From an uncultured Planctomycetales bacterium (lineage in GTDB: Bacteria; Omnitrophota; Gorgyraeia; Zapsychrales; JAHFFX01): 64,000 bases of DNA. The notes under the pieces were generated by a model, which saw nothing but the letters and a program-made list of their open reading frames with translations, was not told the origin of the DNA and did not search any database. Numbering within the stretch: position 1 is the stretch's first letter; the number at the start of each line of letters is the position of its first letter. Positions 1 through 64,000 of this stretch are shown in pieces. The DNA is taken from contig CAZTCI010000003.1 in assembly GCA_964612665.1 (NCBI GenBank), positions 207,734 to 271,733 of the forward strand. The letters are read 5' to 3'. The position numbers were made by a program, and so were the translations under genes.

Positions 1-248
1 AAATCTTTATAGGCCGGATCTGAAAAATTAACACCGGCAAAATAATGCGGGGCATGGCAATGGAACGGAATCTTTAGCTGTTGCCAGTATGAAACAGTTT
101 CGAGCGGCGATTTGGGGTCAATAAAGAGTTCAAGATAATCGAAAATTTTTTGCTGATAGAGGTCTTGCACGGGTTTTAGGTAATTTAAATTTGAGGACCA
201 CAGCTTTAGACCGATTTTGAACATAGAGAGAAATGATAAATTTACGAC

Positions 249-297
249 GGGCGGTTGCCCGATTTGATTAGCGCCGAAGCAACCGCCCGCCTTTTTT
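249..297. terminator. Intrinsic terminator hairpin (GGGCGGTTGC...GCAACCGCCC) followed by TTTTTT on the plus strand; sits just downstream of the minus-strand NHL gene stop
   Basis: 10-bp perfect GC-rich stem at 249-258/279-288 with a 20-nt loop and a T6 run at 292-297, read directly in the sequence. Confidence 0.6.
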
Positions 298-308
298 AAT
301 TAGCTTCC

Positions 309-1271
309 TTACTTATCAAACTTCGCAACAATATCCTGCAAATTAATCTTCTGTATACGGTTGGTGTTCTGTTCAACCGTATATATCAAACCCGGACCGG
401 CGGAAACCAAATTAGTCACCGACTTAAATTGTCCAGCTTCCGTCCCGGCGCTCCCCAAAGATTCCAAAAATTTTCCGTCGGTGTTATAAAGACACAACTG
501 ACTACCGCTGTAATTAGGAACGAGCAGCAAATTTTTACTTAAAAAACGCACAGCCAGCGGTTCCAAAGGCCCGGGCGCTGCATCAAAAGCTTTAATATAT
601 TTGCCGTCTAACGAAAACACCCGGACCGCTTTATGCATCCCGCGGTCAACGGTATATAAATACTTTTCACCGTCGGTTGTGATGCCGTGCGGCAAAAACG
701 GTTCTTTGGCCGGCGGCTGGCCTTTTTCTGGAACTTTTAATAAATCAACTTCCATTCTTCCCAGATAATGCCCATCGGGACTCACCTTAATAATCTCTTC
801 TAAATCATAATCGGCAACATAAACGTTATTGTTTTTATCCACCGTAACAGAGATAGGGCGTTTAATCTTTTGGTCACGCACCAATTCCTGGTCCCAATTC
901 ACCACTTCTTTCAAATCTTTATCAAACTTAAGCACCCGATGATTGTTATACGTCGCCACATAGATAAAACCATTGCTGTCCACTTTAATTCCGTGAGCGT
1001 AAGGGACATTATTGATCGTGCCAGCGTCTTTAAAATTCGAATCAAAAATCAAAACATTATTTTTACGGTAATTAGGAATATAAATTTTCTGCCCGTCAGC
1101 ATCAATGTCGTAAACGGAATTATCCATGCTGTCGACTAAAGCTTCAACCCCAATATATTTAATTTTTTCAGTTTTAAGAGTAGGCACGTCCGCTCCTCCT
1201 GTCGCTAAAAGAAAAAAGTTCAAGATCGTTCCCAACATCATCCAGCGAATTGTTTGTGACATTAACCGCAT
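309..1271 (-). CDS. Secreted NHL-repeat (six-bladed beta-propeller) protein
   Basis: N-terminal signal peptide (MRLMSQTIRWMMLGTILNFFLLATGGA). Repeated YVADxxNHRV / YVADYDLEEIIKV / LIYTVEQNTNRIQK blades typical of NHL repeats. Confidence 0.6.
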   Translation of the reverse strand: MRLMSQTIRWMMLGTILNFFLLATGGADVPTLKTEKIKYIGVEALVDSMDNSVYDIDADGQKIYIPNYRKNNVLIFDSNFKDAGTINNVPYAHGIKVDSNGFIYVATYNNHRVLKFDKDLKEVVNWDQELVRDQKIKRPISVTVDKNNNVYVADYDLEEIIKVSPDGHYLGRMEVDLLKVPEKGQPPAKEPFLPHGITTDGEKYLYTVDRGMHKAVRVFSLDGKYIKAFDAAPGPLEPLAVRFLSKNLLLVPNYSGSQLCLYNTDGKFLESLGSAGTEAGQFKSVTNLVSAGPGLIYTVEQNTNRIQKINLQDIVAKFDK

Positions 1272-1296
1272 ATTCCCTCCTTGATCATTTTTCCAA

Positions 1297-2433
1297 TCAA
1301 ACTGTCACAGTATCCCAAATGTTATCTTTAACCCACTGCCCGTTTTCTTTCCGCCAAACCCGCGGATTACGGAAAGTGTCCGCAATCGCCCAAAACTCTT
1401 TTTCACTCATCCCGACGTAATTTAACCAATAAAACAAATCGCTAGAAACAACATGATCGTATTTACGGACCATTTCAATGCCCTCTTCGCGCGTCATATA
1501 ACCGGAGCGAATATCTTTCGAGGCATGGTCCGAAGCGCGGCCGTAACCGAACTTAACATATTTCAACAGATCATGTATCCCGTTTTCGTAGCGGTCATCC
1601 AAATTAGACATCTGGCGGTAAGTGCGTTCAAACGGTTGGTTTGCCGTCTTCCAGCCATATTTTTCCTGCATCAATTTAGCGTGCCAATTCGGGTCCCATT
1701 TAAAAAAGTTGCCGATGTATAATCCCCTCACCCCCACGCGCAAAATTTCATCATCGCTGGGATACTGGGCCCACTGCAAATCTTTTTCGGTCAATCTCTC
1801 GACGGGATCATTCAGCATATCTTCCCACTCAAATCCCCGCAGCCCGTGTTCATGGCGGACCCGGGCGCTGAATTCCACATAATCACTCGGATCAAACATC
1901 CCGGCAATGTCCCAAGGAATTTCTCCCCAAATCAAAAATGGGATATTAAACTTAACCGCGATCTGAATCGGATAAGTAAATATCCCGCAATGATTTTGCC
2001 AGTTCATGTCGCCCATTTTCCGAAAACATAACCGGTTCAATTTTTTTAAAACCTCGACGCTCGGCCCGAAGACCAAATGATCCGCGTCAAAAACCTGACG
2101 CATCCGGTCGCGGTTGTAATCTCCCTCGGGAAGATAATTATTGCCATGATAGGTCACGAGCAAAGGTTTTAACCCGTATTCAACGGCCATCTTGTGCGTC
2201 TGATAATAACTGTCCTTCCCGCCGCTGACCGGAACAATACAATCGTAGCCGGACGTATTGTGTTGACGGATTTCCTCGACGATTTTTTCGAATCTTTCCT
2301 TGCGTTTGGCCCAGAATTCCGGCGTCAGCTGTTCATATTTCTCATGAGCACGGCAGGCGCTGCAAATGCCTTCTTCATCAAATGACAAATTAACCGCAAT
2401 TTCTGGATAGACACACCGTTTGCAATAATGCAT
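1297..2433 (-). CDS. pseA: N-acetyl sugar amidotransferase (PseA/WbuX family, PP-loop ATPase) that forms acetamidino groups on N-acetyl sugars
   Basis: 378 aa, N-terminal Cys-rich CxxC...CxxC segment, PP-loop-like VSGGKDS. Lies next to HisH/HisF-like genes, as in WbuX-WbuY-WbuZ and Campylobacter PseA. Confidence 0.6.
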   Translation of the reverse strand: MHYCKRCVYPEIAVNLSFDEEGICSACRAHEKYEQLTPEFWAKRKERFEKIVEEIRQHNTSGYDCIVPVSGGKDSYYQTHKMAVEYGLKPLLVTYHGNNYLPEGDYNRDRMRQVFDADHLVFGPSVEVLKKLNRLCFRKMGDMNWQNHCGIFTYPIQIAVKFNIPFLIWGEIPWDIAGMFDPSDYVEFSARVRHEHGLRGFEWEDMLNDPVERLTEKDLQWAQYPSDDEILRVGVRGLYIGNFFKWDPNWHAKLMQEKYGWKTANQPFERTYRQMSNLDDRYENGIHDLLKYVKFGYGRASDHASKDIRSGYMTREEGIEMVRKYDHVVSSDLFYWLNYVGMSEKEFWAIADTFRNPRVWRKENGQWVKDNIWDTVTV

Positions 2434-2466
2434 AAATCCTCCTAATAATTTCTAAAGCTTTAAGTG

Positions 2467-3273
2467 TCAAACCTTAATTAAATCCGGCCGACGGACATTA
2501 CAGCCGTGTTCATAAAGAAATTTTCGAGCGAGATACACGCTTTGATCTCGATAATGAAAAATGTTCGCCGCCGCGACGGCATCAACTTTTGTTGTTTGAA
2601 AAGCTTCCAGAAAATGGTCCCATTCCCCGACGCCGCCCAAAGCAATAACGGGAATTTTAACGGCTTCGCTCACGTCTTGTAACAACTTTAAATCGTAGCC
2701 CATTCCCATCCCGTCACGTTCGATCGAATTTAAAAGAATCTCACCGGCGCCGGCTTCTTCAACCATTTTGGCCCACTGCACAGCGTTATAAGGACTTGAA
2801 TATTTTCCACCCGCGCGCATAACTATGTAACATCCGTCGAGCATTTTAACATCCATCGAAACAATGATGCATTGCGAACCAAATTCTCTGGCAGCCGCCG
2901 TGATAAATGTTGGATCTTCTAGAGCTTTTGTATTCGTTGAAATTTTATCTGCGCCGTTTTTCAAACGGTGTTCGATATCTTCGAGAGAACGGATTTTGCC
3001 GCCCATCGTGATCGGCATATAACATTCTTTCGAAACATCCCGCATAATTTCCAAAATGTTATCTCGATTAGGATGCCGGATATCATCGCGGTACATGTCA
3101 TAAACATCATCACGCGTGATATCGAGATAAATAAGCTCGTCGGAACTCCACTCACTCAAACGTCTGACCGCCGTCACGGGATTGCCTAAATTTTGATACC
3201 GACTGAATTCTCGGCTTTGCACTAAAAATCCGTTCCTCAAAAGCAAGACGGGAATAATTCTATTTTTTTTCAT
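2467..3273 (-). CDS. HisF-like imidazole glycerol phosphate synthase cyclase subunit paralog (WbuZ-type)
   Basis: IIPVLLLRNGFLVQS...DELIYLDI...ALGGVG motifs of the HisA/HisF TIM-barrel family. The context is glycan-cluster, not his-operon. Confidence 0.65.
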   Translation of the reverse strand: MKKNRIIPVLLLRNGFLVQSREFSRYQNLGNPVTAVRRLSEWSSDELIYLDITRDDVYDMYRDDIRHPNRDNILEIMRDVSKECYMPITMGGKIRSLEDIEHRLKNGADKISTNTKALEDPTFITAAAREFGSQCIIVSMDVKMLDGCYIVMRAGGKYSSPYNAVQWAKMVEEAGAGEILLNSIERDGMGMGYDLKLLQDVSEAVKIPVIALGGVGEWDHFLEAFQTTKVDAVAAANIFHYRDQSVYLARKFLYEHGCNVRRPDLIKV

Positions 3274-3893
3274 CGCATATTCAAGAAGTTTCTGATAAGT
3301 ATCTTGCCGGCTTTCTGGCTTTTTTCAGGATGAAACTGCACACCCATCATATTGTCCCGGCTGATCACCGCAGGAAACTCCTGCCCATAAAAGCATACGG
3401 CGTTCACACATTTAGAATCTTGCGCTTCAAAGCAGAAACTGTTTACAAAGTAAAAATCCATTTCCTCACTTATGCCGGCCAGGAGCGGTGTGGGATTGGG
3501 GATTTTAAAATTGTTCCACCCGACGTGTGGCAGCAAAAGACCAGGCGCCTCAATTTTCTTAACAACACCCGGAATCCACCCTAATCCTTTAAACGTCCCA
3601 TATTCAAATCCCTGCTCAGCCAAGATCTGCATGCCGACGCAAATCCCTAAAAAAGGTTTACGCTGTTTTAAAACTTCTTTTTCCAAAAGCGGAATCAGCA
3701 AAAGCTTTTGCAGTTTTTCCATCGCTGTTCCAAACGCACCCACACCGGGCAAAACGATATGTGTTGCCTTATTCAAATCTTCCGGCGCATTCGAAACGAT
3801 TACAGTGGAATGCAGATTCTTAAAGATGTTGTAAACCGATTGCACGTTTCCGGAGCCGTAATCAACAATACAAACTAAAACAGAATCTTCCAT
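3270..3893 (-). CDS. HisH-like class I glutamine amidotransferase (WbuY-type)
   Basis: IVDYGSGNVQSV...LPGVGAFG...ICVGMQIL (catalytic Cys) ...VQFHPEKS (His-Glu). Overlaps the downstream hisF-like gene by 4 nt. Confidence 0.7.
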   Translation of the reverse strand: MEDSVLVCIVDYGSGNVQSVYNIFKNLHSTVIVSNAPEDLNKATHIVLPGVGAFGTAMEKLQKLLLIPLLEKEVLKQRKPFLGICVGMQILAEQGFEYGTFKGLGWIPGVVKKIEAPGLLLPHVGWNNFKIPNPTPLLAGISEEMDFYFVNSFCFEAQDSKCVNAVCFYGQEFPAVISRDNMMGVQFHPEKSQKAGKILIRNFLNMR

Positions 3894-3896
3894 CGC

Positions 3897-4649
3897 TCAC
3901 TTAAGCTGCTTTTGGGTAATATTTCTATTGAGTTTCTCTAATTCAGGGTGCTGCTGCATCAAGCTAACAATCTCAGGCAAAAAGAAATCGTGTCCTCGTC
4001 GGTAAATATGCTTGTAAATCGATTCTATGAGTTCAAAATCCTCTGGTGTGTCCAGCGTCCAGCGGTATTGAGAGTAATTCATTTTGTTTTTTAAAAAATA
4101 AATCTTCTTAACGTGCTCATAAAGATACGGTGTCACATGCTCGCGCTGATAAAGTTCTTTGGCTTTTTGAAAAGCGTCTTCAAGAACCGGCCGCGAAAAA
4201 ATTTCAGCATCCAAACCGCGCGGAAAAGTCCGTTCATTCAAGTTCAAACTAATATTCGTCACGACATCGTATTGACCAGTCTTAAAAATCTCAATCATGG
4301 CCTCAATAATCTTAGGATCAATCAACGGACAATCGGCCGTGATGCGGATAATTCCGTCGGCATTGTATTGCTGGACAGCAAAATAGTAGCGACCTAAAAC
4401 ATCTTCTTCACTACCGCGGAAATAAGCAATGCCTTTTACTTCGCATAATTTCGCGACTTGGTCATCGGCAGAGGCCGTTGTCGTAGCTACCACAATCTGA
4501 TTAATACCCTGCGCTAATTTAAGACGTTCAACGACCTGTTCTAAGACGGTTTTATCAATAAGCGTTTTCAAAATTTTCCCTGGCAAACGAGTTGAATTCA
4601 TCCGGGCCTGAATGACAGCGACAATGTTATTAGATTTCTTTGTCATCAA
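3897..4649 (-). CDS. CMP-sugar (acylneuraminate/pseudaminate-type) cytidylyltransferase, SpsF/PseF-like
   Basis: VAVIQARMNSTRLPGKILK cytidylyltransferase signature; position in the pse-like operon. Confidence 0.55.
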   Translation of the reverse strand: MMTKKSNNIVAVIQARMNSTRLPGKILKTLIDKTVLEQVVERLKLAQGINQIVVATTTASADDQVAKLCEVKGIAYFRGSEEDVLGRYYFAVQQYNADGIIRITADCPLIDPKIIEAMIEIFKTGQYDVVTNISLNLNERTFPRGLDAEIFSRPVLEDAFQKAKELYQREHVTPYLYEHVKKIYFLKNKMNYSQYRWTLDTPEDFELIESIYKHIYRRGHDFFLPEIVSLMQQHPELEKLNRNITQKQLK

Positions 4650-5803
4650 TGAACCAAGGCTTTTATGCCGTTAATCACCGTTTGCACCTGGCTTTCAGTC
4701 ATCGACGGAAAAAGCGGCAGACTTAACGTTTCTTCGTAATACCGTTCAGCATTCGGGCACAATCCTTTTTTAAATCCTAAGCGGCGGTAATAGGGTTGAC
4801 AATAAATTGGAATGTAATGGACTTGAGACCCCACACCATGAAATTCCGCCAAGGCGCTGATAAATTTTTGCCGGGTTGTTTTAAGTTTCTTAAAATTAAT
4901 GCGAACGGCGAACAAATGATGCGCACTTTCAAATTCACAATTCGTCTGCGCGGCTTGGAAATAAGGCAAGTCTTTAAACGCTTCCTGATATTGGGCAGCA
5001 ATCTCTCGACGCTCTTCAATAAACCGGTCCAGCTTTTTTAACTGCGACAAACCTAACGCGCATTGAAAATCAGTGACCCGGTAATTAAACCCGAGTTCGC
5101 GCATCTCGTAAAACCAGGGGCCAATCTTCTGTGTTTTCTCGTCGCGGTAAATCCCATGCGTGCGCAGCGCTAAAAGTTTTTTATATAATTCCGGGTCGTT
5201 GGTTGCGATCGCGCCGCCTTCACCCAGCGTCATGGTTTTGACCGGATGAAAACTAAAAACCGTCATATCCGAATGCCGGCAGCTGCCGACTTTAACCCAT
5301 TCGCCCTTGTAATGGTATCGCGCGCCCAAGGCATGTGAGCCGTCTTCAATGATTTTAATCTTTTGTCGAAGAGCAATCGTATAAATCTCCGGCATCCGGC
5401 ACGGAAGGCCGCCGAAATGCACTGGCAAAATTACTTTCGTGCTGGGCCGGATCTTTTTCGCAATTTGTCCCGGATCAATATTGACCGTCGCCGGTTCAAT
5501 ATCGGCGAAGACGACTTTTCCCTGTACATACAAAACACTGTTGGATGTGGCGACAAAACTAATCGGCGTTGTAATCGCGTCCCAATTCTTTTTTAAATCC
5601 AACGCCAGAACAGCCAGATGAAGCGCTGCGGTCCCCGACGACACCGCAACCGCGTAACGCGCACCGCAATACTGCGCCAGCGCTTCTTCAAATTCTTTAA
5701 CCCGCGGGCCCTGGGTCAACCAATCGGTTGAAAGTGTTTTTAAAACGGCATCAATGTCATCAAATTCAATTGTCTGGCGTCCGTAAGGAATCACTGTCAT
5801 CAC
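4646..5803 (-). CDS. pseC: DegT/DnrJ/EryC1-family PLP aminotransferase, PseC-like (UDP-4-amino-4,6-dideoxy-N-acetyl-beta-L-altrosamine transaminase)
   Basis: 385 aa; FSFHPVKTMTLGEGGAIATND lysine motif; immediately downstream of pseB. Confidence 0.65.
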   Translation of the reverse strand: MMTVIPYGRQTIEFDDIDAVLKTLSTDWLTQGPRVKEFEEALAQYCGARYAVAVSSGTAALHLAVLALDLKKNWDAITTPISFVATSNSVLYVQGKVVFADIEPATVNIDPGQIAKKIRPSTKVILPVHFGGLPCRMPEIYTIALRQKIKIIEDGSHALGARYHYKGEWVKVGSCRHSDMTVFSFHPVKTMTLGEGGAIATNDPELYKKLLALRTHGIYRDEKTQKIGPWFYEMRELGFNYRVTDFQCALGLSQLKKLDRFIEERREIAAQYQEAFKDLPYFQAAQTNCEFESAHHLFAVRINFKKLKTTRQKFISALAEFHGVGSQVHYIPIYCQPYYRRLGFKKGLCPNAERYYEETLSLPLFPSMTESQVQTVINGIKALVH

Positions 5804-6771
5804 AAACCTTCTTTTTCAATCATTGCGCGCAGTTTTTCAATCGTGAGCCATTGTGTGTTGGTATCGCTGCGGTAACCGGCGAAATCGATTCCTAAATATT
5901 TTCCATTGATTTTCCGGTCGCCTAAAGCGACCTTAGAATAAATGACAAACTTATCTTTAAATTCATAACTGTCAATACCGTCATCGGCGGAAAGCAATGT
6001 TTCGTGAAGTTTTTCGCCCGGACGCAGGCCGATTGTTTTGTATTTACATTTCGGCGCGATGGCTTTGGCGAGATCCACAATGCGCATGCTGTCGATTTTG
6101 GGGATATAAACCTCCCCGCCTTCCATTTCTTCTATACACTTTAAAACAAATTTAACGCCCTGGGTTAAGGTGATCCAAAAACGGGTCATACGCTCGTCGG
6201 TAATTGGGATTTCGCCGGTCTTGGCGCATTCCCGGAAAAACGGAATGACACTGCCGCGCGAACCAAAGACATTTCCATAACGCACTACACTAAATTTTGT
6301 TTGAGCTTGGCCAGAATAATTGTTGGCGGCGATAAACATTTTTTCCGCGCATAATTTGGTCGCGCCGTAGAGATTAACGGGATTAGCCGCCTTATCGGTG
6401 CTTAAGGCGATGACTCTCTCGACATTATTGTTAATCGCCATATTAATAATATTTTCGGCACCGAAAACATTGGTTTTAACCGCTTCAAATGGATTGTATT
6501 CTGCCGTCGGAACAATCTTGAGCGCCGCGGCATGGACCACAATGTCAACACCGTTTAATGCCCGGTGCAAACGGTCGCTGTCGCGCACATCACCGACAAA
6601 ATACCGGATGCATTCCTGATTATATTTCTTACGCATTTCATATTGCTTCATTTCATCGCGGCTGAAAACGATCAGCTTTTTGGGTTTATATTCTTTCAGC
6701 ACAATCTCGACGAACTTCTGGCCAAAGGATCCTGTTCCACCGGTTACCAGAACAACTTTGTTATTGAGCAT
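5800..6771 (-). CDS. pseB: UDP-N-acetylglucosamine 4,6-dehydratase (inverting), PseB/FlaA1-like
   Basis: VLVTGGTGSFGQKFV Rossmann motif, 323 aa, strong family resemblance to PseB/CapD. Confidence 0.7.
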   Translation of the reverse strand: MLNNKVVLVTGGTGSFGQKFVEIVLKEYKPKKLIVFSRDEMKQYEMRKKYNQECIRYFVGDVRDSDRLHRALNGVDIVVHAAALKIVPTAEYNPFEAVKTNVFGAENIINMAINNNVERVIALSTDKAANPVNLYGATKLCAEKMFIAANNYSGQAQTKFSVVRYGNVFGSRGSVIPFFRECAKTGEIPITDERMTRFWITLTQGVKFVLKCIEEMEGGEVYIPKIDSMRIVDLAKAIAPKCKYKTIGLRPGEKLHETLLSADDGIDSYEFKDKFVIYSKVALGDRKINGKYLGIDFAGYRSDTNTQWLTIEKLRAMIEKEGL

Positions 6772-6804
6772 AGATTCCCTTTCAGACTAAGTGTTTAAAA
6801 CTAT

Positions 6805-6845
6805 TTGAACGCGAATTATCGCGAATTACACACGAATATTCGCGT
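6805..6845. repeat. Hairpin element AACGCGAATTATCGCGAATTACACACGAATATTCGCGTT between the ABC exporter and pseB; related to the element at 39347-39390
   Basis: Read in the sequence: arms aacgcgaat/attcgcgtt; shares the cgcgRattacacac core with 39347. Confidence 0.5.
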
Positions 6846-6849
6846 TTCA

Positions 6850-8628
6850 TTAATTTTTCTTATAAAGACTGTAATACGCTTTCTCTCGATGCAGCAACGC
6901 CTCGTGCGTTCCTTCTTCTTGAATCACGCCTTTTTCAATCACAATAATATTGTCAGCCTGCTGGATTGTCGATAAACGGTGAGCAATAATTAAAACGGTT
7001 GTTTGCTTGGCGATTTTCTGGATGGCTTCTTGAATCACTTTTTCAGAAATATTGTCCAGAGCACTGGTCGCTTCATCCAAAATAATTAGTTGTGGATTGC
7101 GCACAATCGCGCGGGCGATTGCAATCCGCTGGCGCTGGCCGCCGGATAGTTTTGTTCCAGCATCTCCGACGATGGTTGCATAACCTTCTGGACACTGAAT
7201 TATAAAATCATGGGCATTCGCCGTTTGGGCGGCTTGAATGATTTGTTCATCCGAAATATTTTCCAAACCAAACGCAATATTGTCTCGAATCGTACTGTTA
7301 AAAACAAAGGTCTCCTGGCTCACATAACCAATCAATCCCAAATATGAAGCCAACGTATATTCGCGGATATCGACGTTGTCAATCGAAACCACACCGCGTT
7401 CAGCATCGTAAAGTCTTAATAAAAGATGGATCAAAGTTGATTTGCCACTACCCGACGGACCGACAATCGCGGTGATTTTCCGTTTGGGGATCGAAAAACT
7501 CACGTCTTTTAAAATCCATTCCTCCATCTGCGGATATTGGAAGGAAACTTTTTCAAAGCGGATTGTTTCTTTAAACTGCGCCAGTTTTTTGGAACCATCC
7601 GCTTGCGGCGTTATGTCTTTGTGCAGTGTGTCGTAAACAATCTTCATATCCGGCATAAAACGGGCAATGGCGACAACGTCATTGCCGACGAGATTTAAAT
7701 AAGGAAAGAGCCGGCTTGCGACCATCGCAAACGTGGCTAAGATCGGAAGCATGGTTAAAATGTTTTGGGAAGATTTCGTGCTGAGAAATAATCCACCAAC
7801 CGCAATAATCATAAAGAAAGTAAACTTTAAGAAATTCTCCGGCAGCATTTTTCCCATCATGACGCGCAAACCATAATGAGCGCTTTGATCAACGGCTCTG
7901 GCATACTTTTTCTCCCAGCTATCCAGACTCAAATAAGCGCGGATCGTTTTGATGCCGGTTATAAATTCATTTAAGATAATATTCTTTTTGCGGTCTTCCT
8001 CGACGAGTAAATGGGATGCTTGAGTAATCACTAACGAAGTAGTCTTCTTGATAAAAAAAACATAAAAAAGCCCGATCAATAAAATCAAAAGTGTTCCCTG
8101 CCAGGCCAGAAGGATGAGTAGAAATGAAAAAAACAGTGAGGTGATCAAATTATTGGCAATACGCAAAGCATAAATGATGACATTTGAAACACCGATCGGT
8201 GAAATCGTTCCCGCGTAAATCAATTGCCCTTGCTGGTGATTCACAAAAAACGCGTACTGCGCCTGACGATAACGGTTAAAGATTGCTTTTTGATGGTCGG
8301 AGACTATTTTTTGCGTCAGTTCATTCGCGCAAGAATTATAAAAAATCTTAAATCCAGTCGCCAAAAAAGTAACCACACCCAAAAAAACGCAGGACGCCAC
8401 CAATTGATTGGGAATACCCAGCGATCCAACCAACCATTCAATCACGTACAGTGTTTTAGACGTCGTCGGCAAAGCCAGCCCGTAATTGATGATTGGATAA
8501 AGCGCCGCGAGATTAAGCGATTCTAAGAGACCAGAAACCATCATCAAAATCAAAACGAATAGTGTTTGTTTTTTATAGGATTGAAAAAAATACGCGATAA
8601 TGTTTATTTTTTCTTTTCTGGTCATATC
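6850..8628 (-). CDS. ABC transporter, fused permease/ATPase exporter (MsbA-like)
   Basis: Six transmembrane segments, then an NBD with GPSGSGKST Walker A, LSGGQRQRIAIARA signature and ILDEATSALD Walker B. The start is set at the internal Met (MTRKEK) to avoid overlapping the upstream gene; the ORF could extend to 8688. Confidence 0.75.
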   Translation of the reverse strand, partial: DMTRKEKINIIAYFFQSYKKQTLFVLILMMVSGLLESLNLAALYPIINYGLALPTTSKTLYVIEWLVGSLGIPNQLVASCVFLGVVTFLATGFKIFYNSCANELTQKIVSDHQKAIFNRYRQAQYAFFVNHQQGQLIYAGTISPIGVSNVIIYALRIANNLITSLFFSFLLILLAWQGTLLILLIGLFYVFFIKKTTSLVITQASHLLVEEDRKKNIILNEFITGIKTIRAYLSLDSWEKKYARAVDQSAHYGLRVMMGKMLPENFLKFTFFMIIAVGGLFLSTKSSQNILTMLPILATFAMVASRLFPYLNLVGNDVVAIARFMPDMKIVYDTLHKDITPQADGSKKLAQFKETIRFEKVSFQYPQMEEWILKDVSFSIPKRKITAIVGPSGSGKSTLIHLLLRLYDAERGVVSIDNVDIREYTLASYLGLIGYVSQETFVFNSTIRDNIAFGLENISDEQIIQAAQTANAHDFIIQCPEGYATIVGDAGTKLSGGQRQRIAIARAIVRNPQLIILDEATSALDNISEKVIQEAIQKIAKQTTVLIIAHRLSTIQQADNIIVIEKGVIQEEGTHEALLHREKAYYSLYKKN

Positions 8629-8635
8629 AAGCTTT

Positions 8636-9340
8636 TTAAGATGAAACCAATGGTGTATGTTTCTCTTGCAATGAAGCGCGTCTGGCAAATATGGTTTGTT
8701 TGGCGAGCTCAGTAATTAAATTAACGGTGCGCTTATATTGATGATCCGATGCAAATTCTTCCTGACAAATCAGCAGAACGGCTTTGGAATCGTTAATCTT
8801 GTCTATATCAAAGTACGCAATATTAAATGGTTCTTGAAAAAATTTTTGCCGGATAACCATTTCAACTAAAAAAGCTAAATCCGAATGTCCAACGATGACA
8901 AAATTAAATGCCCCTTCTTTCTTTAATTGGACAATAATCCGCTCAACCCCTTCTCGAATCAAACTGATCGAATGAAGTGTTTTAACGGTATATTTAACAG
9001 ACTTACGCATCTTCTCGGAAAATCCGCGGGGCGTTAGGATGTATTCGACTTTACGCTGGTTAAGCTGACGGATACGGATGTATCCCTTAGAAATCAAACG
9101 GCGGATAAGCATGTTGACCATGCCTAAGGAAAGATTTAGTTGGCGGGAAAGGTTGCGCTGATTTGAACCCATCTCAGCGCCGATAATATTGACGAGTTCA
9201 AATTCACGTTCATTTAAATTTTCTTTGATCCGAATCATAAGGAAACGCCGGGAGTTAGAATGTTCAATGAATGAACGTATTATAAGTGGCCGCTTTCCTG
9301 TGTCAAGGTCAAATTCTTGGACTTTTCTGGTTGCCCGCAT
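8636..9340 (-). CDS. Winged-helix (MarR/TrmB-like) transcriptional regulator with a C-terminal Rossmann-like domain of unknown function
   Basis: The N-terminal ELVNIIGAEMGSNQRNLSRQLNLSLGMVNMLIRRLISKGYI region resembles a wHTH. It is transcribed divergently from the GT-C gene at 9502. Confidence 0.45.
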   Translation of the reverse strand: MRATRKVQEFDLDTGKRPLIIRSFIEHSNSRRFLMIRIKENLNEREFELVNIIGAEMGSNQRNLSRQLNLSLGMVNMLIRRLISKGYIRIRQLNQRKVEYILTPRGFSEKMRKSVKYTVKTLHSISLIREGVERIIVQLKKEGAFNFVIVGHSDLAFLVEMVIRQKFFQEPFNIAYFDIDKINDSKAVLLICQEEFASDHQYKRTVNLITELAKQTIFARRASLQEKHTPLVSS

Positions 9341-9358
9341 TCCTTTATGTGCTAGAAT
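9331..9358 (+). promoter_or_regulatory. Sigma70-like promoter for the GT-C gene: -35 TTGCCC (9331-9336), 16-nt spacer, extended -10 TGcTAGAAT (9350-9358)
   Basis: Motifs read directly. A similar TGTGCTAGTAA box lies upstream of the paralog at 25405-25415. Confidence 0.4.
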
Positions 9359-9382
9359 GCCACTAAAATTTTTACCTGATCA

Positions 9383-9490
9383 GGACTTTCGCGTTTGGCT
9401 ATTCTCTCACGGAGAACCTGTTCTGCCTTTTCTAATACTGATGAAGGCAGAGCTGGTTCTCAGTTCGTTCATAGCCAAACGCGAAAGTCC
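9383..9490 (+). promoter_or_regulatory. 108-nt near-perfect leader hairpin in the 5' region of the GT-C gene. The outer stem is 20 bp, GGACTTTCGCGTTTGGCTAT / ATAGCCAAACGCGAAAGTCC. The inner stem is about 13 bp, GAGAACCTGTTCTGCCTT / AAGGCAGAGCTGGTTCTC
   Basis: Inverted repeats read directly. No U-tract follows, so this looks like an attenuator, operator or RNA element rather than a simple terminator. Confidence 0.5.
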
Positions 9491-9501
9491 TACGGATATT
9501 T

Positions 9502-10932
9502 ATGTTCATGAGAATAAAAACCTTCCTTCATTCCGCAAGCTTTATTAGATCAGTCTTCCTCTTATCACTTGGTTATTGGATCTATCTTGCCTTTACTTCC
9601 CATATGAATATTTCTCAAGATGCCGAGGGCTATCAACGCCTTGGCCGAATGATCTCGGAACAAGGTTGGGCTGAATATTTTAAAACCGGACCGAACCGCG
9701 AGCCACTTTATCCATTTTTAGTTTCAATCTCTATACGCCTCGGAGAAATCTTGAATACTTCTTATCAAAACGTTCAGAAAGTCTTTCAAATTTTGATTCT
9801 GCTGATGACGCAGGGGTTGGCCTTAAAAATATTAAGAGAATTCCGTGTTTCAAATGCCGCCGCGGGCTTGACTTTACTCTATTTAGGCATTTCACCCGCG
9901 GTTGTGAATGCGGGCTTTAGTCTTTTTTCGGAGGTGGCGACTTATCCTTGGCTGCTCGGCATCATTTTGGTCAGCCTTAAAGCCTGGCAGCATGTTCAAA
10001 CGGATCCTATCAAGGCCTCGCTTAAAGACGGCTTAATATTAGGCTTGCTTTTTGTGCTGATGACGTTTGTTAAAGGCATCTACCAATTTATTATTTTGCT
10101 TTATACATTGCCTTATTTATGTTTGTTGATCCGAGCTATCATGCGCAGGGAATGGAAAACTATAAAAAATATTACCGCTTTATTACTTGGCATGCTCTTA
10201 TGTCATCAGGCTCTGATTTTTCCCTACAAATATGGTAACAAAATTTATAACGGACAATTTACTTTAACTGACCGTGGTTCCTTTGCACTAATCGGGAGTG
10301 TTTTCCGTCGGCAAGAGCCGTTAACGCCCAAACGTATTCTAACCGCAATCGCCTCGATTCCCGGGGAAGGATTTTGCAACTCTTTATTCGGTGAAAAGGA
10401 CTGCTTTTTTTGGGGATTCTTGTCTTTAGACCACTATGCCATTACCAATCTTGGCAAAATTAAACAAAGCGTTCCTCCCGACCAAGTAGATAAAGCCGCG
10501 ATGGATACAGCTAAAAAAGAAATTTTTAAGAACCCTGTGCAGTTTTTTTTATTAATGGTTCAGGATATGCTGAAAATGTTTTTCTGGGAATCGACAAAGA
10601 TTGGATTTGTCTCTTATCCTTCAGCGCTTCAAAAGATTTTTGATTTTGGTCCTTTTAGAAGCGGAATCCGTTTAGGAATCGGAATGTTTTGTTTGTGGAG
10701 TTACTTTTATCTGGCGGGAATAATTTGGCGGCAAAGACACAAACTCTTTATGATCAACTCTGCGGACAACGTTTTTATTTACGGCAGTTTTTTTCTTCTC
10801 TTCCTTATCTCTTGCCACATCGGCATGTATTCTATTTTCGATACAATCCCCCGCTTTGCCCTGCCCATCGCACCGCTTTTTGTCCTTACCCTCGGGACTT
10901 CTTTTGATAATCTGACTACGAAAAAATTCTAA
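9502..10932 (+). CDS. GT-C fold membrane glycosyltransferase, ArnT/PMT_2 (GT83/GT39-like), polyprenyl-phosphate-sugar dependent
   Basis: About 11 transmembrane helices. The first periplasmic loop has a DAEGY...REPLYPFL motif typical of ArnT/PMT. Paralog of 25490-26935. Confidence 0.6.
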   Translation: MFMRIKTFLHSASFIRSVFLLSLGYWIYLAFTSHMNISQDAEGYQRLGRMISEQGWAEYFKTGPNREPLYPFLVSISIRLGEILNTSYQNVQKVFQILILLMTQGLALKILREFRVSNAAAGLTLLYLGISPAVVNAGFSLFSEVATYPWLLGIILVSLKAWQHVQTDPIKASLKDGLILGLLFVLMTFVKGIYQFIILLYTLPYLCLLIRAIMRREWKTIKNITALLLGMLLCHQALIFPYKYGNKIYNGQFTLTDRGSFALIGSVFRRQEPLTPKRILTAIASIPGEGFCNSLFGEKDCFFWGFLSLDHYAITNLGKIKQSVPPDQVDKAAMDTAKKEIFKNPVQFFLLMVQDMLKMFFWESTKIGFVSYPSALQKIFDFGPFRSGIRLGIGMFCLWSYFYLAGIIWRQRHKLFMINSADNVFIYGSFFLLFLISCHIGMYSIFDTIPRFALPIAPLFVLTLGTSFDNLTTKKF

Positions 10933-10934
10933 CG

Positions 10935-11756
10935 CTATAAATCCGCTCCATAAATAGCAAATCGGGTGTTTGGGATAGAATAAATCTTGTGGCTTTGCAC
11001 TAAATGATTTAAATATTTAAAAACATCCCGGTGAACAATGTAATCAAAATCATGCCATATAATCACACCTCGAGGCGAAAGCATTTTAAGGGCATTTTCA
11101 GTATCCGACTTAACATAAGAATAGGCGTGGCTTCCGTCGATATAAATCAAATCCATCTTTCCAAAGTACGGAGAAAAATCAAAACGCATTGAATCCCCAA
11201 AAAGCTCTTTAATTTTCTTACTGCAAGCATGCGCCCGAAAAATTCTCTTATCAATATTTTCTTTACTGAGTTGAAGGACCAAATAATCATCATAGGAATA
11301 TTCTTCCAATTGAGTTTTATTTTGTCCCAAAGAAAAATCAGCCGGAAGGTCCAATGTATAAATCGCAGCGTTATTCGGGCTGTTATAAGCAAAATGCAGC
11401 GTCGTGAAACCATTGTAGGTCCCGATCTCGAAAATATTTTGGGGTTTTAAGTAGGCTGTTATCGCCGCCAGGACTTGCGCCTCACCGGTTCTGGCGACAC
11501 TAGAGTCGGCATTGAAATAATTGGATTGGGCAAAAACTTGATTGTCCTTTAGCTTTTGATAAGTTTTGGTTTCATAAAATGAATATAATTTCCCATGCGA
11601 AAATTGATAGAACTCATTAATGATCGAAAAAAAAGAAAAGGCCAATTTCGAAAGTTTTCGCGGATGAAACAGGCCGTAAAAAAAAATCCGCACGCAGGCC
11701 ACACAAAGGTTAATCAAATTACGCAAATACCATAATGTTTTGCTTTGGGCTTTCAT
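10935..11756 (-). CDS. Class I SAM-dependent methyltransferase (TylF/MycF-like sugar O-methyltransferase family)
   Basis: IFEIGTYNGFTT SAM motif I and DLIYIDGSHAYSYV motif. Confidence 0.55.
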   Translation of the reverse strand: MKAQSKTLWYLRNLINLCVACVRIFFYGLFHPRKLSKLAFSFFSIINEFYQFSHGKLYSFYETKTYQKLKDNQVFAQSNYFNADSSVARTGEAQVLAAITAYLKPQNIFEIGTYNGFTTLHFAYNSPNNAAIYTLDLPADFSLGQNKTQLEEYSYDDYLVLQLSKENIDKRIFRAHACSKKIKELFGDSMRFDFSPYFGKMDLIYIDGSHAYSYVKSDTENALKMLSPRGVIIWHDFDYIVHRDVFKYLNHLVQSHKIYSIPNTRFAIYGADL

Positions 11757-13027
11757 TGCAATCTTTCTTTCTCTAATCGGTCAATCGTGGCCGGTAAATT
11801 AAACAGCCTTGGATAATATATTTTGGAATTATGCAGACTGCGCGTGAATCTAAAACAAAGCAAAATCATCAACCCCAAGACGCAAACCAGCTGCAGCGCT
11901 CGACAGTTCTTTAACGCACGGACAATAAGCACCGAAAAAAGTGTGGTGGCCGCTACGCAGACCGGGACCAAAAATAAAAAATAACGCGCCGGGACGGGAA
12001 AACACGGTGTTGTTTCATCTCCCGTCGGTTTGCTAACCGCTTGATGTTTAAATAAAATCAGCACGGCAACCGCCAAAGCCAACATCCCCAATGCGTATAA
12101 CAAAAAAGGATATCCTCCTTGAAGATTTGAACAGGAAAATCTTTCTACAGAAAATCGACGTGAAAAACAAAAACCCAGCAGGACAGCATAAATAAGCACG
12201 ATGATCAGACGATCTGTGGGGTAATTTGCCGAAATCAATTCTTTCGGCCCATGCCAAAACCAGTAATTGTAATGCGGCAGCTTTGTCGAATAGAGATAAG
12301 CAATCAAGCAAGGCAAAGCCGTTAAAAAAACATACCTAGACCATTGCTTCTCTTTGAGAAGCCACAACAAACACGAAACAATAAAAATCTGCGCCATACT
12401 AAAAACAATTGTAAAGGCCAGACAAAAATGCACGACGATCAAAGCGCGCCAAAGTCTTGATACATCCTCTTTGACCTGACATATCCGTATGAATAAAAGC
12501 AATTGAAGCGTCGTTAGAAAAATCCAGAGCGCGTAAGGACGGGCTTCGGCAATATAAATTTGAATCATATAAGAAGAAGCGCTGATGCCAAGAGAATAAA
12601 AAGCGCTCTTCCAAGAATAAAACCTTGCGAAAAAATAAAAAATAGCGGCGACCGCCAGACTCATAAAGAAAACCGGCTGTAAGCGAACAACAATTTGCGA
12701 AAGTGTGTCTTCATAAAATCCTGGCGTGTGGCCAACCTTTTTCCATTTTTCCATCAAAGATTTCGGCATGCGATAGCCAGCGAGGCCACAAAAGAATTTC
12801 TGCGACAAATAAAATAAAGGACAGTTATTACCTTCTTTGACCAAAGACTCTGACCGCATTAAAAGAATGTCAGTATAGGAAGATTCCATAACGCTTGTTC
12901 TTAATGTATACAGTTCATCAGTCCATAACGGTTTAAAGGCCGCTAAAAAAATTCCCATCGCGCATGACAGCAAAAAAACAACCAAACTGAGTGGAAGAAT
13001 CTTTTTCGCTGGCAGTGTTACTTCCAT
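11753..13027 (-). CDS. Polytopic membrane protein, putative GT-C glycosyltransferase (PMT_2-like)
   Basis: More than 10 predicted transmembrane helices, with a WTDELYT acidic motif in the first loop. Confidence 0.45.
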   Translation of the reverse strand: MEVTLPAKKILPLSLVVFLLSCAMGIFLAAFKPLWTDELYTLRTSVMESSYTDILLMRSESLVKEGNNCPLFYLSQKFFCGLAGYRMPKSLMEKWKKVGHTPGFYEDTLSQIVVRLQPVFFMSLAVAAIFYFFARFYSWKSAFYSLGISASSYMIQIYIAEARPYALWIFLTTLQLLLFIRICQVKEDVSRLWRALIVVHFCLAFTIVFSMAQIFIVSCLLWLLKEKQWSRYVFLTALPCLIAYLYSTKLPHYNYWFWHGPKELISANYPTDRLIIVLIYAVLLGFCFSRRFSVERFSCSNLQGGYPFLLYALGMLALAVAVLILFKHQAVSKPTGDETTPCFPVPARYFLFLVPVCVAATTLFSVLIVRALKNCRALQLVCVLGLMILLCFRFTRSLHNSKIYYPRLFNLPATIDRLEKERLQ

Positions 13028-13953
13028 TTTTTTCCTCGGAAATCATTGGACACAAAAGCGTCTCGACTGGACTGACGAGCCATCTTTAACCCCTGGGCAG
13101 CATCTAAATTGGATAAATTTAAAACACGGTAAGAGCTGATTGAATTTAAAGAAATGTCTAAGGGACGGCTGGGCAGATCATCAGCCACATATTGGGCGGG
13201 CTTGACTAACTCTTCAGAAAATCCAAATTCCCGGGCAAACAGTTTAAGAAAACTATAACGGCTTTCGCGCGAGGCGCCGGCCAAATGAAAAATTCCAGAA
13301 ACACATTCCAGGCCGATCACTTCAATCGCTTTCGCTAAATCTCCTATGTACGTTGGGGAATTAAATAAATTTTCATACGCATCAATCTTTTCCCCTCTTT
13401 TTAAGTTTAAAAAAGCTGTTCCCAAAAAGGATTGTTCGGGATTGTTGGTAGAATAAACGCCGCTCGTGCGGACAATCGCCGCCGGACAGGACATGGATAA
13501 CACCAGATTTTCCGCTTTTAATTTGGTTTGACCATAAACAGTAAGCGGATAACATTCTGAGGACGGTGTGTACCTCCCTTTTAAACCATCAAAGACATAA
13601 TCGGTAGAGATAAAAATAAAAAAGGCGCCGCGTTCGAGACAAACTTCGGCGATATTCTTTGTCCCCACGCTGTTTATTTGTTCAGCCGATTCCGGATGAT
13701 CTTCACACCAACCGACATCTTTCACCCCGGCCAAATGAATCACGCAGGATGGTTTGTATTCCGACACGACAGACAAAATCCGGTCGCGGTTTAAAATGTC
13801 AAAAGGATGAATATCTGCAGTCGAATGAAGAGGCCGGGTTTGGTGATACGTTCTTAACACCTCATACTTACAAGCCAAGGCGTTCACCAGTTGAGAACCG
13901 ATAAAACCGCTGGCGCCCGTCACTAACCACTTAAATTTTGAATTACCTGGCAT
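13018..13953 (-). CDS. NAD(P)-dependent sugar-nucleotide reductase, RmlD (dTDP-4-dehydrorhamnose reductase)-like
   Basis: WLVTGASGFIGSQL Rossmann motif and the FISTDYVFDG motif characteristic of RmlD. Confidence 0.55.
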   Translation of the reverse strand: MPGNSKFKWLVTGASGFIGSQLVNALACKYEVLRTYHQTRPLHSTADIHPFDILNRDRILSVVSEYKPSCVIHLAGVKDVGWCEDHPESAEQINSVGTKNIAEVCLERGAFFIFISTDYVFDGLKGRYTPSSECYPLTVYGQTKLKAENLVLSMSCPAAIVRTSGVYSTNNPEQSFLGTAFLNLKRGEKIDAYENLFNSPTYIGDLAKAIEVIGLECVSGIFHLAGASRESRYSFLKLFAREFGFSEELVKPAQYVADDLPSRPLDISLNSISSYRVLNLSNLDAAQGLKMARQSSRDAFVSNDFRGKKWK

Positions 13954-14662
13954 ATTTTTTTCTAAGGTTCAGAAGAATTTTTAAAAATCGTGATCCCTCT
14001 CGGAAGATCCCCAGCTTTGTCTCGCCAAAAACGCGCTCCCCGTAGGAAATCGTAACTTCTTCAATTTTAAAACCTGCTTTAAAAGCATGAAATGTAAATT
14101 CAATCATCATCGCGTTGCCTTCGCACTCCAAGAGTTTGCCGACTTTATCAAAAACTTCACTGCGAAAAATCCTTAAGCTGTGTGACATGTCGTAAATCTT
14201 AACACCGAGAATGATACGCGATAATTTTTGCCCCAATGAACTTAAATAAATGGCGAACGCGGATTTACTTTTCATGGCCACAATATGTCCAGGCAAATAG
14301 CGCGAACCGATCACCATGTCGGCCAAAGTAGTCTCCATCTTGTCGAGCATTTTCAAAATATCTTGCGGCGCGTGAGCGAGATCAGCGTCCATGATACCGA
14401 CGATAGGCGTTACGGCGGCGTTAATACCGCATTTCCAAGCGGAGGCGAGTCCTTTTTCGTTTTTTCGGACAATGAGTTGAATGATGTTCCCGCAGACAAC
14501 ATTATGCTGTCCAACGATATCTTCAATACCGTCATTGCTGTCGTCATCAACAATAATAATTTTAAGATTGGGCACTTGAGGCAGGATCGTCTGATAAATT
14601 TTGGGCAGGAGAATGTTAACGTTTTGAGCTTCCTTATAAGTGGGGATAACGATCGAAAGCAT
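13943..14662 (-). CDS. GT2 glycosyltransferase, polyprenyl-phosphate sugar synthase (Dpm1/GtrB-like catalytic domain without a transmembrane tail)
   Basis: LSIVIPTYKEAQNV, IIVDDDSNDG and DADLAH (DxD) motifs. Confidence 0.6.
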   Translation of the reverse strand: MLSIVIPTYKEAQNVNILLPKIYQTILPQVPNLKIIIVDDDSNDGIEDIVGQHNVVCGNIIQLIVRKNEKGLASAWKCGINAAVTPIVGIMDADLAHAPQDILKMLDKMETTLADMVIGSRYLPGHIVAMKSKSAFAIYLSSLGQKLSRIILGVKIYDMSHSLRIFRSEVFDKVGKLLECEGNAMMIEFTFHAFKAGFKIEEVTISYGERVFGETKLGIFREGSRFLKILLNLRKKYAR

Positions 14663-14688
14663 AAATGAACTTAAATGGCTAACGCGCT

Positions 14689-15063
14689 TTACGGACGTTT
14701 CTCAGCGTCCACGTAAAAAAAGTCAGGATCATGTTTATCCATTGGATGCGACAACACATTAATCCAACGAGCATCTTTGATAATTTGAAAGGTGTGCACT
14801 TCCAAAGGTTCAACAATAAAAATGTCGCCTTTGCGCACGGTGATTTCTTTGGATTCTTGAGATTTAAGATGCTTGACCGAAACTTTAATTTCACCTTCCA
14901 TAATAAAAAAAAGCTCGGTGGTTTTTTTATGGTAATGGCCGCCGCGCGTTGAGCCGCTGTGAGATTCGATATAATTAATTTCCCGCATCCAGTCAAACTG
15001 GCTGATTCCTAGGATTTCTCCTCGAGAATCAGCAGATTTGAAATAAGGTTTGAGGATTTTCAT
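14689..15063 (-). CDS. Cupin, WxcM/FdtA-like sugar 3,4-ketoisomerase
   Basis: 124 aa; RGGHYHKKTTELFFIMEGEIKV matches the FdtA/QdtA RGxHxH signature. Confidence 0.5.
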   Translation of the reverse strand: MKILKPYFKSADSRGEILGISQFDWMREINYIESHSGSTRGGHYHKKTTELFFIMEGEIKVSVKHLKSQESKEITVRKGDIFIVEPLEVHTFQIIKDARWINVLSHPMDKHDPDFFYVDAEKRP

Positions 15064-15132
15064 AAGCGTTTCTAAGAAAATTTTCTTACTTTTAAAAAAT
15101 GAAACTAACTATAACAAAACACCTTCAATTAA

Positions 15133-16245
15133 TCAAGGCGCCTTTTCTTTGAATAACATGAGCGCAAATGAATCCCAAGCCCACCCTAACGACAATGCCC
15201 AAAACGGCACCACCCAAGTAAATTGGCGCTGCAAAAACCAATAACCCTGGTTTAAAACGCCGATCAAAAGCAGTTCTAAAGGAAAAACGACAAGAGTCAG
15301 GAAAAAAAGTATTTGTAACCATCGTTTAGACAAAGGAAATATAAAAGGAAAAATAACCGCTGGCACAAAAATATAAAGCTTCCGATTTCCGAGGAGATTG
15401 CCAAGAACTCCCTTTACAAAACCAGCCATACTCACTAAAGGATTCGGGATATAATCAAAGGTATTCATGGTCCGGGCATTCTTCAAACTGGCATCAAGAC
15501 CGGTTGTGACCATCGGAAGATGATAAGGACCTATCATGCTAATCAACCATAAAGGCGCCGCTATAACACCGATAACAGCGAAAAAGATAACAATACTCTT
15601 CAAATTCTTTCTAAAATTGACCTCACGCCAGTGACTTAGCACCAAATAACTCAAGACACATAATATGATAACGATGCCATAGGCGTGAAACCATAAGATA
15701 ATCAGAAAAATTATTGCCATCTTAACTTTTTGAACTACAGACCACCCGCCGATTTCTTCAAACGATTTTTCACCATAATAAAAAGCCATCAGAGCCAGCG
15801 TCGGTAAAACGGCATAGACCCGGATTTCAACCGAATGGAAAACCAAATTCCAATTGGAAGCTACAATACTGTACGTGATAACATCACCCATCAGCGTCTT
15901 AAAATACTTTTGGCAAATCTGGTAAAGAAAATAAAATCCTAAAAGCGCAATGGCGATATGCGGGATTGCAATCAACCATTTGTTGAATCCAAACAATTTG
16001 AAAAAAGGATACATCAAAAGATAATCCCCGGAGAGCCAGCCGCCGTGTTCAGCGTGAGGAAGATTGATAAGCACATTAATAAAACTTCCTTGCCGCTGTA
16101 AAAAGTTAAGTTGCCAAATACCGTCGCCTCCAATGCGAGGTGGGTTTATAGCAATACGCTGCAACCGAAAAATTAACGCCAAAAAAGCGAACAGAATCGC
16201 CAGCCATCGACGGAGTTTAGGATTTTCTAGAAATTCCCAGTTCAA
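15133..16245 (-). CDS. Polytopic membrane protein of unknown function (candidate GT-C/GtrII-like transferase)
   Basis: About 10 transmembrane helices. The ORF-track start at 16272 would encode the terminator U-tract and the RBS (SFFSKGE). The start is moved to the in-frame TTG (residue 10) after the GAAAGGAGAG RBS. Confidence 0.45.
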   Translation of the reverse strand: MNWEFLENPKLRRWLAILFAFLALIFRLQRIAINPPRIGGDGIWQLNFLQRQGSFINVLINLPHAEHGGWLSGDYLLMYPFFKLFGFNKWLIAIPHIAIALLGFYFLYQICQKYFKTLMGDVITYSIVASNWNLVFHSVEIRVYAVLPTLALMAFYYGEKSFEEIGGWSVVQKVKMAIIFLIILWFHAYGIVIILCVLSYLVLSHWREVNFRKNLKSIVIFFAVIGVIAAPLWLISMIGPYHLPMVTTGLDASLKNARTMNTFDYIPNPLVSMAGFVKGVLGNLLGNRKLYIFVPAVIFPFIFPLSKRWLQILFFLTLVVFPLELLLIGVLNQGYWFLQRQFTWVVPFWALSLGWAWDSFALMLFKEKAP

Positions 16246-16260
16246 GCTCTCTCCTTTCGA

Positions 16261-16337
16261 AAAAAAACTCAAGGGTGTTAAGTGTCAAGTGTTAGGTGTT
16301 ACATAAATTGTAACACCTAACACTTGACACCTGACAC
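16261..16337 (-). terminator. Intrinsic terminator on the minus strand. The arms GTGTTAAGTGTCAAGTGTTAGGTGTTACA / TGTAACACCTAACACTTGACACCTGACAC form a 29-bp stem (two mismatches: one U-G wobble, one A-C), followed on the minus strand by TTTTTTT (16261-16267)
   Basis: Read directly. Lies between the stop of 16346-17749 and the RBS of the next gene. Confidence 0.7.
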
Positions 16338-16345
16338 ACTTGTCG

Positions 16346-17749
16346 CTAAATAAATTTAATCTTACGCATCGCAAACCCGCACATCCGAAAAAGCAGCAGC
16401 CCGTGGCGAAAGCGCTGGATTTGCGTTGTGCCGTATTGGCGTTCTTTATAACGAATAGGCAATTCGATAATTTTCAAATTGAGTTTAGTTGCGCCGAAAA
16501 TCAAATCAAAATCACCAAACGGATCAAAGTCGCCAAAATATGAACGGTTGGCGGCAATCGCTTCGTAATGATGTTTAAAAAGAACCTTGGTACCGCACAA
16601 CGTATCCTTAAACTGCTGGCCCAAAAGCCACGAAAAAAATAAACCGAAAAATTTATTCGCCACCAGATTCAAAAACCGCATGGCTTCCTTTTCCATGGGA
16701 TATACTAAACGACAACCGTTGATGAATTCACCGCGGTTACGCTGGATCACTTCATAAAATTTCGGAAGATCTTCTGGCGCGACGGTCAAATCAGCGTCGA
16801 GAATTATCAAGATTTCTCCCTGGGCCTGGCTGAACCCTAAGCGCACGGCATCGCCTTTTCCCTTTCCTTTTTGTTTTAAAAGCTTGATATCTTTCTTTGG
16901 ATACGCCTTGATAACCCGTTCGACTTCTTCATAAGTTCCATCTTTTGATCCGCCTTCCACAAAAATAAATTCTTGGTATTTGCCAAAATCAGGCGTACGG
17001 CTGACAACAGCCTCAATATTCCCTTTTTCGTTGCGGCAGGGAACAATAATCGACACGGAAAATTCACACTGATGTTCTCCAACGGGTCTTGCGATAATAA
17101 AATGATTCAAGGTCAACGCGTTAATGACCGGAAGCTTGGCGATATATCGGTTTAATAAATAACTTAGTCCCCAAATTTTCTTAGGATAAATAATAGAACG
17201 TTCGACTTTAATCGGTTCATAACCTTCCAAATGTAAAAAATTGGTAATGTCATCTGCTGTCAGCCAGTTTTGCAGGAGTTGCGGCATCTTCGTTTTTAGT
17301 TTCTCGCCAAGTTTGAGAATGTACTGCCACAGACAGCTGTAATACTCAATAATGATCCGCGTATCGCTGTGGCAAAAACGTTTCAAATCTTTTAAAAACT
17401 GTTGAACGTCGGTGAGTTCACCCACCAATCCAGATAAAATAATATAATCGAATTTCTGCTCGAAACGAAGGTCGCTGATTTCGCCTAAGAAAAACTGCAG
17501 CTGCGGATGTTTCGCGCGGGCGATTTTAATCATTTCTGAACTCACATCACAGCCCACACCCAGCGACGGCAAAAGTGCGTTAAGCAACACCCCTGTTGAA
17601 CACCCGACTTCCAGGATTTTTTTGTGCGGTGGAATAAAATAACGGTATTGTTTATAAAGGAGAGAATAATAGTAAGCATTTTGGCCGAGAAAATCCTGGC
17701 GTTGGGACGCCAGCGCATCGTAATGACGGGCGATTGTTTCCGTTGTCAT
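16346..17749 (-). CDS. Bifunctional fusion: N-terminal class I SAM methyltransferase plus C-terminal GT2 polyprenyl-phosphate glycosyltransferase
   Basis: N-terminal [17 protein letters not shown] (SAM motif I); C-terminal [18 protein letters not shown] and [13 protein letters not shown] (GT2 DxD). Confidence 0.6.
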
Positions 17750-18816
17750 GAACGTATCCAGCGGTCTTTGTTAAATTGGAAAATCTGTTCTAATGTTTCC
17801 TTCAAAGAATATTGCTGGCGCCATTGCGGGCAATGGCTTTGAAATTTGGCGAAATCCGTTATATACCAGCGGTGATCGCCGAGCCGGTTATTTTTTTGAA
17901 ACGCCACTTTCATTTTTCGGCCGGTGATGTCTTCACAAAGTTGAATAGCTTCTAAAATTGAACAACTGTTGAGTCGCCCGCCGCCGATGTTATAGACTTC
18001 GCCGGGCCGCGGCTTTTCATAAAAATAATTAAACGCCGTAACCAAATCAAAACTGTGAATGTTGTCGCGGACCTGCTTACCTTTGTAACCAAAAATTTTA
18101 TAAGGTGTTTTCGTCGCGGCGCATTTCATAAGGTAGGATAAAAATCCATGCGCTTGTGTTCCAGAATGACGCGGGCCCGTTAAACATCCCGCCCGGAAAC
18201 ATACCGTGTTCATCCCAAAATAACGCCCATATTCCTGGACTAAAATATCTGCTGCAGCTTTGGAAGCACCGAAAAGCGAATGCAGCGATTGATCGATCGA
18301 CATGGATTCATTGATCCCGGCGTAATGTGAATCGTTTTTGGTTAAGTCGAAACGCTTTTCGTATTCATGCAAGGCTAAATGATTAGGAAGATCGCCGTAG
18401 ACTTTATTGGTACTTACAAAAATAAAAACCGCCTTCGGACAATGGCGGCGGGTCATTTCGAGAAGATTGAGTGTTCCATTGGCGTTCACCGTAAAATCGG
18501 TCAAAGGCTCGCGGGCGGCCCAATCGTGTGAAGGCTGGGCCGCCGCATGGATAATCAACTTGATATGCTTACTGTAATTCTTGAAAATGCGTTCTAACTT
18601 TTTTGTATCACGGATATCTAGAGAATTATGCTGATAAGATTGAATTTCTCGACGGATTTCTCTTAAATTCCATTCAGTTGAAGCATCCTTGCCAAAAAAA
18701 TACCGGCGCATATTGTTGTCGATACCGACAACTTTAAATCCTTGGCCCGCAAAAAATTCAACCGCCTGCGAACCAATGAGCCCTGCCGAACCTGTGATAA
18801 TTGCGACACTCATAAA
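17746..18816 (-). CDS. NAD-dependent epimerase/dehydratase (CDP-paratose 2-epimerase-like SDR)
   Basis: [15 protein letters not shown] Rossmann motif and YxxxK (YGASKAAAD). The start is set at MSVAIITG; the ORF track extends to 18900. Confidence 0.55.
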
Positions 18817-19268
18817 AGCATCATTTTTGAAAAAACATTGGGTCTCTGTTTTTTTAAAGAAGATTCTTATCCGTCGGTGTAATAACACGCTTATGTTCAA
18901 AGGGTTTTATTTTCTGCACCACCATCAAAAATGCAATGTAATCATTCAAGTCGCGAGATGATTCGGGTTTATGCCGTTGTGCCTTAAGAAATTCCTGACG
19001 CCGTTCTTGGCTTAGACCATCAGCCAGCATTTCTTTCTTTTCACGATCACTGAGCATTGTTTATCCTTTTTAATAAAATATCCAATTCCCTATCTTGATC
19101 AAACAAATGAAAGTATTCTTTAATAAGATTAAAATCTAACTTATTAAAATCTTTTCTTATTAAAAATTCAATATCAGCTAAGTCTAATGCATGGCGTGTA
19201 GTATTATTCACCATTGATTGAACCTTTATTGACTTTTGTGAATCCAAAGGAAGAAACAAAAGTCAATA

Positions 19269-19697
19269 TTAGGCCTTTTCCCTTGGATGATAAGAATAAG
19301 AAACTCTCTTTGGAAAGGAAAAGGCCAATAAACCGATAATGTCTTCTGCGATAAGAACAGGGATTTCAAAATTATCGAGTACTTTGTGTTTTTTTGCTCT
19401 TGCCAGCATTTTTCGTGAATAATCTCGATGGGCGTGAAGATAATCGACACACCCTAAAGGCGCCATAGGATGCCAGTAATTTGAAAATTCTTGCGACTCA
19501 TGAGTCAGTTCGTACCCTAATTGAGCCATAATGTCTTTAACTTTACTGAGCTCTTCCGATTCGATTAGAAAATCTATATCTCTGGTTGCTCGGGTAAAAC
19601 CGGCTACATGCATAGCAAAACCACCAATAAGAGCAAACCGGATATTCTGTTTACTAAACTTCTGAAGTAATTCTTTAAAAACTAATTCAAAATTCAT
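19269..19697 (-). CDS. Minimal nucleotidyltransferase (MNT/AbiEii-like pol-beta superfamily)
   Basis: RFALIGGFAMHVAGFTRATRDIDFLI: the hG[GS]...DxD nucleotidyltransferase signature. Confidence 0.5.
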   Translation of the reverse strand: MNFELVFKELLQKFSKQNIRFALIGGFAMHVAGFTRATRDIDFLIESEELSKVKDIMAQLGYELTHESQEFSNYWHPMAPLGCVDYLHAHRDYSRKMLARAKKHKVLDNFEIPVLIAEDIIGLLAFSFPKRVSYSYHPREKA

Positions 19698-19701
19698 AAT
19701 C

Positions 19702-20649
19702 TCATCCTATTTGAGGTCTCTCTAAAACATAATCCACAATATACCGCGGACGGCCGCGGGATTCATCGAAGGTGCGCCAGAGATATTCGCCAAGCAAACC
19801 CATCATCATCATTTGAATGCCGCCGATGACAAGGATTGCCACCATCAACGACGACCAGCCTTCAACCGGCGACCCGTAAATCGACAGGATTAAAATATAA
19901 ATCGCATAAATAAATCCGACGAACGCCACGATAAAACCCAAAACGCTCATGTAACGGATCGGAATGTCGCTAAAAGCGAGCAGCGAATCTATGGTGAGTT
20001 TAATTTTCTTGCCCAAACTCCATTTCGACCGGCCGCTGTGCCTGGCTTTTTTAACGTAAGGCACCGAGGCCTGTTCAAAACCCAGCCATGCCAGCGTCAT
20101 AAAAATGGACGTATGTTTTTCTTTGATTTCTTTAAAGGCGTTGATGACCGTGCGGTCCGCCAGAAAAACGTCCGCGCCCGTCGGGTGCATTTTAACGCCG
20201 GTCAACCAATTCATTAATGAATAATAAAGGCGGGAAAAAAATTTGGTGTTGAGGGGTTCGCCTTCGCGTTTAGCGCGCACACCCCAAACGACTTTGGGTC
20301 CCTGCTTCCAGACTTGAACAAGCTGTAGAATAAGTTCCGGCGGATCTTGTAAATCAGCGGCCATGACAACAGCGCAGTTGCCCTCACAATGTTTTAATCC
20401 TGCCGCCAGCGCCGCATGGCTCCCGCAATTCCGGGCAAAACGGATAATGTGAACGCGCGGGTCTTTGTCATACAATCCCTTGAGCCGGACCGGCGTTTCG
20501 TCCGTCGAGCAGTCATCGACGAAAATAAATTCAAAGGAATATTCTCTGAGTTTAACGGCAACATCATTTAACCGCTGATGCAGAAGCTCAATATTGCCTT
20601 CTTCATTATAAGCGGGAATGATGACGGAAATGATCATTAGCTTTTCCAT
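19702..20649 (-). CDS. GT2 polyprenyl-phosphate glycosyltransferase with a C-terminal transmembrane anchor (GtrB/ArnC-like)
   Basis: ISVIIPAYNEEGNI, FIFVDDCSTDET and VMAADLQDPPE, plus two C-terminal transmembrane helices. Confidence 0.7.
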   Translation of the reverse strand: MEKLMIISVIIPAYNEEGNIELLHQRLNDVAVKLREYSFEFIFVDDCSTDETPVRLKGLYDKDPRVHIIRFARNCGSHAALAAGLKHCEGNCAVVMAADLQDPPELILQLVQVWKQGPKVVWGVRAKREGEPLNTKFFSRLYYSLMNWLTGVKMHPTGADVFLADRTVINAFKEIKEKHTSIFMTLAWLGFEQASVPYVKKARHSGRSKWSLGKKIKLTIDSLLAFSDIPIRYMSVLGFIVAFVGFIYAIYILILSIYGSPVEGWSSLMVAILVIGGIQMMMMGLLGEYLWRTFDESRGRPRYIVDYVLERPQIG

Positions 20650-20664
20650 AAGAGTTTAGTTGAA

Positions 20665-20795
20665 TGACCAATAACCAAGATACAATTTCCAAACAATACT
20701 CAATTTTCAATTCCAAATAACCAAACACATAGTTTTAGCGTTTGATTATTGTGTATTGGAATTTGTTTGGTCATTGTCACTTGTTTATTGGTTAT
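20665..20795. repeat. AT-rich imperfect palindrome of about 130 bp (arms about 50 bp) in the GT2-aminotransferase intergenic region
   Basis: Left arm GACCAATAACCAAGATACAATTTCCAAACAA.. is approximately the reverse complement of the right arm ..TTGTTTGGTCATTGTCACTTGTTTATTGGTTATT. Confidence 0.5.
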
Positions 20796-20803
20796 TTAAA
20801 AAA

Positions 20804-22012
20804 TTAATCATTCCTGATCAATCCAATAATCTTCTTAATCTCATCCTCCGACATTCCGACATAAAGCGGCAACAAAACGACTTGCCGACGGGCTAATTCC
20901 GAATTTGTTAGCGGTCGTTTCTGCGCCGCGTAGGGCGCTTCCTCATGAGCGTTCATAATACCGGCGCGCGTTGTTACGCCTTCATCCAGCAGATACTGCA
21001 TCATTTGATCGCGCGTTCGTGGCGCGTTTTCAAGCAAACGCACCGGAAAGCTTTGCCAATTACTGCGGCCGTAAACCGGTTCTTGAACCATGCGCAGCCA
21101 GGGCACATCCTGCAAATTTTTGATGTAATATTCTGCCAATCTCCGTCGGGTCCAAACAATTGTGTCTAAACGTTTGAGTTGTTCAATGCCGATTGCAGCC
21201 TGAATATCCGTCATACGATAGTTGTATCCGACAATTGGATATTGTTCGGCCATAACGCTTTTTGATTCATGACGGACTAAATCAGAAACATTCATGCCTT
21301 GATGGCGCAGCAATCTTAAATAATCGTCATGGAATTTTTCCTGACTTGTAATCATCCCGCCTTCGCCCGTTGTAATAATTTTCCGCGGATGAAACGAAAA
21401 GCACGCCAAAGCACCATGTGGTTTGCCGATCTTCTCAAAAGTTTTTCCGCCATCAAATGAAATCTCACTGCCGACCGCGCAGGCCGCATCCTCGACGACT
21501 GGCACTTGAAATTGACGCATCAACTTCAAAATATTGGACAGATCGCACGGAAGCCCCATTTGATGCACAACTAAAAGCGCGCTGATCTTTCTGCCTTGAT
21601 AAAATAGAATTCCGTTCTCAAACCGGCATTCGTTTTGAATGAACTCATTTAATTTTTCAAACGAAAGATTATACGTTTCTAAATCAATATCTATAAACAA
21701 AGGCTCAGCGCCGCAATAACGGATGCTGTTGGCAGTCGCGATAAAAGAATGACTGACGGTAATTACATAATCACCGGGTTTAACGCCGACGGCAAGGAGC
21801 GCCAGGTGCATCGCGCAGGTACAATTAGAAACCGCACCAGCGAAAGCCGCACCAGTGCAGACGCTAAATTTATTCTCAAACTCCTTAACCTTCGGTCCTT
21901 GTGTGACCCAGCCGGAACGGATGACTTCACTTGCGGCGTTAGTTTCTTCTGTTCCCAAAACCGGTTTAGCAAGAGGAATTACACTTTTAGAAATTGAATT
22001 TGATTCAACCAT
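20804..22012 (-). CDS. DegT/DnrJ/EryC1/StrS family sugar aminotransferase (FdtB/WbpE/ArnB-like)
   Basis: FSFHPRKIITTGEGGMITSQ PLP-lysine motif; 402 aa. Confidence 0.65.
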   Translation of the reverse strand: MVESNSISKSVIPLAKPVLGTEETNAASEVIRSGWVTQGPKVKEFENKFSVCTGAAFAGAVSNCTCAMHLALLAVGVKPGDYVITVSHSFIATANSIRYCGAEPLFIDIDLETYNLSFEKLNEFIQNECRFENGILFYQGRKISALLVVHQMGLPCDLSNILKLMRQFQVPVVEDAACAVGSEISFDGGKTFEKIGKPHGALACFSFHPRKIITTGEGGMITSQEKFHDDYLRLLRHQGMNVSDLVRHESKSVMAEQYPIVGYNYRMTDIQAAIGIEQLKRLDTIVWTRRRLAEYYIKNLQDVPWLRMVQEPVYGRSNWQSFPVRLLENAPRTRDQMMQYLLDEGVTTRAGIMNAHEEAPYAAQKRPLTNSELARRQVVLLPLYVGMSEDEIKKIIGLIRND

Positions 22013-22959
22013 GCGACAAGCCTTGTTAATCCTTCTTTTAAAGAAACGGTTGTTTTAAAACCGAGAATATTTTGGGCTTTGGAAATATCCGCCAATCGTC
22101 GTCGGACTTCGACTTTTTGGCGGTCGTGAGGGATTTCGACATACTGAGGTTTTAAAGGTGATTGCATGACTTCGAGAAGCGATAAGCATAATTGCTCGAG
22201 TGAGGTTTCTTTGCCTTCGGCCACATTGAAAACATCGTTTGTAACCGGAGTTTTTAAACCAAGAATGCTGGCGCGTGCCACATCTTCGACGTAAACAAAG
22301 TCCATGGTTTGTTTCCCGTCGCCAAAAATAACCGGCGGCTTGCCTTCTTTGATGAGATGGTACCAACGGATCAACACCTCTGTATATTTCCCAAAGGTAT
22401 CCATACGCGGGCCGTAAATATTAAAGTAACGTAACGCGACATAATTTAGACCTGACATTTGATAAAAGGAACGGCACATCAGTTCATTGGCTGCCTTGGC
22501 CGCGCCGTAAAGGGTAAAATTATTGTAAGGATGGTGCGTTTCTTTGGTGGGAAAACTATCCGCTTGACCGTAAACGGACGCGCTCGACGCTAAAACGAGT
22601 TTTTTTATTTTATGTTGAACGCAGGATTCCAAAACATTGAACGTGCCGTCGTACATGATTTCTAAAGCTTCGCGCGGTTGGGCGGCACATTGTGTAATGC
22701 GTAAGGCAGCGAGATGAAAACAATAATCCATACCGGCCGTCAGCGAATCAATCAACGCCCGGTCACGGATGTCGCCTTCAATGAGTTTAATTTTTCCGGA
22801 AGCTAAAGCACTTTTGAGATTTTCACGCGAACCACGCATAAAGTTATCGATGACGGTGATTTCTTTAACGTGTTCGGCCACTAATTGTTCGACGATATAA
22901 GAGCCGACGAATCCGGCGCCACCGGTGATTAGGATTTTCGAATTATTTAGAGTGTTCAT
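21979..22959 (-). CDS. NAD-dependent epimerase/dehydratase (UDP-sugar 4-epimerase / UDP-glucuronate decarboxylase-like)
   Basis: ILITGGAGFVGSYIV, YGAAKAANE (YxxxK) and GDGKQTMDFVYVEDVA. Confidence 0.6.
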   Translation of the reverse strand: MNTLNNSKILITGGAGFVGSYIVEQLVAEHVKEITVIDNFMRGSRENLKSALASGKIKLIEGDIRDRALIDSLTAGMDYCFHLAALRITQCAAQPREALEIMYDGTFNVLESCVQHKIKKLVLASSASVYGQADSFPTKETHHPYNNFTLYGAAKAANELMCRSFYQMSGLNYVALRYFNIYGPRMDTFGKYTEVLIRWYHLIKEGKPPVIFGDGKQTMDFVYVEDVARASILGLKTPVTNDVFNVAEGKETSLEQLCLSLLEVMQSPLKPQYVEIPHDRQKVEVRRRLADISKAQNILGFKTTVSLKEGLTRLVAWLNQIQFLKV

Positions 22960-22992
22960 ATCAATTTTTTCATCGAGAGGGGCTTTTGGTAT

Positions 22993-23123
22993 GGGCTGTC
23001 AGCGAACTCCGATCCAGCGTCCGCCTACCTTCTTTCCAGAAAAGGCGTAGACTGGATCGCGTGCCCGCCCCGGCTTCGCCGGATACGGCGGGCCGGGGAG
23101 CGGATAGCCTGCTGCCAAAGCCC
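22993..23123. repeat. GC-rich structured intergenic element of about 130 nt (over 60% GC in a genome with low-40s GC). It contains the hairpins CCGATCCAGCGTCCGCC/GGCGTAGACTGGATCG and CCGGCTTCGCCGG
   Basis: Read directly. Shares short motifs with the element at 26966-27066. Confidence 0.4.
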
Positions 23124-23134
23124 ATTCGTCGAAG

Positions 23135-23755
23135 TTATATCATTTTATTTCTTCGCAGTATAATCGCTAATGCCTCGTGGCCAATCAATGTATAAGTAAA
23201 ACGATAGCTTTGAATTTGATATTCAGAAAAACTCCGGACCATTTCTAAAAGCGCTTCTTCGGTCCTCACCCATTGCCCGCGGTCTAGCTTTCTTAACAAC
23301 CACGCCAGCGGCCGTAAATACGGCCGTCTGGGCCAGACACTATCAATAATCACAACCCGACCGCGCCCGTCGGTTAAACGCATTATTTCTTGAATCGTCT
23401 GGCGGGCGTCCGCATCAGCAAGATGATGCAGCAATCCAAACGACCGACATTCATCAAAAGAATTTCGCCGAAACGGCATTGCCGCCGCCGACCCAACAAC
23501 ACCTTTTCTTTGACTATCCTTTGAATAACTTTTAATGTAACCCAAATTAATGTCTAACCCGACGAGTTTCTGTTCCGGCCCGGCAGAAGTATTGAGCTGC
23601 GGACCGCATCCAACATCTAAGATCAGACCTTTTGAATCTTTAAAAATTTTGTTAAAATGTTTCCTCAAAAAAAAATTGGCGCCAGGGGCCAATACAACTT
23701 GAGAAGCTCGATAGACGAGCGGATTATTTAAAATTGGATAAAGCCAAGCGGCCAT
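23135..23755 (-). CDS. Class I SAM-dependent methyltransferase
   Basis: LDVGCGPQLN motif I. Confidence 0.55.
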   Translation of the reverse strand: MAAWLYPILNNPLVYRASQVVLAPGANFFLRKHFNKIFKDSKGLILDVGCGPQLNTSAGPEQKLVGLDINLGYIKSYSKDSQRKGVVGSAAAMPFRRNSFDECRSFGLLHHLADADARQTIQEIMRLTDGRGRVVIIDSVWPRRPYLRPLAWLLRKLDRGQWVRTEEALLEMVRSFSEYQIQSYRFTYTLIGHEALAIILRRNKMI

Positions 23756-23760
23756 AATGA

Positions 23761-24243
23761 CTAACGTTTCTTAAGAAACCGCGCCGGATTTCCAACCCAA
23801 ACTTCATTCGGCGGAATATCCTTGGTGACAACGCTTCCCGCGCCGATTAAAGCACCAGCCCCGATTTTAATGCCGCCCAAAATTGTCGCGTTACTTCCAA
23901 TTGAAACGCGATTCCCGATTTTCGTTTCAACAAACCGGCCTTTCCAATCCGCTTCGGCTTCCATTTCACCTTTATCATTGACCGAACGCGGATTGTTATC
24001 ATTGACAAACATAACCCCGTGGCCGATAAAACAATCATTGCCGATCGTGACACCTTCACAAATAAATGTATGCGAAGAAATTTTACAATTCTTCCCGACG
24101 GAAGCGTTCTTTTGGATCTCAACAAAGCTTCCAATCTTTGTGTTATCCTCCACACGGCAGCCATATAAATTTATAAATTTAGAAAGCTTGACGCTTTGTC
24201 CCAGCTTAACGTCATCGGCGACACATAAAAAATTATTATTCAT
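23761..24243 (-). CDS. Left-handed beta-helix (hexapeptide repeat) acetyltransferase, sugar N-acetyltransferase-like (WbpD/FdtC/PglD type)
   Basis: Repeated [LIV]G.... hexapeptides (IGNDCFIGHGVMF, IGSNATILGGIKIGAGALIGAGSVV). Confidence 0.6.
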   Translation of the reverse strand: MNNNFLCVADDVKLGQSVKLSKFINLYGCRVEDNTKIGSFVEIQKNASVGKNCKISSHTFICEGVTIGNDCFIGHGVMFVNDNNPRSVNDKGEMEAEADWKGRFVETKIGNRVSIGSNATILGGIKIGAGALIGAGSVVTKDIPPNEVWVGNPARFLKKR

Positions 24244-25244
24244 AGCTTAATAACTTTGCCTTTCTTCTTTAATGATTCAGCCGCGGCTGAAAGCAAATGC
24301 ATGACGCGCAGACCAGAATCTCCGTCGTTAATCGGTTGTTGGTTGGTCTTAAGACACTTTACAAAATGTTCCAATTCCAATTTAAGCGCCTCGGTTAAAT
24401 CCACATGAGGCGACCACATATCACCAGAACGGTAATCGACCATCAAACGATAACGGCCTTCCTTATCGTTAAGGGTGACCCCGCGGTCGTAGACTTTAAT
24501 TTTTTCATCGGTCTGCAAATCGTCCCACACCAGCATCTTTTTTTCGGCGCCAATCAAAACTGTCCTAATCTTAACCGGCGAAAGCCAATTCACGCTAATG
24601 TGCGCCATAAATTTCTCTTGGAAATAAACCGTAATGTACGCCATATTTTCCTGCCCGCGGCCCATATGGTCAATGCCTTGGGCGCTTACGGCGACGGGTT
24701 TATAAGGAATAACATAATCAATAATCGAAAAATCATGCGGCACCAGATCCCAAATGACATTAGCGTCATGACGAAAAAGCCCGAGGCTGCTGCGCAAAGA
24801 GTCATAATAATATAACTTCCCTAAATCTTTTTGCTCGATCAATTCTTTAATTTTACGCACCGCACCGGTAAAAAGAAAAACATGGTCCACCATAATGGTC
24901 AATTTTTTCTTTTTGGCCAGGGCTGTTAACTCCTCGGCTTCTTTTAAATTGGAAGTGAAAGGTTTTTCAATAAAGACATGCTTGCCGTTCATTAACACGC
25001 TTTTGGCAAGTTTATAGTGTGTAGAAACTGGAGTAATGATAGCAACGATATCGATCGCGGGAGATTTAATGATCTCATCCGGATCGGTTGTAAGATGGGA
25101 AATGTTGGATAGATTTTGGAATTTTTTAAGCGCCTGGGGATTTTGATCACACAAACTATGAACTTTAATCCCCTCAATGGATAAAAGATTCCGAACAACA
25201 TTAGGTCCCCAATATCCGTAGCCAATGACACCGAAATTAAGCAT
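24240..25244 (-). CDS. Gfo/Idh/MocA-family NAD-dependent oxidoreductase, WbpB-like UDP-sugar 3-dehydrogenase
   Basis: NFGVIGYGYWGPNVVRNL Rossmann motif and EKP motif (FIEKPF). Confidence 0.55.
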   Translation of the reverse strand: MLNFGVIGYGYWGPNVVRNLLSIEGIKVHSLCDQNPQALKKFQNLSNISHLTTDPDEIIKSPAIDIVAIITPVSTHYKLAKSVLMNGKHVFIEKPFTSNLKEAEELTALAKKKKLTIMVDHVFLFTGAVRKIKELIEQKDLGKLYYYDSLRSSLGLFRHDANVIWDLVPHDFSIIDYVIPYKPVAVSAQGIDHMGRGQENMAYITVYFQEKFMAHISVNWLSPVKIRTVLIGAEKKMLVWDDLQTDEKIKVYDRGVTLNDKEGRYRLMVDYRSGDMWSPHVDLTEALKLELEHFVKCLKTNQQPINDGDSGLRVMHLLSAAAESLKKKGKVIKL

Positions 25245-25438
25245 AGTAACTCCTTCGCGAATCTTGACTTTTGTACCATGATAAGGCGCGTTTGGAAAGA
25301 AAAAAGTAAATTGATGATGGCTTACAAAATACTTGTGAAAATTTCTGTAAACGGTGAGGAATGTAATAGAATACCGTCAATAATTTAAAACTTTTACCAG
25401 CACTTGTGCTAGTAAAGATTAAGGCCCATGAGCGGATC

Positions 25439-25464
25439 ACCGCGACAGGACCCGCTGCTTCGGC
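25439..25464 (+). repeat. 26-nt GC-rich element CCGCGACAGGACCCGCTGCTTCGGCG in the 5' UTR of GT-C paralog 2. It is the near-perfect inverse of 26965-26990
   Basis: The reverse complement of 26965-26990 is GCCGTGACAGGACCCGCTGCCTTCGGC. Confidence 0.55.
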
Positions 25465-25489
25465 GATTATTCAGATAAATTGTAGAAGC

Positions 25490-26935
25490 ATGAAAAATTC
25501 TATAACGCAAAACAAAGTCTCTCTCCTTTCTTATCTTCAAGAGCCGGTCATCGCTCTTGCCTTTCTCTTACCGCTTATCTATTGGATTTATCTGGCCTTC
25601 ACCACACAGATGAATATCCGTTTTGATGCGCAAGGGTTTGAAAAACTCGCAGGGTATATTTATCATCAAGGCTGGCCGGCTTTTTTTGAACAAAATCCCG
25701 ACCAAAGTCCTCTCTATCCTTTTCTTATTTCCATTTCCATGCGGATAGCTGACTTTTTTGCGCTGCCTTACCAAAGAATTCAAACCATCTTTCAAATTTT
25801 CCTGCTATTACTTTCCCAATTCTTGCTATTAAAAATCTTAACGCGGATTAACATTAAGAAATCTCTAATAGCTTTCGTCTTGCTTTATTTTGGATTTTCA
25901 CCGGCTATTGTCAACTCAGCCTTTAGTCTTTTCTGCGAAATCCTAACTTACCCTTTTGTCCTCGGGATTATTTTGTGTTCGGTTGAAATCTGGAATTTAA
26001 TTCTAAGCAAAGAACGTTTTGGCCGGATAGTGAGTTACAGCATTTTACTGGCGGCAATTTTTTTTCTTATCACCTGCACGCGCGCGATTTATGAATACAT
26101 TCTTGTCGTCTATATTTTCTTTTTTGCTTTGATATCCATTAAATTTATTAGAGAAACGGAGCGCTTCCTGCGAGCGATAGCTTTTTTAAGTATTGTGTTC
26201 ATATGCTTTCAAACGCTTTTAACGCCTTATAAACTGATGAATTTGAAATATAACGGCCACAAAGTCACCATCATTGTGGGCGCTTCATCTGTTTATGCCG
26301 ACGCTGTTGGAAGAACGCGGCCGATTACGGGTCAACAACTCCTGATCGCATTAAGTTTTATCCCAGGAGACGGCGTGTGTTGGAAATTTTTTGGGAAAGA
26401 AAAATGCGATTTTTGGTACAACGACATGTACCAAATTGGGCTTAAAAAAGTTGAAGCGCTCAGGAAGGCTGGAATTCCTAATGAACAACATGACAAAATC
26501 CTTTACCGCGAAGCCAAGGAACATATTTTCCAAAAACCGTTCCAGTACGCGCTTTTAAATGCGATTGAAGGGTTCAAAATGTTCTTTTGGGAATCAACCC
26601 GGATTGGGTTTGTGGCTTATCCGGTGTGGTTGGAAAAAATTTTTAGGAATGTGCTTTTTAAAGATGTTTTGCGTCTAGCCGTCGCTATTGTAACGATCTT
26701 TTGCTTTCTTGATAATTTGATTTATGTTTTTCGCAGGCGGGATTTTTATGAAGTGCGATCTAACACGATATATCTTTTCACCATCTTGGTCGTCGTTACG
26801 GCAAACATCGTCTTACATTCCTTTTTCATAACCGTAACCCGTTATGCGCTTCCTTTTGCGCCTTTGTATTTGATCTTGATTGCCTGCACGCTGCAAAGAA
26901 AAACCGCATCCAGCAATCATCCGTCTCATTATTAG
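25490..26935 (+). CDS. GT-C fold membrane glycosyltransferase (ArnT/PMT_2-like), paralog of 9502-10932
   Basis: IYWIYLAFT, DAQGF...QSPLYPFL and FWESTRIGFV are conserved with the paralog (..FWESTKIGFV..). The start is set at the internal Met (MKNSITQ); the ORF-track N-terminus would translate the GC-rich repeat. Confidence 0.6.
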   Translation: MKNSITQNKVSLLSYLQEPVIALAFLLPLIYWIYLAFTTQMNIRFDAQGFEKLAGYIYHQGWPAFFEQNPDQSPLYPFLISISMRIADFFALPYQRIQTIFQIFLLLLSQFLLLKILTRINIKKSLIAFVLLYFGFSPAIVNSAFSLFCEILTYPFVLGIILCSVEIWNLILSKERFGRIVSYSILLAAIFFLITCTRAIYEYILVVYIFFFALISIKFIRETERFLRAIAFLSIVFICFQTLLTPYKLMNLKYNGHKVTIIVGASSVYADAVGRTRPITGQQLLIALSFIPGDGVCWKFFGKEKCDFWYNDMYQIGLKKVEALRKAGIPNEQHDKILYREAKEHIFQKPFQYALLNAIEGFKMFFWESTRIGFVAYPVWLEKIFRNVLFKDVLRLAVAIVTIFCFLDNLIYVFRRRDFYEVRSNTIYLFTILVVVTANIVLHSFFITVTRYALPFAPLYLILIACTLQRKTASSNHPSHY

Positions 26936-26965
26936 TCTTTCCTTAATAGAATGTATCTCATAAAT

Positions 26966-27066
26966 AGCCGAAGGCAGCGGGTCCTGTCACGGCAAACCGC
27001 TTGTGGGCCCCGTCCGCCCGGCGTGGATCCTCCCACAATCGGTTCGCCGTGCCACCCGCTGCCCGC
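26966..27066. repeat. GC-rich extended hairpin of about 100 nt. It has three nested stems: GGCAGCGGGT/ACCCGCTGCC, CACGGCAAACCG/CGGTTCGCCGTG and TTGTGGG/CCCACAA. It lies between two convergent genes
   Basis: Read directly. Probably serves as a bidirectional terminator/3' element for the GT-C and acyltransferase genes. Confidence 0.55.
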
Positions 27067-27098
27067 TCAATACCCTTTATGGGATGACTTCTAATATC

Positions 27099-28163
27099 TT
27101 ATTCCCTTCCGCCCAGCAAAAACCGGTTTAAGATCTCATTTCTTTTAATTAACGATGTTGATAGGAAAAGACACAAACCAATAAAAAAGGCGGCGGCTAA
27201 AGGCGCATACACGGCGAGAAAAACTGGTCCATTGAAATTAAAACTGACCCCCAGGCGGTCAATAACTCTAGGGTAAATTGCTTCAAGAATGAAAATTTGA
27301 ATCAAATAAATATCTAACGAATATCTTCCAATAAAATCTAAAAGCGGCGCTGCCTTCTTCTTTGAAATATATTTTCCAACAATGAAAGTAATCAATATCC
27401 CTAAAAATCCCATGAGGTATCGATAAAAAAACCTTAACACTTCACCCCAATACTGTGCTGAGTCAAAACTCATTTTATTTATGTAAATGTAATCTTGATT
27501 CGTCCAATACTGGATTAACACAGCGAATAGGACGACGGCAGCGGCAAACATGATTCCGCTGATCCGTGGATTGTTAAGGTTTAACTTATACCGGTTACTG
27601 AAATATCCCGCCGCATAGAAAGGATAAAACCATTTAATATTAAAAAGAGAAAAAGAACAGTTATAAGGAATTAATAGAATCAAACCATATAGGATGGCAA
27701 AGATGATGATTCCAAACCGCGTTTCCAATTGAATACAACACAATAAAACGCAGCTCAAAACAAACAGCGTAAATAAAAACCAGACGAGCGGATGGATCAA
27801 TAATTGATCGATCAAATTCAAAGGCCAATGGATTATCTCGGCGACATTTTTCTTTTCTACAATACTTAAAAAACAATTAGCCATAAAAACCAGGAAGCCC
27901 CAGGATATAAAAGGAACAAGCAGGCTTTGACATCTCATTTTGAAAACTTCTAAAACACTTCGTCGACTAAAACTGACAGCGATTAAATATCCGCTGATAA
28001 AAACAAATAACGGCATGTGAAACGTATAAATCACCCGGAAAATCGGATTGAGAAAGAAATCCTCTCCCCTAGGCACCATCGTGTGTTGAATAACATGCCC
28101 GTAAACGACCAGAATGATGGCGATTCCCCGGACAGTGCTTATTGTAAAATTTTTATTTTCCAT
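27099..28163 (-). CDS. Acyltransferase family 3 (OatA/OafA-like membrane O-acyltransferase)
   Basis: About 10 transmembrane helices with VRGIAIILVVYGHV and FHMPLFVFISGYL motifs. The start is set at MENKNFT. Confidence 0.6.
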   Translation of the reverse strand: MENKNFTISTVRGIAIILVVYGHVIQHTMVPRGEDFFLNPIFRVIYTFHMPLFVFISGYLIAVSFSRRSVLEVFKMRCQSLLVPFISWGFLVFMANCFLSIVEKKNVAEIIHWPLNLIDQLLIHPLVWFLFTLFVLSCVLLCCIQLETRFGIIIFAILYGLILLIPYNCSFSLFNIKWFYPFYAAGYFSNRYKLNLNNPRISGIMFAAAVVLFAVLIQYWTNQDYIYINKMSFDSAQYWGEVLRFFYRYLMGFLGILITFIVGKYISKKKAAPLLDFIGRYSLDIYLIQIFILEAIYPRVIDRLGVSFNFNGPVFLAVYAPLAAAFFIGLCLFLSTSLIKRNEILNRFLLGGRE

Positions 28164-28231
28164 ACCGTTACACTTCAATCCCGCGCACAACATTTGCATC
28201 GTTCAATCGTCATGTTATAATACGCGCCACT

Positions 28232-29104
28232 ATGAAAAAAACAACCGAATTATTTAAAGCCAAAGAGCGGACTTACAGTTTTGAACTCTTTCCACCAAAA
28301 ACGCCAGAGGGTTATGAAAAACTTTTGCATACAATAACCCAGCTATGCGCGTTGAAACCGGATTTTATTTCTGTGACTTACGGCGCCGGCGGCGGAAGCC
28401 GGGATAAAACAATCGATTTGGTCGATCATATCCAAAGGAAGCACAATGTCGTCGGTGTCGCACACTTGACTTGTGTCTGCCATACGCGGGAAGAAATTAA
28501 AACCATTTTAGAAAATATAAAAAAACGCGGGATCCAAAATGTCCTGGCGCTGCGTGGCGATCCGCCCAAAGATAATCCCAATTGGCAGCCGGGAACGGAA
28601 AATTTTAAATACAGTTCGGAATTATGCAGTTTTATCCGTCAGCATTTTGATCATTATTTCGGTATTGGTGTTGCCGGATTTCCTGAAGGACATTTGCTGT
28701 GTCGTGACCGCGAACGTGACGCTCAGTATCTTAAATCAAAAATTGACGCAGGCGCCGACTACGTTATCACTCAGCTTTTTTTTGATAACCAAGATTATTT
28801 TGATTATGTCAAACGGTTAAGAAAACTCGGCGTGACGGCGAGAGTTTTGCCAGGAATTATTCCGATTACAGACTACAAAGCCTTACAAAATTTTTGCCAG
28901 CTGTGCGGCGCAGGTATTCCTCAAAAAGTGCACTCTCTTTTCTCTCCGATTCAAAATGATAAAGAAAAAATGCTTCGGGCAGGAATTGATTTTGCTATTG
29001 AACAATGTCGCGAGCTTTTGGCTGGTGGGGCGCCAGGATTGCATTTTTATACTTTAAATAAAATTAATCCGGTTGATATGATTCTTTCCGCTGTCCGATT
29101 GTAA
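28232..29104 (+). CDS. metF: 5,10-methylenetetrahydrofolate reductase
   Basis: 290 aa with SFELFPPKT and SVTYGAGGGSR motifs. Confidence 0.75.
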   Translation: MKKTTELFKAKERTYSFELFPPKTPEGYEKLLHTITQLCALKPDFISVTYGAGGGSRDKTIDLVDHIQRKHNVVGVAHLTCVCHTREEIKTILENIKKRGIQNVLALRGDPPKDNPNWQPGTENFKYSSELCSFIRQHFDHYFGIGVAGFPEGHLLCRDRERDAQYLKSKIDAGADYVITQLFFDNQDYFDYVKRLRKLGVTARVLPGIIPITDYKALQNFCQLCGAGIPQKVHSLFSPIQNDKEKMLRAGIDFAIEQCRELLAGGAPGLHFYTLNKINPVDMILSAVRL

Positions 29105-29116
29105 AATCCGTGGCGT

Positions 29117-29536
29117 TTACATTGTTTGAATCCATTGTTCAACCTTCGCGTGGATTTCATCCCGAATCTCCCGCGTGCGACTCAAACGTTCTTCCTCAGA
29201 ACCTTTCAATCCCGACGGGTCGGGGAAACCCCAATGCAACCGCTTAGTCTTTCCAGGAAAAATCGGACATCGCTCAGCGCTGGTTTCATCACAGACTGTA
29301 ATCACATAATCAAATGGTTCTTGGGATTCCATAAAACACTGGACGCTTTTTGTTTTATTCCTAGAGATATCAATACTAACTTCCTGCATCGCTTTCACAA
29401 CGATTGGGTTGAGCGTTCCGGGTTCCAAACCCGCGCTCTTGGCTTCAAACTTGCCACGGCCAAAATAATTTAGAAACGCCTCAGCCATTTGACTGCGGGC
29501 GCTGTTGTGGATGCAAATGAAGAGAACTTTTATCAT
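29117..29536 (-). CDS. arsC: Arsenate reductase, thioredoxin-coupled LMW-PTP family (ArsC)
   Basis: [13 protein letters not shown]-loop, [10 protein letters not shown] and RLHWGFPDP, closely following Bacillus-type ArsC. Confidence 0.65.
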
Positions 29537-29556
29537 TCTGATATCAGCTAGTGTAA

Positions 29557-29619
29557 GGTCACAAAGTCATCCGTCACCAGGTCAGCATGTTTGTGAATGG
29601 TGACTTTATGACCTGGTAA
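29557..29619. repeat. Intergenic inverted-repeat element GGTCACAAAGTCATC..GGTGACTTTATGACC with an overlapping second pair TCACCAGGTCA/TGACCTGGTAA
   Basis: Read directly. Lies between arsC and the PLDc_N gene. Confidence 0.4.
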
Positions 29620-29642
29620 CCAATCATCTTTTTAAAACAGGA

Positions 29643-30254
29643 TTACGGAGATTGCTTTTTCTTCTTTAACTCTTCAACAAAATCTTCCAACGCTTTGCGC
29701 GTCATGGTGTGGCGGTTTTCAAACTTGTCCATCCAATTGTTATATTCCTCGACGGTAATCCGGTGATCCTCAGAAATCAGGTCAAAATATTCCAAAAGCG
29801 CAACCGCTTTGAATTTGGCGTCGAAATCCTGCCACCAGCTGCCTTTCATTTCCTCCTGCAGACTTAACAGACTGGAGTTGAGATTCATGAGCTCTTCTTT
29901 CGAAATCGTTTCGTTCGACATTTGTTTAATCGCCGCCATCTTCGTTTGCACCCCTTCAATGGATTCTGACATTAAATAATTCATCGCCCACGCCGTAAAA
30001 ATGAAAAACGCCAAGCCCGTGACTATCGCTATGGATGAAAACCACTTAAAAAGCTTTTTGCCTGACCCAAAAATCCCATAAACAATACTGCCCAGCGGCC
30101 AGGTAAAAAACATAACCAGTATCCAAATAACTTTGGCGAGCTTGCTTAACGGCGAGATCGCGCATTGGATAATGGTCCAGAGGGGATAAACAATCACAAA
30201 AAAAATGACGAGCAGAAGAAAAACAATAATCACTAAAAAGCCTAATGTCATCAT
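29643..30254 (-). CDS. Membrane protein with a PLDc_N (phospholipase-D-nuclease N-terminal) domain and a cytoplasmic C-terminal domain of unknown function
   Basis: Three N-terminal transmembrane helices with the WILVMFFTWPLGSIVYGIFG signature. Confidence 0.45.
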   Translation of the reverse strand: MMTLGFLVIIVFLLLVIFFVIVYPLWTIIQCAISPLSKLAKVIWILVMFFTWPLGSIVYGIFGSGKKLFKWFSSIAIVTGLAFFIFTAWAMNYLMSESIEGVQTKMAAIKQMSNETISKEELMNLNSSLLSLQEEMKGSWWQDFDAKFKAVALLEYFDLISEDHRITVEEYNNWMDKFENRHTMTRKALEDFVEELKKKKQSP

Positions 30255-30481
30255 AATTGCTCGATAATTTTAAGATATTCTGCCGTACTAATTCTTAAAG
30301 TTCGAAGATTACTTTTAATTTCAAATATCGGCAGGTCTTTTTTGGTGCGGACTATAACGGGGCGAAGCAGATCACCTCGATTCCATACGCGATGATCTCC
30401 TTCTTGGCGGACTAGATGACAACCGATGGTATTCAAAAACTGCTCAAATTTCTTATAATGAATTGGACGAATGGCAGGCAT
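30251..30481 (-). CDS. hicA: Type II toxin, HicA family (YcfA-like mRNA interferase)
   Basis: 76 aa; GCHLVRQEGDHRVW (GSH/GDH catalytic motif). Confidence 0.55.
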   Translation of the reverse strand: MPAIRPIHYKKFEQFLNTIGCHLVRQEGDHRVWNRGDLLRPVIVRTKKDLPIFEIKSNLRTLRISTAEYLKIIEQL

Positions 30482-30775
30482 TTATGATGCGATAGGAATT
30501 TCTATGTCTCTACTCTCTTGACCGATGATACGGGGAGGAGTCCAAGTCTTTTTTACTTTTTCCCAGCCATACTCTTGTAGAACTTCTTGCCACGTTCCTT
30601 TTTTACTCACTTCCTCGACGAATAATTTCAAACTGTGAGCAAAAGATTTTTCAGCATCTTCAAAAGAATCTCCGTGGGCCGCCAGATCAAACGCAGGAGA
30701 ATAACAAATAAAAACATCTCCTTCTTTAAGGTAAAGGACTGGAATATTGGCTTTAATTGTAGATGGTTTCAACAT
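30482..30775 (-). CDS. hicB: HicB-family antitoxin (UPF0150/RNase-H-like fold)
   Basis: 97 aa; VLYLKEGDVFICYSPAFDLAAHGDSFEDAEKSF matches UPF0150. Abuts hicA. Confidence 0.5.
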   Translation of the reverse strand: MLKPSTIKANIPVLYLKEGDVFICYSPAFDLAAHGDSFEDAEKSFAHSLKLFVEEVSKKGTWQEVLQEYGWEKVKKTWTPPRIIGQESRDIEIPIAS

Positions 30776-30836
30776 ATTTAACCTTGAAATCTTTGATGTT
30801 ATTAAAAATATACTATTTGCCTATAACAAAAGCAAG

Positions 30837-32093
30837 CTATGTTTGTGGAATTAGATCGCCGGGATTTATTTCCTGCCAGCGGACGATATTAGCGATAAAG
30901 GGTAGAAAAGGAATTTTACGGTTGGTTCGAAGCTGACTGTTGTAGCTATAGTTACGGGTTTGATAGACATTTAAATCCGCCGCGGTGCGGACATTGTCAC
31001 CTCGAACAGCGATGGCACCGGAAAAATTGATGGTGTTTTTCGAAAATTTATCGCCATCAGCCACGAAAATGCCGCCGCGGGAATTATCTCCCCCATCGGC
31101 CATTATAAAGGCATCAATCGTGATATCACTCGCCGCATTTTGAGGGATAATCACATCTTTTTTAGCAAGCAATCCTAATTGGGGGAGTGCCGCGCGTTCG
31201 GTGTCGGTACTTGCGGTCGCTGTCTTGACATCATTTTCAATATAGATATTGCCGCCGGCAACAAATAACATCGAATCCTTGATGTCGCCCGAAATATAAA
31301 TATCACCCTCGGCAAAAACCAATCCGTTAGAACTATTTAAACTTGGTAAATCAATGTCCCCGCTATACACAAATTTATCACCGGAAAAATACCGGCCGTT
31401 CGCTTGAGCGATTGCGCGATAACGGTCTAAGTCAACGCCCGCGAAAGTCACCGTTGGGAATTGTTTGACTTGACCATTTACTTTGACCGATGGATCAGGA
31501 ATGCCTGACACACTATTTAAATAAAAAACATCTTGAACAGTAATCTGCGGTGGAGACGGTGGCAGCCCATTGTTCACATCAAAAAAGATATCTTTCCCTA
31601 ATATAGCTTCATCAAATGAAGACCCGCTGCCAATCCGTAAATTCCCGACCGTCGAAACAAAAAAATCCGCCGGGTTTGAAATAATGACGCGCGCTAAAAT
31701 ACTGCGCGTGATTTTGCCATCCTTGTCTTTCCCGGTTGATTTCACCCGCACCGATTGAAACACATTAAAATCCGGGGCGGTTGCCAACTGCAAGCTATAA
31801 AATCCTATTGTCGTCGCTGGATCGCTCTGAACAACCCTCAACGGGCTATCACTAACTGCGGGCTCGCCATTTTCGCCTGGCCGCCAGGCGGGTTGCTGAC
31901 GAATCCGATAGATGGCAACTTGCACACCGGTTTCAGCGGCGTAAAAAGCTTGCTGTGAGGCCAAACGCTGTTTACTCTCTTCCAATTGCATTTGACTACG
32001 CAAAAAAGCGCCGCCCAAAAGTATAGACAAAAATAAAACCAGCATCACACTGGCGATAAAGACAAATCCCTGATTATTTTTAATTGATCGCAT
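30837..32093 (-). CDS. Type IV pilus minor component, PilX-like (PilX_N N-terminal helix plus beta-helix region)
   Basis: NQGFVFIASVMLVLFLSILLGGAF N-terminus; located in the pilus cluster. Confidence 0.5.
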   Translation of the reverse strand: MRSIKNNQGFVFIASVMLVLFLSILLGGAFLRSQMQLEESKQRLASQQAFYAAETGVQVAIYRIRQQPAWRPGENGEPAVSDSPLRVVQSDPATTIGFYSLQLATAPDFNVFQSVRVKSTGKDKDGKITRSILARVIISNPADFFVSTVGNLRIGSGSSFDEAILGKDIFFDVNNGLPPSPPQITVQDVFYLNSVSGIPDPSVKVNGQVKQFPTVTFAGVDLDRYRAIAQANGRYFSGDKFVYSGDIDLPSLNSSNGLVFAEGDIYISGDIKDSMLFVAGGNIYIENDVKTATASTDTERAALPQLGLLAKKDVIIPQNAASDITIDAFIMADGGDNSRGGIFVADGDKFSKNTINFSGAIAVRGDNVRTAADLNVYQTRNYSYNSQLRTNRKIPFLPFIANIVRWQEINPGDLIPQT

Positions 32094-32094
32094 A

Positions 32095-32580
32095 TCAATT
32101 GCGCGGATAAATTTCGGTTGCGGAACTCAGTGTCACCGGATGACCCAGAACCTGGTCTTTTAAAGCCAAAGTCAATAGGAACGACTTTCCTTGCCGGTTA
32201 AAATTGGAATTCGTAAAATCAACTCTGGTTGACGCCGTGTAATCATTTTGGCCGGTGCGGCTGATGACAAATTCACCGGTGTCTTTGATTGTATAAACGC
32301 CTAATAATTTTCCGTCGGGATCAATGAATGCCGCTTGTTTGATATTTGAACTTTGGTTGACATTAACTTGTTTGGCGAAACGTCCGTCGTACACGACCTT
32401 ATCCACCATCTCATCCAGTTCCTGACTCAAATCCGCCCGCGCGATAAAAGATTCAAACGATTCCCAGTTCATAAAGAAAACTGTGTAAAAAATCCCAATT
32501 GAAATTCCTAAAATGGCGACGACGGTTACGATTTCAACGAGGCTAAAACCTTTCTTAGTCTTTAATGTTAGCATCGTCAT
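32095..32580 (-). CDS. Type IV minor pilin / pseudopilin with a prepilin N-terminal methylation motif
   Basis: KKGFSLVEIVTVVAILGISIGIF (G|FxLxE class III signal). Confidence 0.65.
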   Translation of the reverse strand: MTMLTLKTKKGFSLVEIVTVVAILGISIGIFYTVFFMNWESFESFIARADLSQELDEMVDKVVYDGRFAKQVNVNQSSNIKQAAFIDPDGKLLGVYTIKDTGEFVISRTGQNDYTASTRVDFTNSNFNRQGKSFLLTLALKDQVLGHPVTLSSATEIYPRN

Positions 32581-32584
32581 TATT

Positions 32585-34660
32585 TTAAAAACTCCCGCGC
32601 GGAATCAGTTTGATATCAAAATTCTTAGATTGTCCGGCGGTTAAGGTAAACGGACCGCTGGTGTACGATTCGTAGAGTTCAGTTTGACTTATATCGACGG
32701 AATGATTGCGCACCGCCTGCTGATATTTTTTATTGCCAACTAATGACGGCGGCGGCCAAGTCTCTGGAACATTATTCACAGTAAAGCGGCCGCTGCTATC
32801 GGTCACCGCCGATAAACTGCCGCCTGTTCCTAAATTAATAAATACCGAAATGCCTGGTATAGGAAGATTATTGCCCGCATTACGGACAGTTCCTGTCACC
32901 GTTCCAAATCCTTTAGGCCAAAGACCGATATCAGAAACCGGGATACTAACTAATTTAACCACCGTAACCGCCCCGCGCGCCGCATACCAGGTGTTGCCAG
33001 CGGTTGTGAAAGAATAATAATTATTCTTTGAAGCAGTAACATCGGTTGCCCCGACGGGAAGCCGAAAACCCAACGCCGCAGTTGTGCATTGAAAAATATA
33101 ATCTCCACTGCCATTGGTGGTTTGGCCATAGCCTGACATTCCGACGGATGCTGAAGAAATGGATGCTCCGGTTTTATCATCTTTCACGTTGCCCTGCGCA
33201 TTACCGCAGTCTTGAGTATTGGGTGATATGTCTACGGTGATATCTTGAGTGATAACATTGCCAGGAAAAAACGGCGCCCGCATCGTCGGGCTGAATTTAA
33301 GGACTGTGGATGGTTCAGTACAACATTGAATAAAAGGCGCGTTGGCTTCAGCCCACCACTGCGCATAAAATCCTGAGCTGTTAGGAAAAAGCCCCTGCTC
33401 TGCCGGGACAACAACTTCATAATAGCCGGTACTATCTGTTTTCCCGACGGGCGCGCTTGGCCAAAGTGTATTATCGTGCCAGCGCACTCTCACATCGGCG
33501 CCTTTAATAGGATTACCCGCTTTATCGCGTACGATTCCTTTAACTATTGCTGTCGGAACTTTGACGAGCGGAATATTCTGCGTCAGATTATCGCCAGGAT
33601 TGACACACAAACGGTCCGTTGTTGCGTTACCATTCCAGGCATTTGAACAATTAATAGTATTCGCCCCAACAACAGCCGAACTCCATCCGTCGGCTTGAAA
33701 TGGAAACGTGCAGGCAAAATTTCCGGCGTAACCAGATTTATAAGCATTTTTGGTTGCCAGCGTAAAACACTGCTTATTGCTGTTATTGAAAGGAATTGTA
33801 AAATTAAAACTTCCCGTGCCCGTCGCCTGCTGCTGGCGGTTTCCGTCGTCGTATAAATTAATTTGCGACTGACTTGAAAATCCAAGCTGGACAGCGGTAA
33901 GCGCATCTAAAAGTTTGCCAGAAATATGCGCATCCGTTGGCTTTGCCGTCATCGAAAAACTGATTTCCTCCTCTTCATTTGAAGAAATAATAATGTCTTG
34001 AGGATAAGTAAAATCAACATAACCGCTTCTCTTGGCCGTTAACCGCCAATTTCCGACGGGTAATATAAAACGCCCGGTATTGGGTTCGGCAAAAGTAAAA
34101 TTGACTTGTTTATTATCAGGACGGGCTAAAACTTGGTTTGACGAAAAGGTTGTGGAGTTATTGGCACCGCCTGTGCTCGTGATTGTCAGTTGAACATTGC
34201 CAAGAATGGCATTGGTTGTCTTATCTCGAACCATGCCGATAACATTGCCTGGCAAAGGTTCGGGCGGACGGGCCAATAAAATAATAGAATCAAGAGTTTT
34301 GGTCTCGCCGAATTCCTGCCATCTGACGATAATGTGCGCACGTTTAAGTTCGGTTGTTCCCTCGGATGTGACGTCTAACGCGCGGGTGAATTCTGAAAAT
34401 TGCGTGGATATATCGGAAAACCCGCAAGTATTCATCGTTGGAGAAGTACACGCTTCTAAGGTATCGAAACGGTCTTGTGCGATACGAATAACTTCTTCCT
34501 GACTTTTCGTGATGAGATTTTCAGCTAATATGCGATGACGTGTGACTTGAGCGGTAGGACTAAGAACACTAACGGCCATCCAACTGGCAGCGCTGACGAC
34601 GACCACGACGACCAGACTGACCAAGACTTCCGTCAAGGTAAAGGCTTTTGAGTTCTTCAT
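32585..34660 (-). CDS. Large (691 aa) pilin-like protein with a prepilin-type N-terminus and carboxypeptidase-regulatory-like beta-sandwich repeats. Candidate pilus-tip adhesin
   Basis: SKAFTLTEVLVSLVVVVVV N-terminus and GIVRDKAGNPIKGADVRV type repeats. Confidence 0.5.
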   Translation of the reverse strand: MKNSKAFTLTEVLVSLVVVVVVSAASWMAVSVLSPTAQVTRHRILAENLITKSQEEVIRIAQDRFDTLEACTSPTMNTCGFSDISTQFSEFTRALDVTSEGTTELKRAHIIVRWQEFGETKTLDSIILLARPPEPLPGNVIGMVRDKTTNAILGNVQLTITSTGGANNSTTFSSNQVLARPDNKQVNFTFAEPNTGRFILPVGNWRLTAKRSGYVDFTYPQDIIISSNEEEEISFSMTAKPTDAHISGKLLDALTAVQLGFSSQSQINLYDDGNRQQQATGTGSFNFTIPFNNSNKQCFTLATKNAYKSGYAGNFACTFPFQADGWSSAVVGANTINCSNAWNGNATTDRLCVNPGDNLTQNIPLVKVPTAIVKGIVRDKAGNPIKGADVRVRWHDNTLWPSAPVGKTDSTGYYEVVVPAEQGLFPNSSGFYAQWWAEANAPFIQCCTEPSTVLKFSPTMRAPFFPGNVITQDITVDISPNTQDCGNAQGNVKDDKTGASISSASVGMSGYGQTTNGSGDYIFQCTTAALGFRLPVGATDVTASKNNYYSFTTAGNTWYAARGAVTVVKLVSIPVSDIGLWPKGFGTVTGTVRNAGNNLPIPGISVFINLGTGGSLSAVTDSSGRFTVNNVPETWPPPSLVGNKKYQQAVRNHSVDISQTELYESYTSGPFTLTAGQSKNFDIKLIPRGSF

Positions 34661-34670
34661 TAAAATGATA

Positions 34671-34792
34671 GGTTAAGGTAACGATACCCGTTTCGTTAAG
34701 AGGTTAAGGTTAGGTGGCAAAAACCATTCAGCTTTTGACCTTACCATGACCTGTTACCGAAACAGGCTTCTTAACCTTAACCGTTACCAGGA
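34671..34792. repeat. AT-rich long imperfect palindrome (GGTTAAGGTAACG...CGTTACC motifs) between pilQ and the large pilin gene
   Basis: Left 34671-34712 is approximately the reverse complement of 34750-34792. Confidence 0.45.
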
Positions 34793-34794
34793 AG

Positions 34795-36678
34795 TTATGG
34801 TTTGCCGTTTATGATAACAGGCGTGACGGTAATAATCAATTCTGAATCTATGACCGAATGCTTTTGGTAACTGAACAAATTACCTAAAAGCGGGACCTGC
34901 CCTAATAAAGGAATGCGGTAATAATTCTTGGTATCTTCCTGATTTAATAAGCCGCCTAAAACAAAAGGCTGTTTGTTCGGCACGCGTACAAACGCGGTCG
35001 CGTTTCGGGTCTTGACCCACGGATACTGGTCTTGTGGTCCGCGGAAAGAAAAGATAAAGCTCACCTCGGGTTCAATTTTAATCACCACAAAATCGTTATC
35101 AATGATAGACGGTGTAATCTTTAAGCGGATACCCGGTTCAACGAAACGCACCTCTGTCGTCGCCACGCCGCCGGCCACTGTTGTAATTGTATAAGGAATG
35201 CGGTCACCGACGAAGATTTCTGATTCTTGGTTATTGAGCGTCATGATCCGCGGGTTGGAAAGAACTTTGGCTTTATTATTATTTTCAAGCATGCGGATCA
35301 CCGCATCAAATTGAATAGGATTGCGGGCAAAGGAATACAGTTTAAAGACTTGTCCAGGAGAGTCTTCAACGTTCGAAAATGTCGCCGGGCGTCCGGATTC
35401 TTGATAACTGGTTGTGATGGCATCAGACCAATCAACACCCAAATCCTTCAAAGCATCTTTATTGATCTCAATAATCTTAGCTTCCAAAACAACCTGCGGC
35501 TGAGGAACATCCACTTTCTTGACGAGATCTTCAACTTTTTTAATTTCATCCGCGGTCCCAACCACAACGAGCGAGTTAGTATCTTCACTGACGTTAATAC
35601 TCTCAAGCACGTTGTGCGTCATGGTTTTAATTTCCTGGGCTTTGATGTAACGCAGTTTGATAACACGGTTGAGCAAATTTTCATTATGGATTCTTTCTTT
35701 CGTCGTCACAAAAAGCGATTGGCCGACTTTCTTAAAAGCCAGATTATAGGAATCCGCCATCAAACTTAAAGCCTCACGGATTGGAACATTCTTAAGATGC
35801 AATGCCAAGGTATTAGCCTTTAACGCTGGATCAAGCACAATATTGGTTTCAATGACATCACCGATTGTGCGAAAAATGTTTTCCAAACTTGTCTCATCAA
35901 AATCCAAGTCCATGGTCCTGTCTTTATTTTCCGGTTTAATCACGCTGTCTAAAATCTGGTCGGAACTTAAAAACGTTGCGGTTTCTTCTTTAGACATAGC
36001 TTCTTCGACTTTATTTTCCGCCGGCAACGGAATGGTCTTGGCTTCGGCGAATGATTTATCAATCGATTGGTGTTTAATAAGTGTATCGATATTCTCCGGA
36101 CGCGCGCCCTCGAGCTCAGCAGGCTTGGTGGTTTCTTGAGCGCTCGTAATGACGACCGGTGTTTCTTTAGTGACTACCTTCTGTGGACTAACCGTTTCTT
36201 CCGGAGAAGTTTTTTTAACATCGGATTCTTGAACCGCCGGCGGTTCTTCGGCGGAAGAATTAGCTTTTTCGTTTACATCTGAAGTAACAGCTGGCTCTTC
36301 TTTACTTCCAGTTGTCTCGCTCCCATTGGTATCAGAAGTGTGATCGGAAGTATCCGCGGGCGCCGGTTCTTTTTTAAGAATGTTATCTGGAAGTTCCGTC
36401 GGAATGGCGTTAGAACCGGTTGAGAAAGCAACCTCCTTTTTAGAAGGTTCGGTTGAAACCAGATGCATTGAACTTTTTAAAGCCTGAACTTCATTGAGAA
36501 GAAGCGCTTTTTCGCTCGTGCTCGATGAAAAATTTTGCGTTGGCTGGGCAGAAGATTTTTGGGCCGCTGGCTGACTTATACTCCGCCAAGGATTTACCGT
36601 CTCCTGCTGAAGGCTCTCGGCCGATCCACCCATAATGGCCCAGAGCAAAATCAAGGTTAATAATATATGTTTTTTCAT
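34795..36678 (-). CDS. pilQ: Type IV pilus secretin PilQ
   Basis: Signal peptide and a low-complexity S/T/E/P-rich N-terminal region. The C-terminal secretin domain has VLSNPRIMTLNNQESEIFVGDRIPY...ITVTPVII. Confidence 0.75.
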   Translation of the reverse strand: MKKHILLTLILLWAIMGGSAESLQQETVNPWRSISQPAAQKSSAQPTQNFSSSTSEKALLLNEVQALKSSMHLVSTEPSKKEVAFSTGSNAIPTELPDNILKKEPAPADTSDHTSDTNGSETTGSKEEPAVTSDVNEKANSSAEEPPAVQESDVKKTSPEETVSPQKVVTKETPVVITSAQETTKPAELEGARPENIDTLIKHQSIDKSFAEAKTIPLPAENKVEEAMSKEETATFLSSDQILDSVIKPENKDRTMDLDFDETSLENIFRTIGDVIETNIVLDPALKANTLALHLKNVPIREALSLMADSYNLAFKKVGQSLFVTTKERIHNENLLNRVIKLRYIKAQEIKTMTHNVLESINVSEDTNSLVVVGTADEIKKVEDLVKKVDVPQPQVVLEAKIIEINKDALKDLGVDWSDAITTSYQESGRPATFSNVEDSPGQVFKLYSFARNPIQFDAVIRMLENNNKAKVLSNPRIMTLNNQESEIFVGDRIPYTITTVAGGVATTEVRFVEPGIRLKITPSIIDNDFVVIKIEPEVSFIFSFRGPQDQYPWVKTRNATAFVRVPNKQPFVLGGLLNQEDTKNYYRIPLLGQVPLLGNLFSYQKHSVIDSELIITVTPVIINGKP

Positions 36679-37178
36679 TTTCTTTTAATGTCCTCTCTTT
36701 TCTTCTCAATTTCGGAATTACCCGATTTAAAGATGACCCGGTCTGAGTCAATCTGATTGATAACGTAATTGCGCAGCGTATCACCGACTTTAAAAATGCC
36801 TGTTTTATTACTCATCTTTAAATAAGCCCGGACTTCGCTGCCGAATTTGACCACCCCAATCAAGGCAACATCATCTAGATTTGCCGGTTCGGCTAATGGC
36901 GAGACTGAATTGTCCTGGCCTTGAGCATTGATTTCTTCAGCGATCAGCGGTTTAAATGGATCGCGGCTTACGCTCAATGGTTTTTTTTCAGGTTTCAGAA
37001 TGATCTTCGCCAGTTCCGGACTTTGAATGTATTCAATCAATGGTTTTTCCTCGACGGGCGCGGCGGCTGTCTTCTTTTGAAAAAGCGGCTTACCTAACGC
37101 CATATTCTTTAATACGTCGCATCCCGTTAAAGAAACGAGGAGAATGACCACAATATATATCATCCATTTTTTTGTCAT
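36675..37178 (-). CDS. pilP: Pilus assembly lipoprotein PilP-like
   Basis: Lipobox LVSLTGC; 167 aa; located between pilO and pilQ. Confidence 0.5.
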   Translation of the reverse strand: MTKKWMIYIVVILLVSLTGCDVLKNMALGKPLFQKKTAAAPVEEKPLIEYIQSPELAKIILKPEKKPLSVSRDPFKPLIAEEINAQGQDNSVSPLAEPANLDDVALIGVVKFGSEVRAYLKMSNKTGIFKVGDTLRNYVINQIDSDRVIFKSGNSEIEKKREDIKRK

Positions 37179-37837
37179 GGCTTTATGTCGTTTAAGCTTT
37201 TTAAGCTGTAAATTCTTAAAGTGAAACCACAGGTTAACTGCGGATAAACTGTATCCGCGCTGATGGAAACATTACTGACCGTTAAAAGCTGGCGGTAGCC
37301 TTCGATGGAATAAAGGAAATTCACAATCGCTTCAAACGTCCCGCGGATTTTAAAATTAATCGGCATGGCCGCCAAGGTCAACATTTCGCTTAACTGGGCG
37401 GTACGGCTTTGTTTGGTTTGTTCTTCAAAATCTTCATAAACCCGGGCGCGCGGTAATTTGCGTGATTCGGCGATTTCTTTAGGGACTTTCACTTCGGTAA
37501 AACGCTGGGTTTTCATTTCCAAAACATAAACAAGTGATTTGGCGGCGGAATCTGATATTCCATCGAGAAAAGCCGGAACATCCCTTTCTTGAAATAACAG
37601 CTCTGCAAACTCTTCCTGCTCTTTTTTAAACCGATCAATCGAATTTTGTGTCTCGACAATTTCTTTATTTAATTTGTCGAGCCGATCTTGTTTTTGTTGA
37701 AGTTCGACTAAAGCTTCTTCAGCCAAGCGCGAGCGTTGATAAGCTAAAACGCCAAGTCCCGTCGTCAACAAAAGACATACCGCAACCGCAGCAATGATAG
37801 TTTTTCGGACTGATTCAGGATTATTCATGCTCTTCAC
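37175..37837 (-). CDS. pilO: Type IV pilus inner-membrane assembly protein PilO
   Basis: A single N-terminal transmembrane helix followed by a coiled coil; position after the pilMN fusion. Confidence 0.55.
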   Translation of the reverse strand: MKSMNNPESVRKTIIAAVAVCLLLTTGLGVLAYQRSRLAEEALVELQQKQDRLDKLNKEIVETQNSIDRFKKEQEEFAELLFQERDVPAFLDGISDSAAKSLVYVLEMKTQRFTEVKVPKEIAESRKLPRARVYEDFEEQTKQSRTAQLSEMLTLAAMPINFKIRGTFEAIVNFLYSIEGYRQLLTVSNVSISADTVYPQLTCGFTLRIYSLKSLNDIKP

Positions 37838-39305
37838 CTATCTTGATATTGGCGGTGATGCCAAAACTAAAGATCTTTTGCTTAGCGACCTCTTGTTCCG
37901 TCAGAAAACTAAATTTCCCATTTTCAAGAATTGCTGAAGTATTAACTTTCCGCAGCATTTCCGCGACGGATTCAATACGAAAAGCTTCGCCCGTAAAATT
38001 AGCCAGCCCGGATTCATCGACGCTAAATGATTTTAAGGAAAGTTCTTCGGGCAGTTCGGAAGCGACCACACTTAACACTTCTGACCACGACATGCGGTTT
38101 AGAATCTTGACATACGTGGCTTGCGCGAGCAGTTGGTTGCGCACGGCGAGATATTGATCGCGTTTTTTAAAAAGCTCTTCTGATTGTTTTTGCAATGTTT
38201 CTATTTTCTGCTGAACTTCTTCAGAACTTCGACGGGCGTTTTGTTCGGTTTGATAATAGCGGTAACTCATGCCGCCTAAAATAAAACCTGCAATGCCCAT
38301 AAAAACCAAAGCCGCGGCCAGTGTTTGGTAGATATATTTTTTGGTTTGTAAATTTCTAAAGAAATGGGTTAAAGAAAATTGAGACGGAAATTTATTAAAA
38401 GCATAAATCGCGGGAACGCAGGCTAACAGATAAACAGGATTAATGCCCTGCAAGGTCTCTTTTTCTAAATAAGGAAACTGCTGTGCCTTGATCGGCTGCA
38501 ATTCAACCTTGGCTTCAGTACGCAAATACTCATCTAAAGGCGCAACTCCCTCTTCATCCCACAGGACCCAACTTTTATTAATCGATTCTTGTTTATTGTC
38601 GAGCAAATAAGATTTTGTAACGCGTTTAAGTTCTTCCGCCCAGCTGGAGGAGGCCAGCTTGTCTATTTTGCCTTGGTTGTAGGCGGGCAGAAGATGTTCT
38701 TTGCCGGTATTTGTTGAATACAGATATTTAATTTTTTGATTTTTGAAAATAATGAGATAAGTAATGTAGTCATTTACAATGACGAGAGACTGAACGCTGT
38801 CCGTGAATTCACTTGAGGCTAGTAACCCAATAAAATTGAGTGGAACGATTTCAAGTTCACGACATGGCAGGCGGGTTTGTTCGACTTCACTGCGCAAATA
38901 TTGCAATAAATCGTCGGACACGGCGGCAAAAATGATTTTATTTCTTATACTATCGAGTTCGAAACTGGAATAGACATAATCAAAATTGCGTTCGGTGAAG
39001 TTAGGGATTTTTTCAATTTCACCGGGAACAACAATCTTTAAATTGGCGTTAGATGTTTTAGGTAAGGCAATTTGATGAATAACGGTGTCGCGGCGGTTGA
39101 TCGTGAGAAAAATACGGGAAACTTTACCCGGATAAGCAGAGATCGTTTCTTTGATAAATTTGGCGAGGGCCCCAGAGAAAGACGTATCTACCTTGAAAGT
39201 GGATACGCCCGTCCCTTGCGGGGCAAGACCATTGCCTCTTTTCTCGAGAAAAACATATCTGATCTTTTGCTCTGAAATTTCCAGAGCCAAAGCTGTTAAG
39301 CTCAT
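37821..39305 (-). CDS. Fused PilM (actin-like ATPase) and PilN (transmembrane plus periplasmic) type IV pilus assembly protein
   Basis: 494 aa. The N-terminal roughly 330 aa is PilM-like. Then comes a transmembrane helix (IYQTLAAALVFMGIAGFILGG) and a coiled-coil PilN-like C-terminus. Confidence 0.6.
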   Translation of the reverse strand: MSLTALALEISEQKIRYVFLEKRGNGLAPQGTGVSTFKVDTSFSGALAKFIKETISAYPGKVSRIFLTINRRDTVIHQIALPKTSNANLKIVVPGEIEKIPNFTERNFDYVYSSFELDSIRNKIIFAAVSDDLLQYLRSEVEQTRLPCRELEIVPLNFIGLLASSEFTDSVQSLVIVNDYITYLIIFKNQKIKYLYSTNTGKEHLLPAYNQGKIDKLASSSWAEELKRVTKSYLLDNKQESINKSWVLWDEEGVAPLDEYLRTEAKVELQPIKAQQFPYLEKETLQGINPVYLLACVPAIYAFNKFPSQFSLTHFFRNLQTKKYIYQTLAAALVFMGIAGFILGGMSYRYYQTEQNARRSSEEVQQKIETLQKQSEELFKKRDQYLAVRNQLLAQATYVKILNRMSWSEVLSVVASELPEELSLKSFSVDESGLANFTGEAFRIESVAEMLRKVNTSAILENGKFSFLTEQEVAKQKIFSFGITANIKIGEEHE

Positions 39306-39346
39306 GATGTCGATCCTGGATGAAAAAGATAAGATTCGAATTATTT

Positions 39347-39420
39347 AACGCGGATTTTCGCGGATTACACACAGTTTCTCGCAGATTTCCCGACGGATAC
39401 TGCGAAAATCTGTGTGCAAT
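39347..39420 (-). terminator. Long imperfect hairpin CGCGGATTACACACAGTTTCTCGCAG / CTGCGAAAATCTGTGTGCAATCCGCG downstream of pilA; probable pilA terminator
   Basis: Read directly: arms of about 26 bp with a 17-nt loop, then U-rich sequence on the minus strand. Confidence 0.45.
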
Positions 39421-39461
39421 CCGCGTTGATCTGCGTCAAATATTTCGCATCTTTTTAAACG

Positions 39462-39827
39462 TTATTGAACGTGATCACTAATCGTTCCGTTGCTTCCCGG
39501 CGGCCAAGCTGCAAAGTGATCAGTTTTTACTGAACTCTTTCCACGGTCGGAATCACCAACAGCATAGGCAACGCCAAACGGGCAAACGGGTTTTGTTTCA
39601 AGATATTTTCCAGTTACTAATGCATCGACGCTGTTACATTTGTTCCAATCATGTGTTTCGGTGTAGCATAACTGTAACGCGGTATCGATTGAACGCAGGT
39701 TTGAAGCGCATTCCTTATTATTGGCTTGCTTGATGGCCTTTAAGGTATTGGGCAAAATTAACCCAATCAAGACGCCGATAATAACTAACACAACCAACAA
39801 CTCAACTAATGTAAAACCTTTTTTCAC
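39462..39827 (-). CDS. pilA: Type IVa major pilin PilA
   Basis: A GTG start sits 6 nt after AAGGAGG, giving MKKGFTLVELLVVLVIIGVLIGL (class III signal peptide, Gly-1/Phe+1/Glu+5). The ORF-track start upstream would read through the RBS. Confidence 0.75.
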   Translation of the reverse strand: MKKGFTLVELLVVLVIIGVLIGLILPNTLKAIKQANNKECASNLRSIDTALQLCYTETHDWNKCNSVDALVTGKYLETKPVCPFGVAYAVGDSDRGKSSVKTDHFAAWPPGSNGTISDHVQ

Positions 39828-39875
39828 TTTGTTCCTCCTTGTTTTTATTGACGGGATCTCATCTATCTTCCATTT

Positions 39876-39893
39876 CGCAAACAAATGCGCCAT
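39876..39893 (-). promoter_or_regulatory. Possible sigma54-type promoter upstream of pilA (TGGCGC-N5-TTTGC on the minus strand)
   Basis: The GG/GC spacing is one nucleotide longer than the TGGCAC-N5-TTGCW consensus. Confidence 0.25.
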
Positions 39894-40127
39894 TTGTCGA
39901 GCATGCGAACGGATTTGAACAAAAATTTATTGACCTTTTTCTTAGATGGAAATTTGCATAATTTTTAGAAAAGAAAGACCAATAAATTCTAAAAAGCGAA
40001 GTATAACATCCTTAAGAACGTTTTGGCAAGGTGAGGCAGAAGACATGCGTCGTACACTTGGAGCAGTTCAAACGCCAATTTCAGACGATGTAATTAAATG
40101 TTAGAGAGAACAACAAATGGATAGACT

Positions 40128-41342
40128 TTATAAAGACCGCAGCGTATTTTGCAATGTAAAGATCGGAAAATAAATACCCAACAAAATTACCAAGACAATC
40201 GCTCCGACCATAATAATCAATACGATTTCAAGATAAGTAAGCATTTTGTGGATCTTATAATCCACTTCTTCATCCAGATGATCGGCGACTTTCTCTAATA
40301 AATACGGCAGTTTGCCCGTGCTTTCGCCGATACCAACCATTTCAACAAGCATAATCGGGAACATCTTTGTTGATTTAAATGCATCGTACAATGAAACACC
40401 TTCCATCACACCTTCGCGAAGTTGGCTGATCGCATTTTCAATTGGGATGTTGGTCACGGTTGCTTTGGCCACCTCGACGGCGGTCACAAGCGGAACACCG
40501 CTTCCTATCAGTAAACTGAGAGAACGGGCGAAACGGCTTACCGCCAGAGAATAAAAAATACTTTTGAAACCTGGCATTTTTAACTTCCATGAATCAATGA
40601 CAAACCCAAATTGTTTGGTTTTGCGTAGGCGTTTATAGAGGAACACAGCGGTTGATATAACAACCACGGCTGAAGCTAAAAAAAGCGGATTACGGACTAA
40701 ACTAGAAATACTAAAAAGCATTTTAGTCAAAGCAGGTAATTGGACATGTAATTTCAAAAGGACTTTTTGAAACGTTGGAACAACAAAAATAAACATTCCC
40801 ATTAAAACTAAAAAAGCAAAACCCAAAACCAACAGTGGATACAGCGTGGCACGTTTGATACGGCCGACAAATTCTCTCTGGTCTTGAAGGTATTGGCTTA
40901 GTTTTTTCAATATTCCGGCCAACCCGGCGCCGACCTCAGCGACGGAAATCAAGGCCAGATACATAATAGGAAAAACTTCCGGAAACGTGTCAAAGGATTG
41001 ACGTAACGTGGCGCCGTCTTCTAGCTTTTTGCGGATTTGAGTCACCATAATTTGGACCTCTTTATTTTCCGACTGTTTCCAAAGAATATGCAATGACAAT
41101 AAAATCGGGACACCGGCTTCAATCAAAGAAGCCAAACGGTGGGTGAACATCAAAAGGTTATCAAGATTTAATTTTATTTTGGCAAATTGCGCGGGGTCAT
41201 AATTCTTCGCCGATATAAAATAATACTCAGAACTGCGGAATTGTTTTTTAACGTCCTGAACATCTTTCCCCTCAGTCACGCCGAAAAATGTGCGGCCGGT
41301 ATCGTCTTTTAATTTATAAAGGAATGTGGGCATAGGGTTCAA
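40128..41342 (-). CDS. pilC: Type IV pilus platform protein PilC (GspF family)
   Basis: 404 aa with two GspF repeats and three transmembrane helices. Confidence 0.75.
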   Translation of the reverse strand: MNPMPTFLYKLKDDTGRTFFGVTEGKDVQDVKKQFRSSEYYFISAKNYDPAQFAKIKLNLDNLLMFTHRLASLIEAGVPILLSLHILWKQSENKEVQIMVTQIRKKLEDGATLRQSFDTFPEVFPIMYLALISVAEVGAGLAGILKKLSQYLQDQREFVGRIKRATLYPLLVLGFAFLVLMGMFIFVVPTFQKVLLKLHVQLPALTKMLFSISSLVRNPLFLASAVVVISTAVFLYKRLRKTKQFGFVIDSWKLKMPGFKSIFYSLAVSRFARSLSLLIGSGVPLVTAVEVAKATVTNIPIENAISQLREGVMEGVSLYDAFKSTKMFPIMLVEMVGIGESTGKLPYLLEKVADHLDEEVDYKIHKMLTYLEIVLIIMVGAIVLVILLGIYFPIFTLQNTLRSL

Positions 41343-43054
41343 CCAATGTTTTCCGTCAAGGTCACCCGCATTACTTCAGCATACGATGTTACCTTTTCAA
41401 TGACTTTTTTATAGCCGGCCATTCGCAGCGTTTGCATACTGCCAGAGGCGACTAAACTATTTGTAATCTCTTGATCGTCGGTTTTTTTAAGAATTAAATG
41501 CCGCAAATCTGGAGTAACTTTGAGAATTTCAAACAACCCAATCCGCCCAGCGTATCCTGTATGGAAACATTTTTCACAGCCAACGGGATCAGCTACTGTG
41601 ATTGGTCCCTTAACCGATAATTCAGCGGCTATCAAGGCTTCAACTTCCGCCGAAGCCTTGCTTTCTTTTTTACAATAAGGACAAAGCCGGCGGATAAGAC
41701 GCTGGGCAACAACGCCAATCAAGGTTGAACTTAAAAGAAATGGCTCAACGTTCATTTCTAAAAGTCTGGTCACGGCACCGGCCGCAGAATTCGTATGCAA
41801 CGTCGCTAAAACAAGATGTCCGGTCAAAGCGGCTCGCACCGACACCTCCGCCGTTTCAATATCACGGATCTCGCCTACCATAATAATATTCGGATCATGC
41901 CGAAGAATGTGGCGGATAGCGTTCGCAAAACTATATCCCGTATGGTTATTAATATTTGTTTGAGTGATGCCTTCTAACTGATATTCAACCGGGTCTTCGA
42001 CGGTAATGATATTGGTCGAAATTTTATTAAGTTCATTGAGGATGGAATAAAGCGTGGTCGTCTTGCCGGCGCCCGTCGGCCCCGTTACCAAAACCATGCC
42101 GTGAGGACGGGTAATAAATTTTTTGATTTGTTCAATTTCATGGGAACCAAGTCCAAGAGATTCCAAGGTATGTGAAATTGTTTTTTCATTTAAAATCCGT
42201 AAAGAGATGGTTTCACCGTTCATATCAAGCAGCGTCGACACACGGATATCAAAATTCTGACCGTTTTCCTGCCAGGAGATCCGGCCGTCCTGAGGCTTAC
42301 GGTTCTCAGCCACATCCATGCCCGCCATAATTTTTAGACGCGAAATCACTTTGCGGGATAAATCCTGAGGGATGGACACCTTTTCAAACAAGATGCCGTC
42401 AATCCTAAAACGCACGCGCAGATTTTCTTTTTGAGGTTCAAAATGAATATCCGAGGCGCCTTCCTTAATAGCTTGGCTTAAAACAGAACTGACTAATTTC
42501 AGGATGGGTGTTTCTTGCGGGTCGACACTTTGGGCATTGCGGATCGCTTGAAAAGTACGTCTTGACTCATGCGATCTTTTTAAACGTGCGGTGATGTCTT
42601 TTAATCCAGCCAAGACGGGTCTCACTTGATGGCCGCTTATATAACGGATTTCTTGCAGAGCCACAACATCAAGAGGATCGCTGGTGGCAACAATAAGATT
42701 ATTATCTTTAATTTCAATCGGAAGGACTTTGTGTTTATCAAGGATTTCAGAAGGAAATGAACTTAAGAGCTTTTCGTTGAGTGCGCAATTTTCCAGGTCG
42801 ATAATGGGCAGCCGATAAATGCCGGCAATGATTTTCAAAATCTCTTTTTCATCAACGGCTTCTTGATCGACGAGAATTTCGCCGATTCTTTTATCGGTCG
42901 CCTTTTGTTTTTCCAGGGCGGCGTTAAGCTGGGCAAGGGTAATTAAGCCCTGTTCAACAAGTAAATCGCCTATTTTTAAGTTGCGTTGGGTTTCCATAGT
43001 TTTAACCAGCAAACAATAGGATAAAAGTATAACAGGCAATTTTGGGTTTAACAA
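41339..43054 (-). CDS. pilB: Type IV pilus assembly ATPase PilB (GspE family)
   Basis: N-terminal GSPII_E_N domain, GPTGAGKTTT Walker A, an Asp box, and a tetracysteine motif (CPYCK...CEKC). Confidence 0.8.
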   Translation of the reverse strand: MLNPKLPVILLSYCLLVKTMETQRNLKIGDLLVEQGLITLAQLNAALEKQKATDKRIGEILVDQEAVDEKEILKIIAGIYRLPIIDLENCALNEKLLSSFPSEILDKHKVLPIEIKDNNLIVATSDPLDVVALQEIRYISGHQVRPVLAGLKDITARLKRSHESRRTFQAIRNAQSVDPQETPILKLVSSVLSQAIKEGASDIHFEPQKENLRVRFRIDGILFEKVSIPQDLSRKVISRLKIMAGMDVAENRKPQDGRISWQENGQNFDIRVSTLLDMNGETISLRILNEKTISHTLESLGLGSHEIEQIKKFITRPHGMVLVTGPTGAGKTTTLYSILNELNKISTNIITVEDPVEYQLEGITQTNINNHTGYSFANAIRHILRHDPNIIMVGEIRDIETAEVSVRAALTGHLVLATLHTNSAAGAVTRLLEMNVEPFLLSSTLIGVVAQRLIRRLCPYCKKESKASAEVEALIAAELSVKGPITVADPVGCEKCFHTGYAGRIGLFEILKVTPDLRHLILKKTDDQEITNSLVASGSMQTLRMAGYKKVIEKVTSYAEVMRVTLTENIG

Positions 43055-43067
43055 TTTTCTTTATGAT

Positions 43068-43108
43068 CGGGGCCTGGCCTCGAATCAAAGTACTCGGGCC
43101 AGGCCCCG
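43068..43108. repeat. GC-rich perfect 12-bp hairpin CGGGGCCTGGCC/GGCCAGGCCCCG with a 17-nt loop
   Basis: Read directly. Confidence 0.5.
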
Positions 43109-43119
43109 TCGCCTTTCGC

Positions 43120-43166
43120 CAAAAAAATAGCCAGTCATCCGAGAGAGGATGACTGGCTATTTTTTA
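43120..43166. terminator. Bidirectional intrinsic terminator: A7 - ATAGCCAGTCATCC - gagaga - GGATGACTGGCTAT - T6
   Basis: 14-bp perfect stem flanked by A and T tracts, downstream of gap. Confidence 0.8.
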
Positions 43167-43223
43167 CTTCCAATGATCTATTTTATGACTTTAAATCCAA
43201 GAATGGATAAAAGTTCACTTATA

Positions 43224-44366
<1,143 letters not shown>

Positions 44367-44611
44367 TTAAAAACTTTTCTGACAAAGCGGCGGCATTATA
44401 ACATAAAGGGTTTTAGGTGCAATTAAATTTCTTTTGCCTAAAAGCATTTCAGCATTTTCTCAATTGCAAAAATAGTTTTTCAAATAACAACAGCTAACTC
44501 AATATGCTCTTTAACAAGAAACCGTTTTCTCCCCCCCAAAGTCCCACCTTGTTTTCTTCACATTCGTCGGGTATCCTTTCTTTCGACTATAGTATTTTGT
44601 ACATAGAAAAA

Positions 44612-44680
44612 GGCAAACCGCTCGTAAGAGCGGGACCTAGGCACGACAGGAAGCAAAAAGAAATAAACCGTCCTAGCCCA
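44612..44680 (+). ncRNA. Candidate structured leader element upstream of the giant gene: GGCAAACC - GCUC GUAA GAGC (GNRA-capped hairpin) - GGGACCUAGGCAC ... GUCCUAGCCC
   Basis: Locally resembles the 5' half of a GEMM-I (c-di-GMP-I) riboswitch, GGCAAACC-hairpin(GNRA)-GGGAC, but lacks the conserved GCAAAGCC junction. Shares the 11-mer GGCAAACCGCT with the element at 26966-27066. Confidence 0.25.
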
Positions 44681-44871
44681 GCACAACCTACCTGAAAACG
44701 CTTCTAACATTTCAGACCCGCTGGGGCAAAGCTACAGGATCCTTAAACGGACAGCCAGCTACCTATGCAAAGACGCCCAAGACTCATCCGAAATTTTATC
44801 TATCCCAGAACCATCGGCCACACAAAAGCGATGGATTTTCGTGGTTATTCCAAAAAAGCAAAGGACAATTT

Positions 44872-47800
44872 ATGAAAAAGATTATATTCGTTTTGAGTTT
44901 ATTGATGATTCCATTCACTACTGCCCAGGCCGCCACGGTCGTGGTTGGCGAAAAGAATATTCTTTCAGCCGATGATAACGGTAATGGCAATTTACTTGTG
45001 ACACAGAAAGCCACCTTAAGTCAAACAGCCACTCTTCAAAGTTTGTCCTTTTATATCACGTCAGCAGCAGGAAAAATGCGTCTGGGGATCTATGATGCGA
45101 CTGGTCCGGGTGGTGGGCCTGGAAATAAAAAAGCAGAAACGAATGAAATCACACCTGTGGTGGGATGGAACACGGCGAATGTGACTTCGGCAGTGTCCTT
45201 GCCGTCGGGGACTTACTGGCTGGCCTATTTTCCCAGTGACAACCGCCTCGCCTTCAAAAAGAAATTGACAGGAAGTGCGAAATATTATTCATTGACCTAC
45301 GGTTCTCTACCCGCGAAATTTTCGACAACACCAAATTCAGAAGTCGTCCACTGGTCATTGTACGCCACCTTTTCAACGACTTCCTCGGCGGATAAAACCC
45401 CGCCGAACGTATCATTAACCGCTCCCGCCAATGGTGCAAGTGTGTCTGGATCATCCGTGACCGTCTCCGCGAACGCCTCGGATAACGTTGGGGTGGCCGG
45501 TGTTCAGTTTAAACTTGACGGAAATAACCTCGGGGCCGAAGATACATCTTCTCCCTACAGCATCACCATGGATTCAACGAAGGTTTCCAATGGCGTTCAC
45601 AGCTTAACGGCTGTGGCCCGTGACAGCGCTGAAAATACAAAAACGTCTTCAGCCGTTTCTATAACAGTCAACAATTCCACGCCTATCTCTGTGGTCATCA
45701 GTGGTCTGACCCTCAATAATAATGACACCTTAGGCGGCGCTATCATGACGCTTACTAACGGCGATTCTATTAATCTTTCAAATTTACCTACTCAAAATAT
45801 CAATATTGAAGCCAAAGTGACTTCAACCGGCACTGGTGTTTCTCATGTCGATTTCAAACTTGATTCTTTTACGCATACAGAAGTCTCCGCGCCTTACGCC
45901 TTGTGCGGCGACTGGGCGGCTTGTCCCGCGGGACTTTTTTCTGTTGGCTCTCATACTTTGACTGTCACGCCTTTTGATTCCGCCAACGCCGCCGGACAAA
46001 CAACCACAATCACTTTTCAAGTTATTAAAACAACGCCGCCTCCGTCAGACACAACACCGCCGACTGTTTCAATGACCGCTCCCGCTAATAATTCAAGCGT
46101 TTCCGGATCAAACGTAACTGTTTCCGCTAACGCTTCCGATGATGTTGGTGTCGTTGGAGTTCAATTTAAATTAGATGGAAACACTTTAAGTGCTGAAGAT
46201 ACTTCATCTCCCTACTTTATTATATGGGATGCAACTAAAACTTCTAACGGCGCCCACACTTTAACCGCGACCGCCCGTGATGCTGCCGGGAATTCTAAAA
46301 CATCTTCTGTCGTTAATGTCACTGTTAACAATCCAGACACAACCGCGCCTTCGGCCCCGACGGGTTTGATGGCCAAAGTTATTTCAACATCCGAAATCGA
46401 TTTGTCCTGGAACGCTTCAACGGATAACGTCGGCGTTACCGGTTACAACATTTACCGCAACAATCAATTAATCAAAACTCAAAACACGTTAGCGTTAGCC
46501 GATACCGGATTGACCGCCTCAACCACTTATGCCTACGGCGTCAGCGCCATTGACGCGGCCGGCAATGAATCCGCAAAAACGACGGTCAGTGCCAAGACTA
46601 ATGATAACCAAGCGCCCGTTGTCAGTCCGATTTCCCGCGACACCGCTGATGTTGATCCGGCAACGACCGGCTTACAATTTTACGAAGGGACAACTGTAAC
46701 CTATTCCAGCTCAGCCACCGATCCCGACAACGATCCATTGACTTGGAGCTGGATTTACACGCGTAACGGCGGGGCTGAAGTTGTTTTTAAAACCGGCACT
46801 GGCGCCGTTCAAAATGCCGTTTTCACTTATCCGACGGGAAGCGCTGGCACAACTTATCATTGGATTTTACGCGTCAGCGACGGCATTCATACCGTTGAAA
46901 GTACGCTTGATGTTTCGATCATCACACCTCCAGACACAACCGCGCCAACAGTTTCAATGACCACGCCGGCGAATAATGCAAGTGTCTCTGGAAGTTCGAT
47001 CACTGTTTCGGCGAACGCATCAGACAACGCCGGTGTCATCGGTGTTCAATTCAAAATGGATGGGAATACTTATGGCGCTGAAGATATGGCTTCTCCTTAT
47101 TCCATCGTCATGGACTCAACAAAAGTTTCCAACGGCGCTCACACGTTAACCGCAACAGCCCGCGATGCCGTCGGGAATTCCACGACGTCTTCTGTTGTCA
47201 ACATTACCGTCAGCAATGATTTAACCGCCCCGACTGTTTCTATTTCCGCGCCGGCCAACAACGCCAGCGTTTCCGGAAGTTCGGTCACGGTTTCAGCCAA
47301 TGCAGCCGATAACGTTGGCGTCGTTGGCGTTCAATTCAAACTCGACGGAAATAATCTGGGCGCTGAAGATACTGCCAGCCCTTATTCTGTTATTTTAGAT
47401 TCAACTAAAATTTCAAACGCGTCTCACACTTTAACTGCTGTCGCGCGTGATGCGGCGGGGAATTCGACTACATCGTCAACCATTACAATCACGGTTAACA
47501 ATCAACCACCAGACACAACTCCGCCGACCGTTTCAATGACGGCTCCGGCGAATAACGCAAGCGTCTCTGGCGCTTCTGTTACTGTATCTGCGAATACTTC
47601 TGACAACGTCGGCGTCGTCGGCGTTCAATTTATTTTGGATAGTTCTAATTTAGGTGCTGAAGACACAACGTCTCCTTACAGTGTTGTTTTAGATTCAACC
47701 AAAATCAGCAACGGCGCGCACACGCTTAAAGCTGTCGCGCGCGATGCGGCCGGAAATCTTGGAACATCTTCCATCGTTAATATCATGGTCAACAATCAAG

Positions 47801-50800
47801 TGCCAGACACAACACCACCAACGGTTTCAATGACCGCTCCGGTGAATAACGCGACCGTGTCGGGAAGTTCTGTCATCGTTTCCGCCAACGCTTCCGATAC
47901 CGTTGGTGTTGTCGGCGTGCAGTTTAAACTCGATGGAAATAATTTAGGAAGTGAAGACACTTCCTCTCCTTATTCTATTAATTTTGATTCAACAACCGCG
48001 GCGAATGGTTCTCATACCTTAACCGCAGTCGCCCGTGATGCCGCCGGCAACACAACAACTTCGTCGGCCGTTTCGATTACTGTTTCTAATACCACAACAC
48101 CTCCGCCGACCAGCCCGGCATATCCGCTGAAAGCCAGTGCGAACAAACGTTATCTGGTTGACCAAAACAACCAGCCGGTCTTTCTCGTTGGTGATTCACC
48201 GCACGCGATGTTTGTTAATTTAAGTACGAGCCAGGCCGCGACCTACATGACCAATCGTGCTTCTTACGGCGTCAATGCTTTATGGGTCGAAATTCTTTGC
48301 GGCAGTTACATTCCTAATTGCCGTTCTGACATGAGCACCTTTGACGGGATTGTTCCGTTCACAACGCCCGGCGACATTTCAACGCCGAACCCGGCTTATT
48401 TCAGCCGGATCGACGCCATGGTCGCAACCGCGGCGCAAAACGGCATTATTCTTTTTATTGATACCTGGGAAACCGGCGGTGAGATGGGTATTCTGCAGGC
48501 CAACGGCAACACCAAGGCCTTCAACTACGGTGTCTTCCTCGGGAACCGTTATAAAAATAATCCGAATGTTATTTGGATTACCGGTAACGACTTTACAACA
48601 TCCGGTAATTCTACTGACGACACGCTCATCAAAAATATCATGGCCGGTATCGCCTCAGTTGATCCCAATCATCTGCAAACGGTTCAACTGGGATATCCGG
48701 TCAGCGGTTCGCATGAAGACAGTTTACTGCTTCCCTATATTACGCTCGGGGAAGTTTACAGTTATCCGCCGCAGTACGCGAAGATTTATACCGAATACAA
48801 CGCCAGCCCGACGCTGCCTGTTTATATGGAAGAAGCCAATTACGAAGGCGAAAACAATACCGGCAACGACCCGAGCACGCCGAAAGTTTTGCGCCAGCAG
48901 GAATACTGGACGATGCTCGCCGGCGGATTGGCCGGACAGATGTACGGCAGTGCAACGACCGCGTATTTTAATTCAGGATGGCAAAATAATTTGGATACAA
49001 CCGGCGTTCGTCAGTTAAAGATCATGAAAAATTTCTTCATGGCTTACGGCTGGCAGAATTTGGTGCCGGACCAAAATCATACGTTTGTCACAGCGGGATA
49101 CGGAACGTTCGCAAACAGTGGTGCCGTTCACACCAATGACTACGCGACCGCCGCGGTTTCACCCGACGGAACGCTTGGCATGGTCTACGTTCCATCGTCT
49201 CGAACAATGACTGTGGCTATGACAAAGATGGCTTCCACCACCGTAACCGCCCGCTGGTTTGATCCGTCAAACGGTAATTACACGCCGGTCTCTGGATCGC
49301 CGTTTGCCAATACCGGAACAAAACAATTTACACCGCCGGGCAATAACAGCGATGGTGACAGCGATTGGGTCCTAGTTCTTCAATCGTCAACAACGCCGGA
49401 TAATCAAGCGCCATCGGTTCCAGGGAATTTAACCGCTAACGCCGTATCATCAAACCAGATCAATCTTTCTTGGAAATCCTCGACGGATAATGTCGGTGTT
49501 ACCAATTACGTTATTTTTAGAAACGGAATTCAGATCGCAACGCCAACTTCGACAACTTATCAAGACACAGGATTAACTGCGCAAACGACTTATATCTATA
49601 CCGTCGCTGCGCAGGATCTTATGGGAAATACATCTGCCCAATCCGCTTCCGCCTCCGCCACCACACCGACGGCGCCGCCTTTATCGGCTGGACTTTTGGC
49701 TGCTTATGCTTTTGATGAAACCTCCGGATCAACGGCTGCGGATTCCTCTGGAAATAATTTACCTGGAACACTCAACGGTTCTGCGACGTGGACCGCGGGA
49801 AAATATTCCGGAGCAGTCAACTTAAACGGTTCAACGCAGTACGTGGATTTAGGAAATCCTGCATCGCTTCAATTAACCGGCAGCATGACCGTGACGGCCT
49901 GGATCAATTCGGCGGCGTTTCCGGCTGATGATGCAGCGGTTGTTTCCAAACGCAATACAACCGGTGGGTATCAATTGGACACGACAATCGACGTCGGGCC
50001 GCGCGCGATTGGATTTAAACTTACGGATTCCAGCGGCGTTAATATGATGCGCTACGGCAAAACCACGATGCAGACGAACACCTGGTATCACGTCGCCGGC
50101 GTTTACAATGCCGCGACCCAAACCATGGATGTTTATTTAAACGGAATCCTCGATAACGGCACGCTGTCCGGAACGATTTCATCGACGCAGCAAGATTTTG
50201 CGACGAATGTCATGATCGGTAAACGGTCGGGTAATTCTGGATATGAATTCAATGGTCGGATCGACAACGTACGGATCTACAACCGCGCATTGACTGCGGC
50301 GGAAATTCAAACAGATATGAATACCGCCATCATCGCCGGGACACTTCCGCCGCCCCCGCCCTCATCTGATGCCACACCACCTAGTGTTCCTTCGGGATTA
50401 ACGGCGACAGCGATGTCTGCAAGTCAAGTCAATTTATCCTGGAGTACCTCGACGGACAATCTCGGTGTGACGGGGTATAAAGTTTATCGCTGTCAGGGCG
50501 CGGGTTGTTCAACATTTGCTCAAGTCGGAACATCAGCGACGGCCAGTTATCAAGACACCGGATTATCAGCATCGACCAATTATTCTTACAAAGTTTCGGC
50601 CTATGACGCCGCTGGAAATTTATCAGGGTATTCGAATCAAGCCACTGGGACAACACCCGGCAGCGGCACTGATGGTGTTTGCAATCGTGGCGATATTATC
50701 ATGTGTGAAAATTGGGAATGGAGTACCAATCCATCTTACGCAGCTTCAGCTTCAGATTGGAACGCTCATGGATGGACGCTAGGTGAAACACTAAGCACAT

Positions 50801-53800
50801 ACGCCAATAGCAACGTATACTGTAACGGTATCGGATACGCTGGAAATTGTGCGGCCCAACTTTTTCTCGACGTTGATGGAGCAGGCACACAGTATCCAGA
50901 TTATCCTATCCCCGATCAACAGGGCACAATTTATCTTCGGTTCTATGTGAAGTATTCGCCCGGATATAAATTTAATTGGAACACATCCGTGCAACCTCCA
51001 GAAGGAGAACAACAAAAGGTTGCTTACCTGCGCGCACTCTCCGGTGGGAATATGGCATGGCGTATTGAAATTGATAATTTTGGACGTAATGGCGGAGCGT
51101 CGGGAGAATTTGGCGTTGATCTAAACGTCCACAATACATTTCTAAAGTACAACCAAGGACATGATGTCAATGTCGTCGGAGGCCAGTGGTATGCCATTGA
51201 ATTGATGGCGCAATTAAATACACCCGGGCAAACCAACGGGGCCATCAAGATGTGGATTGATGGCGTCCTTGTCATCTCAAACTCCGGGCTTGATATGCGT
51301 CAGGGCGCCGGACCAGCTTCAACACCGATCAATGATGTGTGGTTTACCTCTTACTATGGAGGACCAACAGATCCTCATCCAGCCCAATATATTTACTATG
51401 ACAATTTTGTTGTCAGTTCAAACTATATTGGTCCGATAGGAACGCCACCGCCTTCAGATACGACAGCGCCGACGATTTCTTTAACGGCACCTGCGAATAA
51501 TGCAACAGTCTCCGGATCGTCCGTCAGTGTATCGGCCAATGCCTCCGACAACGTCGGTGTGGCCGGAGTTCAATTCAAATTGGACGGAAATAATCTGGGC
51601 AGTGAAGATATATCATCGCCGTATTCGGTCGTATGGAATTCGACGACGGCGACGAACGGTTCGCACACACTGACGGCCGTTGCGCGCGATGCCGCCGGAA
51701 ATACGACGACCTCGACAAGTGCCATGGTGACTGTGAACAATGTACCGGCCGATACAACCGCGCCAACGGTATCGATGACCGCGCCGATCAATGGCGTAAC
51801 GGTGTCCGGTTCTTCCGTCCCTGTTTCTGCGAATGCGTCGGACAACGTCAGTGTGGCCGGTGTTCAATTTGTTTTGGACGGAAATAATTTAGGAAATGAA
51901 GATACGTCTTCTCCTTATTCCGTTGTCTGGAATTCCACGACGGCAACGAACGGCAGCCATACGTTAACGGCGATCGCGCGCGACGCGGCCGGCAATATCG
52001 CGACGGCCAGCTCAGTCACCGTGACGGTCAACAACACCGTTTCCGACACAACGCCGCCAAGCGTTCCAACAGGATTAAACGCGGCAGCTCTTTCTTCTTC
52101 TCAAATCAATTTATCCTGGAGTTCTTCGACGGACAATGTTGGCGTGACCGGCTACAAGATTTTCCGTTGCCAGGGTTCTGGATGTTCCACCTTTACTCAA
52201 ATCGGAACATCAACAACGGCAGCTTATCAAGACAACGGATTGTCGGCGTCGACCAATTATTCCTATAAAGTCTCGGCGTATGATACCGCTGGAAATAATT
52301 CCGCCCAATCGGCAAGCGTAAACGCAACAACGTCATCCGCGCCGACGGGAAGTCTTTCTTCTCTCTATCCCGGCGACGTGGGCATCGAAAATGATCCGGC
52401 GGTTTTATTCACCGAAAAATTCAACGGCGGAACGCTCTCCCAGATTGCTTCGCGCTACGATGACGTATCGAATCTCTCCAGCATGACGCTTTCAAATGAT
52501 GTCCCTGCTGGCAGCGGAAGTTCAACGTCACTTTTGATCACCGCCACCGGCGGTCAATCTTCAGGCGGTCATCTTTACAAAAACTTAGCGAATATCAACA
52601 AAACTGAAAACGACACGATGTACTTACGTTATTACGTGAAATATAAATCCGGATTTACCTTCCACCACAACTCCGTTTGGTTTGGCGGCTACAATCCTCC
52701 TTTAAATTATCCTTACCCCAGAGCAGGTCTTAAACCGGCGGGCAACGATCTTTTTACTGTCGCGACCGAACCCGTCGAAGCATCAGGACGTTTGGATAAC
52801 TACATTTATTGGATGGGCATGCATTCAGATCCAAACGGCGATTATTGGGGAAATGATTTACTGCAAGATGCCAATCTCAAAGAAACACCGGATCAATGGA
52901 TCTGCGTTGAGACCATGGTGAAACTGAATAACCCCGTCACCGCCGCCAATGGAGAGCTGGCGTTTTGGATCAACGGCCAGAAGAAAAATGATTTAGGCTT
53001 AGGCTTCCCTAATGGCCATTGGGTCTGGGATAGTTTTTATCCGACCGCGACGGACTCAACGACGTTTGGCGGGTTTCAATGGAGAAGCGATGCGAATTTG
53101 AATTTAAATTATATATGGATTCAAAATTACGCGGATACCACGCCCGTCGGCTCAACAAGTCAAATGGAAGTGGCCAATCTGGTCGCGGCCAAACAATACA
53201 TTGGATGCCTTACATCCACCCCTCCGCCCTCTGATACAACACCACCGAGTGTTCCATCAGGATTAAACGCCACGGCTATTTCTTCTTCTCAAATCAATCT
53301 AAGCTGGGGCGCATCAACGGATAATGTCGGTGTGACGGGTTATAAAGTTTATCGTTGTCAGGGGTCTAGTTGTTCAACATTCACGCAAGTGGGAACATCA
53401 GCAACCACAAATTATCAGGATAGCGGTTTGAACGCATCCACAAATTACTCGTATAAAATTTCCGCCTATGATGCGGCGGGAAATAATTCGACACAATCAA
53501 ATAGCACCAATGCAACAACGCAAAGCAGTACGACTGCCGTCAATCCCGACTGCTCCTTGCCCGGCGTACTTTACTGCCAGGACTGGACAAACGGATGGAC
53601 CGGCGTGGATGGTCCTGCGGATGGAAGCTGTAATTATATTGACACCTCTCAGGCCCACAGCGCCACTAAATCGAATGTAATGAACTGGGGTCCTAATCAA
53701 AATTCCTGTTCATGGTATTATTTGCCGACATTTACACCGCAGAAAGAAGTTTACGTGCGATGGTATCAATATATGAGTCCAGGATGGAACTGCAATGATC

Positions 53801-56800
53801 CGGCGCATGAATCCAAAGATTTCATCATCAATAGTGCGCGCGCGCCTTCAACCGACGGCGGGACCGGCGTTCAAATTCAATTTGGTGACGGAAACTTTGG
53901 TCAGTGCGGACTTGGCTTTAGACCGATCCGCATGAAAACTCAATGGGACATGATGTTTTATCAGAATCAAGGCCACGACGTTGATTTCGCAGCCAACCCA
54001 ACCAAGTGGTATTGCATTGAGACGCACGTCAAACTTAATGATCTCAATCAATCAAACGCTATCATCGAAGCCTGGGTCGATAACACATTGGTTATGAAGC
54101 ATACTGGAATGGACCTTTCTCCCGGAGACGATTCTTTTATGCAGTTGTGGGGAACGGGCAGTAAAATTAATCAAAGCAATTCCTCAATCGCCCGCTGGAC
54201 CGACGATATCGTCATTAGCACACAGCGGATCGGTTGTCAAAATGCGAGTCTTCCTCCGCCTTCCTCTGACGCTGTGCCGCCGACAGTTTCGTTAACCGCG
54301 CCAACCAATAACGCCAGCCTCTCGGGGACAAGTGTAACGGTCTCCGCAAACGCGTCCGATAATATTGGGGTCGCCGGTGTGCAATTCAAACTCGATGGAA
54401 ATAATTTGGGCAGTGAGGTTACTTCTTCTCCTTACTCTATTAATTGGAATTCAACGACCGCGACCAACGGTTCTCATATTTTAACCGCCGTGGCCCACGA
54501 TGCGGCGGGGAATACAACGACCTCATCGCCAGTCACCGTGACTGTTTCTAACCAAAGCAGTTCAAATAGTCTGATTATCGGTGAACAAAATGTTCTCACC
54601 TCTGCTGATAACGGCAACGGGAATTTATTGGTGGCGCAATCAGCGACGCTGCCTCAAACCGCGATGATCAACAGCTTGAGTTTTTATGTCACCAATGCCG
54701 CCGGAAAATTACGGCTGGGAATTTATGATGCAACCGGTCCAAACGGCGGTCCAGGCGCGAAGAAAGCCGAGACCAACGAAATGACACCCGTTGTTGGATG
54801 GAATACGGCCAATGTAACGGCGGTCTCATTACCAGCCGGAACGTATTGGCTCGCTTATCTGGCCAGCGATGACAATCTCGCGTTTGTGAAAACCGAAGAT
54901 AGTTCTTCGAGTGGAGCGTATTATTCGTATACCTATGGTACTCTCCCTTCTACATTCTCAACATCACCAAGTACAACACCCAGTCACTGGTCATTTGATG
55001 CGACTTTAAGTACGACAAACGCTCCGCCACCGCCTTCATCCGATACAACGGCGCCAAGCGTTCCAACGGGGTTAACAGCAAGTGCTGTTTCTTCGTCTCA
55101 AATTAATTTGTCGTGGAGCGCATCAACGGACAATATCGGCGTGACGGGTTATAAAGTTTATCGTTGTCAGGGATCAGGCTGTTCTGCCTTCGCTCAAGTT
55201 GGAACATCCCCGACCACAAGTTATCAAGATACAGGATTAACCGCGTCAACGAGTTATTCCTATAAAGTCTCGGCGTATGATGCGGCCGGCAACAATTCGG
55301 CGACCTCATCGTCTGTTTCATCAACGACGAGCGCGGCAAATTCGACACAAACGATCGCCACCAACGACTGGAACAGCATTAGCAGTCCTTGGCATCTTGA
55401 TCATGGAACGGCGACCATCGATTCATCCACCAACACGCCGAACCCGACAGGTGCGCTGCATTTTGTTTATCCGGTTGGCTGGCATGATGGAAATGACCCA
55501 GGAGGCGTTAATCTGGAGAATTTTGGAAACTACAATGAATTATATGTCGGATATTATTTCAAATATTCATCGAACTTTCAGTGGCATCCCGTCGCCAATA
55601 AGCACGCCTATGTTTGGCTCGGCGGCGATCCGAGCAACGGGAATTTCTTCGTTGCCGTTGGCGGTAATCAACACATGTGGTTCACCAATCAGATTGGCTG
55701 GGGACCAGGATCCATCGATTACAAACCCAACACGGCCAACAATCCAACGATTCAAGCCGGCACATGGTACTGGATGGAATTTCACGTCAAACAAAACACG
55801 CCCGGTCAATCCGATGGGCTCTTTGAGATGTGGATTAATGGTCAATTAGTCATGCAATACAACAATATCCCGTATCGTTCCTCGTCTCAGTCCAATATGG
55901 GATTTGGAAGTTTTAGTTATACGCCGGTGTGGGGCGGGGTTGTGGGCGCCACCAATAATGTTCAGAGTGATTTGTGGGTTGACCATACCGTGATTTCAAC
56001 CGGGCCTATTGGCGTTCCGGGTGCGACATTTCAATCCGCAGATGTCTATTACAACACATTCGAGTCTGCTGATATGCGCCCTAGTATTACTTTCAACGGA
56101 ACCTATTGGCAGGTGACCGGCGCAAGCGGTCCTTATTGGGGAGCTACCCCGTTGGGCGCTGGAGAGGAACCGAATCAGCCGGCGGGAGTTTACACGGCGT
56201 CAGCAAATCTTGGGAACGATGGGGCGCATTCGCCTGTATATGTGAACGATAGCAGCCTCTGCCGCACACAATCGTGTCTTCGTTATGATAAATCTCCGTC
56301 GGGTGGTGGGGGTGGTGCACTCTACTATCTGACACTTGGGGACACCCTTCCCAATCAAACCTCACAGCATTTGTTCTATCGTGCTTATCAGAAATTTCCC
56401 ATTGGGTATCAGTTTGTTTTTGGAAAACTTAATTACATGCGAGATTACAATGGAACGACGGTGATTGTGCTTAAGGGATGCTCGCCGGTATGCACAAGCA
56501 CGGATCTACGGATCGAGGTGGGAACGCCGAGCACAAGTTACTATTGCAATCAAGGAATCTCCTGTACCATCACGGGGGACAATCAATGGCACTCGCTCGA
56601 AGTGGAACTGGACCCGAATGGCGGAGGAACCAATGCCGCCACGATTCGCATGTGGCGGGATAGCAATCTCGTTTTGGAGTATTGTCCGTCGTGTTCTCAA
56701 CATGCCACTATCGCTACACCTCTGAATCCAGGCGGAATTGCGTTTGGAGAGTATGACAACGCGGCAGCGGAAGGAGGCGGAAGTCCGACGCAAAATCAAT

Positions 56801-56850
56801 CATTCTGGCTTGATGATTTGGCGGTCAGCAGACAACGGATTGGACCTTAA
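44872..56850 (+). CDS. Giant (3,992 aa) secreted multidomain surface protein. It has a signal peptide and an about 150-aa N-terminal domain that is duplicated near residue 3240. It has about 10 Ig-like (Big) repeats, 6 fibronectin-III domains and a PKD-like domain. It has a DUF4038/GH140-like TIM-barrel glycosidase domain with a Collagen_bind_2-like tail, a LamG/concanavalin-like domain, and five divergent beta-jelly-roll modules of about 270 aa
   Basis: A single uninterrupted ORF, with the RBS AAAGGA 7 nt upstream. The repeat and domain signatures are read from the translation, e.g. ...DNVGVVGVQFKLDGNNLGAEDTSSPYS..., ...LSWSASTDNVGVTGYKVYRCQGSGCS..., and LKASANKRYLVDQNNQPVFLVGDSPHAMF. Confidence 0.8.
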   Translation: MKKIIFVLSLLMIPFTTAQAATVVVGEKNILSADDNGNGNLLVTQKATLSQTATLQSLSFYITSAAGKMRLGIYDATGPGGGPGNKKAETNEITPVVGWNTANVTSAVSLPSGTYWLAYFPSDNRLAFKKKLTGSAKYYSLTYGSLPAKFSTTPNSEVVHWSLYATFSTTSSADKTPPNVSLTAPANGASVSGSSVTVSANASDNVGVAGVQFKLDGNNLGAEDTSSPYSITMDSTKVSNGVHSLTAVARDSAENTKTSSAVSITVNNSTPISVVISGLTLNNNDTLGGAIMTLTNGDSINLSNLPTQNINIEAKVTSTGTGVSHVDFKLDSFTHTEVSAPYALCGDWAACPAGLFSVGSHTLTVTPFDSANAAGQTTTITFQVIKTTPPPSDTTPPTVSMTAPANNSSVSGSNVTVSANASDDVGVVGVQFKLDGNTLSAEDTSSPYFIIWDATKTSNGAHTLTATARDAAGNSKTSSVVNVTVNNPDTTAPSAPTGLMAKVISTSEIDLSWNASTDNVGVTGYNIYRNNQLIKTQNTLALADTGLTASTTYAYGVSAIDAAGNESAKTTVSAKTNDNQAPVVSPISRDTADVDPATTGLQFYEGTTVTYSSSATDPDNDPLTWSWIYTRNGGAEVVFKTGTGAVQNAVFTYPTGSAGTTYHWILRVSDGIHTVESTLDVSIITPPDTTAPTVSMTTPANNASVSGSSITVSANASDNAGVIGVQFKMDGNTYGAEDMASPYSIVMDSTKVSNGAHTLTATARDAVGNSTTSSVVNITVSNDLTAPTVSISAPANNASVSGSSVTVSANAADNVGVVGVQFKLDGNNLGAEDTASPYSVILDSTKISNASHTLTAVARDAAGNSTTSSTITITVNNQPPDTTPPTVSMTAPANNASVSGASVTVSANTSDNVGVVGVQFILDSSNLGAEDTTSPYSVVLDSTKISNGAHTLKAVARDAAGNLGTSSIVNIMVNNQVPDTTPPTVSMTAPVNNATVSGSSVIVSANASDTVGVVGVQFKLDGNNLGSEDTSSPYSINFDSTTAANGSHTLTAVARDAAGNTTTSSAVSITVSNTTTPPPTSPAYPLKASANKRYLVDQNNQPVFLVGDSPHAMFVNLSTSQAATYMTNRASYGVNALWVEILCGSYIPNCRSDMSTFDGIVPFTTPGDISTPNPAYFSRIDAMVATAAQNGIILFIDTWETGGEMGILQANGNTKAFNYGVFLGNRYKNNPNVIWITGNDFTTSGNSTDDTLIKNIMAGIASVDPNHLQTVQLGYPVSGSHEDSLLLPYITLGEVYSYPPQYAKIYTEYNASPTLPVYMEEANYEGENNTGNDPSTPKVLRQQEYWTMLAGGLAGQMYGSATTAYFNSGWQNNLDTTGVRQLKIMKNFFMAYGWQNLVPDQNHTFVTAGYGTFANSGAVHTNDYATAAVSPDGTLGMVYVPSSRTMTVAMTKMASTTVTARWFDPSNGNYTPVSGSPFANTGTKQFTPPGNNSDGDSDWVLVLQSSTTPDNQAPSVPGNLTANAVSSNQINLSWKSSTDNVGVTNYVIFRNGIQIATPTSTTYQDTGLTAQTTYIYTVAAQDLMGNTSAQSASASATTPTAPPLSAGLLAAYAFDETSGSTAADSSGNNLPGTLNGSATWTAGKYSGAVNLNGSTQYVDLGNPASLQLTGSMTVTAWINSAAFPADDAAVVSKRNTTGGYQLDTTIDVGPRAIGFKLTDSSGVNMMRYGKTTMQTNTWYHVAGVYNAATQTMDVYLNGILDNGTLSGTISSTQQDFATNVMIGKRSGNSGYEFNGRIDNVRIYNRALTAAEIQTDMNTAIIAGTLPPPPPSSDATPPSVPSGLTATAMSASQVNLSWSTSTDNLGVTGYKVYRCQGAGCSTFAQVGTSATASYQDTGLSASTNYSYKVSAYDAAGNLSGYSNQATGTTPGSGTDGVCNRGDIIMCENWEWSTNPSYAASASDWNAHGWTLGETLSTYANSNVYCNGIGYAGNCAAQLFLDVDGAGTQYPDYPIPDQQGTIYLRFYVKYSPGYKFNWNTSVQPPEGEQQKVAYLRALSGGNMAWRIEIDNFGRNGGASGEFGVDLNVHNTFLKYNQGHDVNVVGGQWYAIELMAQLNTPGQTNGAIKMWIDGVLVISNSGLDMRQGAGPASTPINDVWFTSYYGGPTDPHPAQYIYYDNFVVSSNYIGPIGTPPPSDTTAPTISLTAPANNATVSGSSVSVSANASDNVGVAGVQFKLDGNNLGSEDISSPYSVVWNSTTATNGSHTLTAVARDAAGNTTTSTSAMVTVNNVPADTTAPTVSMTAPINGVTVSGSSVPVSANASDNVSVAGVQFVLDGNNLGNEDTSSPYSVVWNSTTATNGSHTLTAIARDAAGNIATASSVTVTVNNTVSDTTPPSVPTGLNAAALSSSQINLSWSSSTDNVGVTGYKIFRCQGSGCSTFTQIGTSTTAAYQDNGLSASTNYSYKVSAYDTAGNNSAQSASVNATTSSAPTGSLSSLYPGDVGIENDPAVLFTEKFNGGTLSQIASRYDDVSNLSSMTLSNDVPAGSGSSTSLLITATGGQSSGGHLYKNLANINKTENDTMYLRYYVKYKSGFTFHHNSVWFGGYNPPLNYPYPRAGLKPAGNDLFTVATEPVEASGRLDNYIYWMGMHSDPNGDYWGNDLLQDANLKETPDQWICVETMVKLNNPVTAANGELAFWINGQKKNDLGLGFPNGHWVWDSFYPTATDSTTFGGFQWRSDANLNLNYIWIQNYADTTPVGSTSQMEVANLVAAKQYIGCLTSTPPPSDTTPPSVPSGLNATAISSSQINLSWGASTDNVGVTGYKVYRCQGSSCSTFTQVGTSATTNYQDSGLNASTNYSYKISAYDAAGNNSTQSNSTNATTQSSTTAVNPDCSLPGVLYCQDWTNGWTGVDGPADGSCNYIDTSQAHSATKSNVMNWGPNQNSCSWYYLPTFTPQKEVYVRWYQYMSPGWNCNDPAHESKDFIINSARAPSTDGGTGVQIQFGDGNFGQCGLGFRPIRMKTQWDMMFYQNQGHDVDFAANPTKWYCIETHVKLNDLNQSNAIIEAWVDNTLVMKHTGMDLSPGDDSFMQLWGTGSKINQSNSSIARWTDDIVISTQRIGCQNASLPPPSSDAVPPTVSLTAPTNNASLSGTSVTVSANASDNIGVAGVQFKLDGNNLGSEVTSSPYSINWNSTTATNGSHILTAVAHDAAGNTTTSSPVTVTVSNQSSSNSLIIGEQNVLTSADNGNGNLLVAQSATLPQTAMINSLSFYVTNAAGKLRLGIYDATGPNGGPGAKKAETNEMTPVVGWNTANVTAVSLPAGTYWLAYLASDDNLAFVKTEDSSSSGAYYSYTYGTLPSTFSTSPSTTPSHWSFDATLSTTNAPPPPSSDTTAPSVPTGLTASAVSSSQINLSWSASTDNIGVTGYKVYRCQGSGCSAFAQVGTSPTTSYQDTGLTASTSYSYKVSAYDAAGNNSATSSSVSSTTSAANSTQTIATNDWNSISSPWHLDHGTATIDSSTNTPNPTGALHFVYPVGWHDGNDPGGVNLENFGNYNELYVGYYFKYSSNFQWHPVANKHAYVWLGGDPSNGNFFVAVGGNQHMWFTNQIGWGPGSIDYKPNTANNPTIQAGTWYWMEFHVKQNTPGQSDGLFEMWINGQLVMQYNNIPYRSSSQSNMGFGSFSYTPVWGGVVGATNNVQSDLWVDHTVISTGPIGVPGATFQSADVYYNTFESADMRPSITFNGTYWQVTGASGPYWGATPLGAGEEPNQPAGVYTASANLGNDGAHSPVYVNDSSLCRTQSCLRYDKSPSGGGGGALYYLTLGDTLPNQTSQHLFYRAYQKFPIGYQFVFGKLNYMRDYNGTTVIVLKGCSPVCTSTDLRIEVGTPSTSYYCNQGISCTITGDNQWHSLEVELDPNGGGTNAATIRMWRDSNLVLEYCPSCSQHATIATPLNPGGIAFGEYDNAAAEGGGSPTQNQSFWLDDLAVSRQRIGP

Positions 56851-56854
56851 TCTT

Positions 56855-56879
56855 CCCAACCTCCGGGGTTGGGGAGGTT
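56855..56879 (+). terminator. G/C hairpin after the giant gene with two alternative pairings (CCCAACC/GGTTGGG or AACCTCC/GGAGGTT). The second pairing includes the GGAGG Shine-Dalgarno of the TPR gene
   Basis: Read directly. Related in sequence to the hairpin at 58037-58063. Confidence 0.4.
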
Positions 56880-56887
56880 TGATAAAG

Positions 56888-58036
56888 ATGTTTTATCCAA
56901 AATTTTTCATAAAAGGCCTATCAATCCTTATCGGGTTGATGGGCCTTTTTGTTTCGGTAAGTTTCGCGGAGACTATTCTTTTAAAAAACGGCGTTACAAT
57001 TCATGGAGATATTTTAGAAAGGAACGAAAAAACTGTAAGAGTCAAAACCAGCGTCGGGCTTGATATCATCTATGATGTTGGTCAGATTGAAAGCATCAAC
57101 GCGGTTTCGGTTGAACCGTATAAAGTTACTGCACCAAAAGAAAACTCCGCCCAAACAATTCCAGCGCAGCCTGCCGGGGATTTTTCCAGTGTGGTGCAGA
57201 CAAAGAAAAACTTTGTCATGGCTCCGGCTGATATAGAAGCCGCTGAAGCAGCGGAAATAAAAGCGCGGCAATATTTAGATGCACAGCAATTTGATTTAGC
57301 GATCGGCGAATTCACCAAAATAATTCAAAAGAACATCCAGAATCCAATAGCCTTTTATAACCGCGGCAATGCTTACATGATGAAAAAGGATTTCCCGTCG
57401 GCAATTGCGGATTATTCGCAGGCATTAATTCTTGATCCTCATGACGCCCCCTCCTATGGCAACCGGGCGGTTGCTTATCAAAATAACGGGCAAATTGAGA
57501 AAGCCGTTGAGGATTTCAACAAATCATTAGAACTTGATCCGTCGCTTGAAAAATCCTATTTCGGTTTGGGCTATATTGCCGATCAAAAAAAAGACGTTGA
57601 ATCTGCTCTTAGCAATTTTACAAAAGCGTTAAATTTAGATCCAAACGATGCCAAAGCGCGTGAATATCAGGCAGATCTGTATATAGAGAAGAATGATTTG
57701 GACGCGGCGCTGGCGGATTTCAATTATTTAATCGACCACAACCAGGCTTCAGCCAAAACTTATTACGGCCGTGGTTATGTTTCTTATAAAAAAGATGCGA
57801 CGCAACAAGCGATCGTGGATTTAACGAAGGCCATTGATTTGGAGCCGAAAGGTGAATACTATTACGCCCGGGCGGGAGCTTACTATAATCAGCAGGACTT
57901 GAACCGCAGCAAGGAAGATTTCAAAAAAGCCAGCGAATTGGGTGTGGCCGTCGACAAGAAATTCTTAGGAAATTTAGAAAAAGCCAACGAAATGGTGGCC
58001 AAGGCTTTGAAAAAAAATTTAAAATATCCGCAATAA
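56888..58036 (+). CDS. Secreted tetratricopeptide-repeat (TPR) protein
   Basis: Signal peptide MFYPKFFIKGLSILIGLMGLFVSVSFA, then at least 6 TPR units (AFYNRGNAYMMKKDFPSAIADYSQALILDP...). The start is at the Met 10 nt after GGAGG; the ORF track begins 50 codons earlier, inside the hairpin. Confidence 0.7.
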   Translation: MFYPKFFIKGLSILIGLMGLFVSVSFAETILLKNGVTIHGDILERNEKTVRVKTSVGLDIIYDVGQIESINAVSVEPYKVTAPKENSAQTIPAQPAGDFSSVVQTKKNFVMAPADIEAAEAAEIKARQYLDAQQFDLAIGEFTKIIQKNIQNPIAFYNRGNAYMMKKDFPSAIADYSQALILDPHDAPSYGNRAVAYQNNGQIEKAVEDFNKSLELDPSLEKSYFGLGYIADQKKDVESALSNFTKALNLDPNDAKAREYQADLYIEKNDLDAALADFNYLIDHNQASAKTYYGRGYVSYKKDATQQAIVDLTKAIDLEPKGEYYYARAGAYYNQQDLNRSKEDFKKASELGVAVDKKFLGNLEKANEMVAKALKKNLKYPQ

Positions 58037-58063
58037 CCTCCCCAACCCCGGGGGTTGGGGAGG
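58037..58063. terminator. Perfect palindrome CCTCCCCAACCCC g GGGGTTGGGGAGG (13-bp stem) exactly between the convergent stops of the TPR gene and fmt
   Basis: Read directly. No U-tract on either side. Confidence 0.5.
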
Positions 58064-59014
58064 TCAGCCGCTGGGATTGTCAAGGCGTTCGCCGGACTTA
58101 AGTTTGTGCCCGGCGAGAAAATCTTTCACGGTCATTACTTTACCGGCTTCAGGCTGGACTTTTTTAATCAACAAACCTTTATCGGCGCAAGCAACTGTAA
58201 ATCCCGCTTTATCAACTGAACTAATTTCTCCGGGCTCGAAATTTTTTAATGATACATCCGCATCCAAAACTTCTGCCTCCAAAATCTTAAGCATCTTTCC
58301 TTTATAACGCGTATACGCCGACGGCCACGGCAAAAGACCGCGGATAAGATTGTGAATGTCCTCCGCTTTTTTATTCCAGACAATCATTCCCAATTCTTTA
58401 GTCAGTTTAGGCGCCAAACTCACCTGCGCTGAATCCTGTACCGTTAATGTGTAAGCATTTTTTTCCAACGAATCGATTGTCTTTAAAAGAAGTCTGGCGC
58501 CCAAATCCGCCATTCGGGCGCGTAAACTTACGGCTGTATCCGACGGATCAATTTTAATTTTCGTCTGAGCAAATATGTCGCCGGCATCCATGTGCGTGTT
58601 CATCTTAATGATGCTGACTCCTGTTTCTCGGTCGCCATTGATAATCGCCCAATTAATCGGCGCCGCGCCGCGGTATTTGGGCAGCAACGATCCATGAACA
58701 TTCATACAGCATAAATAAGGAATTGATAAAACTTCGATTGGCAGGATGCGCCCATAAGCAATCACGACGAACAGATCGCTTTGAAATTCTTTAAGGGATT
58801 CGATAACGTGAACTTCTTTTAAATTAGTCGGCTGGAAAACAGGAATGTCATGGCGGCCGGCGAATTCTTTGATCGGCGGCATAGTAAGCGCCATGCCGCG
58901 GCCTTTTGGTTTGTCCGGCTGAGTAACGCAGGCGACCACGTCGTGCTCGGAGGCTTTCAAGGCTTCCAAACTGACTTTCGCAAAATCGTCGCTGCCGAAG
59001 AAAATTATTTTCAT
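58064..59014 (-). CDS. fmt: Methionyl-tRNA formyltransferase
   Basis: KIIFFGSDDFA...VVACVTQPDKPKGRG; the HxSLLPxxRG formyltransferase motif (HGSLLPKYRGAAP); 316 aa. Confidence 0.85.
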   Translation of the reverse strand: MKIIFFGSDDFAKVSLEALKASEHDVVACVTQPDKPKGRGMALTMPPIKEFAGRHDIPVFQPTNLKEVHVIESLKEFQSDLFVVIAYGRILPIEVLSIPYLCCMNVHGSLLPKYRGAAPINWAIINGDRETGVSIIKMNTHMDAGDIFAQTKIKIDPSDTAVSLRARMADLGARLLLKTIDSLEKNAYTLTVQDSAQVSLAPKLTKELGMIVWNKKAEDIHNLIRGLLPWPSAYTRYKGKMLKILEAEVLDADVSLKNFEPGEISSVDKAGFTVACADKGLLIKKVQPEAGKVMTVKDFLAGHKLKSGERLDNPSG

Positions 59015-59039
59015 GATAGGTTTTAGATTTTAGGTCTTG

Positions 59040-59077
59040 GGTGTTAGGTGTCCACCTAAACCTGAAACCTAACACCT
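59040..59077. repeat. AT-rich hairpin GGTGTTAGGT - 18 nt - ACCTAACACC between priA and fmt. Member of the GTGTTAGGTG palindrome family
   Basis: 10-bp perfect stem. The same core occurs at 16293-16303 and 16313-16323. Confidence 0.5.
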
Positions 59078-59079
59078 CG

Positions 59080-60937
59080 TTAAGGATCTACATTCACCGA
59101 AATAACAACGCCCTGCTTCTTCTTAAACTCCTTAAGCCTCTCGCGAATCAACCGCACGATCTTCTCAACCGATTTTCCTTTCACTAAAATAGTGAATCGG
59201 AATTTATCCCGGAGTTTAGGAATGACATCCGGGTGCGGCTCGAGAATTTCAATACCGCGCGGTGGATCGCGAAGCAGTCCATTATAAAATTCCTGCGCTA
59301 ACTGTGAAACAATTTCTTCTTTAATCCCGCGCAAACCGACCGCGACCAAATGCCGGAAAGGCGGCAGGCTTAATTCTCGACGGAGATTCAGCTCTTCTTT
59401 ATAAAAATATTTAAAATCCATTTTAGCGGCCGCTTTCAAACAATAATTGTCGCTTAATTTTGTCTGAACAATGAGTTGTTCACTCGTTAATTGTTCAAGA
59501 TGGACAAGAAGATCAAACGCGCGCTCCGCGGACCGGAAATCATGACGATTAAGTTCAGCGTCCATTTGTAAAACACCGACCAGAGGAATAGAAATTTTCC
59601 CCGTCTCGCGCAAAATCGCCTGGGTCGCAACCAAGATATCAAAATCCGGCGGAATATGCGGCACTTCTTTGTCATATCGCCGGACGCGGGCCTGAGGGAA
59701 AAGCCGCGCCAATTCACTTTCGGTTTTTTCGATTCCCAGCCCCATGGATTTCAACGACGCGCTGTGGCATTGCGGACATTCCTTCGGGAAACTCATCGTT
59801 TCATGACACAGACGGCAAATGAGCTTTTTCTTGGCATAAGAATAAATTAAATTGGTTGAACAGCGACGGCAACGCAACGTGTGCTGACACTTGGGACAGC
59901 GCGTCAGCCAATTAAAACCCAGCCGGTTCATAAATAAAATAACCCGGCCGCGATCCTTCAATGTTCTTTCAATTTGATTGCGCAACGGAAAAGAAACGAG
60001 CGGCGTTTTTCGGGGATGATAATTCAACAGGTCAAGAATGATGATCTTGGATTTTTTGGACGAGGGAATAATTTCTTTTTTAAATGGCTTACGTCTGGCC
60101 AATTGCCAGAGCTCAAGGCTTGGCACTGCGCTGATAAAGCCAACACGGCACTTCTCTTCTTTCGCGCGCCAGAGCGCGATGTCGCGGACATGATAAAAAG
60201 GTGATTGTTCTTGTTTGTAAGCGCTGTTCTCTTCTTCATAGACAACGATGAGTCCCAATTGATTGACCGGCGCAAAAATGGCAGACCGCGTTCCGACGAC
60301 AATTCGCGCTTGATTATTTTTGATCCGCTGCCATTCTTCCAACTCTTTTTTTAACGTTAAACGTCTGTCCAGGACAACGACATCATCGATACTTAAATCG
60401 CGTTTTAATTTTGAAACGATATCGTCAATTAAAATAACTTCGGGCACCAAGAAAATAACCCGCTGATTACCAGTGAGACATTTTTTGATAGCGGGAATCG
60501 TCCAGGACCAGTGTTGGGTGAGGTGCGGCGAATGGATAAGGGCGAGGCCCGCGGCGCCGGAGTCGTTGAGGGCCTCGCCCTCGGGCGTTTTTTCGGCGTC
60601 AATTTTAACCGCCTTCCCCTGCCGTATTAAATCCGGCAAAACCGTTTCAATCGCCTCTCCCCGCGAACAAGCGTAATAATCCGAAATCTTTTGCGTTAAA
60701 TTCAAAAGCGCTTCATTTAAAACCGGTGTTTCATCAATGACCGTCAAAATATTTTTTAACTTTTTCCACCGGCTTTGGCAGGCGAAACCGATCACATAAC
60801 CAACTTTCCGGCGGTGTCCGAATTGAACCCAAACCCGGCCGCCGACTTTGATTGTTTGACGCAATCCCGTCGGAATAAAATAATCAAAAGGGCCCGCGAC
60901 CGGCAGGCCCACGACAACCTGAGCGATTGTGTTATCC
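59080..60937 (-). CDS. priA: Primosomal protein N' (PriA) homolog with degenerate Walker A/B helicase motifs
   Basis: N-terminal 3'-DNA-binding region (VVGLPVAGPFDYFIP...VWVQFGHRRKVGYVIG) and a Cys-rich zinc ribbon (CPKCQHTLRCRRCS...CRLCH...CPQCH). Where GxxGSGKT is expected the sequence reads SPHLTQHW, and DEEH is replaced by YEEN. The start is set at MDNTIAQ, whose ATG overlaps the stop of the upstream gene (ATGGATAA). Confidence 0.65.
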
Positions 60938-62041
60938 ATAAATAAGGGAAATAATATCTTTGACGGCCTGAGGCTTGGCCAAGCGCTGGGTATTTTGCTG
61001 CGCGGCAATATACGTTTCAGGGGAAGAACTTAAACGCTTCAATTCTCCGACGATCTGGCTGATCGAGCAATCACTAAAACCAATATCATATTGTTTAAGA
61101 ACTTTCACATTATTCGTCTCTTGTCCGGGAATGGCGTTAAAAAAGATCATGGGCAATTGGCTGACAAGCGCTTCCGAAATCGACAACCCGCCGGGCTTTG
61201 TCACCATCACATCAGACAGCGCCATCAATTCATTCATATTATTCACCAACCCGTACACTTTGACGGAATCAAACTTCTGCTGACTTAACCGTTCAAACAA
61301 TTGTTTATTGTGTCCGCACACAACCAAAACTTGAAACCCGTTTAAAGCCTTAATAATTTGTTCAATCGGCCCCATGCCAAAAGATCCGGTCGCGACCAGC
61401 ACCGTAAATTTATTATCCGTAAGTCCAAACTGCCTGCGTAAAGCCATTTTATCCGGCCGAAAGTGAAACTTTTTGTCCGTCGGAATTCCAGTGAGCAATA
61501 TTTTCTCCGGAGGAATTCCTAAAGAGATTAGTTTCTTTTTAGTGAAATCACAAGCACCCGCATAATAATCAACGCCCGGGGCGGTCCAAATATGATGCAC
61601 ATCAAAATCAGTCACGACGACGATCACACGTGATTTGATTAACCCTTTGGTTTTCAAATCCCCAACAACTTCATTCGCCAAAAAATGCGTCGAGACAATC
61701 CAATCGAATTGTTCTCTTTTTAAAAATTCTCGCAAACGCGCGGTGTTTAATTGATTGTAAATCCGGCGGATAATTTTAACCAGCGGCTGAAGGAACCCAA
61801 CGTCTGCTAAAGCAAAAGCAAATCCCCAAAGCCAAGGCACACGCGTCACCATAATGCTATATGATTTACGGTAACTGTCTTTAAATAAAGCGGAGGTATA
61901 ATCCAGAGAATCAATAATGACAATATCGTCGATGACACCCTTACCGTCATCCGGTTGGCGGCGTTTTAAGCCGTTAAAGATCGCTTCAGCCGCTTTAGTG
62001 TGACCGGCTCCGGCTGAGCCGTGGACGATGAGAATTTTCAT
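60932..62041 (-). CDS. GT28-family glycosyltransferase (MGDG synthase/UgtP-like diacylglycerol glycosyltransferase)
   Basis: KILIVHGSAGAGHTKAAEAI N-terminal motif of the MGDG_synth family; 369 aa. Confidence 0.55.
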   Translation of the reverse strand: MKILIVHGSAGAGHTKAAEAIFNGLKRRQPDDGKGVIDDIVIIDSLDYTSALFKDSYRKSYSIMVTRVPWLWGFAFALADVGFLQPLVKIIRRIYNQLNTARLREFLKREQFDWIVSTHFLANEVVGDLKTKGLIKSRVIVVVTDFDVHHIWTAPGVDYYAGACDFTKKKLISLGIPPEKILLTGIPTDKKFHFRPDKMALRRQFGLTDNKFTVLVATGSFGMGPIEQIIKALNGFQVLVVCGHNKQLFERLSQQKFDSVKVYGLVNNMNELMALSDVMVTKPGGLSISEALVSQLPMIFFNAIPGQETNNVKVLKQYDIGFSDCSISQIVGELKRLSSSPETYIAAQQNTQRLAKPQAVKDIISLIYG

Positions 62042-62612
62042 ACGTTATAATGTTGGTGGCTTCCCATAAATTTTTGGCGATATAATCGGGTTTAACCGGC
62101 CACTTGCGGATACTTTGCCGCGTTTCCCTTCCAGATAAAACGAAGATCGTTTGGCACCCGGCGTTACGTCCTGCGAGAATATCGGATTCCGTATCTCCGA
62201 CAAAGAATGATCCGGGCGCTTCGCGCATCGAGGTTTTCATAATTTGAAAGGCTTTACGGATAGAACCAATTCCTGGTTTGCGGCAGCCGCAGCCGTCGTT
62301 GGAACGGTGCGTGCAGTAAAAGACTTTTTTGATCTTCCCTTTCTCCCGCGACACACCTTTGAGCATGAAACGGTTAATGCGGGTTAATTTATTCTGAGAA
62401 TAAATGCCTTTGCCCACGCCAGCCTGATTGGAAACAACGAAGATAGAATAACCATCTTCGGTCAAACGGCGTATCGCCTTTAAACTTCCTGGGACGAACA
62501 GAAAATCTTTAACCTTGGTCACATAATTTCCGTTCCCTGGGAATTCGTTAATGACTCCGTCTCTGTCTAAAAAAACAATTTTTGCATTACGTTTTGGCAT
62601 TATCTTTGGCAC
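61995..62612 (-). CDS. gmhB: D-glycero-D-manno-heptose 1,7-bisphosphate phosphatase (HAD, histidinol-phosphatase-like)
   Basis: IVFLDRDGVIN (DxD), VVSNQAGVGKG, and a CxH..CxC zinc motif (CTHRSNDGCGCRKP). Confidence 0.7.
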   Translation of the reverse strand: MPKIMPKRNAKIVFLDRDGVINEFPGNGNYVTKVKDFLFVPGSLKAIRRLTEDGYSIFVVSNQAGVGKGIYSQNKLTRINRFMLKGVSREKGKIKKVFYCTHRSNDGCGCRKPGIGSIRKAFQIMKTSMREAPGSFFVGDTESDILAGRNAGCQTIFVLSGRETRQSIRKWPVKPDYIAKNLWEATNIITYENSHRPRLSRSRSH

Positions 62613-63372
62613 GCTGACTTCCGACAGTCATTTCCCAATACTTCGCGTAACTCATGATTTGATAAAGTGAGGCAAAAAACGCAACCATGAAACCGATAAA
62701 ACCGTCTTTGTAACCTTTTTTTCCAATAAAACTGCGTGGAAACCGATCCATGGTCCGCCACACGGCCTGGCCTAATGACATCTTGCGTCCGGTATGAATC
62801 CATTTCTTGGCTTCTAATGTTGTTTGCCGGTTTAGACTTGCCAAAAAATGTTCAAAGTCTGGGTAACCTTTATGAATGATATCTCTGGTCAGATGTCCGG
62901 TCTCTCCGTCGACATAAACTCGCGGATGGACTTCGACTTCCTCATAACGAAAACGGCTTTTCATAAAAAGCCTGAGCTTTCCGGCTGGATACCAGCCAGA
63001 ATGCTGGACCCAATAAGGGCCGATATAATTTTTAAGTGGGATTGAATACGCTTGGAATTGATTATTTTGAATAGCCGATGCAATTTCAGTCCTTAATTCA
63101 TCAGAAACTTTTTCATCCGCATCAAGACTTAAAACCCATTCATTGCGTGCTTGAGCGTAAGCCCAGTTACGGTGCTTGCCTTCATTGTCCATCCGGCGGT
63201 AAAGGATCCGATCGGTATACTTCTTGGCAATCTCAACAGTACGGTCGCGGCTCTCGTCATCCACAATCACAATCTCATCCGTCCATTTAAAGACACTTTC
63301 GCAACATTCAGCGATGTTGGCTTCTTCGTTTTTAGTGATTACAACGACAGATAAAGGAACTTTCGCGAGCAT
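62587..63372 (-). CDS. GT2 glycosyltransferase, LPS-core type (WaaE/KdtX-like)
   Basis: LSVVVITKNEEANI, IVIVDDESRDRT and LSLDADE. Confidence 0.6.
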   Translation of the reverse strand: MLAKVPLSVVVITKNEEANIAECCESVFKWTDEIVIVDDESRDRTVEIAKKYTDRILYRRMDNEGKHRNWAYAQARNEWVLSLDADEKVSDELRTEIASAIQNNQFQAYSIPLKNYIGPYWVQHSGWYPAGKLRLFMKSRFRYEEVEVHPRVYVDGETGHLTRDIIHKGYPDFEHFLASLNRQTTLEAKKWIHTGRKMSLGQAVWRTMDRFPRSFIGKKGYKDGFIGFMVAFFASLYQIMSYAKYWEMTVGSQRAKDNAKT

Positions 63373-63414
63373 AACCCTTTCTCGAAAAAAATAATAGGCA
63401 CTTTTTTAAGTTTA

Positions 63415-63600
63415 TCAGCGTTTATCGAGCTTTTTTGATCTGTGGGTGAGTAGATTTTTCTTTGTTCTCAATGCCCGGATTACATGCAGCTCATACAACA
63501 TTGGATCGTGGGGATAATCATTTTTAATTTCTTTTTGCAAACGTAGGACTTTCGCCTTTGATAACCCGGACTCTTTAATGGCTTTATTAATATCAAACAT
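63415..63600 (-). CDS. Small hypothetical protein (61 aa), possible partner of the PIN protein
   Basis: ORF only; basic C-terminus; no recognisable family. Confidence 0.25.
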   Translation of the reverse strand: MFDINKAIKESGLSKAKVLRLQKEIKNDYPHDPMLYELHVIRALRTKKNLLTHRSKKLDKR

Positions 63601-63608
63601 ATTAACTC

Positions 63609-63992
63609 CTATGAAAGTTCTGGGGGCGCAATAATTTCAATGACGCCGTAACCTTCTTTCAGATTAACTAAATTGACCATTTGACGTGTTTTAACATTAA
63701 CAAAATGTTTAAAATTCCAACTTACAAGAAATTGCATTCCATTGACAACGGCTATAGCAATGTGAAGAGCATCATTAAAATATTTCTGTGGCAAAATTCC
63801 TGCGTTCACATAAGCCTTAGCCAAATTTTTAACTTTACTATCTAATTTCAAAATAATACAGTGCTCGATGAGTTTCAATAAATTTTCTTTCAAATCTTGC
63901 GGAACAACTTGATTTAATTCGTCAATAACAAGCGTTGAGACATAAAGCTCATAGAGGTCTAATTTATGCCAAAAGTCATGAGTCAACTCCAT
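63609..63992 (-). CDS. PIN-domain (VapC-like) protein
   Basis: LVIDELN acidic box and NDALHIAIAVVNGMQFLVSWNFKHF, resembling the DALIAATA...LVT.N..DF PIN motifs. Confidence 0.45.
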   Translation of the reverse strand: MELTHDFWHKLDLYELYVSTLVIDELNQVVPQDLKENLLKLIEHCIILKLDSKVKNLAKAYVNAGILPQKYFNDALHIAIAVVNGMQFLVSWNFKHFVNVKTRQMVNLVNLKEGYGVIEIIAPPELS

Positions 63993-64000
63993 ACGCTCTT

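Follow-up and report, generated by a model that had tools for sequence, protein, structure and literature searches.

In Rhizobium leguminosarum, the polyprenyl-phosphate sugar synthase RgtE feeds the GT-C enzymes RgtA, RgtB, RgtC and RgtD, which act at different positions of one envelope glycolipid; the donated sugar is GalA, and the genes for these enzymes are not clustered but scattered. In Geobacillus, the glycosyltransferase domains of WsaE elongate a lipid-PP-linked glycan whose chain is capped by methylation. In the three-component O-antigen glucosylation systems of Shigella and Salmonella (GtrA/GtrB/GtrC), a GtrB-class GT2 enzyme attaches a monosaccharide to polyprenyl phosphate, from which a GT-C enzyme transfers it outside the cytoplasm; related pentofuranose systems founded family GT136 (PMC11127046).

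The stretch of DNA analyzed here (the window, 64,000 nucleotides, numbered from its first letter) contains a locus that is best explained as an Omnitrophota system for cell-envelope glycosylation via polyprenyl-phosphate-linked monosaccharide donors, a joint reading to which we assign a probability of roughly 0.6. Three of its enzymes probably charge a lipid carrier in the membrane with sugars, which four membrane enzymes then probably hand on to an extracytoplasmic target. ORF calls combined with Pfam and NCBIfam searches reveal a 17-kb island (9502-26935) that carries four GT-C genes alongside three Dpm1/GtrB-class GT2 genes, an inventory that an earlier note on this DNA had proposed and that stands with corrections of detail. 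Since these genes are translationally coupled and syntenic elsewhere, a chance pattern is excluded. All ORFs of at least 90 aa between 9.5 and 28.2 kb were assigned, and the intergenic gaps leave no room for an extra gene. The features are listed below by family, with activities being predicted.

6850-8688, minus strand: half-size ABC exporter, HepA/MsbA/PglK-like (NCBIfam scores below cut-off)
8636-9340, minus strand: winged-helix protein heading the pse operon (Pfam HTH_24)
9502-10932, plus strand: GT-C family A, copy 1; core; membrane protein and sequence orphan without a Pfam, NCBIfam or PDB-sequence match
10935-11756, minus strand: Methyltransf_24 (TylF-like) methyltransferase (MT24); core; overlaps the stop of the family B gene (Pfam PF13578, E 1e-15)
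11753-13027, minus strand: GT-C family B; core; membrane protein and sequence orphan with a W-x-D-E motif after TM1, without a Pfam match
13018-13953, minus strand: RmlD-like NDP-4-keto-6-deoxyhexose reductase; add-on module 1 (Pfam RmlD_sub_bind, 1.6e-50)
13943-14662, minus strand: soluble Dpm1-type GT2, putative polyprenyl-phosphate sugar synthase; add-on module 1
14689-15063, minus strand: small cupin resembling the CapF/WbjC C-terminal domain; add-on module 1
15133-16272, minus strand: GT-C family C (PMT_2-like); add-on module 1; membrane protein with a weak Pfam PMT_2 match
16346-17749, minus strand: MT-GT2 fusion; core; SAM methyltransferase (residues 38-180) and GT2 (residues 232-454) in a single ORF
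17746-18900, minus strand: SDR, CDP-tyvelose 2-epimerase-like; core (PDB 1orr match)
18854-19697, minus strand: degraded nucleotidyltransferase (AbiEii/DUF6036-like) and small ORFs (Pfam NTP_transf_5 and AbiEii on a 142-aa fragment)
19702-20649, minus strand: full-length GtrB/ArnC-type polyprenyl-phosphate GT2 with two C-terminal TM helices; add-on module 2
20804-25244, minus strand: amino-sugar tailoring block; add-on module 2 (Pfam and NCBIfam), made up of the next five genes
20804-22012, minus strand: DegT aminotransferase; add-on module 2
21979-22959, minus strand: SDR; add-on module 2
23135-23755, minus strand: Methyltransf_11; add-on module 2
23761-24243, minus strand: hexapeptide (LbH) acyltransferase; add-on module 2
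24240-25244, minus strand: Gfo/Idh/MocA oxidoreductase; add-on module 2
25490-26935, plus strand: GT-C family A, copy 2; add-on module 2, from which it diverges; paralog of 9502
27099-28199, minus strand: acyltransferase-3 (AT3) membrane O-acyltransferase; core; adjoins metF (Pfam Acyl_transf_3, 3e-31)

Two DegT aminotransferases and the acyltransferase-3 had been placed within the island; one DegT lies inside, the second, which is PseC-like, belongs to the pse cluster further upstream (4646-5803), and the acyltransferase-3 falls just past the island's end. The earlier note overlooked the nucleotidyltransferase region at 18854-19697, in which the ORFs are broken; judged by its family matches, it resembles a TA-like remnant and sits where add-on module 2 meets the core.

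The four membrane proteins are probably GT-C glycosyltransferases of three families, an assignment made at the level of fold and family from structure models. The models (pLDDT 93.5 and 92.4) are polytopic, within the 7-13 TM helices typical of the GT-C superfamily, and superpose on solved GT-C enzymes. An acidic residue directly following TM1, where GT-C enzymes have their catalytic acid at the start of the first extracytoplasmic loop, is invariant or nearly so in each family: D40 in family A (TM1 at residues 12-32, D40 beginning helix 40-54), D37/E38 in family B (TM1 at 7-29, beginning helix 36-47; nearly invariant), and D50, invariant among homologs, in family C. The WTDELYT motif previously noticed in the 11753 ORF maps to residues 35-41. 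The paralogy suggested for 9502 and 25490 is borne out by 37% identity over 460 residues (E 8e-99), and the 25490 copy is included in the family A alignment. Family C is linked to family B by profile comparison (hhalign probability 89.6%, E 1.9e-6), with the WxDE and E-RPYA motifs aligned. Its match to Pfam PMT_2 (PF13231) stays at 22.5 bits, short of the 26.1-bit cut-off, yet about 40 of 93 family C homologs are annotated with the domain. Families A and B lack any Pfam match; none of the three families scores at the gathering threshold of PMT_2 or GT39/GT83-like sequence families, and weak PMT or PMT_2 matches occur in one of 41 family A and one of 33 family B homologs; profiles of A, B and C searched against PDB sequences returned zero matches. 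We consider it very improbable that these proteins instead polymerize or ligate O-antigen, act as transporters, or are catalytically dead scaffolds with a GT-C fold, in the manner of PIG-U/GAB1. Use of a lipid-phosphate-linked sugar by the GT-C enzymes is inferred from their linkage or fusion to Dpm1/GtrB-type GT2s; family C adjoins such a GT2 in 11 related loci (L001, L005, L008, L010, L013, L014, L016, L017, L019, L035 and L036).

The three GT2s belong, as had been proposed, to the Dpm1/GtrB/ArnC class: in the PDB they are most closely related to DPMS, ArnC and GtrB, with NCBIfam concordant. Each has a GT-A domain closest to these enzymes with DxD and DADLxxxP motifs, which read VDDDS and DADLAHAPQD; [10 protein letters not shown]; and VDDCS and AADLQDPPE. 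The nearest solved relative of 13943 is Pyrococcus DPMS (5mlz, E 1e-15), followed by ArnC, and its top NCBIfam matches (AglJ, ArnC, Dol-P-hexose transferase and PpgS) are all below cut-off. The GT2 domain of 16346 likewise matches DPMS best (4.7e-16), then ArnC. The third enzyme, 19702, aligns with GtrB (5ekp) over residues 7-306 (E 7e-68; ArnC, 1e-39), and its NCBIfam scores for PgfS (230 bits) and ArnC (167 bits) are below the equivalog cut-offs. The transmembrane tail described for 19702 consists of helices at 236-254 and 268-286. The other two enzymes have no TM helices and would need interface helices or a partner, like TM-less Dpm1 types. Polyprenyl phosphate is a putative acceptor for all three, whose NCBIfam equivalog scores lie below cut-off throughout.

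The methyltransferase-GT2 fusion is a single ORF, and its SAM motif is retained across the family. The earlier note took the arrangement to suggest that a methylated sugar may be made directly on the lipid carrier, which it called unusual. The fusion itself is not rare: there are 849 cluster representatives at E<=1e-30, and among the best 150 matches about two thirds align over nearly the whole length. The order of N-terminal methyltransferase and C-terminal GT2 is conserved in hundreds of unnamed proteins, and natural fusions elsewhere include PMT_2+MT+GT2, SDR+MT+GT2 and LPG_synthase_TM+MT+GT2 (MprF-like). WsaE likewise carries a SAM methyltransferase and a GT2 on one polypeptide of a surface-glycan pathway, whereas the GT2 of MT-GT2, being of the Dpm1 class, would load a monosaccharide onto a lipid phosphate. 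From sequence comparison, MT-GT2 is a conserved putative donor synthase of the core.

Related Omnitrophota share part of the island, which in their genomes lies between metF and an HTH-pse operon and runs from acyltransferase-3 through a tyvelose-epimerase-like SDR and MT-GT2 to a set of one to four GT-C genes; one locus (L060) has the uninterrupted layout metF-AT3-SDR-MTGT2-B-MT24-GT2-A. Orthologs of MT-GT2 are found in 19 loci at 57-76% identity, those of the SDR (63-69%) lie directly upstream of MT-GT2 in L047, L048, L060 and L074, those of AT3 lie upstream of SDR/MT-GT2 in L060, L071, L072 and L089, and an MT24 ortholog (65%) follows family B in L060. In 12 or more loci MT-GT2 immediately precedes family B, and SDR, AT3, metF and HTH-PseB repeatedly flank the pair. 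Of the 29 loci whose flanks both extend 1.5 kb or more, however, 7 have MT-GT2 adjoining family B and 11 have it within 5 kb, so the core typifies a subgroup and is not universal. Within the window, the gene that comes after MT-GT2 belongs to family C, not B, and donor-transferase pairing therefore cannot be read from gene order alone. Within the same loci, identity is 71% for MT-GT2, 67% for metF and 66% for the SDR but 36-38% for the GT-Cs, a fast divergence that could merely reflect their membrane-protein nature. The boundary of the locus is marked by the winged-helix gene at 8636, whose orthologs (50-54% identical) adjoin PseB and GT-C genes in 12 loci (L015, L016, L018, L027, L030, L039, L043, L046, L047, L068, L074 and L077).

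As read from these comparisons, the architecture is one of a core with two add-on modules rather than several equivalent Gtr modules. The earlier note's alternative, three or four independent modules of the GtrA/B/C or ArnC/T type, each pairing one GT2 with one GT-C and serving a distinct site on a surface molecule, possibly type IV pilin, agrees with the three GT2s, four GT-Cs and interleaved tailoring genes of the window, with the frequent position of family C beside its own GT2 in other genomes, and with the self-contained appearance of module 2, where a GtrB homolog accompanies the divergent second family A copy. The GT2/GT-C logic of that proposal holds, the two being co-encoded in the island as in Gtr systems and 19702 being a full-length GtrB homolog. 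Yet among all ORFs of at least 90 aa between 9.5 and 28.2 kb there is no GtrA, SMR or MATE flippase, so the defining third Gtr component is missing; moreover, the four GT-Cs fall into three families, two of which belong to no curated family, and are accompanied by extensive sugar-tailoring genes. Related loci, too, usually have one detected GT2 and several GT-Cs: many loci of at least 12 kb (e.g., L047, L054, L078 and L089) pair a single detected donor synthase with two to four transferases. We therefore regard independent modules as an unlikely account, though one with some weight. The pattern of one GT2 with several GT-Cs is that of Rgt, which the locus resembles in logic; the donor predicted here is a 2-epimerized, possibly methylated hexose rather than GalA. 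Mycobacterial PPM/DPA pathways, with PimE, Emb and Aft, follow the same logic of one donor for many GT-Cs. In contrast to these enzymes and to eukaryotic ALG3/9/12 and PMT, which use Dol-P-Man, the proteins here are compact (380-480 aa), without carbohydrate-binding or MIR domains, and the host, presumably a 'nanobacterium', is apparently diderm, as a secretin is encoded in the window.

The core would supply several GT-Cs with a single donor, a possibly methylated C2-epimer of a hexose; its SDR matches 1orr over the full length (E 5.8e-40) and probably starts near 18822. Here and in the modules, we infer donor identity from family matches below threshold; the stage of methylation in the core is likewise a prediction. 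Module 1 is predicted to supply a 6-deoxyhexose: its reductase scores 178.6 bits with TIGR01214 (cut-off 224), and its cupin, previously labeled FdtA-like on a weak match (27 bits), is better described as a CapF/WbjC-type C-terminal cupin (Polysacc_synt_C, 7e-13, 49 bits, its best match; also Cupin_2 and the WbcJ C-terminal region), a probable sugar epimerase or isomerase by similarity. Module 2 is predicted to supply an N-acylated amino sugar by an Arn-like logic. Like the pathway that places L-Ara4N on lipid A, it has an ArnB-like aminotransferase, an N-acyltransferase and an ArnC/GtrB-like GT2, and the best structural match of its family A GT-C is ArnT. NCBIfam equivalog scores are nevertheless far lower (ArnB, 239 versus 631 bits; ArnC, 168 versus 529; ArnA, 47 versus 777), and an NCBIfam search found no ArnA decarboxylase/formyltransferase, ArnD deformylase or ArnE/F. 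A WbpB-like reading had also been offered, but the nearest solved relatives of the DegT protein are C4 aminotransferases (perosamine synthetase and ArnB), which leaves a C3 pathway of the WbpB/E/D type unestablished. A Gfo+LbH fusion protein is present in L015. The core AT3 is NolL-like (NCBIfam, 85 bits).

An envelope glycolipid or a lipid-linked glycan, for example LPS or a glycan that contains pse, is the most likely acceptor, with proteins less likely; no WaaL, PglB, PglL, priming phosphoglycosyltransferase or lipid A gene is present in the window to anchor the choice. Glycosylation of Ser/Thr residues of secreted or membrane proteins by the GT-Cs, in the manner of PMT or PgfS/PgfM, is an alternative that we judge rather improbable. 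A Ser/Thr-rich giant protein of 3992 aa, encoded at 44872-56850, exemplifies the targets that such a system could have. The pilin named among the candidates by the earlier note is a weak one: a T4P operon does lie 4 kb from the island, but metF, a phosphatase and two unknown ORFs intervene, pil matches are confined to 2 of some 110 related loci (weak pilB, L033 and L085 only), and a Ser/Thr-rich tail is absent from the major pilin.

Under the preferred reading of envelope glycosylation, each of the three GT2s would load a tailored sugar from its nucleotide form onto polyprenyl phosphate at the cytoplasmic face. The lipid-linked sugars would then be flipped, for which the ABC exporter at 6850-8688 (HepA, 385 bits; MsbA, 340; PglK, 236; all below cut-off), with homologs in L012, L019, L030 and L074, is the only candidate flippase of lipid-linked sugar or glycan near the island. 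On the periplasmic side, the four GT-Cs would transfer the sugars to the acceptor, and AT3 would probably O-acylate the product. The glycosylation logic of this locus is familiar, while two of its GT-C families, A and B, are unrecognizable by sequence.

Open reading frame mapping combined with Pfam and NCBIfam scans reproduced the gene content that the earlier note had listed for the glycan island (9502-26935), with several details amended. The island encloses one DegT aminotransferase rather than two, and the acyltransferase-3 gene (AT3; 27099-28199) that had been placed inside it lies just beyond its end. The enzyme described as an FdtA-like 3,4-ketoisomerase is a cupin, for which CapF/WbjC-C-terminal-like is the better description. 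The features are as follows:

9502-10932 and 25490-26935, (+): GT-C family A, polytopic paralogs with 37% mutual identity (E 8e-99)
11753-13027, (-): GT-C family B, polytopic; WTDELYT at residues 35-41
15133-16272, (-): GT-C family C, polytopic; sub-threshold PMT_2 match
13943, 16346 and 19702: GT2 genes
16346: MT-GT2, a fusion of a class I SAM methyltransferase (N-terminal) with a GT2 (C-terminal)
19702: GtrB-like GT2 with two TM helices at its C-terminus
Tailoring genes: RmlD-like reductase, cupin, two SDRs, one DegT, LbH acyltransferase and Gfo/Idh/MocA oxidoreductase
Stand-alone methyltransferases within the island: two

The G+C content of the region (0.40-0.46) does not stand out from that of its flanks, and homologs of its proteins come nearly all from Candidatus Omnitrophota MAGs. 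This Omnitrophota-type locus is also carried by many TPA MAG records that bear the title 'uncultured Planctomycetales/Planctomycetia bacterium' (the related loci L010, L013, L015, L017, L019 and others), and one match, L034, lies on a chromosome of 2.7 Mb with the label Elusimicrobia; the taxonomic labels in these record titles are probably unreliable.

GT-C enzymes are hard to detect from sequence. Families A (9502 and 25490) and B (11753) gave no matches in Pfam or NCBIfam, nor did their profiles among PDB sequences, and a weak match to PMT or PMT_2 occurs in one of 41 family A homologs and one of 33 family B homologs. The above-threshold homologs, 169 for family A and 35 for family B, are nearly all unnamed or annotated as 'hypothetical'. 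Structure prediction shows both families to have a GT-C fold with a conserved, putatively catalytic acid. For each family, the top 20 structural matches all have the GT-C fold, those of family B including ALG12 (24.1), Pmt4 (23.1), Pmt2 (20.9) and ArnT (19.4). In family A, the helix of the first periplasmic loop, which follows TM1 directly, opens with an invariant acidic residue, D40; in family B, W35, D37 and E38 are nearly invariant at the start of the corresponding helix. Profile alignment with hhalign connects family C to family B (89.6% probability, E 1.9e-6), with the WxDE and E-RPYA motifs lining up; PF13231 is detected in approximately 40 of 93 family C homologs, and D50 is invariant. 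These features support the assignment of family C to the GT-C enzymes. By the same method, family A is linked neither to C (21.7%) nor to B (8%).

The earlier note had named polymerases, ligases and transporters as the identities that would speak against a GT-C assignment. The structural matches of families A and B lead us to reject a Wzy, WaaL or transporter identity; these matches, together with the conserved acids and the evidence for family C, therefore leave the GT-C assignment standing. Families A and B are candidate new glycosyltransferase families, comparable to the founding of family GT136 in 2024 (PMC11127046).

The three GT2 enzymes all carry the DxD and DADLxxxP(E/Q)D motifs of their class, as seen by inspection of the sequences. 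The protein encoded at 19702 is a full-length homolog of GtrB (5ekp; E 7e-68, residues 7-306) and also matches ArnC (1e-39), whereas the best match for 13943 is Pyrococcus DPMS (1e-15), followed by ArnC, and the GT2 domain of 16346 likewise matches Pyrococcus DPMS first (4.7e-16) and ArnC second. The top NCBIfam matches of these proteins (AglJ, ArnC, Dol-P-hexose transferase, PpgS and PgfS) each score below the equivalog cut-off. The proposal that they are polyprenyl-phosphate synthases is supported at the level of class, but not at that of individual specificities.

To place the island among its relatives, we gathered 34 genome loci centred on family C genes, as well as 79 metagenome loci centred on family B genes, and searched their ORFs with every protein of the window. 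A recurrent order emerged: metF, then AT3, a tyvelose-epimerase-like SDR (SDR17746), MT-GT2, one to three copies of GT-C B and GT-C A and/or C, then an HTH gene, PseB and the remaining pse operon (for example in L047, L074, L077, L078, L089, L039 and L060). L060 reads metF-AT3-SDR-MTGT2-B-MT24-GT2-A, which is the order of the window minus its two insertions. One insertion, between MT-GT2 and GT-C B, carries GT-C C, the cupin, GT2 13943 and the RmlD-like gene (module 1). The other, between AT3 and the SDR, carries the second family A copy, Gfo, LbH, MT11, an SDR, DegT, GtrB 19702 and a nucleotidyltransferase remnant (module 2). In this remnant (18854-19697, (-)), a 142-aa AbiEii/DUF6036/NTP_transf_5-type fragment precedes ORFs of 70 and 67 aa in different frames, so that the whole resembles a decayed gene of toxin-antitoxin type. 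It lies exactly where the inserted amino-sugar module meets the conserved core, and may be a scar that the insertion left behind.

Within the same loci, identity is 57-76% for MT-GT2 (median 71%), 67% for metF and 66% for SDR17746, as against 36% for GT-C B, 38% for A and 36% for C. MT-GT2 is adjacent to B in 7 of the 29 loci with full flanks and lies within 5 kb of it in 11 of 29; the core is therefore typical of closer relatives rather than universal. Family C adjoins a Dpm1/GtrB-type GT2 in many loci (L001, L005, L008, L010, L013, L014, L016, L017, L019, L035 and L036), and many long loci have one detectable donor GT2 for two to four GT-Cs. The earlier view of several Gtr modules is supported in its enzymology, a lipid-phosphate-sugar donor used by GT-Cs, but its modular reading is revised to a recurrent core, in which one detectable GT2 often accompanies several GT-Cs and to which the window adds two modules.

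The methyltransferase-GT2 fusion at the centre of this core had been called unusual. Among 1.84 billion cluster representatives, searched exhaustively with HMMER, 849 proteins score E<=1e-30. Of the best 150, about two thirds give alignments of near full length at 35-52% identity; the architecture is thus widespread. The family consensus retains the SAM motifs VLExGCGTG, GVGIDxS and FDYI, the first reading ILEVGCSTG in the window protein. Among the metagenomic relatives are natural fusions of PMT_2 (GT-C), MT and GT2 (P0251, P0262 and P0286), of an SDR epimerase with MT and GT2 (P0342), and of LPG_synthase_TM, an MprF flippase-type domain, with MT and GT2 (P0252). Searches of the long fusion proteins with the family A, B and C HMMs gave no matches; their GT-C domains are ordinary PMT_2, outside these families. 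The fusions provide independent support for a pathway running from an NDP-sugar epimerase through MT-GT2 and flipping to a GT-C, and P0252 suggests that lipid-linked sugars of this class are flipped by the UPF0104/MprF-TM domain. A literature search on the MT-GT2 fusion and on Omnitrophota glycosylation found nothing specific. Conservation of MT-GT2 at a metF-like housekeeping level (~71%) and the natural fusions define a testable, widespread pathway.

The analysis shows protein folds and families, paralogy and synteny, levels of conservation and domain fusions; the scheme for the donor sugars that follows is inferred. The SDR upstream of MT-GT2 has CDP-tyvelose 2-epimerase as its closest match (1orr; E 6e-40 across the full length), which suggests that the core donor is a hexose epimerised at C2. 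The core would produce a polyprenyl-phosphate-hexose, which the fused methyltransferase may methylate either before or after lipid loading; several GT-Cs would draw on this donor, and AT3 would O-acylate the product. In module 1, the RmlD-like reductase, the cupin and the Dpm1-like GT2 could together yield a 6-deoxyhexose donor. Module 2, with its aminotransferase, LbH acyltransferase, methyltransferase and GtrB homolog, might provide an N-acylated amino-sugar donor for the second family A copy. A 2,3-diacetamido pathway of the WbpB/E/D type was weighed for module 2 and not adopted, as its DegT is nearest to ArnB and perosamine synthetase, which are C4 aminotransferases, and the Gfo protein showed no WbpB-like match among solved structures. 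In L015 (4903-6477), a Gfo/Idh/MocA oxidoreductase and an LbH acyltransferase form a single 524-aa protein, supporting action of the window products of 24240-25244 and 23761-24243 on the same sugar. The island holds no GtrA, SMR or MATE flippase. The sole candidate is a neighbouring ABC exporter, which scores below cut-off for HepA (385 bits), MsbA (340) and PglK (236) and recurs in L012, L019, L030 and L074.

Pilin had been suggested as the acceptor of these sugars. We consider this unlikely: pil homologs are present, and weak, in just 2 of ~110 related loci, and the major pilin (39462) is without a Ser/Thr-rich tail. The conserved neighbours of the locus are metF and the pse operon with its winged-helix first gene, not pilus genes. 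Over proteins we tentatively favor a lipid-linked glycan or envelope glycolipid (LPS or a pse-containing glycan), and retain a protein acceptor as a less likely alternative in view of a giant Ser/Thr-rich protein. This protein is encoded by one 3992-aa ORF (44872-56850, (+)) with 23% Ser+Thr and stretches of up to 57%, just past the complete type IV pilus/secretin operon (30837-43054); it fits the reported flanking of Omnitrophota giant proteins by T2SS/T4P genes (bioRxiv 10.64898/2026.06.07.730766). An analogue with a protein acceptor exists in streptococci, where GtrB/PgfS-type GT2s and GT-C enzymes glycosylate Ser/Thr-rich regions (PMC12041528).

The upstream cluster (1297-6771, (-)) encodes PseB (501 bits, above the TIGR03589 cut-off), a PseC-like aminotransferase, a CMP-sugar cytidylyltransferase, HisH/HisF-like WbuY/WbuZ-type proteins and the N-acetyl-sugar amidotransferase WbuX (335 bits, above cut-off), a set predicted to make an acetamidino-modified nonulosonic acid. 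The pse cluster and its winged-helix first gene adjoin the GT-C locus again in related Omnitrophota. Far from the island, 60932-63372 (-) holds a second small glycolipid-type set, comprising an MGDG-synthase/GT28-like glycosyltransferase, a HAD phosphatase and a further GT2. Between the pilus operon and a phosphotyrosine phosphatase gene are two ORFs without family assignment (29643-30254 and 30482-30775, both (-)), one of which encodes a 203-aa protein with three TM helices near its N-terminus and a C-terminus that is coiled and charged.

A lipid-phosphate-sugar synthase, a flippase and a GT-C together define three-component periplasmic glycosylation (PMC11127046). The island encodes predicted counterparts of the first and last of these but lacks the flippase, and it differs from the Arn pathway in having no equivalog-level match. 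The pattern of one synthase for many GT-Cs most resembles, in its logic, Rhizobium RgtE/RgtA-D and the mycobacterial PPM/DPA-dependent GT-Cs. The chemistry of lipid-phosphate-sugar donors and GT-Cs is already well known; what is new is a pair of GT-C families that are orphans by sequence, together with a recurrent core centred on MT-GT2, for whose pathway we found no characterised member.

We give roughly one chance in four to the following reading as a whole: that families A and B are two new CAZy-level GT-C families; that the strongly conserved SDR and MT-GT2 make a methylated hexose on polyprenyl-phosphate; that several fast-evolving GT-Cs use this donor to build or decorate a major envelope glycoconjugate of this Omnitrophota subgroup wholly in the periplasm; and that the MT-GT2 family is a widespread way, as yet uncharacterised, for many phyla to make methylated lipid-linked sugars. 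Omnitrophota are an uncultured phylum believed to be dependent on host cells, and the locus points to a conserved envelope glycoconjugate in them that could matter in cell-cell contact. If the reading is true, it would represent mycobacterium- or ER-like surface-glycan assembly in a diderm nanobacterium with a presumed parasitic or predatory life.

What the first reader, a model, noticed from the sequence alone, without database searches (positions are those of the whole stretch)
25400..27070. GT-C paralog enclosed by inverted copies of a GC-rich 26-nt element and followed by a 100-nt GC-rich multi-stem hairpin; the element family also marks the first paralog
Directly visible: the 5' UTR of the second ArnT/PMT-like gene carries CCGCGACAGGACCCGCTGCTTCGGCG (25439-25464). 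The reverse complement of 26965-26990, immediately after the stop, reads GCCGTGACAGGACCCGCTGCCTTCGGC, which matches 24 of 26 positions with one indel. The downstream copy is itself the 5' arm of an extended GC-rich hairpin (26966-27066, over 60% GC in a genome with low-40s GC) whose 3' arm is a third, more diverged copy.

The first paralog (9502) has both arms upstream as a 108-nt near-perfect leader hairpin (9383-9490). Its arms (CAGGACTTTCGCGTTTGGCTATT) are recognisably related to the 25439 copy (GACAGGACCCGCTGCTTCGGCGATT). Both paralogs also share a TGTGCTAG(A/T)AA promoter box.

Possible interpretations, all inference:
- Long-range 5'UTR-3'UTR pairing on the paralog-2 mRNA, competing with the terminator stem.
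- A protein-binding cruciform or operator, since the first copy sits next to a divergent wHTH regulator.
- A remnant of a mobile or site-specific recombination cassette that duplicated the GT-C gene.
None of these is described for GT-C genes.
Basis: seen in the sequence. Interest (0 to 1): 0.6.

Follow-up and report, generated by a model that had tools for sequence, protein, structure and literature searches.

The report
Hairpin repeat copies bracketing a glycosyltransferase gene
A membrane glycosyltransferase gene in an uncultured Omnitrophota bacterium carries a real, lineage-specific 63-base inverted repeat at its two ends; the downstream copy is one arm of a long GC-rich hairpin that most likely works as an RNA 3'-end or terminator structure, and nothing shows it to be mobile or conserved.

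Summary
The core observation is real. The 5' leader of the second paralog (25423-25485) is the reverse complement of its 3' flank (26947-27009): 63 nt, 79% identity, score 59 against 15.6±2.1 in shuffles. The 3' copy is one arm of a 100-150-nt hairpin with 72% GC (dG -66 to -76 kcal/mol, z about -6 to -7).

Two side claims fail. The first paralog's leader hairpin is real, but its similarity to this element is no better than chance. The shared "box" is an ordinary extended -10 promoter motif.

None of 80 homologous loci from other Omnitrophota has flanking repeats or this sequence. There is no Rfam match, and no match in plasmids, phages or viral contigs. The window has no recombinase, and independent assemblies show no inverted orientation.

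Long intergenic hairpins of unrelated sequence are common in this window and in related contigs. Relatives have the glycosyltransferase gene directly followed by MTHFR. Here an opposite-strand acyltransferase gene and the hairpin sit between them.

Best reading: a lineage-specific palindromic 3'-end, terminator or insulator hairpin between convergent genes, with one arm duplicated locally into the 5' leader. Folding predicts strong 5'-3' UTR pairing, as in icaR mRNA, but this is untested.

The parts
25405..25415 (+). TGTGCTAGTAA, a putative extended -10 promoter box of paralog 2. It lies inside a small palindrome, 25393-25416.
   Evidence: Sequence; palindrome reported. About 14 related loci carry TGaTAAGAT (TGnTAnnAT) about 31 nt before the ATG. 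Here the box lies 83 nt before the ATG. The promoter function is an inference.
25423..25487 (+). Copy A of the repeat unit U: a GC-rich arm (GGCCC...TTCGGC) plus an AT-rich tail. It fills the 5' leader of paralog 2.
   Evidence: On its own it folds only weakly (dG -22.6, z -1.2).
25490..26935 (+). Paralog 2 coding sequence: a 481-aa multi-pass membrane protein with a GT-C fold.
   Evidence: It is an exact match to an NCBI protein on a 401-kb contig (P0001).
26945..27009 (-). Copy B of unit U. It is the inverted partner of A and forms the 5' arm of the hairpin on the plus strand (the 3' arm on the minus strand).
   Evidence: Only 1 unique change, against 12 in A and 12 in C.
27010..27031 (.). 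Apex of the hairpin: GC-rich, with its own small stem.
   Evidence: Folds. Bases 26999-27044 are missing from the short-read contigs of three runs.
27032..27092 (+). Copy C of unit U. It is more diverged, with a 3-nt deletion, and forms the other arm of the hairpin.
26966..27068 (.). GC-rich core of the long hairpin between the convergent genes.
   Evidence: GC 0.72; dG -60.1 (plus) and -65.5 (minus). z -6 to -7. Rfam gives only spurious miRNA-precursor hits far below their thresholds.
27099..28199 (-). Acyl_transf_3 gene, convergent with paralog 2. Its stop codon lies 7 nt from the hairpin's foot.
   Evidence: Pfam PF01757, E = 3e-31. Together with the hairpin it lies between paralog 2 and MTHFR, which are adjacent in relatives.
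28232..29104 (+). MTHFR gene. In relatives it is the conserved downstream neighbour of the GT-C-like gene. It keeps its own GTTATAAT box 10 nt before the ATG.
9382..9491 (+). Leader hairpin of paralog 1. It is a separate element with no demonstrable sequence relation to U.

Best explanation
The downstream element is a lineage-specific long palindromic hairpin. It is one of many long intergenic hairpins in this genome and in other Omnitrophota.

It sits between the convergent paralog-2 gene and an acyltransferase gene. That acyltransferase gene, together with the hairpin, has come to lie inside the otherwise conserved GT-C-gene -> MTHFR junction.

The hairpin most likely acts in the RNA as a 3'-end structure. 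It would stop or pause read-through from either side and protect the 3' ends from exonucleases, so it insulates the two convergent transcripts. This is how REP elements and bidirectional terminators work.

The copy in the 5' leader is a local duplication of one arm plus its tail. It lies between the promoter and the short ancestral leader. Nothing shows that it arose for a function.

Shown:
- the repeat and the hairpin;
- their absence from homologous loci;
- the changed gene order;
- the intergenic position of all strong hairpins.

Inferred:
- action at the RNA level;
- the terminator or stabiliser role;
- origin by local duplication.
For: - The hairpin lies exactly between two convergent stop codons (26935 and 27099).
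- Outside the repeat-rich giant ORF and one stretch inside the primosomal helicase (PriA-like) gene (about 60511), every very strong 110-nt fold in the 64-kb window is intergenic. These are 9382-9491, 16270-16342, 22985-23120, 26966-27066, 39331-39453, 43068-43165, and 56848/58034.
- The hairpin at 16270 has a 34-bp stem followed by a run of eight U on the transcribed strand. The genome therefore does use very long stems as terminators.
- The minus strand folds 5.5 kcal/mol better, with 6 G-U pairs against 3. This fits use in the acyltransferase transcript.
- Long hairpins of unrelated sequence also flank GT-C homologues in other Omnitrophota contigs: L010, L043, L073.
- In at least 17 of 80 related loci the GT-C-like gene is followed by MTHFR, with gene ends overlapping or a spacer of at most about 23 nt. 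In most of those with a spacer it holds a TATAAT box. Here the block of hairpin plus acyltransferase fills that junction exactly.
- The only three copies of the unit in 64 kb lie within 1.7 kb of each other. This points to local duplication rather than genome-wide spread.
- A second gene in the window, encoding a TPR protein, is also bracketed by two copies of one hairpin.
- REP elements are reported to act as dual 3'UTR terminators and stabilisers, including between convergent genes (bioRxiv 10.64898/2026.03.23.713779).
Against: - No U-tract directly follows the GC-rich stem on either strand. The nearest is UAUUUAU or CCCUUUAU, 7-12 nt away. The terminator scan reports nothing at the hairpin.
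- Stems of 40-55 bp are far longer than termination requires.
- There are no transcript data.
- The explanation gives no reason why the duplicated arm landed precisely in the leader of the same gene.
- It also does not explain why copy B has hardly changed while A and C each carry 12 unique changes.
- The strand asymmetry across the window's hairpins is only a weak trend.
Confidence: 0.45

Rival explanations
1. A functional 5'UTR-3'UTR switch. On the paralog-2 mRNA the leader (A) pairs with the first arm of the 3' hairpin (the complement of B). This closes the mRNA ends into a long duplex of about 20-60 bp. The duplex would compete with formation of the full 3' hairpin. It could also mask the start region or create an RNase III substrate, as in icaR mRNA of Staphylococcus aureus.
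For: - The A:rcB duplex has dG -82.8 kcal/mol, against -63.5 for rcB:C on the plus strand.
- In the full model transcript the pairing has probability 0.95 and is worth 32 kcal/mol. The outer hairpin stem drops to about 1e-5.
- A starts about where a transcript from the extended -10 box would start, and it ends 3 nt before the ATG.
- B, the arm that would pair with both partners, has 1 unique change, against 12 in A and 12 in C (P about 5e-4 under equal rates).
- There is a precedent for 5'-3' UTR pairing in bacteria: icaR (PMC3868564).
Against: - Nothing shows that both copies lie on one transcript.
- None of 80 homologous loci has any flanking complementarity, so covariation cannot be tested.
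- Of the five transitions between the A and B arms, two give G-U and three give A-C on the plus strand. There is no bias towards pairing.
- The low count of changes in B could instead come from compensatory change within the hairpin, which parsimony would wrongly assign to A.
- Any inverted duplication would give the same folding prediction, whether functional or not.
Confidence: 0.2
2. A MITE- or REP-like mobile palindromic element. The B-apex-C palindrome would be a full non-autonomous element and A a solo half-copy. Both would have been inserted independently by a transposase encoded elsewhere in the genome.
For: - The element is an imperfect palindrome of 130-150 nt in intergenic DNA. Its GC content (59-72%) differs from the genome's (about 43%).
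- Compared with relatives, it looks like inserted DNA both in the leader and after the gene.
- Other intergenic motifs and hairpins in the window also have partial second copies: 39349/6802 and 56848/58034.
Against: - There is no other copy in the 64-kb window.
- The 20-nt core gives only four hits, each extending at most 21-27 nt, all in unrelated bacteria (three of them GC-rich lineages), among 185,579 species genomes. The source genome is not in that set.
- There is no match in plasmids or phages, and viral contigs give only matches of at most 26 nt around the searched 15-mer, one per contig.
- There is no target-site duplication.
- The window has no transposase, RAYT or recombinase domain.
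- Three copies packed around one gene is unlikely for random insertion.
Confidence: 0.15
3. An invertible or excisable gene segment. Site-specific or homologous recombination between A and B would flip paralog 2. Recombination between the direct copies A and C would delete it. In the flipped state the gene would lie behind the acyltransferase gene, with a complete leader hairpin like that of paralog 1.
For: - Inverted repeats with a 15-bp identical core bracket the whole gene, including its leader.
- Paralog 2 is the only plus-strand gene in a long run of minus-strand genes.
- Short-read contigs of several runs end inside the hairpin at identical bases.
Against: - The repeats are only 79% identical, whereas active invertible segments keep near-identical repeats.
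- The window has no recombinase.
- Contigs from three runs pass straight through A, in the same orientation as the window.
- The same kind of contig break occurs at the paralog-1 hairpin (9410/9462) and at 23057/23083. The breaks therefore track strong hairpins in general, not this gene.
- The present orientation (GFO gene divergent upstream, MTHFR co-directional downstream) is the conserved one in relatives.
Confidence: 0.05
4. A DNA-level operator or cruciform bound by a regulator, for example the MarR-like wHTH protein encoded next to paralog 1, which would co-regulate the two paralogs.
For: - The divergent pairing of the wHTH gene with a GT-C-like gene is conserved in several relatives: L013, L014, L015, L027, L032, L068.
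- Both paralogs carry palindromic DNA between promoter and ATG.
Against: - The similarity between the paralog-1 and paralog-2 elements is at chance level.
- Relatives with the wHTH|GT-C pair have no strong hairpins there.
- Arms of 48-65 nt are far longer than MarR-type operators.
- The main paralog-2 palindrome lies downstream of the gene, not at its promoter.
Confidence: 0.05

Closest known systems
REP/BIME-type extragenic palindromes and bidirectional terminator hairpins between convergent genes (E. coli and other bacteria)
   Same: It is an imperfect palindrome in intergenic DNA at the 3' ends of convergent genes. It is richer in GC than its surroundings. Its presence varies between lineages rather than being conserved. 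The expected effect on read-through and 3'-end stability is the same (role as reported in bioRxiv 10.64898/2026.03.23.713779).
   Different: The stem is about 40-55 bp, against roughly 10-15 bp. No multi-copy family is detectable in 64 kb. No U-tract adjoins the stem. No RAYT-like gene was seen. The sequence is unrelated to any known family.
icaR mRNA 5'UTR-3'UTR pairing in Staphylococcus aureus (PMC3868564)
   Same: [quoted passage not shown] The predicted duplex is long enough to be an RNase III substrate and ends next to the start codon.
   Different: In icaR a short UCCCCUG motif pairs with the Shine-Dalgarno sequence, and this was shown experimentally. Here the complementarity spans 63 nt, exists in one genome only, rests on folding predictions alone, and competes with a local hairpin.
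Integron gene cassettes (ORF plus attC palindrome)
   Same: The layout is similar: the acyltransferase ORF has essentially no upstream region of its own. A palindrome of about 130-150 nt follows it, and the block lies exactly between a stop codon and the next gene's promoter.
   Different: The RYYYAAC and GTTRRRY core sites are absent. There is no integrase and no cassette array in the window.
Invertible DNA segments (invertons, shufflons)
   Same: Inverted repeats bracket a complete functional unit.
   Different: The repeats are 21% diverged. No invertase gene is nearby. Independent assemblies show a single orientation.

Membership tests
Intrinsic (Rho-independent) terminator | GC-rich stem-loop at the 3' end of a transcription unit | tested here: met
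   The hairpin at 26966-27068 lies between convergent stop codons. dG is -60 to -66 kcal/mol and GC is 0.72.
Intrinsic (Rho-independent) terminator | Run of U directly after the stem | tested here: not met
   The terminator scan of 24900-27600 lists no site at the hairpin. The sequence shows only UAUUUAU or CCCUUUAU, 7-12 nt beyond the GC-rich stem.
REP/BIME-like extragenic palindromes | Imperfect palindrome confined to intergenic DNA | tested here: met
REP/BIME-like extragenic palindromes | Many related copies dispersed over the genome | tested here: inconclusive
   The window holds only the three local arms. The rest of the source genome could not be reached: the pattern scan of the species-representative genomes did not include it.
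MITE | Terminal inverted repeats flanked by a target-site duplication, with multiple copies | tested here: not met
   No direct repeat flanks A or the palindrome. No further copies were found.
Integron cassette / attC | R'' (RYYYAAC) and R' (GTTRRRY) core sites at the ends of the palindrome; IntI integrase nearby | tested here: not met
   Neither motif occurs on either strand of 26921-27120. No integrase domain was found in any ORF of 110 aa or more.
Invertible segment (inverton) | Both orientations present in the population; recombinase gene | tested here: not met
   Logan contigs from three runs cross A in the window's orientation only. No recombinase was found. Raw reads were not available, so a minor variant cannot be excluded.
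icaR-type 5'-3' UTR interaction | Complementary 5' and 3' UTR segments predicted to pair | tested here: met
   Duplex dG is -82.8 kcal/mol. Pairing probability is 0.95 in the model transcript.
icaR-type 5'-3' UTR interaction | Both segments on one transcript; pairing alters translation or decay | not testable with these tools
   This needs RACE, RNA-seq or reporter assays.
Any Rfam RNA family | Score at or above the family's gathering threshold | tested here: not met
   There are no hits in the window at gathering thresholds. At E <= 10 only miRNA-precursor models match, at 13-30 bits against thresholds of 70-93.
GT-C fold glycosyltransferases (the enclosed gene) | Multi-pass membrane fold like STT3, PMT or ArnT, with a conserved acidic residue in the first loop | tested here: met
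   The AF2 model has pLDDT 89.4. Nearly all Foldseek PDB hits down to E about 1 are GT-C enzymes (best E 5e-4, the only one at E <= 0.001; TM 0.3-0.46), so the match is weak in score but consistent in kind. D46 is invariant in 24 homologues. There is no Pfam or NCBIfam hit, so the subfamily is unassigned.

The most novel reading that the evidence does not exclude
The three copies would form an alternative-pairing switch spread over a whole gene. The first arm of the 3' hairpin (the complement of B) could pair either with the 5' leader made 1.5 kb earlier or with the second arm (C). The state of the leader (free, or occupied by ribosomes or a factor) would then decide whether the full 3' hairpin forms. 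That in turn would set how the mRNA ends, how long it lives and how well it is translated. The near-unchanged state of B (1 unique change, against 12 and 12) would reflect its double pairing duty.
Probability: 0.12. Interest if true: 0.65.

Novelty: new member of a known kind. Interest (0 to 1): 0.33.

Why it matters
As it stands, this is a well-documented single-genome example of how long palindromic hairpins are gained and locally duplicated around genes in Omnitrophota, a phylum with almost no experimental genetics.

It shows such elements landing at two kinds of site. One is between a promoter and a short ancestral leader. The other is at a rearranged gene junction.

If the predicted end-to-end pairing of the mRNA were real, it would be an unusually long bacterial 5'-3' UTR interaction and a clean system for testing how mRNA ends communicate.

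There is also a practical lesson. These hairpins break k-mer assemblies at reproducible bases, so they will be under-represented in short-read metagenome bins.

Tried and rejected
- Rfam at gathering thresholds over the whole window, and at E <= 10 on the element, gave nothing credible. ARAGORN found no tRNA or tmRNA.
- I scanned the species-representative genomes with the 20-nt core. There were four hits, all in unrelated bacteria (three of them GC-rich lineages) and none extending beyond 21-27 nt. The source genome is absent from that collection, so the genome-wide copy number remains unknown.
- BLASTN against plasmids and phages gave no match. The 15-mer in viral contigs gave 58 single matches, none extending beyond about 26 nt.
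- I tested whether flanking repeats or strong flank hairpins are a trait of the gene family. In 80 loci the repeat scores were 12-27, at the null level. Only one GC-rich locus had comparably strong folds.
- I tested whether the palindrome travels with the acyltransferase gene. Homologues in L020 and L066 have no strong 3' hairpin.
- An integron attC was rejected because the core sites are absent.
- An inverton or mobile cassette was rejected as the main reading. There is no recombinase, no target-site duplication, only one orientation in the assemblies, and the repeats are diverged.
- Homology between the paralog-1 hairpin and the paralog-2 unit was rejected on shuffle statistics.
- An exact look-up of the 481-aa protein in the contig index failed. 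The 509-aa GTG-start version and the neighbouring proteins did work.
- A literature search for the run accession found nothing.
Full report
WHAT IS THERE

The window comes from an uncultured Candidatus Omnitrophota genome. The homologues that carry a source name are all called Omnitrophota or Omnitrophica, and the paralog-2 protein is identical to an NCBI protein on a 401-kb contig.

Paralog 2 is the coding sequence 25490-26935 on the plus strand. An independent repeat search returns arms 25423-25458 and 26974-27009, 36 nt at 83% complementarity. A gapped alignment extends this to 63 nt at 79% identity, 25423-25485 against 26947-27009. The whole stretch between the putative promoter box and the ATG is therefore the reverse complement of the stretch between the stop codon and the hairpin apex.

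The alignment score is 59. Shuffled sequence gives 15.6±2.1, and none of 500 shuffles reaches 59. Up- and downstream flanks paired at random among homologous loci give 18.4±3.6.

The downstream copy (B) is one arm of a long hairpin whose other arm (C, 27032-27092) is a third, more diverged copy. For 26950-27085, dG is -72.4 kcal/mol on the minus strand and -66.8 on the plus strand, with z of -6.0 and -6.9. GC content is 0.72 over the core, in a genome of about 43% GC. All three copies share a GC-rich arm followed by an AT-rich tail.

WHAT IS NOT THERE

The paralog-1 leader hairpin (9382-9491; dG -72.2, z -9.6) is real. Its claimed relation to the paralog-2 unit does not survive a test. The best local alignment between the two leaders is the 8-mer TGTGCTAG, whose score equals the shuffle mean (222 of 500 shuffles). 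Only a 14/16 match at the hairpin foot next to the ATG is marginal (9 of 500).

The box TGTGCTAG(A/T)A is not enriched: 2 matches found, 3.7 expected with up to one mismatch. It fits the general extended -10 pattern TGnTAnnAT. About 14 related loci carry that pattern as TGaTAAGAT about 31 nt before their ATG.

The enclosed protein has no Pfam, NCBIfam or PDB-sequence match. A confident AlphaFold model (pLDDT 89.4) matches GT-C enzymes, weakly in score but consistently in kind: nearly all hits down to E about 1 are GT-C enzymes such as STT3, AglB, PglB, PMT and ArnT (best E 5e-4, the only one at E <= 0.001; TM 0.3-0.46). The paralogs are 37% identical.

COMPARISON WITH RELATIVES

I fetched 80 metagenome loci encoding homologues at 31-48% identity. 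None has complementary flanks (scores 12-27). None has a flank hairpin of comparable strength, except one GC-rich contig. BLASTN finds the unit nowhere in these loci.

Gene order is informative. In at least 17 loci the GT-C-like gene is followed by MTHFR on the same strand. The gene ends overlap or are separated by at most about 23 nt. In most of the loci with a spacer, it contains TATAAT 7-10 nt before the MTHFR ATG. Several other loci have the wHTH regulator divergently upstream, as paralog 1 does here. One locus (L067) has the GFO-family oxidoreductase divergently upstream, as paralog 2 does here.

Both paralogs therefore sit in old, conserved contexts, and the repeats are later additions. 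In the window the block made of the palindrome and a minus-strand Acyl_transf_3 gene (27099-28199) lies exactly between the paralog-2 stop and the preserved GTTATAAT of MTHFR.

The extended -10 box is 83 nt before the paralog-2 ATG and 152 nt before the paralog-1 ATG, against about 31 nt in relatives. The extra length is close to the length of arm A in one case and of the 110-nt hairpin in the other. Both look like insertions into a short ancestral leader. This last point is an inference.

THE GENOMIC HABIT

A scan of every 110-nt window shows that the strongest folds are intergenic. The exceptions are the repeat-rich giant ORF and one stretch inside the primosomal helicase (PriA-like) gene at about 60511. 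The sites are 9382-9491, 16270-16342, 20660-20799, 22985-23120, 26966-27066, 34671-34782, 39331-39453, 43068-43165, and 56848/58034.

The hairpin at 16270 has a 34-bp stem followed by eight U on the transcribed strand, so very long stems do serve as terminators here. The hairpin at 43125-43165 is a classic A-tract/stem/U-tract bidirectional terminator. Other Omnitrophota contigs carry long near-perfect hairpins of unrelated sequence at the same kinds of position: L010, L043, L073.

The TPR gene (about 56889-58036) is bracketed by two 87%-identical copies of a 31-nt GC-rich hairpin. An arm of the 39349 hairpin has a partial copy at 6802-6833. Local copying of hairpin modules therefore recurs in this genome.

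MOBILITY AND INVERSION

No ORF of 110 aa or more in the window has a recombinase, integrase or transposase domain. There is no target-site duplication and no attC core site. The unit is absent from plasmids and phages, and viral contigs give only matches of at most about 26 nt around the searched 15-mer, one per contig.

Short-read contigs from four runs (SRR12313477-80) are 100% identical to the window. Three of them cross arm A in the window's orientation, so there is no sign of inversion. These contigs do stop reproducibly at hairpins: 26998/27045 here, 9410/9462 at the paralog-1 hairpin, and 23057/23083 at another GC-rich structure. Because this happens at several unrelated hairpins, I read it as a hairpin effect on sequencing or assembly, or as apex heterogeneity. 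I do not read it as evidence for flipping of this gene.

MECHANISM

The best-supported reading is a REP-like or terminator-like RNA 3'-end structure that insulates the convergent paralog-2 and acyltransferase transcripts, with one arm duplicated locally into the leader (confidence about 0.45). In its favour are the position, the genome-wide habit, and the better fold with more G-U pairs on the minus strand. Against it are the lack of an adjoining U-tract and the excessive stem length.

The most interesting rival is functional 5'-3' UTR pairing. The A:rcB duplex (dG -82.8 kcal/mol) beats the local rcB:C pairing (-63.5). In a model transcript 25422-27095 the leader pairs with 26967-26987 at probability 0.95 and gains 32 kcal/mol. 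In addition, B has one unique change while A and C have twelve each.

That evidence has limits. Any inverted duplication gives the same folding prediction. The polarity of the changes is confounded by possible compensation within the hairpin. The transitions between A and B show no preference for G-U. No relative is available for a covariation test. The known precedent is icaR mRNA (PMC3868564).

VERDICT

The repeat and the hairpin are real and far beyond chance. The proposed family link to paralog 1 and the duplication-cassette idea are not supported. The element is best filed as a new, lineage-specific member of the broad class of extragenic palindromic or terminator hairpins. A possible end-to-end mRNA pairing remains untested.

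Noticed in passing
window 26936-28231; loci L007, L009, L024, L036, L045, L050, L058, L068, L071, L073 and others: In many Omnitrophota the GT-C-like gene is immediately followed by MTHFR. In most loci where a spacer separates them, a TATAAT box lies 7-10 nt before the MTHFR ATG, which suggests a leaderless or very short-leader mRNA. One database protein (P0079, 779 aa) is a fusion of the two. In the window a minus-strand acyltransferase gene plus the palindrome is wedged exactly into this junction.
   Followed up: partly
window 22985-23120: A GC-rich (64-66%) multi-stem structure of about 135 nt lies between a methyltransferase gene and an epimerase gene on the minus strand. Its dG is -79 kcal/mol and z is -3.6. 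It has no credible Rfam match. Short-read contigs break inside it.
   Followed up: partly
window 9410/9462, 23057/23083, 26998/27045, 6809, 19253/19303: Logan contigs from SRR12313477-80 are 100% identical to the window. They end at the same bases in several runs, and the apexes of the long hairpins are missing. This suggests hairpin-induced sequencing drop-out, polymerase skipping or apex heterogeneity.
   Followed up: partly
window 56848-56878 and 58034-58064: Two 87%-identical copies of a 31-nt GC-rich palindromic hairpin (CCTCCCCAACC..GGTTGGGGAGG) bracket a TPR-repeat gene. This is a second case of one hairpin copied at both ends of a gene.
   Followed up: no
window 6802-6833 and 39349-39380: The motif AACGCGRATTWTCGCGRATTACACAC occurs twice (88% over 32 nt). 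Each copy lies in an intergenic spacer upstream of a minus-strand gene. The second copy is one arm of an 80-120-nt hairpin.
   Followed up: no
window 16270-16342; 43068-43108 and 43125-43165; 20660-20799; 34671-34782: There are further long intergenic hairpins. The hairpin at 16270 has a 34-bp stem followed by U8 on the minus strand, which makes it a terminator with an unusually long stem. The hairpin at 43125 is a textbook bidirectional terminator next to a second GC-rich hairpin.
   Followed up: partly
window 44872-56850: A giant ORF of 3992 aa is richer in GC than the rest of the window (about 49-51%). It contains many diverged internal repeats of about 300 nt (60-73% identity), some of them in tandem at about 294-nt spacing.
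   Followed up: no
window 25393-25416: A small palindrome, TTTACCAGCAC TTGT GCTAGTAAA, overlaps the putative -10 box of paralog 2. On the minus strand it scores as a terminator-like site.
   Followed up: no
window about 30251-30775 (L085 3207-3731): A small gene pair on the minus strand includes a weak HicA-toxin-like product of 76 aa and an adjacent 97-aa ORF. It may be a toxin-antitoxin pair.
   Followed up: no
L010 2925-2975; L043 4475-4545; L073 2943-3117: Other Omnitrophota contigs carry long, near-perfect AT-rich hairpins (23-60 bp stems, z -8 to -10) directly before or after the homologous genes. Their sequences are unrelated. Long intergenic hairpins may be a trait of the whole phylum.
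   Followed up: partly

Follow-up and report, generated by a model that had tools for sequence, protein, structure and literature searches.

Within the window, a stretch of 64,000 nucleotides from an uncultured bacterium, a single open reading frame on the forward strand (44872..56850, 11,979 nt including the stop codon) starts with ATG and encodes a giant protein of 3,992 aa, as the earlier note on this DNA had stated. The source lineage is assigned to Candidatus Omnitrophota, and the relatives of its PriA protein that carry names are all Omnitrophota. The intergenic region 5' of the giant gene spans 523 bp, in agreement with the long leader of about 520 bp noticed before, and was found to hold a candidate c-di-GMP-I riboswitch that had escaped notice.

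A T4P/T2SS-class gene cluster (34795..43054, minus strand), regarded here as context only, encodes a secretin, a PilO/GspM-like protein, a PilN-containing protein, a GspG/ComGC-like pilin, a PilC/GspF protein and a PilB/GspE ATPase whose N-domain is of the c-di-GMP-binding MshEN type (60 bits, cutoff 38). The genes for the secretin, GspE/PilB, GspF/PilC and the pilin lie 1.8-10 kb upstream of the giant gene, on the opposite strand. A complete T4aP cluster right next to the giant gene had been proposed, a description that fails on several counts: a divergently transcribed GAPDH gene (43224-44348, minus strand) lies between, the cluster scores below the equivalog cutoffs of both the T4P and the T2SS models, and neither PilT nor PilD was found among the ORFs scanned. 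From these model scores, the cluster cannot be assigned to either T4P or T2SS. The GAPDH gene in between, the divergent transcription and a 3' neighbour that encodes a TPR protein, not PilZ, count against the reading favoured below.

Architecture of the giant protein

The earlier domain map of the giant protein, including the claim of a signal peptide and more than 25 domains, was essentially correct on re-annotation. Behind a Sec (SPase I type) signal peptide (aa 1-20, 44872..44931, plus strand), read by eye directly from the sequence with N-terminal cleavage at MKKIIFVLSLLMIPFTTAQA|A, 27 modules were counted: nine Big_7 units, one divergent Ig domain, six FN3 units, an Ig-like unit, the GH140 pair, a Laminin_G_3 domain, five jelly-roll modules and the duplicated domain A. 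All are encoded on the plus strand. Domain A copy 1 (aa 21-175, 44932..45396), a DUF4082-like, CBM/PHR-like beta-sandwich, is followed by Big_7 unit 1 (aa 176-268), the divergent Ig domain (aa 269-390) and Big_7 unit 2 (aa 395-487) at 45397..46332, by FN3 unit 1 (aa 488-578) and an Ig-like Sde0182_C/Big_9-like unit (aa 579-685) at 46333..46926, and by Big_7 units 3-6 (aa 690-1073) at 46939..48090. The GH140/apiosidase-like TIM barrel (aa 1089-1394) and its Collagen_bind_2 beta-sandwich (aa 1420-1504) occupy 48136..49383, and FN3 unit 2 (aa 1509-1590), the lectin-like Laminin_G_3 domain (aa 1652-1813) and FN3 unit 3 (aa 1833-1919) occupy 49396..50628. The remainder consists of jelly-roll module 1 (aa 1927-2190, 50650..51441), Big_7 units 7-8 (aa 2198-2388) with FN3 unit 4 (aa 2392-2480) at 51463..52311, jelly-roll module 2 (aa 2495-2780, 52354..53211), FN3 unit 5 (aa 2788-2876, 53233..53499), jelly-roll module 3 (aa 2882-3125, 53515..54246), Big_7 unit 9 (aa 3136-3214), domain A copy 2 (aa 3233-3384) and FN3 unit 6 (aa 3391-3474) at 54277..55293, jelly-roll module 4 (aa 3477-3719, 55300..56028) and jelly-roll module 5 (aa about 3720-3992, 56029..56847), which forms the C-terminus of the protein. 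The description as a secreted, highly modular protein with Ig/FN3 spacers, a GH140-like barrel, a LamG lectin-like domain and five beta-jelly-roll modules is thus upheld, and the LamG/concanavalin-like assignment is a solid match.

Individual modules required more revision. The N-terminal domain of about 150 aa is indeed duplicated, but its two copies are 67% identical rather than almost identical. Domain A appears to be a DUF4082-like beta-sandwich resembling carbohydrate-binding modules. Neither copy itself matches DUF4082 (PF13313) at E values up to 1, 14 of 43 close homologues give weak matches (best E 3e-4), and no match to PDB sequences was obtained. Four of the six FN3 units carry an RCQGxxCS insert (consensus RCQG[AS][GS]CS) with a Cys pair, which bears out the count of six FN3 domains, four with a disulfide insert. 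The supposed PKD-like domain, in contrast, turned out to be no more than an Ig-like sandwich of a generic kind (Sde0182_C 28.9 bits; PKD_4 E 0.15).

About 10 near-identical Ig-like units had been described, together with a hotspot for recombinational length variation. The number stands, as nine Big_7 units and one divergent Ig domain, but the near-identity does not. In an ungapped comparison of fixed 93-aa windows, the Big_7 units share a mean of 59% and a maximum of 82% protein identity; the ungapped minimum of 6% is an artefact, because one unit is shifted by one residue, and BLAST gives 70-78% identity to unit 1. At the DNA level the repeats share 62-73% identity, and exact repeats within the giant gene reach 32 nt at most. 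With protein identities of 59-82% and such DNA divergence, the repeats therefore neither endanger the assembly nor form an evident hotspot of recombination. It was also considered that the ORF might be an artefact of collapsed or chimeric repeats, and a short-read assembly of the same population does stop within the gene, precisely at the 32-nt exact repeat. Against this, the frame is open across 11,979 nt with all modules intact and in a sensible order, the repeat units have diverged in DNA, and the 3' 1.7 kb of the ORF is 100% identical in the independent short-read assembly. Collapse of the repeats is rejected on these data, an artefact of any such kind is extremely improbable, and the giant-protein ORF is real. 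The giant protein has no exact record in the public assemblies searched; neighbouring proteins are on record in Logan runs SRR12313477-79. A search of genome contigs with aa 1-390 returned only unrelated proteins sharing Big_7 or domain A and no orthologue, the nearest PriA being 53% identical.

The signal peptide is the sole hydrophobic stretch of the giant protein. A simple pattern search found no LPXTG or PEP-CTERM sorting motif, and no sorting-domain model in NCBIfam matched above its curated cutoff, consistent with the earlier observation of an end without an obvious sorting motif; NF045522 (MXYO-CTERM-anchored family) reached 17.1 bits against a 150-bit cutoff, at aa 1833-1927, away from the C-terminus. 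The term cell-surface fibre is therefore not sustained: no anchor of any kind was found, so release into the medium is equally possible.

The GH140 unit and the jelly-roll family

The earlier identification of a DUF4038/GH140-like TIM barrel with a Collagen_bind_2-like tail was confirmed by solid matches to both Pfam families. PF13204 (Apiosidase/GH140) was matched with 157.3 bits (cutoff 26.5, E 9e-46) over profile positions 1-318 of 320, and PF12904 (Collagen_bind_2) with 63.4 bits (cutoff 22, E 2e-17) at aa 1420-1504, directly C-terminal to the barrel. Among PDB sequences, the unit aligns end to end with the apiosidase 8t9w (E 2.6e-27 across the whole barrel, residues 5-423), followed by 4qfu (E 2.9e-20) and 3kzs/5msy (E 4.2e-17). 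In the alignment with 8t9w, the acidic residues of the two most strongly conserved motifs (GND/GGD and EE.NYE/GEPIYE) are kept and may be the catalytic ones. The two-domain arrangement of barrel and Collagen_bind_2 sandwich is common to the giant protein, 8t9w and the GH140 beta-D-apiosidase BT1012 of Bacteroides thetaiotaomicron (5msy). However, BT1012 works as a separate enzyme in the periplasm and belongs to a locus for pectin (RG-II) utilisation, whereas GH140 is here one module of a giant secreted chain. Nothing evident ties this bacterium to plant pectin, so its GH140 unit probably has a different substrate from that of BT1012.

The five divergent modules of about 270 aa are jelly-rolls, as had been recognised, and share about 20-25% identity with one another. 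Modules 1 and 2 match PF21294 (PL14) above its cutoff of 27 (38.6 and 29.3 bits); modules 4 (26.6 bits) and 3 (19.0 bits) fall below it, module 5 has no Pfam match, and PF14099 stays below its cutoff of 29.9 in every module. Module 5 was placed in the family by a BLAST match to module 1 and by 114 bits with the family HMM, a profile that includes module 5 itself; module 2 was likewise supported by the family HMM. The checks by modelling and HMM search that had been suggested for the repeated module gave, besides these PL14 matches, an AF2 model of module 1 with a pLDDT of 81. A profile of the five modules matched no PDB sequence, and the matches came with a 45-sequence family profile: 2zzj (E 7e-12), 5gmt (E 8e-8) and 6kcw (E 2e-7). 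The fold is closest to the beta-jelly-roll of PL14/PL20/PL36, and in both the structural and the profile comparison true lyases take all the top places, before any lectin. The family comprises 9,767 cluster representatives, and 7-9 matched stretches of the module profile occur in other long proteins.

A nearly invariant Lys of the family (aa 2049 in module 1) aligns, by sequence rather than structural superposition, with chain residues K91 of Aly36B and K111 of AkAly30. K91 of Aly36B corresponds to K143, since the numbering offset follows from where the Ala-substituted Tyr stands in the crystal chain of K143A/Y185A. The catalytic residues of AkAly30 are presumably those numbered K99 and Y140/Y142. 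In the HMM alignment, the Lys is kept in modules 1, 3, 4 and 5, and module 2 has Asn at this position, as does PL20. The strand aligned to the catalytic Tyr of PL14/Aly36B reads GEFGVDLNVH in module 1, and no conserved Tyr equivalent to Y140/Y142 of AkAly30 or Y185 of Aly36B was found in this strand across the five modules and the 45-sequence alignment. According to its title, the Aly36B paper (ref. 30 in PMC8618178) ascribes the roles of both catalytic base and acid to Lys.

Identity of the modules to PL14 (AkAly30, 5gmt; vAL-1, 3a0n), PL20 (TrGL, 2zzj) and PL36 (Aly36B, 6kcv) is 13-16%. Unlike these lyases, whose catalytic Tyr residues are not conserved here, the module family carries a distinct N-terminal segment bracketed by Cys and a core in which W...E...N / W.DG is conserved, occurs here in five divergent copies on one chain and belongs to a clade without known activity. 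Cip1 (3zyp) and the CAZy X122 domain of Teredinibacter turnerae (8q28), matched by the family profile at E 1e-7 and 2.6e-4, respectively, are likewise jelly-rolls within large secreted multi-domain proteins of polysaccharide degraders. The conserved patch of X122 is Arg118/His100/His213, in place of which the module family has Lys, and the redox domains of X122 proteins are absent from the giant protein. For Cip1 and X122, a function is suspected, but neither lyase activity nor binding could be demonstrated (PMC10916295). The presence of such relatives among the closest profile matches, the unconserved Tyr, the Asn of module 2 and the scores of modules 3-5 below the Pfam gathering values are observations that run against an enzymatic reading.

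A candidate c-di-GMP-I riboswitch in the leader

The candidate c-di-GMP-I (GEMM-I) aptamer lies at 44603..44767 (plus strand). In order, it comprises P1 (CAUAG/CUAUG), the core AAAGGCAAACC, a GNRA hairpin, GGGAC, an insertion, GCAAAGC, a 3' hairpin and ACC. Compared with the Rfam consensus and 15 metagenomic relatives, the conserved core is present (GGCAAAC, GNRA hairpin, GGGAC, GCAAAGC, 3' hairpin with AGCC...ACC, and closing P1), as are equivalents of the ligand-contacting G20, A47 and C92 (Vc2 numbering). These features are shared with the c-di-GMP-I riboswitches of Rfam CL00126. In contrast to known GEMM-I RNAs, the leader RNA has an insertion of 89 nt (44637-44725) between GGGAC and GCAAAGC that folds as two flush hairpins and turns the internal loop of the arm into a four-way junction. 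RF03167 scored 22.9 bits against a gathering score of 59 (E 0.002-0.0065 when the leader alone was searched), and an Rfam scan of the whole window gave nothing at the gathering threshold. The 15 metagenomic RNAs with the same two-hairpin insertion also score mostly below gathering (27-36 bits).

Two flush hairpins were found in the insertion of all 15 independent examples, compared with 1 of 2000 shuffles and 1 of 1622 natural window segments. The comparison used trimmed, end-anchored sequences; a full MAFFT alignment of the 5' domain misaligned the inserted hairpins. Compensatory changes support the helices: in hairpin 1, four of six pairs changed on both sides with 100% pairing, and in the inserted hairpins, with arms taken from each sequence's own MFE fold, all 10 pairs changed on both sides. 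Our own model R1 gave 44.9 bits for the leader as its only match in the window, a test with some circularity, since the sequences that trained the model had been retrieved with a pattern taken from this same window. A weak hairpin with a short U run between aptamer and start codon (44811..44840, plus strand; RNAfold MFE) may be an expression platform; a promoter/terminator scan of the leader gave nothing useful on the plus strand and did not flag it. Tandem aptamers were rejected, as each half-motif occurs once in the window, and so was a c-di-GMP-I-GGC variant, as the A47 position is occupied by A rather than G in the window.

Overall, the leader probably carries a c-di-GMP-sensing RNA switch. 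Genes for large extracellular proteins are a classic type of GEMM-I target. No description of a GEMM-I variant with a two-hairpin insert was found in the literature searched, which does not prove it unpublished. The leader RNA points to a c-di-GMP-I riboswitch subclass mostly missed by current Rfam thresholds.

Function and setting in Omnitrophota

With modest confidence, we favour the reading that this is a Sec-exported, unanchored, acidic multi-modular extracellular Omnitrophota protein that attaches to and cleaves a complex polysaccharide, probably one with uronic acids. Binding would fall to the LamG domain and the two DUF4082-like sandwiches, the GH140-like barrel would hydrolyse a glycosidic side-chain linkage, and the four jelly-roll modules with the PL14/PL36-type lysine would cleave uronate-containing chains by beta-elimination. 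Divergence among the five modules may translate into different specificities. The Big_7 and FN3 units would serve as spacers, so that the whole protein would form an extended enzyme array. Through the GEMM-I-type aptamer with its expanded arm, c-di-GMP may gate transcription or translation, and the pilus/secretion ATPase encoded nearby may respond to the same signal with its MshEN domain. A T2SS-like machine could carry the giant protein across the outer membrane, and the target would be a host, prey or biofilm envelope polysaccharide, which fits the episymbiont/predator model for Omnitrophota.

That the jelly-roll modules are GH16/GH131-type glycoside hydrolases or transglycosylases is improbable: no such Pfam or PDB sequence match was obtained at any threshold applied, the catalytic ExDxxE motif of GH16 is absent from the conserved columns of the family, and lyase families score higher by sequence and by fold. 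A stronger, though still doubtful, alternative is that the giant protein is mainly an adhesin, in which five non-catalytic lectin-like jelly-rolls sit on a long stalk, at most the GH140 barrel is an enzyme, and the whole tethers a small Omnitrophota cell to a host or polysaccharide matrix. Its appeal lies in the lack of detectable activity in Cip1 and X122 (PMC10916295), the unconserved PL14/PL36 catalytic Tyr positions, three more binding-type modules, an Ig/FN3 stalk typical of adhesins and Omnitrophota tandem-repeat scaffolds bearing up to 36 ConA-like lectin/glucanase domains (10.64898/2026.06.07.730766). However, lectins come only behind true lyases in the structural and profile rankings, the one polar residue that is nearly invariant in the family is the catalytic Lys of PL14 and PL36, and the cell anchor that a tethering adhesin needs was not found.

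The leader element could also be a degenerate or coincidental GEMM-like sequence that has lost c-di-GMP sensing, the 523 bp being a divergent promoter region shared with GAPDH. We regard this as possible, at rather low probability. The score of 22.9 bits lies below the gathering scores of both RF03167 and RF01051 (35), the fold z-score of the whole region is only -1.9, no clear terminator or SD-sequestering hairpin was found, and the inserted hairpins lack the conserved internal loops of part of the class. Against these points stand the P1, the G20/A47/C92 equivalents, the GNRA hairpin and AGCC...ACC in correct order, on the sense strand and 105 nt 5' of the start codon, as well as exactly two flush hairpins, which shuffles and window segments almost never produced. 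The reading of the leader as a sensor can be joined to that of the protein as an enzyme: an uncharacterised lyase family with a PL36-type single-lysine mechanism, in five divergent copies plus GH140 on one secreted chain of an Omnitrophota episymbiont, would be made only when a structurally new four-way-junction GEMM-I variant senses c-di-GMP, in step with a c-di-GMP-activated MshEN secretion/pilus ATPase, and would breach the host envelope or capsule. This full combination is speculative and rather unlikely.

The giant protein had been called largely undescribed, which is too strong. According to two studies, long Omnitrophota proteins combine attachment and carbohydrate-degrading domains and lie beside gspD/E/F-like genes and genes for c-di-GMP-binding PilZ (10.1101/2023.11.21.568195; 10.64898/2026.06.07.730766). 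Long adhesion/CAZyme proteins beside T2SS/T4P genes are thus already known in this phylum; what is new is the candidate riboswitch with two extra hairpins. The giants of West-Roberts et al. (2023) and Nielsen & Lui (2026) share with the present protein the phylum, the mix of domains, gspD/E/F-like and pilin genes a few kb away, a link to c-di-GMP signalling, and repeats that have diverged in DNA without recent tandem expansion. The present protein, at 3,992 aa, is far shorter than their thresholds of 30,000 and 10,000 aa, respectively. Unlike those giants, it has a plain Sec signal peptide and no transmembrane helices, SecA-DEAD, C39 or dockerin domains (SecA-DEAD and C39 gave no Pfam match), and its link to c-di-GMP is a candidate leader riboswitch and the MshEN domain of the ATPase instead of a downstream PilZ gene. 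GH140 and PL14-like modules are not reported for those giants in the text available.

Omnitrophota, a phylum of ultra-small bacteria without cultured members, are believed to live on other cells, and the focus so far has been on their proteins of more than 10,000 aa. The leader RNA offers a testable regulatory link from c-di-GMP to an extracellular enzyme array. A mid-sized protein with one well-defined GH140 unit and five jelly-roll family members is small enough for module-by-module dissection. The jelly-roll family, with about 9,800 cluster representatives, sits between PL14, PL20 and PL36 and the enigmatic Cip1/X122, and assays of its modules could assign a function to the family.

Module architecture and integrity of the giant gene

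The giant gene is one uninterrupted ORF of 3,992 codons at 44872–56850 (+), with an ATG start and a Shine-Dalgarno sequence (AAGGA) 7 bases upstream of it. The N-terminus of the product, MKKIIFVLSLLMIPFTTAQA|ATV, was read from the sequence as a Sec/SPase I signal peptide, and this is the sole segment of the protein with membrane-typical mean hydropathy. Whole-chain Pfam searches, BLAST of segments against the chain and a family HMM yielded 27 modules, in agreement with the domain map proposed in the earlier note. The chain opens with copy 1 of domain A, a DUF4082-like beta-sandwich (aa 21–175; 44932–45396, +), followed by a Big_7 unit (aa 176–268), a divergent Ig unit (aa 269–390), Big_7 (aa 395–487), FN3 (aa 488–578), an Ig-like Sde0182_C/Big_9-like unit (aa 579–685) and four Big_7 units (aa 690–1073). 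The Apiosidase/GH140 barrel (aa 1089–1394) and a Collagen_bind_2 domain (aa 1420–1504) precede FN3 (aa 1509–1590), Laminin_G_3 (aa 1652–1813), FN3 (aa 1833–1919), jelly-roll 1 (aa 1927–2190), two Big_7 units (aa 2198–2388), FN3 (aa 2392–2480), jelly-roll 2 (aa 2495–2780), FN3 (aa 2788–2876), jelly-roll 3 (aa 2882–3125) and Big_7 (aa 3136–3214). Copy 2 of domain A (aa 3233–3384; 54568–55023, +), a last FN3 (aa 3391–3474), jelly-roll 4 (aa 3477–3719) and jelly-roll 5 (aa about 3720–3992) complete the protein. Four FN3 units carry an RCQGxxCS insert and a Cys pair (consensus RCQG[AS][GS]CS). The C-terminus lacks an obvious sorting motif, as had been noted: simple pattern searches for LPXTG and PEP-CTERM were negative, and the single sorting-related NCBIfam match lies mid-protein at 17.1 bits against a cutoff of 150.

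Domain A is unusually conserved, with 50–70% identity across distant phyla (candidate-phyla-radiation bacteria, Chloroflexota and Gammaproteobacteria), and is frequently found as a stand-alone protein of 140–150 aa. Among solved structures, those closest to it are decoration domains of phage capsids and tails.

The repeats, previously described as near-identical and as a hotspot for recombination, were found to be considerably diverged. The two copies of domain A share only 67% identity. The Big_7 units have a mean identity of 59% and a maximum of 82% (ungapped, in fixed 93-aa windows; one unit lies a residue out of register and so produces a spurious ungapped minimum of 6%), are 70–78% identical to unit 1 by BLAST, and are 62–73% identical at the DNA level. 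Exact DNA repeats within the gene reach at most 32 nt, the longest lying in two FN3 units (53332–53363 and 55141–55172, +), and no basis for a recombination hotspot is seen in these values. It is also very unlikely that the ORF is an assembly artefact with collapsed repeats, given the low repeat identity and an independent assembly. The Logan short-read assembly of SRR12313477, from the same population, is 100% identical to 55141–59896, and thus independently supports the last 1.7 kb of the gene. The corresponding contig, L034, terminates exactly at the 32-nt repeat. This break accounts for the absence of the full protein from the public record, and is a concrete reason why k-mer-based short-read assemblies fragment such genes in public assemblies.

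Catalytic candidates and the proposed function

At the family level, the sequence assignment of the GH140 unit is unambiguous. The giant protein matches PF13204 at 157 bits and PF12904 at 63 bits, and the unit aligns end to end with the solved apiosidase 8t9w (E 2.6e-27) and also with the GH140 structures 3kzs and 5msy, bearing out the earlier reading of a DUF4038/GH140-like barrel with a Collagen_bind_2-like tail. In the alignment, both of the best-conserved GH140 motifs keep their acidic residues. BT1012 (5msy), a characterised GH140, is a beta-D-apiosidase cutting Apif-beta1,2-GalA in rhamnogalacturonan-II.

The five divergent jelly-roll copies reported earlier were confirmed, with pairwise identities of about 20–25%; the nearest solved structures by sequence and fold are lyases, and lyase function is a candidate assignment. 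A profile search of 1.84 billion representatives returned 9,767 proteins at E ≤1e-3 and 3,310 at E ≤1e-10, some being long proteins with 7–9 matched module stretches separated by cadherin-like, FIVAR, BACON or dockerin units. Pfam gave weak matches to Polysacc_lyase_14 in 38 of 45 family members and to Polysacc_lyase (PF14099) in 25. Structures near the AlphaFold model of module 1 (pLDDT 81, pTM 0.84) were lyases first, then X122, GH131, Cip1 and heparinase I, with lectins and GH16 enzymes lower. The 45-sequence profile retrieved the same lyases from the PDB, namely PL20 TrGL (2zzj, E 7e-12), PL14 AkAly30 (5gmt, 8e-8) and PL36 Aly36B (6kcw, 2e-7), as well as Cip1 (1e-7) and X122 (2.6e-4).

Across the family, only one polar position is nearly invariant, a Lys (aa 2049 of module 1, within QQKVAYLR); in the sequence alignment it falls on chain residues K91 of Aly36B and K111 of AkAly30. 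K91 of Aly36B corresponds to K143, since the Ala-substituted Tyr position in the K143A/Y185A crystal entry fixes the offset; the Aly36B paper (reference 30 in PMC8618178) names in its title a Lys that serves as catalytic base as well as acid. By HMM alignment, the Lys is kept in modules 1, 3, 4 and 5 and is Asn in module 2, as in PL20. In the main rival reading, the jelly-rolls would serve as lectin modules and the giant protein would be mostly an adhesin. Two points argue against a lyase assignment: the strand to which the Tyr positions of PL14 and PL36 align has no conserved Tyr in the family, and Cip1 and X122 have shown no activity or binding in any assay (PMC10916295). The giant protein has no anchor, which counts against a cell-tethering role, whereas a bridging role is compatible with it. 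Overall, catalysis by the jelly-roll modules appears somewhat more probable than not.

Close relatives of module 1 also exist as stand-alone proteins of ~290 aa, which carry signal peptides of their own. As called, all five of those designated P0001–P0005 stop ~10 residues past the final IGP of the module. They share a similar ending, P..P..L[RK]Vx, that resembles the first strand of the FN3 unit following each jelly-roll module in the giant protein.

In our view, the giant protein is an array of enzymes that is secreted: its signal peptide would carry it over the inner membrane, and a nearby T2SS-like machine would be the obvious candidate for outer-membrane passage. The DUF4082-like and LamG modules may bind glycan, which the GH140 barrel and up to four Lys-bearing lyase-like modules would cut, with the Ig and FN3 units holding the modules apart. 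As PL14, PL20 and PL36 have polyuronates as substrates, and GH140 a galacturonan side chain, the favoured target is an acidic heteropolysaccharide, either from a host envelope or from a biofilm matrix.

Genomic neighbourhood and known Omnitrophota giants

All named relatives of the PriA encoded in the window are from Candidatus Omnitrophota, and the closest non-self PriA is only 53% identical, which points to a deep branch with no close relative sequenced so far. Upstream of the giant gene lies GAPDH (43224–44348, −), and beyond it a pilus/secretion cluster (34795–43054, −) encoding a PilB/GspE-type ATPase with an N-terminal c-di-GMP-binding MshEN domain (41339–43054, −; NF053729 60 bits against a cutoff of 38; Pfam MshEN E 2e-20), PilC/GspF, a short GspG/ComGC-like pilin, a PilN-containing protein, a PilO/GspM-like protein and a secretin. 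Just past the secretin lies the gene for a 691-aa protein (32585–34660, −) whose N-terminus bears a prepilin-type methylation motif and which contains CarboxypepD_reg-like domains; it is possibly a minor pilin of very large size or a tip protein. The description of an adjacent, complete T4aP cluster is not supported: GAPDH intervenes, and every component scores about equally against T4P and T2SS equivalog models, under both cutoffs. Neither PilT nor a prepilin peptidase was seen among the ten ORFs scanned there. Downstream of the giant gene lies a gene for a TPR protein; the independent assembly gives this protein a length of 382 aa, so that the two genes do not overlap.

Giant enzymes of this kind had been called largely undescribed biochemically; two preprints (10.1101/2023.11.21.568195; 10.64898/2026.06.07.730766) already describe such neighbourhoods for long proteins of Omnitrophota. 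There, gspD/E/F-like and pilin genes lie alongside the giant genes and PilZ genes downstream, the repeats are diverged rather than recent, the domains suggest attachment and carbohydrate degradation, and the proposed role is prey or host adhesion and cell-wall digestion. The present protein resembles those giants in theme and type of neighbourhood, but does not share the features that define them: it is much smaller, and it has neither transmembrane helices nor SecA, C39 or dockerin domains. Each of its components can be placed in a known family or fold, and the genomic theme has been reported before for Omnitrophota; no description of the combination of GH140, five PL14-like modules and DUF4082-like heads was found in the literature searched.

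A candidate c-di-GMP-I riboswitch in the leader

The leader, rightly noted as unusually long (~520 bp), is a 523-bp intergenic region common to the giant gene and the divergent GAPDH. A relaxed Rfam scan gave one sense-strand match of the c-di-GMP-I clan, to RF03167 at 44603–44767 (22.9 bits, far under gathering; E 0.002–0.0065 for the region searched). The candidate aptamer comprises, in order, P1 (CAUAG/CUAUG), AAAGGCAAACC, a 6-bp GNRA hairpin, GGGAC, an 89-nt insertion, GCAAAGC, a 3' hairpin with ACAGCC, and ACC; each half-motif occurs once in the window. The nucleotides at what we take to be the equivalents of Vibrio Vc2 G20, A47 and C92 are canonical. An A47G "GGC" variant was ruled out by the canonical nucleotide at the A47 equivalent.

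Metagenomes were scanned for both aptamer halves 65–95 nt apart. Among the matches listed, 68 of 122 were ordinary aptamers with a second GCAAAGC downstream, and at least 15 were non-canonical with a proper GNRA hairpin (L038, L039, L049, L051, L058, L068, L072, L074, L099, L118, L126, L140, L145, L150 and L154), the insertion not being a selection criterion. The insertion alone folds to exactly two flush hairpins, which leave no base unpaired on either side or in between, in the window and in 15 of the 15 listed relatives; for the window, this fold was observed in 1 of 2,000 dinucleotide shuffles and 1 of 1,622 natural 89-nt window segments. The Rfam consensus pairs the GC of GGCAAAC with the GC of GCAAAGC, and because the inserted hairpins sit there, a four-way junction would replace the internal loop of the arm and leave the ligand-binding junction intact. 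When the alignment was trimmed and anchored at the ends, pairing was seen in 97.6% of cells, and 14 of 18 pairs had both-side changes. The first-hairpin columns are unbiased; the arms of the inserted hairpins came from each sequence's own predicted fold, which tilts their counts towards the structure. A covariance model built without the window gave a single match in the 64 kb (44609–44731, 44.9 bits, E ~4e-10), a partly circular test, as the pattern used to collect the training set had been copied from the window.

From these sequence comparisons, the leader RNA is fairly likely to be a functional c-di-GMP-responsive element. A weak hairpin and short U run lie at 44811–44840, with no definable expression platform otherwise. 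The genes downstream of the 15 listed relatives are mixed and include several for large secreted proteins. In the proposed mechanism, the aptamer would tie production of the giant protein to c-di-GMP, and the neighbouring motor ATPase may read the same second messenger via MshEN, a more concrete tie between the neighbours than adjacency alone.

Of the by-products of the analysis, the insertion-bearing GEMM-I architecture is the most original. No description of it was found in the literature searched, which is weak evidence; if unpublished, it would be a new variant of a known riboswitch class. Rfam scores this c-di-GMP-I-like subclass mostly under gathering, 12 of the listed relatives reaching 27–36 bits and only one exceeding a gathering score.

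A sub-group of the relatives (L099 4730–4927, L140 452–650, L145 2475–2675 and L058 8981–9169, −) has conserved internal loops, UUYGC...GCUUC in the first and GAAGC...GCGAAG in the second inserted hairpin, which the window copy does not carry; their conservation suggests a specific tertiary motif. The L058 contig also bears a cobalamin riboswitch (12305–12490, −; 90.8 bits), unrelated to the GEMM-like RNA.
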